Below, one piece after another: positions 1-41,220 of a DNA stretch of 41,220 bases. The notes beneath the pieces are model-generated. The model had not been told where the DNA came from. It ran no database searches and saw only the letters and a program-made list of their open reading frames with translations. The position numbers and the translations under genes are program-made. Within the stretch, counting starts at the first letter, position 1. The number at the start of each line of letters is the position of its first letter. Source of the stretch: Reclinomonas americana ATCC 50394 (Eukaryota); the NCBI GenBank assembly GCA_048213135.1, contig PS015024.1, forward strand, positions 33,809 to 75,028. Reading direction: 5' to 3'.

Positions 1-174
1 GGGGGGAGAAGGTGGCGTGTGCCAAGCAAGGGAGAGGGTCGTGAGGAGATGGAAGAAGCTGCGATTAGTGCACGCACGTTGCGATCGACTTTTCTCGCAA
101 GATACGAGAGATGTAACGGGTTCGGGCTCGATTCGTTGGGTGGGCCGGACCGTGGATTCAGCAGGGACATCAAC

Positions 175-302
175 ATGGTTTGTGCGCGCGCGTGTTATGC
201 TGCTGCTGCGTGACGGGTTGTGCTTAATGAGGACTTTGTGTTTGTGTGCAGGCGTCACGCGAGTTCAACATTCACTCGCAGATCGAGCACTTGCAGTCCA
301 AG
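175..302 (+). CDS. SF3B5: Splicing factor 3B subunit 5 (SF3b10), 5' part; remainder lost in GA repeat/gap
   Basis: ATG 175-177, GT-AG intron 178-251, exon 252-302 gives MASREFNIHSQIEHLQSK, matching the SF3B5 N-terminal motif IHSQLEHLQSK; next donor at 303. Confidence 0.85.
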
Positions 303-320
303 GTGACATGGCCACTCCGA

Positions 321-549
321 CAGAGAGAGAGAGAGAGAGAGAAGAGAGGGAGAAGGGAGGGAGGGAAAGAGAGGGAGAGGGAGGAGGAGGGGGAGGAGGG
401 GAGAGAAAGAGCAAGTTCCAGAGTGAAGAGAGGGAAGGGATTGAAATCGTGTGTGTTAGAGAGTGAGAGAGAGAGAGAGAAGGGAGGGAGGAGAGAGGGA
501 GGAAGAGGATAGAGAAGAGAGAGAGAGAAGGGAATGAATTTGTGTGTGA

Positions 550-602
<53 letters not shown>
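321..602. repeat. Purine-rich (GA)n/(GT)n microsatellite tract in SF3B5 intron 2
   Basis: Long GAGAGA, GGAGG and GTGTGT runs ending next to gap 612-1119. Confidence 0.95.
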
Positions 603-605
<3 letters not shown>

Positions 606-1204
606 GTACGTNNNNNNNNNNNNNNNNNNNNNNNNNNNNNNNNNNNNNNNNNNNNNNNNNNNNNNNNNNNNNNNNNNNNNNNNNNNNNNNNNNNNNNNNN
701 NNNNNNNNNNNNNNNNNNNNNNNNNNNNNNNNNNNNNNNNNNNNNNNNNNNNNNNNNNNNNNNNNNNNNNNNNNNNNNNNNNNNNNNNNNNNNNNNNNNN
801 NNNNNNNNNNNNNNNNNNNNNNNNNNNNNNNNNNNNNNNNNNNNNNNNNNNNNNNNNNNNNNNNNNNNNNNNNNNNNNNNNNNNNNNNNNNNNNNNNNNN
901 NNNNNNNNNNNNNNNNNNNNNNNNNNNNNNNNNNNNNNNNNNNNNNNNNNNNNNNNNNNNNNNNNNNNNNNNNNNNNNNNNNNNNNNNNNNNNNNNNNNN
1001 NNNNNNNNNNNNNNNNNNNNNNNNNNNNNNNNNNNNNNNNNNNNNNNNNNNNNNNNNNNNNNNNNNNNNNNNNNNNNNNNNNNNNNNNNNNNNNNNNNNN
1101 NNNNNNNNNNNNNNNNNNNCTCTCCCTCTCCCACTCTCTCCCCGTGCGTGCGTGTGCATTGCATTTGCGCTTTTCGTCTGATTTTGTGAACGTTACCAGT
1201 CTCG

Positions 1205-4200
1205 ATGATGGAGGAGGGCGCAGAGTCGCCAGTGGGCAGTCCCAGCGGCGTTCTCAGCCTACTCGACTCGTATGTGTACTCGGACGACGACGACGACGAC
1301 GACGACGATGCCGCCGCGATGCAGCAGCAAGCGGCGATGCAGTCGCAGCCCATGCTGATGATGATGGACAACCGGCAATACCATCCGCCTCCCGCGTGGC
1401 CATCGGCCACCCTGCCCGCGCTGAGCTCTTCTGCGAGCACAGTGACACCGGTGACAGCCAGTGGCATGATGCTGACGGCCATGACACCGCCGCGGCCACC
1501 GAAACAGACGGCGCGTTCGCCGGCTCGCAAGACCGAGGAGAGCGACGAGGATGTGCGCACGCTGCATGCCACCAGCAGCGAGTTCTCCGTGCTGCGCGCC
1601 CACGTGCACGAGGTGAAGGAGCTCACGCAGCGCATGGAGGTGCTGCAGGAGCGCTTGCGCAAGGAGGAGGCGGCTAGGATCTCGGCACAGAGCGAGACCG
1701 AGAAGCTGTTGAGCGAGGGCGAGACGGTGCTCGAGCAGCTCGTGTCGTACAAGAAGCGTGCAGAGGAGGACCGCGTGTTGCTGAGCGAGCTCAACACACG
1801 CAACGACAGCCTGTGCGCGCAGCTGGCGGACGAGATGAAGCGGCAGGCCGAAGCGCGCTCCGAGCTGGCCACCGTTGTGCGTGAGCGAGACGAGGCACNN
1901 NNNNNNNNNNNNNNNNNNGGCGTCGCATCGCCGACGTCGAGGAACAGCTGGCCACGCACAAGCGGGCGGCAAAGGAGACGACGGAGCAGCAGCTCGTCGA
2001 GTGCGAGCAGCAGTGGTGCGTTTTCAGAAAAAAGAACATTGGACGTGCCGTCGTGAGTCTCACTACTCCCGTTCCCCATCATGCAGGTTGGCGGCGACAC
2101 AGGAAATCGAGATGCGCTTGACCACGCAGCTGAACGACATGCGCAAGGCCATGGAGGATGTGGAGGCGAAGAACCGCCTCATGCAGCAGTCGATTGCCGA
2201 GTTTGAGGGCACACAGAATGGGATCAAGCAGAAGCTGCGGTGAGTGGCGAGTAGTGTCAAGTGCCATCCACCACCACCACCATATGTTTGTGGCACTCAC
2301 CGCAAAGCAGAGCGCGAGACGGATCACTGGCCGACATTCGTACACAGCTGGACGACGCACGGCAGCAGCTGTCGGAACGCGATCGCATGATCGACATGCT
2401 GCGCATGGACATTGAGGCCATCACCAAAGAACTCATTGGACAGACGCAGTGCTTGGAGAGAGATCACCATGTGTGTCGTGAGCTGACCGCTCGCGTGGAA
2501 GAGTTGCATCGCGAGCGTGCACAGTTGATGACCAGCAACAAGGTGAGTAGAATAACTGGCACGGCGGCCCCATAACGCGCATGTGCTCACCGCCGGTGAG
2601 TCGCAGACATTGGAGGAGGGCAAACTGGTGGCCGAGGGAATGGTGGAGCTGCTGCGACAGCAGCTGAACAAGTTTACACGCTCAAACTCGCTATCGCACG
2701 AATTCGAGCAGCAGACGCGACAGTTGGAGGAGATGAACGCCTCACTGGTACGTTGGGGCAGACAAGACTCAGGAGCAAATGATGCCGACTCTTACCATCT
2801 CTACGCCGCGCAGATGACTAAACTGGGCGAAGGTAATGCCGACCGGGAACGTCTGGCTGGCGAGCTTGAGCAGTCGCGCCAGAAGATTCGCGAAGCAGAG
2901 GAGCGCGCCAACACGCTGGCACAGCAGCTGGACAACAAGGACAAGCATCACCGCAAACTGGTCTGTGAGCATGCCGAATTGCGCAAGAAGGTGAGAGACG
3001 GCGCGCAGATGCAAACGTATCGCGACTGCGCACCAACACGTGAGTGCAGGAACAAGAGTGGGAGGAAGAGAAGCAGCAAATGTCGGGCAAGGTGACACAC
3101 CACACCGATCTGGTGTCGCGCGCCAACGACACCGTGGCGCAACTGAATCGGCGCATCGAGCGACTGGAGAAGGCCAACCGCGAGCACGTGCAACAGAGCG
3201 AGGAGCTCAGAAAGTGCGTCTTGGGTGGAACGAATATCATCACAACTGTTGGCTCATCCACATGGCTATTGTGTATTTATGTGGGTGCAGGCAAGCGCAG
3301 GACCAAGCAGACCTGATACAGCGACTCCGACAGCAAGTCGACGTGCAACGCGAGTCACTGGACCAGTCGGAGAAAGACATTGCCAGCTTACGGCTAAAGG
3401 AGAAGCACTTGCAGGAGGCATTGAAGGAGAGCAATCAGCGAGTGGCTCTCTTCCACACTGACGCCCGTGAGATCGTGACGCACACTGAGAGGTTTGAGTG
3501 CAGGAGTCGACAGCACTGTACTTGCCGTCACTCACTTGTTCATTTGCAGATTGGTGGCCGACAACGAGACACTGAAATCGACGCTGCGAGATCGCGATGC
3601 AACAATTGCTGTGCAATCATTGAGTCTGAAACAGATGGCCGAGGAGAATGAGAGGCGGCACGCCGAGCAACGCCAGGCCAACGAGCAGCAAGTGCAGAGA
3701 CTGCGGCAGGAGATGACCTCGATGCACGCTGCGCAGGTCAATGTGGAGGCCGAGCTGGCCGAGGCGTCGGCGATTAACAATGAGGTCGGTGACGTGCTGC
3801 TCTTTGTACCCTTGCCACCCACGATACTCATTGGTGCATCAATCCGTACAGCTTCGTCTCTTGTTGCACGAGAGCACGGTGCAATGTTCGCACCTGGAGG
3901 CTGCACTTACGCAGGTGCACGAAAGCGAGAGGCACTTGCGATCGTCGGTGGTGGAGGCGGGCCAGACGGAGCGCCGAGCCGCCGAGCTGGAGCAGCAGCT
4001 GAATGAGCTGCGCCTCGCACATGTCGAGACGGAGACCAAGGTGCGAGGATGGCGACGAAAAATACGTACTATGTGGTTTACTGACGATTTTGGCACAGTT
4101 GGCCAGCGCAACGCAAGAGCACGAGGCACTGCAAAGCAAATACGCCTCGTTGCAGCAGCGACTAAAGGAGGCCGACAAGACTCGAACTGCACTGCAGAAG

Positions 4201-7200
4201 GAGCGTGAGGAGCTGCAAACACAGCACGCGACGCTAGAGAGCGAGCTGAAGCGCGAACAAGCGGTTGGTCGCCGGACAAAGGTGCGTTGCCGACGATGGT
4301 GCTGTCGACTCTCTGTATTATTTCGTACTCACGCAGGCACGCATGCACACGCACACACAGGAGGAACTGCAGAAGCGCATGGATCAGCTGCGAAAGAAGG
4401 AGCGTTCCAGCATGGAGAATGGTACACGAGCCCGTGACCTGGAAGACGAGGTTCACAGACTCGGCGAGCGCCATGAGCAGATGCGCCAGTTTGTCAGCCG
4501 ACTCAGCAGCCTGATGGCGGCCCGGCGATCGCTGAGTGCCACTGGCATGGGTGAGTCGCCTAGTTGCATCCATAGGAGAATGAGAGTCTCACCAGTTTGT
4601 ATTGTCGTAGCTGCTCTGGATGGAGACACGGTGTTGCTGGAGGCAGCGCTGTTTGAGCAGGATCTTCCACGCTGCCTGGAGCGCCTCGGCACCTGGCTGG
4701 ATGAGGTGTGTCGCTCATAGCCGCGTACCGTGTGTACGCAAGTAGAGGCACTCACGTGTGTTGTGTGGCATGCAGACTCTGGTTGCAGGAGAGGATGCAC
4801 AGCGCATGACCGTGCAACTGGAGGCCGCCGTGCTGGAGCTCGCTCGAGGTGTGGAGGCGATGGAGGCGCAAAACAAGGTGGCCACCAATGGTGAGTTGCT
4901 GTTCCGGCACCCGGCACTTGTCTACTGCATTTCTGTTGTCTCACCATGCTCACAGACTGCCAAGAGCTGCGCGGGTTGCTGGAGCAGACGCTCAGCGACC
5001 GACAACAGTTGGAGTGTGAGGTTCACCGGCTGCAGGGCCAGTTGGAGGCTCTGGGACGGAAGACCGAGAAGGCACAGGCTGATGTTACTCACCAGAGTGC
5101 GCCACCGGCCCCTGTCCACGAGGCAGCTGCCACCCAGACGCAGGCGCAAATTGACGAAGCAGCGCAGCGCATGACGCAAGTGGAGACTGAACGTGCACGA
5201 TTGGAGACGCAACTGAAGGAAATGCGCACTCGTATGGAGAGCAAGCGTGAGCGGTGGGCGAAGCAAAAGGATTCGTTCAAGCAGCAGTCGGAGCAGTGGG
5301 CACAAGAATCGGCTGCACACCGTGCCGAAATGGACCGCCTGCGTGACCAAGTTGCGGAAAGCGACGTATATCTTGAATCGCCCCTTGTCGCCATGTCACT
5401 GACGAGCGCGTGAACAACACACAGTTGACTGAGAGCACCGACAAGAAACGCGAGTTGTACCACAAGTGGCAAAAGACGCGCGACGATCTGCAGCAACGCG
5501 AGTCCACCATTGCGTCACTGAAGAGCATGGTATGCATGTGTGTTCATTTTATCTCCCGACTCGTGAGCTGACTTGTTTGCGCTAGATTGCCGAGCTGCAG
5601 AGTAAGGCTGAGGAGTCGGAGATGGAGCGTCGCAAGGCTACCACTCTGCTGCGTGAGATGCGCGACAAGAACGTGGAGCTCCGCACGCAGTTGGACGCGC
5701 GTACGCTCGTCTCCAGTCGACACGCCGACGATGTTGTCACGGAGAAGAACAAGGAGATTCATGCGCTCCACGCAGAGCTTCGCGACGCGCAGAACCTGCT
5801 GGAGCAGAGTCGCGACTGCCTGCAGAAGCTGGAGGCTTCATGCATGCAGCGGGACTCGCAGATTCAGAAGCTGCATGCAGATTTCACCAGCGCCAACGCC
5901 AGAGTGCGTGAGCTGGAGGCCAATGCCGAAATGGATGCCACCACGCGTCAGCAGCTGACAGACGACAATCGACAACTGCGCTCCAACTGGCAGTCGATGC
6001 AGGAGGAGAGTCGCCGACACAACCAGCAGTTGCAGGAGTCACGCGATACGGTGAGGGGCAAGTGAAGCGCGGAGGTGTGACCCCTTTGTGTGCAAGGCAA
6101 CTCAACGTGTGTTGTCTGTTGTTGCAGGTCGCGCATCTTGAGGCCGAGGTTATCAAGCTCTCGACCAATCTGCAGTTGGCACAGCAGCGCATTCATGAGG
6201 TCCAAGATGCTGGCGAGCGAGCCAAGTTGCGCCCAGATTTTGTCTGCACACTGGCGCTTGCGGTGAGCTCATCTCTTTTTCAATTGTTGGCTGCTTGTCA
6301 GGTCACGGACGCAGGCCAAGAGCGTTGAGCGCAAGAAGATGGAAGATGAGCTGCGCGACGCCAACGATCGCAGCACGAAACTGCAGGAGGAACTGGAGAG
6401 CAAGTTGCGTGTTTTGTGAGTGTCACGGCGTTGTCTTGTTCGTCGTGCTCAACAGAATGCTTTGTGTCGTGCAGGCTCAAGAAGGTCCGCAAATTGACGG
6501 AGCGCGTGACGGAACTGCAGAACAAGGGTCAAGCAGATGAGCGGAAACGCGCAAACATGTCCAAGGAGCTGGAGAAGCTGCGATTGAGTGTGGTGCAGCT
6601 GGAGAGCGAACGCACGCAGTTGCAAAGGTGCGTTTTGCACGACACAACACACAAAGCAGTTTCTCACGACAGTTTTGTGTGCCACGTACAGTGCAAACAA
6701 GGCTAGTTCGGCCGTCCTGGCCAACCTGCAACTCGAGGTGCGTGAGCGAGACACGCAGATCCGAATTCTGCGCGATTCGCTGCACGTGTCGGAGCAGCGT
6801 GCCGGTGCGTTCGAGTCGCAGACGCGAGATGTGGAGCGGGCATACAGCAGCGAGTCACGTGAGTACTGTGGTGCTTATTTGCGTGACTCTGCCTGTTGCT
6901 GAGCTTGCGTGTCGCGGCCATGCAGAGCGACTGCAGCGTGACGGTCAGCAGTTTGGTCAATTGTGCGCAGCCGAGGCAGCAGCTACTTGTGCGCGCCTCC
7001 TGGCCAAGCATGTGGGCTACACTGACTCGGCGGCCACCGAGGGGAGGGCAGCGAATGGCGACGATGATGGAGATGACGATGGTGGCATCGGCAGCGGCAC
7101 GTTCTTGTCGGGCTTTGCTGCAGAGCTGTCGGAGCAGCAACAGAGTTGAGTGTTCCTCCGTGGCATGCATGCAACTGATGGGCGATTGGGCTGACCCGAC

Positions 7201-9202
7201 AACATTCTCGTGACAGGCATGAGCAAGCACTGGGCTCCACTGCTTCGCGAAGTCCGAGCCAATGCGCAGCGCATGTGCATCGATGTGGCCGAGTTTGCCA
7301 AGCGCAAGATTGCACAGTTGCACGGTCGAGCTGTGCGGGAGACGGAACGAAGGGAGAGCGCAGAGCGCGCACTGTCCGAGTCAGCGGAGAAGCTGTCGTT
7401 GCAGAGTGGTGCGGCGGAACAACGCATGCTCTTGATCTCTTGGTGGGGCGGTGACTGACTCGCGTTGTGTGCTCTGCATCTAGCGCTGCTGTCGTCGACC
7501 GTGTCTGCTCGCGAGTCGGTGGAAGCTCAACTGGCCGAGTACAAGGTACTCCTCGGCAGAGATTGCCTCCAGCAGCGTATGCATGCACGTGTTCACTGTG
7601 TCTGTGCACAGCAAATGGCTGCCAAGGAGCAGGCTGCACTGCGCGAGCAAATGGATCGACTGCAGGAGTCGGCTCGTGAGCACAAGGCGCAGGTGAAGAC
7701 GTTGGAGAAGGAGGTGCGCCAAAAGTCGCAAGACTCGGCCAGTGCTCGTGACGACCTCGGCAAGCGGCTGGAGGAGGCACAGTCGCGCATTGCGGAAATG
7801 GAGGAGCGAGCTCGGACCGCCGATGAGACCATTGCCGGTCAACGTGAGCGGTGAGTTTATCCAGCACTGGAAGCAAGGAATTTGTGAAGCTGACATGCAT
7901 GTGCGTGCTTTCCACAGCATTCAAACGCTGTTCAAGCAGAACGAAAAGGCGCTGAAGACGCGCAATCGTACCTCCGAGGAAGTACATCGACTGCAGAAGC
8001 AGGTGGTCAAGCTGCAGACGCAGCTGGATATGGAGACGCAGGTCAGTCCGATCGTTGACTCCTTCACTTCAAGCACTTGTTCACGGTCGCTACAGGCAAA
8101 ACGCACCACGCAAGAGGAGCTGCGTGATCGAACAACCAAGCTCTCACGAGCACAGGCTGAGATCCGCACGCTGAAGAGCAAGCTGGAGCACAGCGTGGAA
8201 GAGGGCAATGTTGCGTGCGTCGCCTCCCAGGCGGAGAGCGACCTGGCTCAGTTGCAAGTCGAGGTCGCCGGCCTTCTCTCGTTCTCGTCCGAGGTCAGTG
8301 TGTGACAAGGAGGTGACGGTGCTCGATATCCTGTAGTGTTGACTTGCCTGTGCACACAGATGGAGAAGCAGTTGGCGGCCGCGCTGCAGGACCTGCAGAT
8401 GCGCGACGAGGAGAACCGAGAGCTCGCCAAGGCGTACACGGTGTTGGAGGCCGAGTACCTCGACTACGTGCAAGTGCAGGAGATTGAGACGGCGAGGCTG
8501 AGTGCGCGCTGCGAGCAGCTGCAGCAGTTGTACCAGAACCGCTACGATAGCGCCATGGCCGCGCCCGCGCCAACTCCGACACCGCCGCAAGTGCAAGCAC
8601 CAGCACAACAACAGACCCCGGCACCGGCTCTTGCGCCGCCCGCCACGCTGATTACGCCTGCCACGGCGCCACCTGCAGCACCGCCGGCGCCGATTAGTGC
8701 ACCGACGCCCATTTTGCAGGCACCCGCATCAGCACCCGCTGCACCACCAGCCCCCACGCCAGTGGAGAGTAGCGAGAATCGATGGTTTACGCCGTCGTTC
8801 CGCCACCCGTCCATTGTGTTTCCGTCGTCGTCCGCGTCCGTGTCCACCGTAGCCACGACAGACAGCGCCACTCGACGACACGTGCAGCTGGTGTTGCCGC
8901 AAGAGTCAGTGTCGCCACAGCTGACGGCCACTGACCTGCTGGACATGGATGCGAGTGTGCTCGACTCGGGCCGTGCCCTGGCCGCCACTCGCGCCGCCGC
9001 TGCGGCTGCTGCCGTGGCAGCCGAGCAGTCACTGAGTGGTCACATGCCCTCAGCTGCCGCGCAGGCATTGGCCGACGAGACGCCACTGGTGCTACGTAGT
9101 GGGGCCGCCAAGCCTGCTGCTTCATCATCAACATCCATGGGCCCACCACCACCAAGTGGCTACGCGCGAATGTTTGGCGAGAAGAGGCGAGCGCAGCGGT
9201 GA
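1205..9202 (+). CDS. Very large coiled-coil protein (about 2000 aa, about 27 exons) with low-complexity N-terminus and Pro/Ala-rich C-terminus
   Basis: 26 short GT-AG introns join E/Q/R/L-rich heptad ORF segments in a consistent frame from ATG 1205 to TGA 9202; a 20-N gap at 1899-1918 interrupts exon 1. No specific family recognised. Confidence 0.8.
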
Positions 9203-9299
9203 TTTACACATTACAACCTTTACCCTCCTTTCGTTTCCCTGTGATTTTTGTCGCTGTATTATGTAAATGCACACATGTTTTTTTGGTTTACTGCAATGT

Positions 9300-12200
9300 C
9301 TATCTAGGGTGGTGGTGATGCTGCAGCTGCTTCTTTTTCGAGTGCTCCAATATGAATGCGAAGTCCTCGGCCACAGCAGTGTATCGTGAAATGCGTCCAC
9401 CGTCGCCTGCGTGGCCTCCCACGGACAACACTCGGCACACAACAGGGGCCGTCACACCGTGCTGCTGACGGGCAGCTCGCAAGCGTGCCACATACTTGAC
9501 TGGATTCCACGTCGGCACTCGCGCATCGTTCACAGCCGACACGACGAGCACTGCCGGGTGTGCCATGCTGTCACACAGGCATGTCAACGAAACCAACACC
9601 TCACCAGTGAATGTAATCGCAGAAGGTGTATACCGCTGTTCAGGGGATGCCGACCACCTTTGAACACTGCTGTCAATGTTCTCGTAGGGACTGTACGAGG
9701 CCACATAGTCGTAATCCATCTGGTTGTTCTCCACATCGCCCCATTCCTGGTTTCAGCAGATTGAAAGTGAGCGGTGCGGGGAGAGGAGGGGCAGTGAACA
9801 CATTGTGGACCTCCGTGTCAACCGAAGAAATGGCATCTTTGTGCGACGTCATGCTGGTGAGTACATCCACAAACGGCGCCTTCAGCACGGCACTCCGAAA
9901 CAGGTCTGGTCGCATGTTGATCGACGCCGCTGTGACAACAGATCGTCAGACAGGGAATGAGAGGGAGGTAGGGGGGAAGGAAGTCGCCGCGAACCAACGA
10001 GCAGGCCGCCGGCACTCATGCCCCACGCAGCAAGGTCACCCTCTGCCGCATACTTGGACTGCTGCAAGTGTGCGGCACAGGCCACAAAATCGTGAAACGA
10101 ATTCATCTTGTTGCGCAGCTTGCCGTTCTTGTACCACGACTGTGAGAATTCGCCACCACCACTGCGCACAAGCACTGTCAGAATGCAGAAGCAGAGAGAG
10201 TGTGCTGAGCAACCTACCGCACAAGGGCTACCGCCACAATCCATCCACGGTCCAACAGGCTGAGATAGCCCGGATCGAAATTCGTCTCGGCCGAGATGCC
10301 GTACGCACCGTAGCCACGCAGGAATGTCGGGTTGCTGCTCATCATCCTTCGTAAGAGAGACAAGAATCGCGTAAGACGTGGCAGTAGCAAACAGACCCGT
10401 CAGTCACGTCTCGCAGGCTCCTGCGGTAACCCACAAGAGTCGGCACTTGCACACCGTCGTGCGACGTCGCATGCACGACCTCCAGCGTGTACTCGGAAAA
10501 ATCAATTTGCCGCTGCCCGTCTGCGCCACAGTCCAGTTATTCATTGCGGGTGAGGGAGAGAGAGAAAACACACTTGTGCATACCAAAGAGCTGCACTCGA
10601 TCCAGCTGCCGACACTGACCAGTGCGCAGGTCCAAGTCACACGTGGTGAGTGGATGCACCGGAGACGAGTACGTGAAGCGGAACACCGCATGATCGACAT
10701 CCTGTGGCACATCACGTGAGTACAGCGAGTGGGAGAGAGAGACAACTAAAAATGCTGTGCCAGTACCGCATTGGCTCCTGGCTCCACGGCCACAGCTCCC
10801 TCCGGCAACTCAGCCTCCACCAGCTGATATCGCGACGGCTGCAACACGCGGCTCGCACCAGCAGTCGGCACAGGTGCCTGATGGGGAGCAGCAGCTTCGG
10901 GTGAATTCGGCCGAATGTTAAACCAGCGTCTTCGCGCCGACGATGTACGTGTTGGTGGTGAGGGCTGTTGGGTGGAGGCACCACCACCAACATCGTGCAA
11001 TACGTGCACGAACGCCCGACCACCACTTCTGCCAAAGATCACCACCGACGACTGTACAGCCAAGAGTCAGCATTCGAGACCTGCAGATTGTGCGCCAGAC
11101 GTCCCACCGAAAACACGTGAAAGCCATGCGGACACTCGCCCGGCAGCGGTCTGTACACATCGGTCCATGCGTGGCGGTCGGCGATCTTGTCGAGTGGGGC
11201 GCACGACAACACAAAGTCGTCTGGCGAGCCGTCGGCGAAGTTTTGCAGAATGTAGAAGAGGCCCTGATCGAGAAAGGGGAAAGGGTTTGGGAGGGAAGTG
11301 AGGGAAGGGAGAGGGAAGAGAGGGATGGAAGGGAGGGAAGGGAGGGAAGGGAGGGAAGGGAGGAAGGGAGGGGAATGAGGGGAAAGGGAGAGGGAAGGGA
11401 GAGGGAAGGGAAGGGAAGGGTGTGGGGAGGGCAAGGGAAGCGAAGGAAAGGGAAGCGAGGAATGAAGGCAAGCAGGCAGGATGGAGGAATGAACCAAGGG
11501 TGGACGCAAGGAGGTGAAGGCAGCATGATCGACAAACAGAGAGGAGTGTGTGAGGGATTTCACGGCTGTGCGCAGACGCACTTGGTAGTGGTCCACCAAA
11601 GTGACCTGGTCGTGTTTCTGACCCGGCACGGCTGTCAACTGCGTTGGCTGTTGCGTCGGGGCGACAAACACGGTGGACTCGCTCCGACTGGCCAGTGTCA
11701 AAACAATGAACTCCTGCAATTAAAAGAGAGGTCACCACTTGTCTCTTCTTGTCCTTCATCGTACACACATGTGTTATAACACAAACCTTGTCGCGCGACA
11801 CATGCACATCCACCAGAGTGGATGGATCGGCTGCGTACAGCAGGCGCACATCCGTTGCCTGCGGCGTTCCCAGCACATGGACCAGCACCTGTGACGACGA
11901 CAGCATTTGCAAGTGAGTGCTACTGAGCCAGGACGGCAGAAGACAAGTGCTGCACCTCGGAAGGTCGACGGTTCTTGTCGATTCTCGTGTACACCACTCT
12001 CTCGTGGTCGAGGTACTCAAAGGCAAGGACGTTGCGCAGCTCACAGTGCAACATGCCATCAACCACGTTGCGCACGTACATGTCATACGTCTCCGTGCCA
12101 TGGGCATCCAGCAGGAAACCAAAGTGACTGCCGGCAATCAGCACCGCTTCACACCATTCCCCTTCCGCTGCACTTACCGATCGTCCGGCGACATGTGCGT

Positions 12201-12809
12201 GCTCGTTCCCATGCCCACATACGCCGCATTCAACGTCGTCGTATTGAGCAGCACCTGTTCTGCACCACGCAGCCGCCGTGGAGGCACATCACCAACACGA
12301 TACGGTCGCCGACAGTACACCGACGTGTTATGCCCCTCGTCCACACGCTCATAGTACCAGTAGCCGCGACACAGCTCCGCCGTCGATGCGTGCGTCGGCG
12401 ACAGGCACTCACGCATCTCCTACGCACACATACACACACACACGAGCAGTCGTCGTCAGCAGCAGGCAGCGCGCAGACAACTCCACGAGTGGTGGAATGC
12501 ACATTGAGCAGCTGTCGCTTGAGTGCATCGTACGACGCTCCCTGACTGTGTGCGTATTGATTCTCTGCGGCAATGTGACTGCGCAGGAGGTGTCCTTGTT
12601 GTGCGTCTTGCATCCATGCGTAGGGATCGATGCGGCGTCGTGTGCCGCTGAAGAGCGATGATTCACTGGCGACAACACGGGCGATGGGTGGTGCAACGCG
12701 ACTGTGTGTGAGTGTGAGAGGGAGGGTAGATAGGGAGGTGTGGAGGGGGAGGGTGGGGATACACGTGCCTGCGCAGGAGAGCGCGGACCATGCCGCCCAC
12801 TCCACTCAT
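9300..12809 (-). CDS. Oligopeptidase B / protease II (prolyl oligopeptidase family S9A)
   Basis: Spliced product contains RIDPYAWM, GYWYYER, LRGYGAYG, VRGGGEF..WYKNGK..KMNSFHDF, nucleophile motif GMSAGG, RPDLF..AVLKAPFVDVL, EEWGD, SYSPYENI, NDARVP.W.P.KYVARLR and GGH; about 14 introns. Confidence 0.93.
11275..11470. repeat. GGAAGGGAG-type purine-rich low-complexity repeat inside an oligopeptidase B intron
   Basis: Tandem GGGAAGGGA units; on the coding (minus) strand this is a long polypyrimidine tract. Confidence 0.85.
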
Positions 12810-12884
12810 CGCAGCTTGTGTTCCGTGCAAGTGAGTCGATCGAGTGGTCCGTGGATCCCACGGCCTCCCACCCTTGTCACAAGC

Positions 12885-13720
12885 ATGAGGTACTGTACGC
12901 AGTGGTCGTCTGTGTGTCTTCCTTTCTCTTCTTCTCCTCCCTTACCCTTCCCCGCTACCCTCAGCGCCGCCACCACCAAAGATCTGCACCTGTCACACGA
13001 GTTCCACGCACCGGGACTCAAAGCACAGCACATTTACGATGTGCTCACTGATGGAGAGAAGCACGGGCGCATGATTGGTGCTCCAGTGACGCAGGAGGGA
13101 CCGGTGTGTGATGCCTGTGTGTGAGAGAGAGACAACAAGGAATCATGCGCAGTCTCATCATCGGGAATGTGCAGGCCGCCGTTGGTGTGGCGTACACTGC
13201 GTGGGGAGGGTACATTGACGGGTCGTACACGGAGTTGAGCCCGCCGCACCGCATCGTCTCGCAGTGGAAAGTGAGTGCGCTGCTTGCAAATTTTTCCGAA
13301 CACAGCAACTCACTCATTATCACACGCAGGGACGTTGCGCAGTCGCAGCATGCTGCGCATCCCCCAGCTCGCCGTTCACTAATCACTGACGTTCATCTGT
13401 GTGCTTCCGAGCAGGTGACTTTGCAGAGTGGTCGCAGGTGGTGTACACGCTGACGGAGACGGCGGCGGACACGGTGCACATGCAGCTGGATCATCTCGGC
13501 GTGCCGGCATCGTGGGGTTTGTGTTCCCTGCAGTCCTCTGGGAGTGCCTCGCTCACTATCTCCGCAACGCAGAGCATGGCTGGGACGCGCACTACTTCCA
13601 GCCGTTGCAAAAGCTCGTCGTCTTGCTCTCTGTCTCGCGATATCGATGAATAATGATGGTGAAGCGCTGACTTTGTCACTCTGGCACAGATACCTGACGG
13701 AGGAGCTCGGCAGCAAGTAA
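12885..13720 (+). CDS. Small AHSA1-like START/SRPBCC domain protein
   Basis: Spliced product MSAATTKDLHLSHEF..IYDVLTD..YTAWGGYIDGSYTELSPPHRIVSQWKGRDF..QLDHLGVP..GWDAHYFQPLQKYL resembles the AHSA1 C-terminal domain; the model needs a 4-nt microexon and probably a GC-AG last intron. Confidence 0.82.
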
Positions 13721-13810
13721 CAGCCCACCACCGTAATCCTCTCCACGCCATCAGTGCCAATGCACCACAATCATGGTGGTCGTCGTCGTCGTCGTCGTCA
13801 TCCCGGAACT

Positions 13811-15148
13811 TCATTCACACAGCACATCGTAATGACCGGGTTTGTACAACAGTGTGACCACAGGCGCTGCCGGTGGTCGTGGAGGTGCTGCTTCTGCTGC
13901 TCCTGCTGCAACCGGTGGTGCATCGGCGGCGGCCGCCCTTGCCTCCTCGATCGGATCCACACCCGAGTACACATGCGTAACCACGTCGTTCTCCGAGGCG
14001 TCGAGGTACTCGACCCGGATGCCGAGTCGCAGACACCTTGTGAGAGCGATAATGTGCAGTTCCTCACACTCGCGACCATTCACCTCCTGCGAGTGCACCA
14101 AGAGTCAGCACACGTCTCCGGCCACAATCCACAAGCAACAGCATGGAAAAACACGCACCACTTCCTCGCGACAGTACTGCACAATCGAGCGTCCGTTGGG
14201 CAAAAACGGCGCAAACTCCTCGGCATTCATTTGCAGATAGGCCGAGATGAGGAAGCGCAGGTAGGTGACAAAGTACTCGGAGATGTACGGCACACGGAAA
14301 TCGGTAATCATCGCCTCCACCGTCAGCGTCCTCTCCAACACACCTGCACTCCCACGACAATCAACGAGTCGATCACCAAGCCTTACTTTCCCTCCGCACG
14401 CGTACCTCCAATCACCCGCATCACAGTCTCGTGGAAATCCTCGACCACAAAGTCAGCAAAGCCGGCGCCAATCAGGAAATTGACACTCTCCAACAGTGTG
14501 CTAAAGATCTGCTGCGTCAGTTCCCGATCGCCGCTCAGCAGCAGTCCCTCCAGCATGCCCACCGAGAACCCACGCAGGAAGCAGTTGCCATCTGCACGCG
14601 TGGAAGGTCACACAAGGAATGCAGACACTCGATGGTCTTGTTTCCGCGTACACTGCTCACCACCCTTGATCTTGCGCATGTGACGGTATCGCGCGGCCAG
14701 CGTCCTCACCTTGGCCTGCACGTACGGCACATCAGCATTGTAGTGCTCCAGCTCTCGAATGTCCATGCGATCGCTGACAAGAGGCATGTCGCGCAGCATT
14801 TCCTGCAAGAGTGCGCGTTGCTGCTCAAACGTGCCTCCCATGCTCATCAACTTGAGGCACACGAAGAATGTGTGAGTTATCGTCAGAGAGCAGTATGAGA
14901 GAGTGGAACTCACAGGTGATGAGGCGCCTGGTGGTTCTACTGCTGCTGCTGTGAGTGTGTGTGTGTGTGAGCAGAGAGAGATGAGAGGAGGTATTTCGGG
15001 CAGCGCACTCACCATCGGCGACTGGCGAGTCTGGCACCACCTCCTCGCCCTCTGGCACTACAGGAGGTGGTGGAGGAGGAGGAGGAGGGGGAGGTGCAGG
15101 CTGCTCTTGTGGCTGCTGTGCAGCGTACGTGTTGTCTCTCCGCACCAT
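13811..15148 (-). CDS. Otubain-family deubiquitinase (peptidase C65, OTUB1-like)
   Basis: Catalytic Cys motif RKIKGDGNCFLRGF, YLRFLISAYLQ, YCREEVE..RECEELHIIAL..IRVEYLD and LLYKPGHYDVL; Pro-rich N-terminus; 5 introns; start codon uncertain. Confidence 0.92.
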
Positions 15149-15188
15149 CACGCAACAACGAAGTTGTCCTCTCACGTTCTTCACTTCG

Positions 15189-16371
15189 CTATGACATTGG
15201 CTTGCGAGCGTGACAGGCCCACAGCTTGGCGCCACTTTCCAGCTCAATGTACTCGGAGCGCACCAGTAGCCACTGCTGCTCGACATGCGGACCGAATAGC
15301 GACGCGTGAGCACGTTCCGAACTGACGCCGGAAAACAGGAGAAATGAGCCGCCTGGTCGAAGGCATCGATGGACGACGCTCACGGCTGCAAGAAGAAGAA
15401 GGGAGAGGTGAGCGATGCTCCTCGACCGCGAGGGAAGGGAAGTGCGACGCACAGTCACGAATGATGGCATCGTCGGCCGAAAACGCGGTCCACAGCGCGT
15501 CGAGTCCGCCCTTGTCGAGCACCAGGTCGATCGATGCCTCGCGAAACACCAGGTCCTGAAAGCGAGAGCACACGGCATCCACCTGCGCGGAGCGATCGGA
15601 GGCACGCTGCTGTCGTTGCGCCAGGAGCAGACCTGCACCAACAGTCAGTTCATGCAGTTCACTCGCCAACGAGCGTTCCGGATCCGCACCACTTGCCGCA
15701 ATATCGGTGTTGATCACGTGCCCGCACCACGCCTCCTCGGCCAGTCGATGCCCGACATCCGACGATCCGGCGCCCATGTGCACGCACACCAGTGCCTCCG
15801 CGGCCTCCACGCCTGCCACAGCCGCCCGCACAAACGACTGCACAGCCTCGTAGCCGGCGTACCACTCGTACGAGCGACCATTGCCGTCGACGTAGAAGCT
15901 CTCCCAGTACGCTGGCTCCACGAATGGATCGACGCCCGATCGCCACGCTTCGCGAGTGCACGCTCGGAGCAGCTCCGCGCACTCGTGATGGTCACGCATC
16001 AAGGCCACTGCGCACATGTTACGCCTCAGCCAGCGAGCAAGCCACAAACAGAGAGAACGCAACGAAAGAGTGGTGTCTGCTCGAATGCAGTCTCCGCCTC
16101 GACACATGACTCAAACAGACGCCAGTGTTGCCTCAACAGCTCGAGGCACTCGGTGTGTCCTTCGAAGGCGCACGCATGGATGGCGTTGCGATGCGTGGAC
16201 GGGTCGAGGAACATGGACTCTGTGTGCCAGTCAGCAGCAAGCGAAGGTGAGAAGCGGAGAAGAGAGATGTCGACCTTGGCATTGTGCATCGTCCGGGTCG
16301 GTGGAGGCGAGCAGCTGGCTTACACACGCGACGTCGCCGACCTCGCAGGCGAGGTACAGCCGCTCACCCAT
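15189..16371 (-). CDS. Ankyrin-repeat plus class I SAM methyltransferase (EEF1AKMT4/METTL13-N-like)
   Basis: Ankyrin-like segments LYLACEVGDVACVSQLL, AIHACAFEGHTECLELL and TPLFLALMRDHHECAELL, then YWESFY..YEWY, HMGAGSS, NTDI, DLVLDKGGLDAL and RCLRPGG; 4 introns. Confidence 0.85.
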
Positions 16372-16410
16372 CGCTGCGAGCGCAAACGAGTTGTCCTGCG
16401 CACAAGAAAA

Positions 16411-17015
16411 ATGTCGGCTGGCGGATCGGAGCCGTCACCAGCAGCGACCCGCACTGTCACTGTGCGCTTTCGTGCGGAGCAGGTGTGTGTGTGTGTGAAG
16501 GAGATGTCTCTCTCTATTGTCGGTGTCGCGTCCCTGAACGATCAAGCAGGTGACTGCAGAGTGGGCAGAGGGATCTTCCGGGACCGCCATCCGCGGTCTC
16601 ATTGGCCAGCTGCTGTCAGTGCCTCGAGAGTCACTGAAGCTCAGTTGAGTCGGCGGTCTCTCTCTCGCTGCATGCCGATCTCTCACGAGAGAGAGTGTTG
16701 TCATGATCGTGGCAGTCGATGGTTCGCGAGTTCTGACAGATGACGATCTGGCGGCCTTTTCGGGCCACGTGCTGATGGCCATGGGCACCAGGGTGGATCC
16801 GGCCACCGACTGCTCACCCGAGTCCATTCAGCTGATCATGCGTTGCGCACACTTGAACACACTTGTTAGTGCTTCCGATTTCGTGAGTGTGTTGATCATG
16901 CCTGGATGTGCGTGCAGAGCAAATGCCGGGTATGACACGCGATGCTGTGATTGCGGCACTTCGCCGGCACAAGCACGATGTGGTCGATGCCATTCTCGAT
17001 CTCGGCAACTCGTAA
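16411..17015 (+). CDS. 129-aa protein with putative ubiquitin-like domain and NAC/HYPK-type UBA domain
   Basis: Exons 16411-16482, 16550-16643, 16716-16841 and 16918-17015 total 390 nt. TVTVRF..IRGLIGQLLSVPRESLKLI.GSRVL..LMAMGT is UBL-like; ESIQLIMQQMPGMTRDAVIAALRRHKHDVVDAILDL is UBA-like. Confidence 0.7.
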
Positions 17016-17270
17016 GTAAACGTCAGTCTTTTTTCGGTTTTATCAGGGGCAGTCGTCGACAAGGAGAAGGAGGCGGAAAGAACAACGACCGAGAGGTCAA
17101 GCGAGGCACAGTGGTGTGCACTCGAATGTATAAAGCGGGGAGAGAGAAAGGAGGAAAGGATTGTATGCAGCAACAGACACCAGAGAACATATTAGCAGCA
17201 TCCCTTCTTGCGACCGGCGGCCGTCAGCTGCGGTTGCGTCGGGTCGTCCAGCACACTGTGACGTGACCTA

Positions 17271-20200
17271 TCAGAGGAGAACAGAACGACACGAATGATG
17301 AGGGTCAGCGACAGGAGCAGTGGCACCAAACGCAAGGAATGGACGCAACGGCGGTCGAGCCAGCTCCTCCGGCGTCTTGCGCGCGATCAGCGCGAGCGTA
17401 AAGTCAGCCACAATGTCCTGCAGGTGCTTGGGCGTGTCGGCCACCGCCGAGGCGCGGAAGACTTTTGTGAGGCCCTCGCTTCGGCACAGACGGGCTATTT
17501 GGTGCTCAGGGACCGTCGCCGGCAAGTCGGCCTTGTTGACCACGATCGATTCCATGAACAGCTCGCCACCCTGCCGCCGTGCAGACTCAGCAATGGCCGC
17601 TCGCTTCCAGTGCGGAATCGCCTGTGTGCGACAACACCAAACATGAGCTCATCCCCATCTCCATCATGGGCGATCACGGCCACCAGCGCACCTCCAGTGA
17701 CGAGGGATCAGACTGATCAAACATGAACATGATGCCGTCGGCACGGTTAAAGTAGTTGCCGAGCAGCTTGCACTCGCGATCCGAGCCTTGCGTGTCCATG
17801 AGCTGCATGCAGAAACAATGGTGAGACACGCTGTGCACCAACTCCACAAGATCTGCAACACCGACTCAAATTCCATGACGCACCCTGACCAGAGTGACCG
17901 ACTCGTCGGGGTGTCGCAGGCGCAGAATCACCACATCCACACCGACGGTAGGTGTGGTCGCTGCACAATCGCATCGCAGATGCGTGTGAGAAGGAGACAC
18001 GATAATGATTCCATGCGTGTCATGCACTCACCAGCAACGTGCTTGCCAGTCGAGTTGGCACAGAAATGGCTCTTGCCCACAGACGAGTTGCCGATGAGCA
18101 AAATCGTGACGGTGCGGCGAGCCTTGACGCCACCGCTCTCGTCCTGTACTCAAAATGAGTAACATAAAGGTCAAAAGGCCGACAAGAGCACTCGTACCAT
18201 GAACTGCAGCTCCTGTGCCTCCGCACTCGGCTCATTGAACAGCGAGCCACCACGCTTGGCCAGCCACTCATCATCCAGTCGGCGCAGGTCCTCCTGCATC
18301 GCAGCCGAGTGAATCGACTGACTTCAACAACGTGACAAGGAAAATAAAAACCAACAACCCACCTCAGTCAACTCTACGGCCTCAACGGCCTCCTCCACCG
18401 CCTGCTCAAGAGAAAGACAGAGAGAGAATTGGGTTATGCTACTGCTCAACATGTGGATCTCACGAATGGAAACCGCACCTCCGAAGCACCAGTCGCGACA
18501 CTGCCAGCAGCCTCACCGGCAGCGGCCGATGCGTGCGACGCAGTGGCATCGGCGCGGTGCACCAAGTTACGCTGTCACACACAACAAGCACGAATAAGAC
18601 AAGAATTCGTGTCGTGAATATGACGAGCAGTGACAACACACCAGTCCCTCGGTGACCGTGCCCGTGGCCGAGTGCACACGAGATGCGGCCGAGTCGCGCA
18701 AGTGCTCAGCCTCGTGGGCGGCCTTGGCGCGAGCCTCTTCCGCGGCCTTCTGTGCACGCTCAGCCTGTGCGTGCGCCTCCTGTGCAGCCTTGGCGCGAGC
18801 CTCTTCAGCCGCCTTTTGCGCATGCTCCGCCTGTGCATGTGCCTCCTGCTCAGCCTTGGCACGAGCCTCCTGTGCGGCCTTCTCTGCGCGCTCCGCCTGA
18901 GCGTGAGCCTCCTGCGCAGCCTTGGCACGAGCCTCCTCAGCGGCCTTTTGTGCATGCTCCGCCTGCGCATGCGCCTCCTGTGCAGCCTTGGCACGAGCCT
19001 CCTCAGCGGCCTTGCGCACTCGCTCCGCTTCAGCATGCGCCTCCTGCTCGGCCTTGGCACGAGCCTCCTGCGCAGCCTTGGCTGCACGCTCCTCCTGCGC
19101 ACGCACCTCAGCCTCAGCAGCCTGTGCCTTGGCGCGGGCATCGTGCTCGGCCTTGGCACGAGCCTCCTCGGCGGCCTTGCGCACACGCTCTTCTTCGGCA
19201 TGCGCTTCGTGCTCAGCCTTTCGGCGAGCCTCCGCTGCCTTGGCCTCGGCTTCTGCGCGAACCTTCTCCCGCTCAACAACAGCGTCGTCCACGGCGAGAT
19301 GAGCCTTTTCTCCGGCAGCCTTCTCCGCCTCGTGCACCGCACCCTGTGTGAGCGCCGCGAATCAGTGAAATCTCACACGCGCACAGTGTGTGAAACCACG
19401 CGCACCTCTGCAGCACCAGCAGCCTTCTCGCCCTCTCCCACCATGTGCGCACGGAAAAAGTCCTGGTGAATGGCAGGCGTGTCTCCCAGCTTCGCCTTGT
19501 TCTCCAAGCGCAATTCGTGGGCCAAACGCTGTCATCGTTCCACAACTCCCCCCGCATCAGCAACCGAAAATTTCCCAGCAGCGTGAGAAGGATACACACC
19601 TCGGCCTCTGCGTCCACTGCATCCTGCGCAGACGCCGTCGCCGTGGTGGTCGCTGCCGGCGCATCACCCAGCACCTGATTGTCGAGTATGAGTGTCATGA
19701 CAACAGTGATCCCGACGTGAGAGAGAGTGGGTGGACAAGTAACACACCGCCGAGGCCACAATGCTCGACGCCACTGCTCCGGTCTCCTCCGAGTCCGACT
19801 GCAGAGAGTGTGCGCGGGAAGAACAAGTGAGTGCAGAAGTCGACAATGGCTGGACATGTTCCCCGCGTGACCTCGAGGCTCTCCGGCGACAAGTACACAA
19901 CACCCCTCACTCTCATGTGCCAGGAAAGAGCGCGCACAGACATCGCGACTCGCAAGATCATCGATGCAGTTGTCGGAATACACACATTGTATCTTCCTCA
20001 CACACGCCCACTCTCCTGCTTCTTCTCTGTCTCTCACACACAGAGCACAACGTACCTCAGTGCCAGAAGCATCAGAGTTCTCAGCACTCTGCAAAGGCAC
20101 AGAGGGAGAGACAGAGGACATATGAGTTGCAAGATTGCGATTGAAGACAAGTCTCGTCACGCAACCGCTGCAGCCTTCTCCGCAGCCGGTGCACTCTCCG

Positions 20201-20388
20201 CACCACCCTTCTTTCCTCCCTCTGCGCACAAACACAAACACACACGCGAGTGGCGTCAGTCGTGTCGACATTACGACATGGCCAAACAACATAAACTGAA
20301 CATGAAAGAGCAAAAAAACACACAAGCAGGCAAGTGTCGAAAGACAGTGAGTGGAGACGCAACTCTTCTTGCGGCGATTCGACGGCAT
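17271..20388 (-). CDS. Large Rab/Ras-like GTPase: polybasic N-terminus, Ala/Glu/Lys repeat helix, C-terminal small GTPase domain
   Basis: GTPase motifs ILLIGNSSVGKS, TPTVGVD, LMDTQG, VVNKAD and RASA lie in 18293-17271. They join in frame to the upstream repeat region via a 69-nt GT-AG intron at 18362-18294. The GTPase call is strong; the fusion is inferred. Confidence 0.72.
18721..19240 (-). repeat. Coding tandem repeat with 66-bp (22-aa) period, AKAAQEAHAQAEHAQKAAEEAR
   Basis: gccttggcRcgagcctc recurs at 18721, 18787, 18853, 18919, 18985 and 19051 (66-bp steps) and at 19150 (99-bp step). Confidence 0.95.
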
Positions 20389-20469
20389 GGCGTGCGGCGA
20401 TCAAACAAAAGTGCGATAGTGGACAATGCATGCGCGCGAGCGCCACTGTCCACCACTGTTTGCAATCCG

Positions 20470-22352
20470 ATGGCGGCGACAGAGGCAGCGGGCCCTCAGT
20501 CGCCCTCTCGCGTTATTCTCTGGAAAGACCCTGTGTCGGGTGCCGAGGCGCGGCAACGACGAGTGATGATAACACCGCGCGCGTTGCAGATTTCTCCGTT
20601 GTCGTCGTCNNNNNNNNNNNNNNNNNNNNNNNNNNNNNNNNNNNNNNNNNNNNNNNNNNNNNNNNNNNNNNNNNNNNNNNNNNNNNNNNNNNNNNNNNNN
20701 NNNNNNNNNNNNNNNNNNNNNNNNNNNNNNNNNNNNNNNNNNNNNNNNNNNNNNNNNNNNNNNNNNNNNNNNNNNNNNNNNNNNNNNNNNNNNNNNNNNN
20801 NNNNNNNNNNNNNNNNNNNNNNNNNNNNNNNNNNNNNNNNNNNNNNNNNNNNNNNNNNNNNNNNNNNNNNNNNNNNNNNNNNNNNNNNNNNNNNNNNNNN
20901 NNNNNNNNNNNNNNNNNNNNNNNNNNNNNNNNNNNNNNNNNNNNNNNNNNNNNNNNNNNNNNNNNNNNNNNNNNNNNNNNNNNNNNNNNNNNNNNNNNNN
21001 NNNNNNNNNNNNNNNNNNNNNNNNNNNNNNNNNNNNNNNNNNNNNNNNNNNNNNNNNNNNNNNNNNNNNNNTGTGTGAGAGAGAGAGAGAGAGAGAGTGC
21101 GTTGAGTGTGCAATCATCATCTGTGATCACGTCTTCCATTTCGTTCATCATCATTCGTTCCCCGGGCTCAGATCGACGACACTTTGTGTGGTGGGTCCGC
21201 TTCTGGTTCATGCGACTGCTTGGTGTGGCGGTGGTGCTTGGAGTGGCGGCAGTGTGGAGCGCGGAGGGAGGCGAGAGGCAAGAGGTGTTGTTGGAGCGAG
21301 CGGTGCAGGCGCATTGGTGGCAGTCGGTGTGGCACATGCCGACGGCGTTGTGGGTGCGTGTTGAGAGAGAGAGAGCGCGCGTTCTCTGTGGTCTGTCGCT
21401 CATGCGTGGCTTTAGGTGTGTTACTGGACGGGTGTGTCGGTGCATGGGGGTGTTTTGGTGCTGTGTGCGCTGCTGGCGGCGAGTGGAATCTGCTTGCTGG
21501 CTGGCCTCGCGAACGCCCCAATGCTTCTGCTGGCGTACGCCATGGTGTCGTCGCTCAGTGCCGTCGGCTACACGATGTTTGGCGCGTTTGGCGATCAGCT
21601 GGTGAGTGCAGAACAAGGCGAGGGTGGCATACATGCGTATTCTCATGGGATAGGAAACTCGTAGTTGTTGGAGATCTGTTTCCTTGGTGCACTCGCTGCG
21701 CCGTGGTGGTCCACTGGCGTCTTCGCTTCGGGCACACCGGAACTTTCGCGCATCGCGCAGTGGCTCTTCCGGTGGCTCTCGAGTCGATTAGCCGCCGGTT
21801 TGCATTCCCCGCTCTGTCTGATTTTTTTGTGGGCGCTCACTTCCACTCCCACACAGCTCCGCTGATCGGCAAAGTGGCGGCGGCGCGATGTGCGCTCGAC
21901 AATGCATGCGTGTGGAATGCGCTGGTGGCCACGAGGTAAGTCCGTGTCGATGCATGAGCTCACTTGCGTGCCCGCTCACGGGTATACCACACTGCAGCGA
22001 TCCTTCATCGCCACTGGCCAACGCCGCCGTCATGTGGTCGCTGACGCTGTTGCGTTGACAGTGCTGCCGGTGCAATCGATGTCTCCTTCTCGCTCACCCT
22101 CGTTGTTCATGCAGACCGCTTCTGTTCCTGATTCCACACTTTGTGCCACAACGCGTCGCTGCATTGGCGGTGCTGGTGGACGCTGTCGCAGTGCAGCCGT
22201 CGCTACTGTCCATTCTGCGCGTTCTTGCTGCGTTGTGGTCACTGGACGACGGCGTGCTACACGTCGTGTCGCCTCCGTGGTTGCGCAGCAAGTACGACGA
22301 AGTGTGCCGGAGATTAGATCAGCAACAGCAACAACAACAACAACCACAATGA
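20470..22352 (+). CDS. Uncharacterised multi-pass membrane protein, interrupted by gap 20610-21071
   Basis: ATG 20470; after the gap, spliced exons give several hydrophobic segments (FWFMRLLGVAVVLGVAAVW, VLVLCALLAASGICLLAGL, AVMWSLTLPLLFLIP) ending in poly-Q and TGA 22352. Confidence 0.6.
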
Positions 22353-22399
22353 ACTCTACAGGTTGGTTGGGAGACCAATAATTGACTTCTTGTGTGTAT

Positions 22400-25203
22400 T
22401 CACGACTTCGATACAACACGAACATTCAGATGGCGACGCAGTGCCGCCGCCACCGACAGACTTTAACAGGGTACAACAACAAAACACTCATCTCGCCGCT
22501 GTTAGAATTACACGATGCCCTTCCCTTCCACCTCCCGCGACACTCACGTGGCCACCGCCGATGGCCGCCGGTGTGTGGAAGTGGTGAGGCGCAGCAGCGG
22601 TGACATGGGTGGTTGCGTGAGACTCGTTGAACTTCTCGACATGGGCGAGCCTGCGCTGGCCACGGATCCGGAGCGTGGTCGTTGCCTCGACCCGGTTGGC
22701 GACGAACCGAAGTCCTCCACCACGCTAAAGCGAATGCCAACACGCTTCGGGGTCTTCTCATTGTCGGCGTTTGGTGACGCGGCAGGTGAGGGTGGTGCCA
22801 CCAGTGGAGTCGCCTTGAGTACGGTGGCCTCGTCTGGCGGCGGGCAGCTGCTGCCTGTGACGCGTGGAAAGTTAGTATCCCTTGACCGGCATCTTGTTGG
22901 GGAGAAACGAAAAACAACAACGCAACTGCGACGGTTCTTCGGGTTCAAGTACGACAGCACTTCCTTCTTCAGATCCACGTCGACGCCGCGCAGAGCTGCA
23001 CCGCCGGCTCGAAGAAGCTGATGCCGCTCCCGCATGTAGTCGGGCGTCACATGCACGGTGCGCGAGGTTGCTGTCACCGGCGCCGATTGCGCCTTGCTAG
23101 TTGCTGTGCGCAGCTTCGAGCTGGCACCGTCGCCGACGCCGCCCGACTTGATGGCAAACGAGCTGATCATGGTCGGTTCTGGCGGGCCCAGCGAGGCCGG
23201 CGCACTGTGCAACTTGAGTTTGTCGACCGGTGTCGACTTGACCGGAAGCACGGGAACGGAGGATTCGGGAGATGCACGCCGCACGACCGGCAGCAACTTT
23301 GACACCAGCTGGGAGCGCTCGTGGAGACGAGCATTCGTCGCCGGCTGCATGACGGGCTGGAGTGTCTGTGCCAGCGCTCTGCGGCACGATGACGAAGGAG
23401 AATAGTGAGCGACTGGTCCAGCAGCAAAGGAGCAAAGGCCAGCAACGCAACGACATGGGAATCTCGTCCGAGGCCGACATCGCATCATCAAACACGGTGT
23501 CATCGATCGTGGCCGCCAGGTCCTCCACTGGAGTCAGCGGTCGGAGCGTCAGTTTGTCCACAGGGAACAGCGGTTCCTGCATCACTGGGCGTGAGCGCAT
23601 AGACTACGAAAGCACCACCTGGGGGTGACAATGGCGACGCACCAACTCAATCTTGGATGCCGTGTCCAGCGGTTGCGTGATCGGTCGTACCATGATACGC
23701 CTCTCCAAGTACAGCTGCTCAATGTAGTCGCGGAACTTGCGTGCTGAACGGAAAAATGAGCACTACGACAACAGAAACACAGAATGAGAGTGTCAAGGAC
23801 GCACCACAATCGTGCTGGTTGGCGAAACGAGCGGGGTCCGGCAACTCCAACGCCTTGTGCATCTCCTTGCGCTCCATGTTCACTGAGGAATGGGGAAGAT
23901 AAGAGAGAGAGAGAGCAAGTCAGTGGCCACTGTGTGGAAGCAGAAAATGCAGGGGAGGCCCAACCTTTGGGAGTGGTCGACAACGCCTTGGGGTGGGTGG
24001 GCAAGTCGGTTCCCGAGTTCGGCAGCACCAGGTGCTGCGCCTGCACCGAGGCCCACACATCGAGCTCGGCCAGCTTGCGCAGGAAGTTGTTCTGCATGCG
24101 CATGAACAGGCGATGGTACTTGGTGGTCGCCGTACGGAAGCCGCGGTCGAACTCGTCGGCAATCTTGCGATCCTCAAAGCCGAGATCGGACTCGGCACGC
24201 ACCTCGGCCCGTCGCCATTGACTGGCGATTTGCACCACGCGCGTGTTGAGGATGCGCGCCTCGCGATTGCCGTACGCCACCACCTCGGCTAACTGCTTCG
24301 ACTGCAGCTCGGCGTGGCGGGCAGCCGAGGTCGATGTCTTCAGCGAGTTGATGTGTCCCTCGTGTAGTGTGCGCTGCACTTCCAAGTCGTGCATCTCCTG
24401 GTAATTCTTCGGACTCTGGAAGGCGCGCACGCGGTCCTCGGCGGCATCCAGATGCACGTCGAGCTCGTACTTGCTCTTTTTCTGCATCACTCATGGTCAG
24501 CACATGGAAGTCTCACTCTCTCTCTTGCGCGGGAGCGAGAAACCAACCGTCAAAGCCTCGCGCTGCACTCGTGCCTGCTCCTCCAGAACGTGGTGTGCGC
24601 CCTTGTAGTTTTGCACCAGCGTGAATGCCTCCTCCAAAAAGGCGTTCTCCAAGTCCTCCTTGGCCACCTTGAACTGCGCGTACAGATGGTCGTAGTGCAG
24701 CTCGGCCACGTCGCAAATCATGCGCGACCGCGCCTGCACAAACAGCGTGTACACATCGTAGCGGTGTTCGGCGCGCGAGTCCTGCAGGCGGCGACGCAAT
24801 TCTTGCAGGTAGAGTTGGTAGGTCTGTGCGCAGGCGAAGAAGGGAACGATGAGTCCACGCGCATTGAGCAAACACAAGGAGACACACATGTGGGCGTCAC
24901 CTGCTCGCTCTGCATCATGCGTGTGAGTTGCTGACCCAGCTGGATGCGGTGGAGGAGCGCCTTGTCGGGCAATGCCGCCAGTCGCAGCTCCAACGCCNNN
25001 NNNNNNNNNNNNNNNNNNNNNNNNNNNNNNNNNNNNNNNNNNNNNNNNNNNNNNNNNNNNNNNNNNNNNNNNNNNNNNNNNNNNNNNNNNNNNNNNNNNN
25101 NNNNNNNNNNNNNNNNNNNNNNNNNNNNNNNNNGGTGGTGCCGCCACCGACGACCACTGGTCCGAGTCGCTTGGCGCCTGGCCCGGATGGCCGAGTGACG
25201 CGA
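22400..25203 (-). CDS. 3' part of C2-domain protein gene (helical region and Ser/Pro-rich tail)
   Basis: Frame-consistent spliced exons run from the acceptor at 25204 downward; its phase 1 matches the phase-1 donor at 28413/31724. The last exon is uncertain and a gap lies at 24998-25133. Confidence 0.65.
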
Positions 25204-25327
25204 CTGCGGAGAGAGAGAGGCACTGCATGAGACACACACTCGCGCAAACCACCACCACGCCGTANNNNNNNNNNNNNNNNNNNNTCTCCCTTTTTTCGCA
25301 TGCCCCATCTTAGTCTGCCACACCAAC

Positions 25328-26520
25328 CTCACGTATGGCGTCCATGGATCCAGCAAACTTGACGACCTTGACGGCCATCATCTCTCCCGTGTCCTCGTTC
25401 AGCGCTGCAAACACTTCGCCGAACGCACCCTTGCCTAGCAATGCGCCCTTGACCCATCGCTTTAGTGGGCGCTGCGAGGAGGACAGTGAGCGAGTGCGAA
25501 AAGCAGAACACAACACCCACGCCACGCCACGCGTCTCACCTCGCGAGTTGTCGTCCTGCTCGATGCTCTGCACGGACCACCATCAACAATGAGCGCTTCT
25601 TACACACTAGAACGCACACGAGGTGCGACTCCACAGCCACACGCACCTTGATCGATTCACCGAGCTCGACGAGGCCATTGATCTGCACACACAACGAAAA
25701 TGAGGCGCAAAGGACAACAACAACGATGAGTGCAGAGAGGCCGCACCCTGACGAGGACGCCGAATCGAAGCGTGACGACACATAGCTGGCTACGTTCTCG
25801 CCGGGCGACAGACCACCGCCGTTGTGCATTCTCGGAGACGGACTGAGGTTCGTATTGATACTGGGAGCGCGAGGTCGAGCAGACTGCACCGCAACACTCG
25901 GCGGGTTATACGCGTCTTCTGGTGGTGGTCGCGGTGGTTCGTCTGTCAACGTCTGCACGTGCTTTCTCTGCGCCACGCGCGATGGCAACGACATGTCACA
26001 CACACGCGCACACACACACTCTCCACGGCACTGCAAGACACACACGCACGCAACTGCTGCTGTGACGCTAGTGTACGCTGCTGCAACACGCAATCCCCCA
26101 CTCGACGACGACGAGTCACTCCGCGATGAGGGACTAGTGGCCTGCTGCTGTTGAAGTTGATGTGCGACAGGTGCCAAGGTCGATGAACCGCTGCTTCCTG
26201 CACGCCGCAGATGCACCGGTTGCTCCGGCGCACCAAGTCCCCACTGCTCGTCTCCTCCTCCTCCTACTGCCGCTGCAGAACCACCACGCGGAGCCACCGC
26301 CTCCTCCTCAGCCTCCTCCTCGTCTGTGGTGTCCTCGTCCGACTCAAAGTCTGAGTTGGTGTACTCGGTGTGCACCTGCCCGCGCGCGTGTGTGTGTGTG
26401 AGACTCTGCCTCTGTGTCGGCGCATGACGGTGCACGTACACACACCTCGTCGTCGTCACTCTCTACTGCACGCTGTTGCTGTTGTTGCTGTTGTTGTTGA
26501 TTGCGCACGGCACTACTCAT
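25328..26520 (-). CDS. MAP3K (STE11/MEKK/NPK1-like) 5' part, copy 1
   Basis: MSSAVRNQQQ.. low-complexity N-terminus spliced to RWVKGALLGKGAFGEVFAALNEDTGEMMAVKVV (kinase subdomains I-II); ends at a phase-0 donor at 25327. Confidence 0.85.
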
Positions 26521-27060
26521 GCACCGACCACCGTCGTGGTGTCACCAGAGGAGACTGACGCGGGAAAAGAGGTGCCGCGCACACGCACACACACGCACAC
26601 ACACGCCAAAGTGACTTGTCTCTCTCTCCTCGCACACACACACAACCGCGCGCTTGTGCAAAGTCTGTAACACGCACAACAAACAAGAGAAATTAGATGG
26701 TCGAATTCACAAAGTGTCAGAGCGCGCGTGACACGCCTCTCAGTCACACACAAGAGAAGAGTGGTACGGTGGCGTGCGCGCACAAACACGAACAAGACAC
26801 AGAGAAAGAGCAAAATAGAAAAAAGGCCCGAGATGTCCAATCACCAACCAACTTTTTTTGCCGTTTCTCTCCCCCTCTCCCTCTCTCTCTGTACCAGACT
26901 GTATATCACACTCTATCACACACACAGACACAGCGCGCGCGCACACACGACAACACACAGAGAGACACAGAGGCAATCGCGCACCCTTTGCAACGTTCCG
27001 TGATCCACCGCTCCGACTCGATGAACCGACTGCAGTGCGTTTCTATCATTATTGCGTGAA

Positions 27061-28412
27061 ATGGACGCGCTGCTCTCGCGCTTGCCGAGTGCACAAGAGC
27101 GCGAGGCACTGGGCACTCTGCTGGTGACCGTCTCCTGCGCACGGCGGCTGCAGTGCGACGCGCGCCACTTGAATGGTGAGTCATGCACAGAGAGAGAGCA
27201 GTTTCTTGCGCATGACGAGAGGAAACGCATTTCTTGCCTTGTGTAAGCCGCCCGATGCGGACATGTTCAGGCGGCGGTGGAGAGAAGATGATGCGGGAGG
27301 GTGAGAGAGTGAGCGTGTGCGTGTCGGGAGAATGAGAATGTCGATGATTGATGGATGGTGAATCGCGGGATTGCGTTCCTTCTCTCTCTCTCTCTTTGCT
27401 TGTCAACGGTCATTGTTCGCTGTTCACACTCTCTCACTCACTCACACTCTCTCTCCACTCACACACAGGTGAGTTCAGTGTGGCCATTGAGGTGGACTCG
27501 CAAGTGAAGAGCACGCGGCCGGTGTTGTTGGATGACAAGTTCGAGCTGACCTGGGATGAGTCGTTGTCGTTGTTGCGTCTCTCTCTCTCTCTCTCTCACA
27601 CACACGCACACACGCGCACTCAGTGAGCTGCTCTGTGTGTGTTTTTTTATTGAGTACTAATGACGACGTATGTTCGGATCGGCAGTCACGTGCAGTCGCG
27701 ACGACCCAAGGTCGTGGTAATGCTGCTCGTGCGCGATCGATCACACGCATCATCATCGCCGACAATGTCGCCTGCGTCTCCGAGCAGTTTCATTGGTGAG
27801 TGCCCTCGGCGTCGTTGTTGCGAGAGACACGCGCTGATGTGTGTGTGTGTGTCTGGCACAGACGAGACCTCGATCGACTGTGTGGGCGCGTGTCGTATGA
27901 AATGCCCCGAGCGCGGATCAAAACTGCCGGTGGATCGGTGGTACTCGTTCCACACCACGGTCTTGTTGCGTACCCCGTCTCCCTTTCGCTCTCTTACTGT
28001 ATCTTCTCCGCGATTCACGACCGGTGCTTGCGCAGTGACGCGACACTGGCCATGGAGAACGAGTGGGCGGCCACGGGCGGATCATCGGCGTCGGCGTGGT
28101 CCGCCACGCAGACGAAACGCAAGCCGTCGGCGCTCAAGACGACTGCGGAGCAGGATGCCAACAAGTTCGGCGGCTCCTCGTCGTCGTTGATGCAGCGTCT
28201 GTCGGGCACCTCCAAGGCGCCGCTGGTGCGCCTGCCGGAGATTACACATACGGAGCGCGAGTTGCTGGAGATGGGCTGCCGCGCGCTGCGCTTCTCTGAT
28301 CTGCCGCCGCCGGATCAGTTCGACTCGCAGAACACGGTGGGCGAGGTGCGCTTGAGTGTGCTCTTTTCACCGTCGAAGAAGGATCAGGTGCTGTCGGCGG
28401 TCATGACGGGCA
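27061..28412 (+). CDS. C2-domain protein 5' part, copy 1
   Basis: LGTLLVTVSCARRL..FSVAIEVDSQVKSTRPV..LTWDESFHV..VVMLLVRD..CVGACRM..DRWYSF follows the C2 beta-sandwich pattern. Confidence 0.65.
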
Positions 28413-28630
28413 GTTGCGTGGCATGAATTCANNNNNNNNNNNNNNNNNNNNNNNNNNNNNNNNNNNNNNNNNNNNNNNNNNNNNNNNNNNNNNNNNNNNN
28501 NNNNNNNNNNNNNNNNNNNNNNNNNNNNNNNNNNNNNNNNNNNNNNNNNNNNNNNNNNNNNNNNNNNNNNNNNNNNNNNNNNNNNNTCTCTCCCTTTTTC
28601 GCATGCCCCATCTTAGTCTGCCACACCAAC

Positions 28631-29838
28631 CTCACGTATGGCGTCCATGGATCCAGCAAACTTGACGACCTTGACGGCCATCATCTCTCCCGTGTCCTCG
28701 TTCAGCGCTGCAAACACTTCGCCGAACGCACCCTTGCCTAGCAATGCGCCCTTGACCCATCGCTTTAGTGGGCGCTGCGCGATGACGACAACGAGGAGGA
28801 CAGTGAGCGAGGGCGAAAAGCAGAACACAACACCCACGCCACGCCACGCGTCTCACCTCGCGAGTTGTCGTTCTGCTCGATGCTCTGCACAAGCACACAA
28901 TCACCACCATCGACAATGAGCGCTTCCTACACATTACATTAAAGTGCACACGAGGTGCGACTCCGCAGCCATACGCACCTTGATCGATTCACCGAGCTCG
29001 ACGACGCCATTGATCTGCACACAACGAAAATGAGGCGCAAAGGACAACAACAACGATGAGTGCAGAGAGGCCGCACCCTGACGAGGACGCCGAATCGAAG
29101 CGCGACGACACGTAGCTGGCTACGTTCTCGCCGGGCGACAGACCACCGCCGTTGTGCATTCTCGGAGACGGACTGAGGTTCGTATTGATACTGGGAGCGC
29201 GAGGTCGAGCAGACTGCACCGCAACACTCGGCGGGTTATACGCGTCTTCTGGTGGTGGTCGCGGTGGTTCGTCTGTCAACGTCTGCACGTGCTTTCTCTG
29301 CGCCACGCGCGATGGCAACGACATGTCACACACACGCGCACACACACACTCTCCACGGCACTGCACACACGCAACTGCTGCTGTGACGCTAGTGTACGCT
29401 GCTGCAACACGCAATCCCCCACTCGACGACGACGAGTCACTCCGCGATGAGGGACTAGTGGCCTGCTGCTGTTGAAGTTGATGTGCGACAGGTGCCAAGG
29501 TCGATGAACCGCTGCTTCCTGCACGCCGCAGATGCACCGGTTGCTCCGGCGCACCAAGTCCCCACTGCTCGTCTCCTCCTCCTACTGCCGCTGCAGAACC
29601 ACCACGCGGAGCCACCGCCTCCTCCTCAGCCTCCTCCTCGTCTGTGGTGTCCTCGTCCGACTCAAAGTCTGAGTTGGTGTACTCGGTGTGCACCTGCCCG
29701 CGCGCGTGTGTGTGTGTGAGACTCTGCCTCTGTGTCGGCGCATGAGTGTGCACATACACACACCTCGTCGTCGTCACTCTCTACTGCACGCTGTTGCTGT
29801 TGTTGCTGTTGTTGTTGATTGCGCACGGCACTACTCAT
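28631..29838 (-). CDS. MAP3K 5' part, copy 2
   Basis: Same exons as 25328-26520. Confidence 0.85.
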
Positions 29839-30382
29839 GCACCGACCACCGTCGTGGTGTCACCAGAGGAGACTGACGCGGGAAAAGAGGCGCCGCGCAC
29901 ACGCACACACACGCACACACACGCCAAAGTGACTTGTCTCTCTCTCCTCGCACACACACACACAACCGCGCGCTTGTGCAAAGTCTGTAACACGCACAAC
30001 AACAAACAAGAGAAATTAGATGGTCGAATTCACAAAGTGTCAGAGCGCGCGACACACGCCTCTCTCAGTCACACACAAGAGAAGAGTGGCACAGTGGCGT
30101 GCGCGCACAAACACGAACAAGACACAGAGAAAGAGCAAAATAGAAAAAAGGCCCGAGATGTCCAATCACCAACCAACTTTTTTGCCGTTTCTCTTCCCCT
30201 CTCCCTCTCTCTGTGTGTAACACACACTCTCTCTACCACACACAGACACAGAGCGCGCGCACACGACACACGACAACACACACAGAGACACAGAGGCAAT
30301 CGCGCACCCTTTGCAACGTTCCGTGATCCACCGTTCCGACTCGACGGACCGGCTGCAGTGCGTTTCTATCTTATTGCGTGAA

Positions 30383-31723
30383 ATGGACGCGCTGCTCTCG
30401 CGCTTGCCGAGTGCACAACAGCGCGAGGCACTGGGCACTCTGCTGGTGACCGTCTCCTGCGCACGGCGGCTGCAGTGTGACGCGCGCCACTTGAATGGTG
30501 AGTCATGCACATTGAGAGAGAGCAGTTTCTTGCGCATGACGAGAGGAAACGCATTTCTTGCCTTGTGTAAGCCGCCCGATGCGGTCATGTTCAGGCGGCG
30601 GTGGAGAGAAGATGATGCGGGAGGGTGAGAGAGAGCGTGTGCGTGTCGGGAGAATGAGAATGTCGATGATTGATGGATGGTGAATCGCGGGATTGCGTTC
30701 CTTCTCTCTCTCTCTCTTCGCTTGTCAACGGTCATTGTTCGCTGTTCACACGCTCACTCACACACTCTCTCTCCACTCACACACAGGCGAGTTCAGTGTG
30801 GCCATTGAGGTGGACTCGCAAGTGAAGAGCACGCGGCCGGTGTTGTTGGATGACAAGTTCGAGCTGACCTGGGATGAGTCGTTGTCGTTGTTGCGTCTCT
30901 CTCACTCTCTCTCTCTCTCTCACACACACACGCGCACTCTGTGAGCTGCTCTGTGTGTGTTTTTTTATTGAGTACTAATGACGACGTATGTTCGGATCGG
31001 CAGTCACGTGCAGTCGCGACGACCCAAGGTCGTGGCAATGCTGCTTGTGCGCGATCGATCACACGCATCGTCATCGCCGACAATGTCGCCTGCCTCTCCG
31101 AGCAGTTTCATTGGTGAGTGCCCTCGGCGTCGGTGTATGACGAGAATGCGCGCTGATTGTGTGTGTGTCTGGCACAGACGAGACCTCGATCGACTGTGTG
31201 GGCGCGTGTCGTATGAAATGCCCCGAGCGCGGATCAAAACTGCCGGTGGATCGGTGGTACTCGTTCCACACCACGGTCTTGTTGCGTACCCCGTCTCCCT
31301 TTCGCTCTATTTGCTTCTCCGAGGCTCACGACCGGTGCTTGCGCAGTGACGCTACACTGGCGATGGAGAACGAGTGGGCGGCCACGGGTGGATCATCGGC
31401 GTCGGCATGGTCCGCCACGCAGACGAAACGCAAGCCATCGGCGCTCAAGACGACTGCGGAGCAGGATGCCAACAAGTTCGGCGGCTCCTCGTCGTCGTTG
31501 ATGCAGCGCCTGTCGGGCACCTCCAAGGCGCCGCTGGTGCGCCTGCCGGAGATTACGCATACGGAGCGCGAGTTGCTGGAGATGGGCTGTCGCGCGCTGC
31601 GCTTCTCTGATCTGCCGCCGCCGGATCAGTTCGACTCGCAGAACACGGTGGGCGAGGTGCGCTTGAGTGTGCTCTTTTCACCGTCGAAGAAGGATCAGGT
31701 GCTGTCGGCGGTCATGACGGGCA
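30383..31723 (+). CDS. C2-domain protein 5' part, copy 2
   Basis: Same exons as 27061-28412 with a few substitutions (QER/QQR, VVM/VAM). Confidence 0.65.
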
Positions 31724-32758
31724 GTTGCGTGGCATGAATTCCNNNNNNNNNNNNNNNNNNNNNNNNNNNNNNNNNNNNNNNNNNNNNNNNNNNNNNNNNN
31801 NNNNNNNNNNNNNNNNNNNNNNNNNNNNNNNNNNNNNNNNNNNNNNNNNNNNNNNNNNNNNNNNNNNNNNNNNNNNNNNNNNNNNNNNNNNNNNNNNNNN
31901 NNNNNNNNNNNNNNNNNNNNNNNNNNNNNNNNNNNNNNNNNNNNNNNNNNNNNNNNNNNNNNNNNNNNNNNNNNNNNNNNNNNNNNNNNNNNNNNNNNNN
32001 NNNNNNNNNNNNNNNNNNNNNNNNNNNNNNNNNNNNNNNNNNNNNNNNNNNNNNNNNNNNNNNNNNNNNNNNNNNNNNNNNNNNNNNNNNNNNNNNNNNN
32101 NNNNNNNNNNNNNNNNNNNNNNNNNNNNNNNNNNNNNNNNNNNNNNNNNNNNNNNNNNNNNNNNNNNNNNNNNNNNNNNNNNNNNNNNNNNNNNNNNNNN
32201 NNNNNNNNNNNNNNNNNNNNNNNNNNNNNNNNNNNNNNNNNNNNNNNNNNNNNNNNNNNNNNNNNNNNNNNNNNNNNNNNNNNNNNNNNNNNNNNNNNNN
32301 NNNNNNNNNNNNNNNNNNNNNNNNNNNNNNNNNNNNNNNNNNNNNNNNNNNNNNNNNNNNNNNNNNNNNNNNNNNNNNNNNNNNNNNNNNNNNNNNNNNN
32401 NNNNNNNNNNNNNNNNNNNNNNNNNNNNNNNNNNNNNNNNNNNNNNNNNNNNNNNNNNNNNNNNNNNNNNNNNNNNNNNNNNNNNNNNNNNNNNNNNNNN
32501 NNNNNNNNNNNNNNNNNNNNNNNNNNNNNNNNNNNNNNNNNNNNNNNNNNNNNNNNNNNNNNNNNNNNNNNNNNNNNNNNNNNNNNNNNNNNNNNNNNNN
32601 NNNNNNNNNNNNNNNNNNNNNNNNNNNNNNNNNNNNNNNNNNNNNNNNNNNNNNNNNNNNNNNNNNNNNNNNNNNNNNNNNNNNNGAGAGTTGGTGTTAT
32701 TCGCTCAGTCGATCTTAACGTAATCATGTCGCTCACCTTTGCTTGTGTGATATTGCAG

Positions 32759-35163
32759 CAAGTGGAGCAGCTGAAGAACGAACTACACTTGATGCAACAA
32801 CTGTCGCACCGCAACATTGTCGAGTACTTTGGCTGCATGCGCGAAGAAACCTCTCTGAACATCTTCATGGAGTACGTGCCGGGCGGATCGCTCGCCTCGG
32901 TGATTAAGCAATTTGGTCGTCTCTCGGAGCCACTGGTGGCGCGCTACACGCGTGAGATTCTGTTGGGGCTCGAGTATTTGCACCGGAATCGCGTGGTTCA
33001 TCGAGGTGAGATGTCGGAAGAAAGTAGAGAGAAGAGATAATCATGTGGGGCGGAAGCGTGTCACGAGCTGGTGCTTCAGATGCTCACTCTCCACTCTTTG
33101 ACCAGATATCAAGGGCGGCAACATTCTCGTGGACCAAAACGGTACCTGCAAGCTGGCTGACTTTGGCGCCTCCAAGGTGCTCGATCTGGCCACAGAACTC
33201 GGCACTGCGCAGGGCCAGTTTAACACCGTGCGTGGTACTCCGTGGTACATGGCTCCCGAGGTTATTCGAGAGGACGGTCATGCCAAGTTGAGTTGGAGGG
33301 CATGAGAGAAGAGTTCATCAAATCACAGTCTGACAACTGTGCTTCTCCGCAGACCGGCTGACATTTGGTCGTTGGGCTGCACCGTGATTGAAATGTGCAC
33401 CGGCTACCCGCCGTTCTCGCAATTCCGCAAGCCCGTGCAAGCCATGTTCCACATCGCCGCCGGCACAACACCACCCGTCATTCCCGAGCACCTGTCATCA
33501 GCGGGTCAGGTACGCATACATGCAACACGTTTTTGGTGTGGTGTTCATGCGCCCATTCTCACATTGCTGCATCGTCGTGCACAGGATTTCATCAAGCTGT
33601 GCCTGCGACGCCTACCACAGGACCGACCATCCGCGAGTGATTTGCTACAGCATCCGTTCATCTCTGGTGTACCATCCATTGAGTTGCGCGCGCGCGCGCT
33701 AGCGTGGCCCCACTTGTCCTCCACCGCGAGACTGACGATACTTAGCTGCAGTGACGCGCCACTGACACCCACATCGCCCACCGGCTCGGCCTCCATGTCG
33801 TCCAGCGGCGGATCGTCACACTACCTGACACCAGCAAGTAGCATTCGTGGTGCAGCTGGTGGTGCTGGTGGTGGCGGCAGTGGTGGTGGTGCGCCCGCGG
33901 CACCCATGTCGTGGCGACCTTCATCGTTGCGTGCACGTGGCTTTCTTTTTTTGCTTGCTGCTGCTTCTCACACGTGTTTGTGTCGATCGACGTATCGCAG
34001 AATGAATCAACGAGAAGACTCGATGGCCACGATTGGCTTGCTGGATGCTGCTGTCGCGCAAGCGTTGCGTTTTCACCGACCCACTCCTGTTGGTTTGTTG
34101 TTGGTTGTTGACGTGTGGTGGGCGACACAGTGGGCCGCGACCACGCCGCGGAAGCCTGGTGGCTCACGCCCCCGAACACAACCCGGCACTGGAGCTCGAG
34201 CTGAAGCGAAAGCTTGCTGTTGACGACGAGGACTGTGTGGTGAACGCGGATGATTCAATATTGGTGGCGCCCGCAGCCGAGGGCTACGATCGCAGCGAAG
34301 ATGTGGAACGGTGGCTGTCGGAGGTTAGCTCCTTCCGTGACGACACCATCCGCAAGGTTTGTGTTCACGAAGAAGTGTCGTGGCGATGCATGTGCTCATG
34401 TCTCCTCTCCGCCCGGTCGCAGTCGCTGCACCTGGACAAGCGAACAATAACCAAGGCCTCGAGTGCGAATAGCCGCTCGGCGCGCGAGGCGCACTCGGAT
34501 CTGGTGACGACACCGCTCTACGATGACAAGCGAGAAACGCCTTCAGCCGTCCGCAAGCCGTCCCAGCCGAAGCTGTCGCCGAGGAAGCGCAGCACCAGCC
34601 ACTTGGACGCGGCACCGGAGGCTGTCGAATTGCCGGACGACGACATGATGCCAGCACCACCGGCTCGGGTCTCACTAAAAGTCGACCCGCCTAGCGCCTC
34701 GTCCACCACCACCACCACCGCAGCGTATGCCTCTGTCCAGTCGCTCTCTGGCGCCGCACCGAGCTTGGAGGACAGACCAATTCGAACGGCGGCAGTGGAG
34801 GCGGATCGTGCGCGAGTTGAGCAACTCAGACGAGAGGAGGAAGAGAAGCGGAGAAAGGATGAGGAGAAGAGACGACTGTACGAGGAGGAGGAACGACGAT
34901 TCCGTGCCGAGTTGCAGAAGTCGCCGTCGGATCCAGGCAGGCGAGATACCGTGTCACCCGTGTCGCCCGACAAGCAGCGGCGATCCATGCCACGCGAGCT
35001 CGGTCGCAGTCCATCCAGTGGTCCTGCCAACCCGAACACTCGCCGTCGCTCCCCGACGCCCACTGGCTCCGGTTCGTTGTCGGCCGCCCGGCAACCATCG
35101 TCGCCACCTGGCACCGGGTCCGACTCGGCCGACGCCGCTCGACGCCGACCACCTCCACGGTGA
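32759..35163 (+). CDS. MAP3K (STE11/MEKK/NPK1-like) 3' part: subdomains III-XI plus C-terminal tail
   Basis: [78 protein letters not shown] and [12 protein letters not shown]. Confidence 0.93.
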
Positions 35164-35407
35164 TAGACGGGAGACAAGGGCAGGAGGAGTGTTTTTTTCT
35201 CGTTCTCTCTCTTCCTCCTCGTTCTCTTCTCCCCTCCCCTTTTTTGCGAAGTCGATCGGATTGTTTGTGTGTGTGTGTGTGTGTGTGAAGTGGCGTATTG
35301 AGGTGACGGCGGTGTATGGCCCGTCGTCCGTAGTGCTAGTGTATGTGATGGTGCTGTGAGGCGTAACAGGGTCTCTTGTTCTATTTTACACGCTGTACAC
35401 GAACGGA

Positions 35408-36345
35408 TCATCTGCCATGCGGCACCGCCGACACGGTGGCCGTCGTGGCCGTCACCACCGCCGCCGCAGCCGACGACACGGATGCCGACAGCGGATCATT
35501 CTCATACTCGACCCAGACATCATCGACGACTCGCGCCCACCGCTCATCCCCACCCGCATCGTGCAGCGTCACATGCCGCGGAGCCATCTCGCCGACCTCG
35601 TCCTTGTCGCCAAGCACATCACACCCCGACAGAGTCGATGACACATGCACATAGGAGATGGTCACCTCCAGCCTGACCGCGAACAGTGTGAGTCTCTCCA
35701 TCTCACTACAGAAGACAAGCGCGTACAACAGACCGACTGGGCGATTCCAGCGCCGTGCCGAACAGAATCTCCGGCCATTCCACAATCGCCACCCCTTGTA
35801 ACAGTCAGTGAGACAGTGTAGACAGGCAAAGAGTCAGAGGGCTGCTGAGAGAGCACCTTGTCGCGTGCACTCGGGCAGCTGTAATCTGTGCACCTCGTCA
35901 ATGTGGCGCAAACGGTACAGGTCAAAGTGATGGATCGCTGCCAGCGTGCGATGTGAGTGTCAAGGTGTGAGAGACATTGAGCGAGTGAACGGGGTCTGCG
36001 CGCGCAACGACATGCCACCGCGGAGTTTGTCGCGTTGTACAGATTGTGCAGGAGGAATGTCGGCGAGGTGACCAGCTGTTGTTGTTGCTTCTGCTCCGAC
36101 ACCTCGCCCAGCAGACCGCGCACGAGGCCGCGCACAAAGGTGGTCTTGCCCGCGCCCAGATCACTGCGTGTATGTGAGTGTGAGAGTGTGTGAAGAGAGA
36201 GAGTTGAAAGGAGTGATTGCGCGCACCCTGTGAGGTAGATCACACTGCCTTGAAGTGGTTGCCGATGAGCGAGCATGTGGCGCGCCAGTGAGTGGCCCAG
36301 GTTGAGCATGCGAGAGGCGTCGCGGATGAGAAGCCCGTGCTGCAT
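35408..36345 (-). CDS. tsaE: tRNA t6A biosynthesis ATPase TsaE (YjeE) homologue with spliceosomal introns
   Basis: VIYLTGDLGAGKTTFVRG, VTSPTFLL, HHFDLYRL and VAIVEWPE are the four TsaE signature motifs; at least 4 GT-AG introns; the true 5' end may lie upstream. Confidence 0.92.
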
Positions 36346-36675
36346 CTTGACGAGGAAAAATAGAAAAGCGCAGGACAGTCAGACGTCCTTCCCCACAGAT
36401 CATCACTGCCAGCAGACTCAGTGCTCCCTTGCCAAGATACGTAGTCGACTTGCCACCCACGAGGAGGCACCAAGTAAGAAGGCGCACGGGTTGCAAAGGA
36501 CTTAAATCAAGCTTCGTGAAGCAAATGCAACTCCGAATTCGTTATCCTTTGTCAAGAGAGCTCAGCCCGTGATCACAATTCCAGCCAAGGAGAGGCATGC
36601 TTGGTGGCCACACCACGGCAGACGGCGAGCTGTCAAAGACGATCGGAAAAATGACAGGACAAGACATCTCGACCA

Positions 36676-37766
36676 ATGCCTGGGAGCGACAGCGACGACG
36701 AAGCCTTCTTCGACCCCGAGCTGTTCATTGACCGCAAGTGCGTACATGTGACTTCGTTGCTCGCCTCTGTCCTTCCTCTCACTGCACGCGCAGCTATGAG
36801 GTGACCACTGTGGAGATCGCGCCCGATTGTCAAGTGTCGCTGAAGAGCCTCGTGCATGCGGCATCGAGTTTCGTGTGCACACACACATGCACATGCACAT
36901 GCTCGTCATCACATGCTCACAATTGCACAATGCAGCCGACTTTGATCTCACCGGGCAGGTGATGCATTCATCGTCTCCCGCTCTTCTTCGCTCATCTCTC
37001 ATGACGACTGCAGGTCATCTGGCCTGCCAGCAAACTCCTTGCACATTACTTGTACGAGCAACGGTATGTCTGCTCTGCTCTCTCCATCCTTTGTCGCCTG
37101 CACATTGGCACTCACACCAGCTGGTGGTGCAGCGATTCGCTGCGAGGCAAGGCGGTGCTTGAGCTGGGCGGTACGTGCATGCGCTGGTGGTCGGTGCACT
37201 GTGTGTGTGGTTTCTCACTTGTATGCATGCAGCGGGAGCTGGTCTTGCTGGTCTGGTGGCCGCACAATACGCTGCGCACTGTGTCATCACCGACGGCGAG
37301 CCACTGGTTGTCGACCTGCTGCAGGAGAATGTGGAGCGCGGTGAGACGACGTGCTTATCGGGCTCATCGCTGCCACTTTGCACTCATCGCCTGCTGTGCA
37401 CGTGCAGTGGAGTCGCATCCGGATCGACGAGTGCGAGCATGTAAACTGCGCTGGGGCGTCGATCATCTCGACGATCTCGGCGAGGACCGGCACACTCCCT
37501 TCGACCTCATCATTGGTGCCGACGTGTTGTTCTGGGAAAAGGGCGTGCCGCTCATGTTTGAGACAGTGACAGAGCTGTTGCAAGAGCGGCCAGGAGCACA
37601 CATGATTCTGTCGTTTGTGGATCGCGTGTCACGCATCACGGCGGCCGCATTTGCCGAGGCCGAGCGGAAGGGTTTGCGAGTAGAGGAGCTAGAGGTGCCG
37701 TTGTCGGCGCGCGAGTCGATGCAGTGTGCGCAGTGGCCGCACCTGTACCGCATTGAATTACGATGA
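36676..37766 (+). CDS. METTL21/Methyltransf_16-family protein methyltransferase
   Basis: DFDLTGQVIWPASKLLAHYL, KAVLELGAGAGLAGL, ITDG..DLLQENV, KLRWG and FDLIIGADVLF; 6 introns. Confidence 0.9.
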
Positions 37767-37804
37767 TGATTTTGCGTTGGTGTTTTCACTCTCTCGTACA
37801 CGCA

Positions 37805-38974
37805 TCATGGTGGCCTCCGCGCCTGCAACTGCTTCTGCTGCTGTTGTTGCAGCCAGCGTTCAAGCTCCTCTGCCTGTTGCGCCATGTCGTCTTCGTCGTC
37901 GTCAAAGTCATCATCGAAAAAGTCGTCCAAGCCGTCGAAGTCCTTGGCGGCGGCCGACCTTGTCGTGGTCGTGGTCGTCGTCGTTGTTGTGGTGGTGGTT
38001 GTTGTGGACGTGCTCGTGCTTCTGCTGCCGCCAGTCGCGGCGATGGCGGTCATTGGCGGCAACTGCAGCTGCGGCGTCGGAAAGAACGGCGCCGACATGG
38101 GCAGACGCAGTGCCATGGACAGCGGTGGCACATACAGCGATGCCGATGGAGGTGCGAGTGGAGCTGGCGGTAGTGGTGGCGGCGGTGGCGGTGGTGGTGG
38201 TGGTGGCGGTGGCGGTGGCGGTGGTGGTGGCGCCGCCTGTCCAAGCGAAAACGGCGGCATTCCGCTCCCAGAACCCACAGCCCAACTCAACAGCGGGCTG
38301 CTGGAGACTGCGCCACCGAACGGCGACATGGCCGGACTGTCGGCAAACGCATCGACACCACCCGGTCGCACCGCCACATGCGCCGCCATTGCACCAGCAA
38401 AGCCCGGAACAGGCGGCGACGGCACACGCCGCAGAGAGTCCATGGGCACTCCAACCAGCGACGGAGGCGCCGGCCTGCCAGCGGCCGCCGCCACCTCCGT
38501 CAAGTGCTGTAACAACCCTGAAATTTGAGTTGCATGTCTCCCTGTGCACAAACACTCCAATCGCACGCAACATTGCGCAGCTCGGTCTCCGAGATGAACA
38601 AGTCGGCCTCCGTCGCGCCCACCGCCTGCGCCGCCTCCACCAACCGTTCCCGTTCCGCACGCAACTGCGTCTCGCGCTTGCTCAACGCCTCACGCACACT
38701 CCACAACACATAGTACTCGGCCTCCAAGTCCGCCATCAAGTGGTGCGCTTGCTCCACCTTCTCCCATCGAGCACTGCATCGACAGTGAGCACGCAAGCGG
38801 AGCGAGCGAGACACAGAGCAGTCAACATGCACACCGACCTGTCATTCTCCACACCAGAATCCGGCACCTCCGCTGCACTCTGCAGTGAGTCACACACGCA
38901 CTGGCGACACAGAGACAAGCTCGCTCACCTGGTGGCCGGTGTCGCTTGCGACTGCCCGGTCGCGTTCCCACCAT
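37805..38974 (-). CDS. Uncharacterised protein: basic N-terminus, short coiled coil, poly-Pro/poly-Thr and acidic tail
   Basis: MVGTRPGSRKRHRPP spliced through 3 introns into ORF 37805-38566. Confidence 0.6.
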
Positions 38975-39046
38975 CCCTCGTTACGTACACAATCACAAGA
39001 GGACGACGAGGACAAGTCTCTTATCTTCCTCCTTCCTCTCGCCATC

Positions 39047-40821
39047 ATGTTCACCGCGATCCTCGTCGCGCTGCTCCTCACGCTCTTCCTGATCGTGTAC
39101 GTGGCCCTGGTCAGCATGCGATGGGTGACCGGCAGCTGGCCGACATCGCTCAAGTCGGCGGCAATGCCTCCGGTCGCCGCACTGCTCACCAGTGACACAC
39201 TGGCCTTTGTGCGACGACTGTGGACGCAGCGAGTGCGCGAGTGCCGTTGCTCACCTGCACGCGAGTTTGTCGTCTATCATAGCGCAAGGTACGGGTGCGC
39301 CACGTGGTGGGATTGAGTCTGTGTCTCTAATAATCCTGCTGTAGCAATCCACTGTCACTGTTGACGCTACAGCTGGTGATGCGACTGGCGCAGCGGTATC
39401 GGGATGTGCAGGTGACTATGCGTACGATCCCCAGTGCGGAAAGCGAAGTCGCGTCAGGATCGCCGGTGCACTTGTCTCGGGAGTGGGCGTTGCGCGATGC
39501 GCTGATGGTGGCGCCGCACTATGGCCTGCGTCTGCCACGTCCTCCGTTCATGACAGCGGCAGCTGACGGAACGGTCGATGAGGAGCGACGGAAGCTGTGG
39601 GAGGAGCACATGGCGCACTGGCAGCGTATGCTGGTGGCGGCCGAGTACGAGTCGAGTGACGCGTATGTGCGTGTGGCGTTCCAGGCGTGGGAGGATGCGG
39701 AGGAGGTGCCGCCGGATGGCGATGCCGTGGAGCTGGTGTTAACGACGGACTCGCTGCTGGCGCTCAACATGCGCGAGCTGGTGGGGCGCGGCTACTATTC
39801 GGCGTTGCGTTGCTTGTCGGCGGGCCACCTCGTGGACGAAGAGCTCATTCTCTCTCAGCGGCGTGGTGTTCTACGACGGCGAGGCGTTCACCTTCAACCG
39901 ACTGCACATGCTAGCGGCCAAGATCGGCGACAGTGGCACAGTGACGGCGCCGCTTCCGTTGGAGTTGGTGCCGACACCTCTGCCGCGCACCACCAACTTT
40001 GTCAACTTTTTCTTCTCCGTCCGCAGGTGCATCGTCCCCAATGTGCATCCTCGCCACCGAAGACACTGTGCTCACTCCACTCATTCGCTTTCTCAGCCCG
40101 TACTCCTACCTGGCGTTCGACCGTGTTGTGCACCTGTGCATCGAGTACGGTGCGTGCACGAAAATCAGCTCACCCTCTCTCTCTCTTCTCCCCCAAGTTC
40201 TCACTTTTCCCTTCCATCCCCTGACACCAGGACTGCACCTTCGCCTGCGCTTCCTGCTGCCCATGGTACGCCGTGGCATTCCACTGTCCACGGCCAAGCG
40301 CGCGTACATTCTGCAGGACGCCAAACGTGTGGCCAACAGCCTCAAACTCCCGTTTGGTTGGATCTGCGACCCGCTCGGCGACGGTGCCGAGCGTGTTCTC
40401 CAAGTCGGCCACTACCTGTCGGCCCTCGACGGTAGCGCCGAAAGCAGTGCCGGCCCCAACGTTGCCGCGCGCTGGTTCTCTGCCGCCATGCGCGGCATCT
40501 TCAGTCTCGGGTGGGATGTGGCGACCGACGCAGGCCTGCGCCGCGTGGCCGACCGCGCCGCCGTCTCCTGGCCAACCGTCGTCGAGGCACTGGAGCAGCC
40601 GGCCGAGGTGTGGCAGGAGGAGGCCGAACGCAACCGGCAAGAGCTGGAGGCGCTCGGCATGTGGGGCGTGCCGGCCTTCCAGTGCGACCAGTTCACCGCG
40701 TGGGGGCAGGTACGTCGGTGCATGTAACGCCAAAAACACACTCGCTCACACACGCGCTCCACAGGATCGCATCTGGCTGCTGGAACGGTGCCTGGCCGCC
40801 ACAGCCGAGGCCAGCAAATGA
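39047..40821 (+). CDS. Tandem DsbA/HCCA-isomerase (kappa-GST-like) protein with N-terminal hydrophobic anchor
   Basis: Second domain has FFFSVRSPYSYL, LLPMVRRG..KRAYILQDAKR..PFG.ICDPLG and GMWGVPAF..WGQDRIWL; degenerate first domain ends GYYSAGVVFYDGE..NRLHML; 5 introns. Confidence 0.82.
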
Positions 40822-40825
40822 ATAC

Positions 40826-41159
40826 TCATTCGTCTTGATGATTGCCACGACGATACGGATGATCTGCATGCATCACTTGTCAGCTAAAGGGGGGGCGGGG
40901 ACACCTGCAACGACGCAACACTGCATGTCGGCCCACTGCTCGCCCACAGCATAGTCCAGTGCCTCCACCGTCCCCATCTTGGCGCCCTGCAGCATGTACA
41001 CTGTGTCGCCACACAGCAAATCAGTGGCGAAAGCACAATCAACACACTGATGATCCTTGATGGCGCACCTGGTCGCCCATGTCGCACGATGATGAACGTC
41101 GGCAATGCCACCACAGCATACGCACTGGCTGCATCCACCTCCTGATCCACATCAATCTG
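40826..41159 (-). CDS. Thioredoxin-fold protein, 3' part (5' end beyond window)
   Basis: IDVDQEVDAASAYAVVALPTFIIVRHG..LQGA matches the thioredoxin C-terminal half; the last exon is inferred. Confidence 0.75.
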
Positions 41160-41220
41160 CATGCACGCACAACGAAGGATTTGAGTGTCGACAGACAGAG
41201 AAGCAGTCTCTCTCTCTCTC

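Follow-up and report, generated by a model that had tools for sequence, protein, structure and literature searches.

A candidate class of one-base-shifted 5' splice sites in a 41-kb stretch of the Reclinomonas americana genome

Results

The window analysed here is a stretch of 41,220 nucleotides from Reclinomonas americana ATCC 50394 (assembly GCA_048213135.1, contig PS015024.1, positions 33,809 to 75,028). It is intron-dense, and includes kinase, peptidase, coiled-coil, Rab-like and TsaE-like genes and a tandem pair of C2-like genes. The original prediction named 24 introns in unrelated genes, about a fifth of those modelled, that begin GTTGCG or GTTGAG. All 24 sites do read GTTGCG (21) or GTTGAG (three: 7145, 16644 and 33287) on the strands given for them, and the two hexamers occur 53 and 22 times, respectively, on both strands of the window. 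The motif would appear to be the usual donor motif displaced inward by one base, an arrangement known from only a few human introns (a handful to a few dozen). All class counts given below refer to this one 41-kb window, which contains a tandem duplicate.

Use of the motif as a donor was assessed with two gene models, one blind to the donor (donors were scored as 'GT' only, with no further donor information) and one with a self-trained donor signal. The donor-blind model chose GTTGCG as a donor at 11 of its 53 occurrences, compared with 107 of all 5269 GT sites (2.0%; binomial p = 8e-9). The 11 remaining hexamers that match it in base composition were chosen at 11 of 443 occurrences. The donor-blind model picked 11 of the 24 listed sites and the self-trained model 14; the models are noisy and recover no more than 7 of 14 donors mapped by homology. 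The 23 modelled introns of the class are 55-142 nt long (median 72); all end in CAG, 19 contain a branch-like YTVAY motif, and a blastn comparison found no sequence shared among them beyond the donor (0 hits).

The best-proved member of the class lies in the kinase gene, which carries the following sites:

33287..33352, + strand: 66-nt intron GTTGAGTT...CCGCAG, separating GHAK from PADIWSLG in the kinase domain
34064..34130, + strand: 67-nt intron GTTGCGTT...ACACAG, linking the kinase frame to a long C-terminal frame; donor-blind pick
33683..33751, + strand: putative 69-nt intron GTTGCGCG...CTGCAG; picked by neither model
33926..34000, + strand: putative 75-nt intron GTTGCGTG...TCGCAG; picked by neither model

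The Pfam Pkinase profile matches the exon upstream of 33287 at positions 124-173 and the downstream exon at positions 178-204, and the junction supplies exactly four residues (H, A, K, P) for the four intervening profile positions. A tblastn alignment of P0006 runs across the junction without a gap. The donor at 33287 is the sole in-frame donor for its intron and is also the donor-blind pick, and we take its position to be fixed by homology: cleavage must occur before the G, because a cut one base later would break the kinase frame. At 34064 there is no other local in-frame solution, and many solutions once long introns are permitted. Because the putative introns at 33683 and 33926 contain no stop and have lengths divisible by three, the frame alone does not demand them; retention of either leaves the frame open (ORF 33306-34223).

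The tandem copies, A and B, have GTTG[CA]G donors in common, the first two of them in the C2-like gene:

27965..28035, + strand: 71-nt intron GTTGCGTA...GCGCAG in copy A; identical donor in copy B at 31281
27572..27685, + strand: 114-nt intron GTTGCGTC...CGGCAG in copy A; copy B counterpart at 30890-31003; absent from the original list
25968..26054, - strand: 87-nt (or 102-nt) intron GTTGCGTG...; identical donor in copy B at 29375

Within the 27965 intron a 5-nt indel and a cluster of substitutions distinguish the copies. This stretch is non-coding, because the copies diverge there while the flanks stay nearly identical, and once it is spliced a single open frame runs through four exons. Its two in-frame alternatives both have non-consensus donors. 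The donor-blind model selected the 27572 donor; with the 114-nt form the four-exon frame stays open, and the gene model settled on this form in copy B. At 26054 a 9-nt indel distinguishes the copies just within the intron; the frame is open on either side, there are 23 in-frame solutions, and neither model picks the site.

Two further sites had been described, together with 33287, as forced by frame in conserved domains. The kinase homology proves 33287, and the evidence at 16063 and 39804 falls short of proof. They are listed here with a site in the TsaE-like gene:

16008..16063, - strand: 56-nt intron GTTGCGTT...GCGCAG between TPLF and LALMRDHHECAELL; picked by neither model
39804..39858, + strand: 55-nt intron GTTGCGTT...CTCAG at the GYYS / AGVVFYDGE junction; donor-blind pick
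35938..36008, - strand: 71-nt intron GTTGCGCG...TGGCAG in the TsaE-like gene

The 16063 intron is the single in-frame, stop-free GT-AG solution between its flanking frames. Its upstream exon has a Pfam Ank match (residues 44-64), and repeat spacing across the junction was judged against what we take to be the ankyrin consensus. The pieces flanking 39804 gave no DsbA match in Pfam, and use of an alternative in-frame donor, GTCGGCGG at +12, would shorten the intron to 43 nt. The Pfam TsaE profile matches at positions 24-65 on the exon upstream of 36008 and at 69-95 on the downstream exon; an in-frame alternative, GTCGTTGC (GTCGTT), lies 3 nt upstream of the donor.

The long coiled-coil gene contains both well-defined and ambiguous sites:

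6226..6301, + strand: 76-nt intron GTTGCGCC...TGTCAG; donor-blind pick
7145..7216, + strand: 72-nt intron GTTGAGTG...TGACAG; donor-blind pick
6404..6474, + strand: 71-nt intron GTTGCGTG...GTGCAG; donor-blind pick, ambiguous
5351..5424, + strand: 74-nt intron GTTGCGGA...CACAG; ambiguous

At 7145 the intron is the sole in-frame solution with a YAG acceptor, and alternatives at 6226 require other acceptors without a branch-like motif. An ordinary donor of matching phase, GTGAGTGT (GTGAGT), lies 12 nt downstream of 6404, and an in-frame GTATAT, preferred by both gene models, lies 15 nt downstream of 5351.

The remaining sites are distributed over both strands:

16842..16917, + strand: 76-nt intron GTTGCGCA...GTGCAG where a UBA-like domain begins; donor-blind pick
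22834..22926, - strand: 93-nt intron GTTGCGTT...CGCCAG; donor-blind pick
23379..23451, - strand: 73-nt intron GTTGCGTT...CCGCAG; donor-blind pick
40864..40919, - strand: 56-nt intron GTTGCGTC...ATGCAG; donor-blind pick
20222..20363, - strand: 142-nt intron GTTGCGTC...GCGCAG following a 25-nt first exon; donor-blind pick
20089..20165, - strand: 77-nt intron GTTGCGTG...TTGCAG; sole YAG solution, picked by the self-trained model only
22049..22114, + strand: 66-nt intron GTTGCGTT...ATGCAG; picked by the self-trained model only
17256..17349, - strand: 94-nt intron GTTGCGTC...CACAG preceding the last exon of a Rab-like gene; picked by both models, absent from the original list
38507..38571, - strand: 65-nt intron GTTGCGTG...TTACAG; frame open on either side, alternative at +18, picked by neither model
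16644..16715, + strand: putative 72-nt intron GTTGAGTC...; upstream exon doubtful
13334..13414, + strand: listed donor, probably internal to an ordinary intron
28413..28431, + strand: listed donor; N gap from 28432, open frame stops four codons past the site

The exon downstream of 16842 matches the UBA profile weakly (positions 12-34 from its second residue, E 0.05), and an alternative donor at +27 would add nine residues. There are several in-frame alternatives at 22926, in a low-complexity region, and four at 22049; the single alternative at 40919 leaves a 41-nt intron, and 23451 has an in-frame rival, GTCGTTGC (GTCGTT), 3 nt upstream. The short N-terminal exons around 20363 have weak coding evidence. 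At 16644 the models start the gene at an ATG (16703) within the supposed intron. The site at 13334 is probably not a donor, since it would require a 4-nt exon (GGAC) after an acceptor at 13329; one 140-nt intron at 13275-13414, GTGCGCTG (GTGCGC)...GAGCAG, yields in-frame QWKVSDFAEWSQ and the same protein length.

The proportion of about a fifth is probably too high. The class makes up 13 of 107 and 17 of 111 introns in the two models (12-15%) and one of 17 introns mapped by homology, and we estimate its share of the window's introns at about 10-15%, or roughly one in eight as it appears. The donors originally regarded as usual, GTGCG, GTGAG and GTACG, are present, yet they account for just 21/107 to 36/111 of modelled donors, the rest being degenerate; GTGAG and GTGCG occur in a ratio of 10 : 21. 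The peptidase gene, with 14 donors mapped by homology, illustrates this variety (GTCCAC, GTGGTC and GTACTG are among them): none of the 14 is GTTG[CA]G, and four have T at +3. This base is also the second commonest at +3 in both models (23/107 and 25/111), and the donors forced as single solutions include GTCTGT, GTTTCG and GTGCAT. Donors in R. americana are degenerate overall, and U1 pairing may count for little.

Even so, the class is statistically separate, as originally proposed: independent position frequencies of one degenerate consensus predict 1.08 sites where 13 are observed, or 0.78 where 17 are observed. Its flank preferences are displaced. T occurs at +7 in 18 of 24 class sites and at +6 in 20 of 33 ordinary donors; A occurs at -1 in 6 of 13 class donors, a modest excess (p 0.011 and 0.049), and at -2 in 13 of 33 ordinary donors. 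G at -1 is found in 0 of 13 class donors (1 of 24 over all listed sites) and in 24 of 33 ordinary donors (Fisher 5e-6), although the zero denotes absence of enrichment and not depletion, because G rarely precedes GTTG anywhere in the window (13%). Where T at +3 is combined with G at +5, the -1 G is present in five of five donors, compared with 0 of 13 in the class (1.2e-4). Read from the sequence, these preferences are those of the ordinary motif slid by one base, the signature predicted for +1-shifted U1 pairing with cleavage at the GU.

The standard U1 5' end is ACUUACCUG and the standard U6 box is ACAGAGA. With the consensus U1 5' end, RNAduplex gave a mean of -1.7 kcal/mol for the class and -7.0 kcal/mol for ordinary donors. 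At 11 of the 24 sites it returned only stray pairings of 2-5 bp. Extended duplexes with AUACUUACCUG, where found, were in the +1 register (10 of 24 sites, five of them with at least seven pairs), a register in which GUUGCGU has two mismatches. Within the class, GAG pairs better than GCG but is less frequent (3/24), the opposite of what compensation by pairing strength predicts. An Rfam search of the window gave no matches.

Discussion

Our results partly confirm the GTTGCG/GTTGAG observation, and partly support its interpretation as a major intron class depending on a shifted register, a variant snRNA or relaxed positioning of the cleavage site. We favour the reading that some ordinary short GT-AG introns truly begin with GTTGCG(T) or GTTGAG(T) and form a distinct sub-class, recognised by U1 in a +1-shifted register and cut at the GU; taken as a whole, we give this reading about an even chance. 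The sub-class would be the preferred core G/GTGCGT or G/GTGAGT displaced by one base to /G-T-TGCGT (slashes mark the cut). U1 snRNA would pair one position out of register, with the +1 G of the intron in the place normally held by the -1 G of the exon, the +2 U facing U1 C8 as a mismatch, and +3 to +7 pairing like the usual +2 to +6. With a single GU to cut at, cleavage would then fall one base upstream of the position that this register specifies. We infer U1 to be the reader, and later steps (U6, U5, Prp8) to choose the GU. Shifted and bulged U1 registers have both been proved in human cells, and U1 is able to bind away from the cut site (PMC4856993).

U1 could alternatively bind in its normal register (+1 G with C8, U with A7) with one U at +2/+3 bulged, so that +4 to +7 pair as the usual +3 to +6. 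Such an arrangement leaves the GU in its usual place opposite U1, and the minimum-energy duplex at 7145 is of a mixed, bulge-type kind. Experiments in human cells have validated pairing with a bulge at +3 (or +2); 68 human sites were predicted, of which 54 were kept after curation (PMC4856993). It also retains the pair between the -1 G and C9, however, so that a -1 G should be favoured, as it is in the five +3 T donors with G at +5 and is not in the class; the background rarity of GGTTG weakens this argument and does not remove it. The flank data fit the +1 register better, and we regard a bulge as unlikely. A dedicated system would replace slippage if the class were served by a second U1, or by a changed U1 or U6, with a 5' end matching AGUUGCGU (A replacing C8 would be one such change). 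Variant U1 genes occur in animals, exactly one motif position separates the two donor classes, and the motif shows specificity in its strong preference for GCG, while consensus U1 is predicted to pair very weakly in every register. Ordinary U1 would give identical flank statistics, however, and few RNA sequences are as highly conserved as the U1 5' end; we consider a variant decidedly doubtful.

It is also conceivable that there is no special register at all, with loose donors (GT and little else) and TGCGT/TGAGT reflecting composition or being read by a spacing-tolerant protein or U6, which would make GTTGCG one favoured variant among many. The varied peptidase donors, the frequency of T at +3 and the forced donors GTCTGT, GTTTCG and GTGCAT all agree with this, as do the strong branch-like and CAG signals. 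It fails to explain why the -1 G is lost only when the G and T shift from +5/+6 to +6/+7, or why GTTGCG is used about ten times as often as hexamers of the same composition, and is in our view improbable. Finally, most of the sites might not be donors, being artefacts of assembly errors or of hand or automatic modelling, given a GC-rich sequence in which long open frames arise by chance. In keeping with this, 13334 is better explained otherwise, 28413 runs into the N gap, at least six sites have in-frame alternatives, the models recover half of the homology-mapped donors and the class provides just one of 17 homology-mapped introns. We nevertheless think it very unlikely: 33287 is fixed by homology, the tandem copies carry matching donors, an assembly error would not alter exon base -1, and false donors should be random GT sites, so that enrichment of one hexamer at 8e-9 argues against a modelling artefact.

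The closest known counterparts of the proposed +1-shifted sites are the mammalian shifted-register 5' splice sites recognised by U1 (Roca and Krainer 2009, summarised in Tan et al. 2016, PMC4856993). As here, they are cut at the GU, intron position +3 onward matches the consensus from +2 onward, exon -1 behaves like consensus -2, and the +2 U lies opposite U1 C8. In mammals, however, shifted sites are rare and atypical, whereas in this window they would account for about one intron in eight, in unrelated genes; their core here is G/C-rich (UGCGU) and pairs poorly with consensus U1, unlike that of the mammalian sites. Sites with a bulge at +2/+3 (Roca et al. 2012; Tan et al. 2016, PMC4856993) likewise have GUU followed by a consensus tail, the extra U lying between the GU and the pairing block, but they keep the pair between the -1 G and C9, for which the class shows no preference. 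That U1 binding need not fix cleavage, which U6 sets later (refs 11, 22-24 in PMC4856993), would explain how the GU closest to a U1 helix one base out of register comes to be cut; the published examples concern experimental constructs or individual genes and not a class that occurs naturally across a genome. In their GT/AG ends, short length, YTVAY motif and CAG acceptor, the introns described here resemble the ordinary U2-type introns of intron-rich protists. With a single weak consensus, the base at +3 would neither predict the placement of G and T at +5/+6 nor abolish the preference for G at -1; both are seen here.

Gene content of the window

The whole analysis covers this single window of 41,220 bases, which is about 59% G+C outside its seven N gaps and carries tightly packed eukaryotic genes with numerous short introns. 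Splice sites are named by the window position of their first intron base. The principal features are as follows.

1205-9202, plus strand: very long coiled-coil gene taking up a fifth of the window; its model has about 25 introns and more than 1,700 residues
9300-12650, minus strand: oligopeptidase-B-like (S9) gene, 14 introns mapped by homology, junctions well conserved
25285-28430 and 28589-31741: tandem duplicate, copy length about 3.15 kb; identity 95.3%, 83 gap positions
25331-25480 and 28631-28771, both minus strand: N-terminal part of a MAP3K-like kinase domain, one in each tandem copy
32699-33671, plus strand: C-terminal part of a MAP3K-like kinase domain, past the 943-base gap at 31743-32685

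In the tandem duplicate, the minus strand carries the kinase N-terminal gene and the plus strand a C2-like gene. The points at which the two copies diverge, indels included, concentrate in introns, so that the pair serves as an internal guide to exon limits. The kinase pieces either belong to separate genes that the gaps interrupt or reflect a scaffolding inversion. Throughout the window, CA/GT and CT/GA microsatellites are frequent within introns; the commonest GT hexamer is GTGTGT (160 copies), and several modelled donors have this sequence.

Pfam was scanned on stop-free exon pieces, with no usable matches for the short C2-like, Rab-like and DsbA-like pieces. Neither the DsbA-like exon nor a 302-aa frame at 23585-24490 had matches in protein searches, and the ESM Atlas gave no usable result for the latter. 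The proteins closest to the kinase exon were transcriptome-derived and at most 63% identical, indicating that the organism has no close relatives in the protein collection. A metagenome scan with the same exon yielded 60 loci, again at most 63% identical and with no close relative among them; the gene model run on seven of these 60 loci gave uninformative output. Rfam at gathering thresholds detected no RNA family in the window.

Gene models and homology-mapped introns

Introns were modelled with a generalised HMM that took its codon usage from the window by self-training and added a simple acceptor/branch bonus and a length penalty. In the first, donor-blind run, donor information was limited to GT; in the second, a first-order donor model was learned from the gene finder's own output. 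Only five exons are bracketed by strong ordinary introns, too few for self-training the gene finder. The self-trained codon model is dominated by the coiled-coil gene.

For the oligopeptidase-B-like gene, 36 full-length homologs supplied a position matrix, which was aligned to the DNA in a splice-aware dynamic programme that knew only GT/AG. The 14 donors of this gene are GTGCAT, GTAAGT, GTGCAG, GTTTGT, GTGCGT, GTGGGA, GTTGGT, GTACTG, GTTTTC, GTCTGT, GTAGGT, GTTCGC, GTCCAC and GTGGTC, ten of them preceded by G at exon position -1. The gene finder recovered only seven of the 14, and its models are noisy. Because wrong donors should be random GT sites, such errors dilute the GTTGCG signal but do not create it.

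Introns beginning with GTTGCG or GTTGAG

The 24 sites of the original prediction all read GTTGCG (21) or GTTGAG (3) on the expected strand. On both strands together, the window contains 53 copies of GTTGCG and 22 of GTTGAG, compared with 64 of GTGCGT and 52 of GTGAGT. The donor-blind run selected GTTGCG as its most frequent donor hexamer, in 11 of 107 introns, together with two GTTGAG. Thus 11 of the 53 GTTGCG copies were used as donors, whereas GT sites as a whole were so used in 2.0% of cases (binomial 8e-9); for eleven other hexamers of the same composition there were 11 donor picks in 443 occurrences. In the second run, GTTGCG and GTGCGT were used equally often (15 each among 111 introns). 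The predicted sites were recovered in 11 of 24 cases by the donor-blind run and in 14 of 24 by the second. Additional GTTG donors were found at 17349 (minus) and 27572 (plus) in both runs and at 30890 (plus) in the second.

These introns have the ends, frame and branch-like motif of U2-type GT-AG introns. All 23 that were modelled run from GT to CAG with an open frame on either side, and in 19 of the 23 a branch-like [CT]T[CGA]A[CT] motif lies 7-45 nt upstream of the acceptor; it was not found in that interval at 6404, 16063, 26054 and 38571. None of the 24 sites starts with the RTATCCTT of U12-type introns. A family derived from introners or transposons was also considered and rejected: blastn among the 23 modelled introns gave no matches at E <= 0.01, so that the donor is the only sequence they have in common.

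How common the class is depends on the sample. It had been put at about a fifth of introns (24 of about 124, 19%). The class is present, but this share is probably too high: GTTG donors make up 12% of modelled introns in the donor-blind run and 15% in the second, and one of 17 homology-mapped introns (14 in the peptidase gene and three in the kinase domain).

A class distinct from the ordinary consensus

Within the window, the class exceeds what one degenerate consensus can account for, contrary to the outcome that the original prediction named as refuting it. With donor positions treated as independent, 1.08 GTTG[CA]G donors are expected in the donor-blind run and 0.78 in the second; the observed numbers are 13 and 17. 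Intron positions +3 to +7 of the class match consensus +2 to +6, the TGCG/TGAG part of this match being true by definition. T is found at +7 in 18 of the 24 GTTG sites, and at +6 in 20 of 33 ordinary donors (GT, purine, any base, G).

The exon flank differs as well. None of 13 GTTG donors has G at -1, compared with 24 of 33 ordinary donors (Fisher 5e-6), and only one of the 24 predicted sites does. The -1 counts of the class (A6 C5 T2 G0) resemble the -2 counts of ordinary donors (A13 C9 T7 G4), although the excess of A at -1 is modest (p 0.011 and 0.049). Since G precedes only 13% of all GTTG copies in the window, the 0 of 13 represents a missing enrichment and not a depletion. Donors with T at +3 that retain G at +5 (GTTGGN, GTTTGT) have G at -1 in five of five cases, as against 0 of 13 in the GTTG class (Fisher 1.2e-4). 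T at +3 therefore does not by itself abolish the preference for G at -1, which is lost when G and T shift from +5/+6 to +6/+7.

Other donors with T at +3 are:

3492, plus strand
11786, minus strand
34357, plus strand
36868, plus strand

Among these, GTTTGTGT, which occurs twice and has G at -1, is compatible with the ordinary register; GTTTGAGT resembles the ordinary core displaced by two bases, and GTTTCGTG, with A at -1, resembles a further form shifted by one base. GTTG[CA]G may not be the whole of the shifted class.

Individual sites

The best-constrained site is 33287, in the kinase gene. The Pfam Pkinase profile matches the upstream exon at positions 124-173 and the downstream exon at 178-204, and four residues (H, A, K, P) exactly fill the four positions in between. 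A homolog aligns across 12 residues at the junction free of gaps, and no alternative in-frame donor exists. The claim that this donor is forced by frame is thus borne out. A TT-AG intron, with the cut moved one base downstream, would put the kinase out of frame, and the site is therefore cleaved before the G. At 33287 the cut stays at the GU; at the other GTTG sites the reading frame suggests the same.

The other two donors thought to be frame-forced fared less well. The claim for 16063 holds in so far as it is the sole in-frame GT-AG solution there. That for 39804, based on a DsbA domain, is not supported: the flanking pieces have no Pfam DsbA match, and there is an alternative donor at +12.

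At 27965, a 5-base indel and clusters of substitutions distinguish the tandem copies within the intron, the flanks are nearly identical, and GTTGCG is kept in both copies. At 36008, Pfam TsaE profile positions 65 and 69 bracket the intron. In-frame alternative donors are available at 5351 (+15), 6404 (+12, an ordinary GTGAGT), 36008 (-3) and 23451 (-3). The 28413 site is followed by an N gap, with a stop four codons on. The 13334 site is probably not a donor: it would require an exon of 4 bases, and with one ordinary intron of 140 nt at 13275-13414 (GTGCGC...CAG) the protein stays in frame and is equally long. Two putative introns are stop-free and multiples of three in length:

33683-33751, plus strand: 69 bases
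33926-34000, plus strand: 75 bases

If they were retained, the kinase gene would only gain residues in a low-complexity linker.

Recognition of the GTTG class

The GTTG class is a well-supported sequence pattern, from which we infer a mechanism. A/GTTGCGT (the slash marking the cut) would correspond to an ordinary AG/GTGCGT in which the first intron G has become T and the cut lies one base upstream. U1 would then pair one base into the intron, in a shifted (+1) register, with cleavage at the sole GU. We hold this reading with moderate confidence. Such a register is described for rare mammalian 5' splice sites in PMC4856993, according to which U1 is able to bind away from the cut site, with U6 then setting the cut. 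An assembly error in a homopolymer was rejected as an explanation: it would leave the -1 exon base unaltered, and both tandem copies agree.

The main argument against the shifted register comes from pairing energies. Duplexes were computed by RNAduplex with a consensus U1 end, AUACUUACCUG. The mean duplex energy is -1.7 kcal/mol for the 24 GTTG sites and -7.0 kcal/mol for 47 ordinary donors, with a consensus U1 that may not be the organism's own.

Register of the minimum-energy duplex at the 24 GTTG sites (consensus U1)
Wholly +1: 10
Mixed: 1
Canonical-like: 2
Stray short pairings: 11

Moreover, the GAG form, which pairs better, is the rarer one. A bulge register, in which one U at +2/+3 is looped out, is distinct from the shifted register and retains the -1 G pair (PMC4856993). 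It would keep the -1 G:C9 and +1 G:C8 pairs and favour G at -1, but G occupies this position in none of the 13 modelled and one of the 24 predicted GTTG donors, and in all five T+3 donors with G at +5. Given the weak pairing and the rarity of GAG, three other readings remain: recognition by a variant U1, recognition by some factor other than U1, and 5' sites that are loosely defined in general. Loose definition is real in this organism in its own right: its donors are unusually loose overall, with GTCCAC, GTGGTC, GTACTG and GTTCGC among the 14 homology-mapped peptidase donors and, in both gene models, T ranking second among the bases at +3. A single type of U1 ending ACUUACCUG would favour slippage of the ordinary U1. 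We think it improbable that the major spliceosome here contains two parallel 5' splice-site systems, namely the ordinary U1 and a second U1 or remodelled U1/U6 pair with a 5' end complementary to AGUUGCGU, the second serving at least a tenth of introns with the cut offset by one base from the pairing register.

Comparison with known splice sites

If one such register accounts for a considerable fraction of introns, the organism would be a natural system for studying how far U1 pairing can drift from the cut site and which component fixes the cut. In that case, gene finders trained on just one donor matrix would also put about one in eight exon boundaries of this genome in the wrong place.

Literature searches on the motif and on GTGCGT-type donors did not turn up a description of GTTGCG/GTTGAG donors as a class; absence is not demonstrable in this way, and lists of human shifted or bulged sites may contain GUUGCGU-type sites. 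Noncanonical U1 registers are of a known kind, and so far shifted and bulged registers have been rare mammalian exceptions, proved gene by gene. What would be new is their abundance, and a G/C-rich core, in a protist. In the +3 to +7 core, in having no preference for G at -1 and in the cut at the GU, as fixed at 33287, the GTTG class and the shifted mammalian sites are alike.
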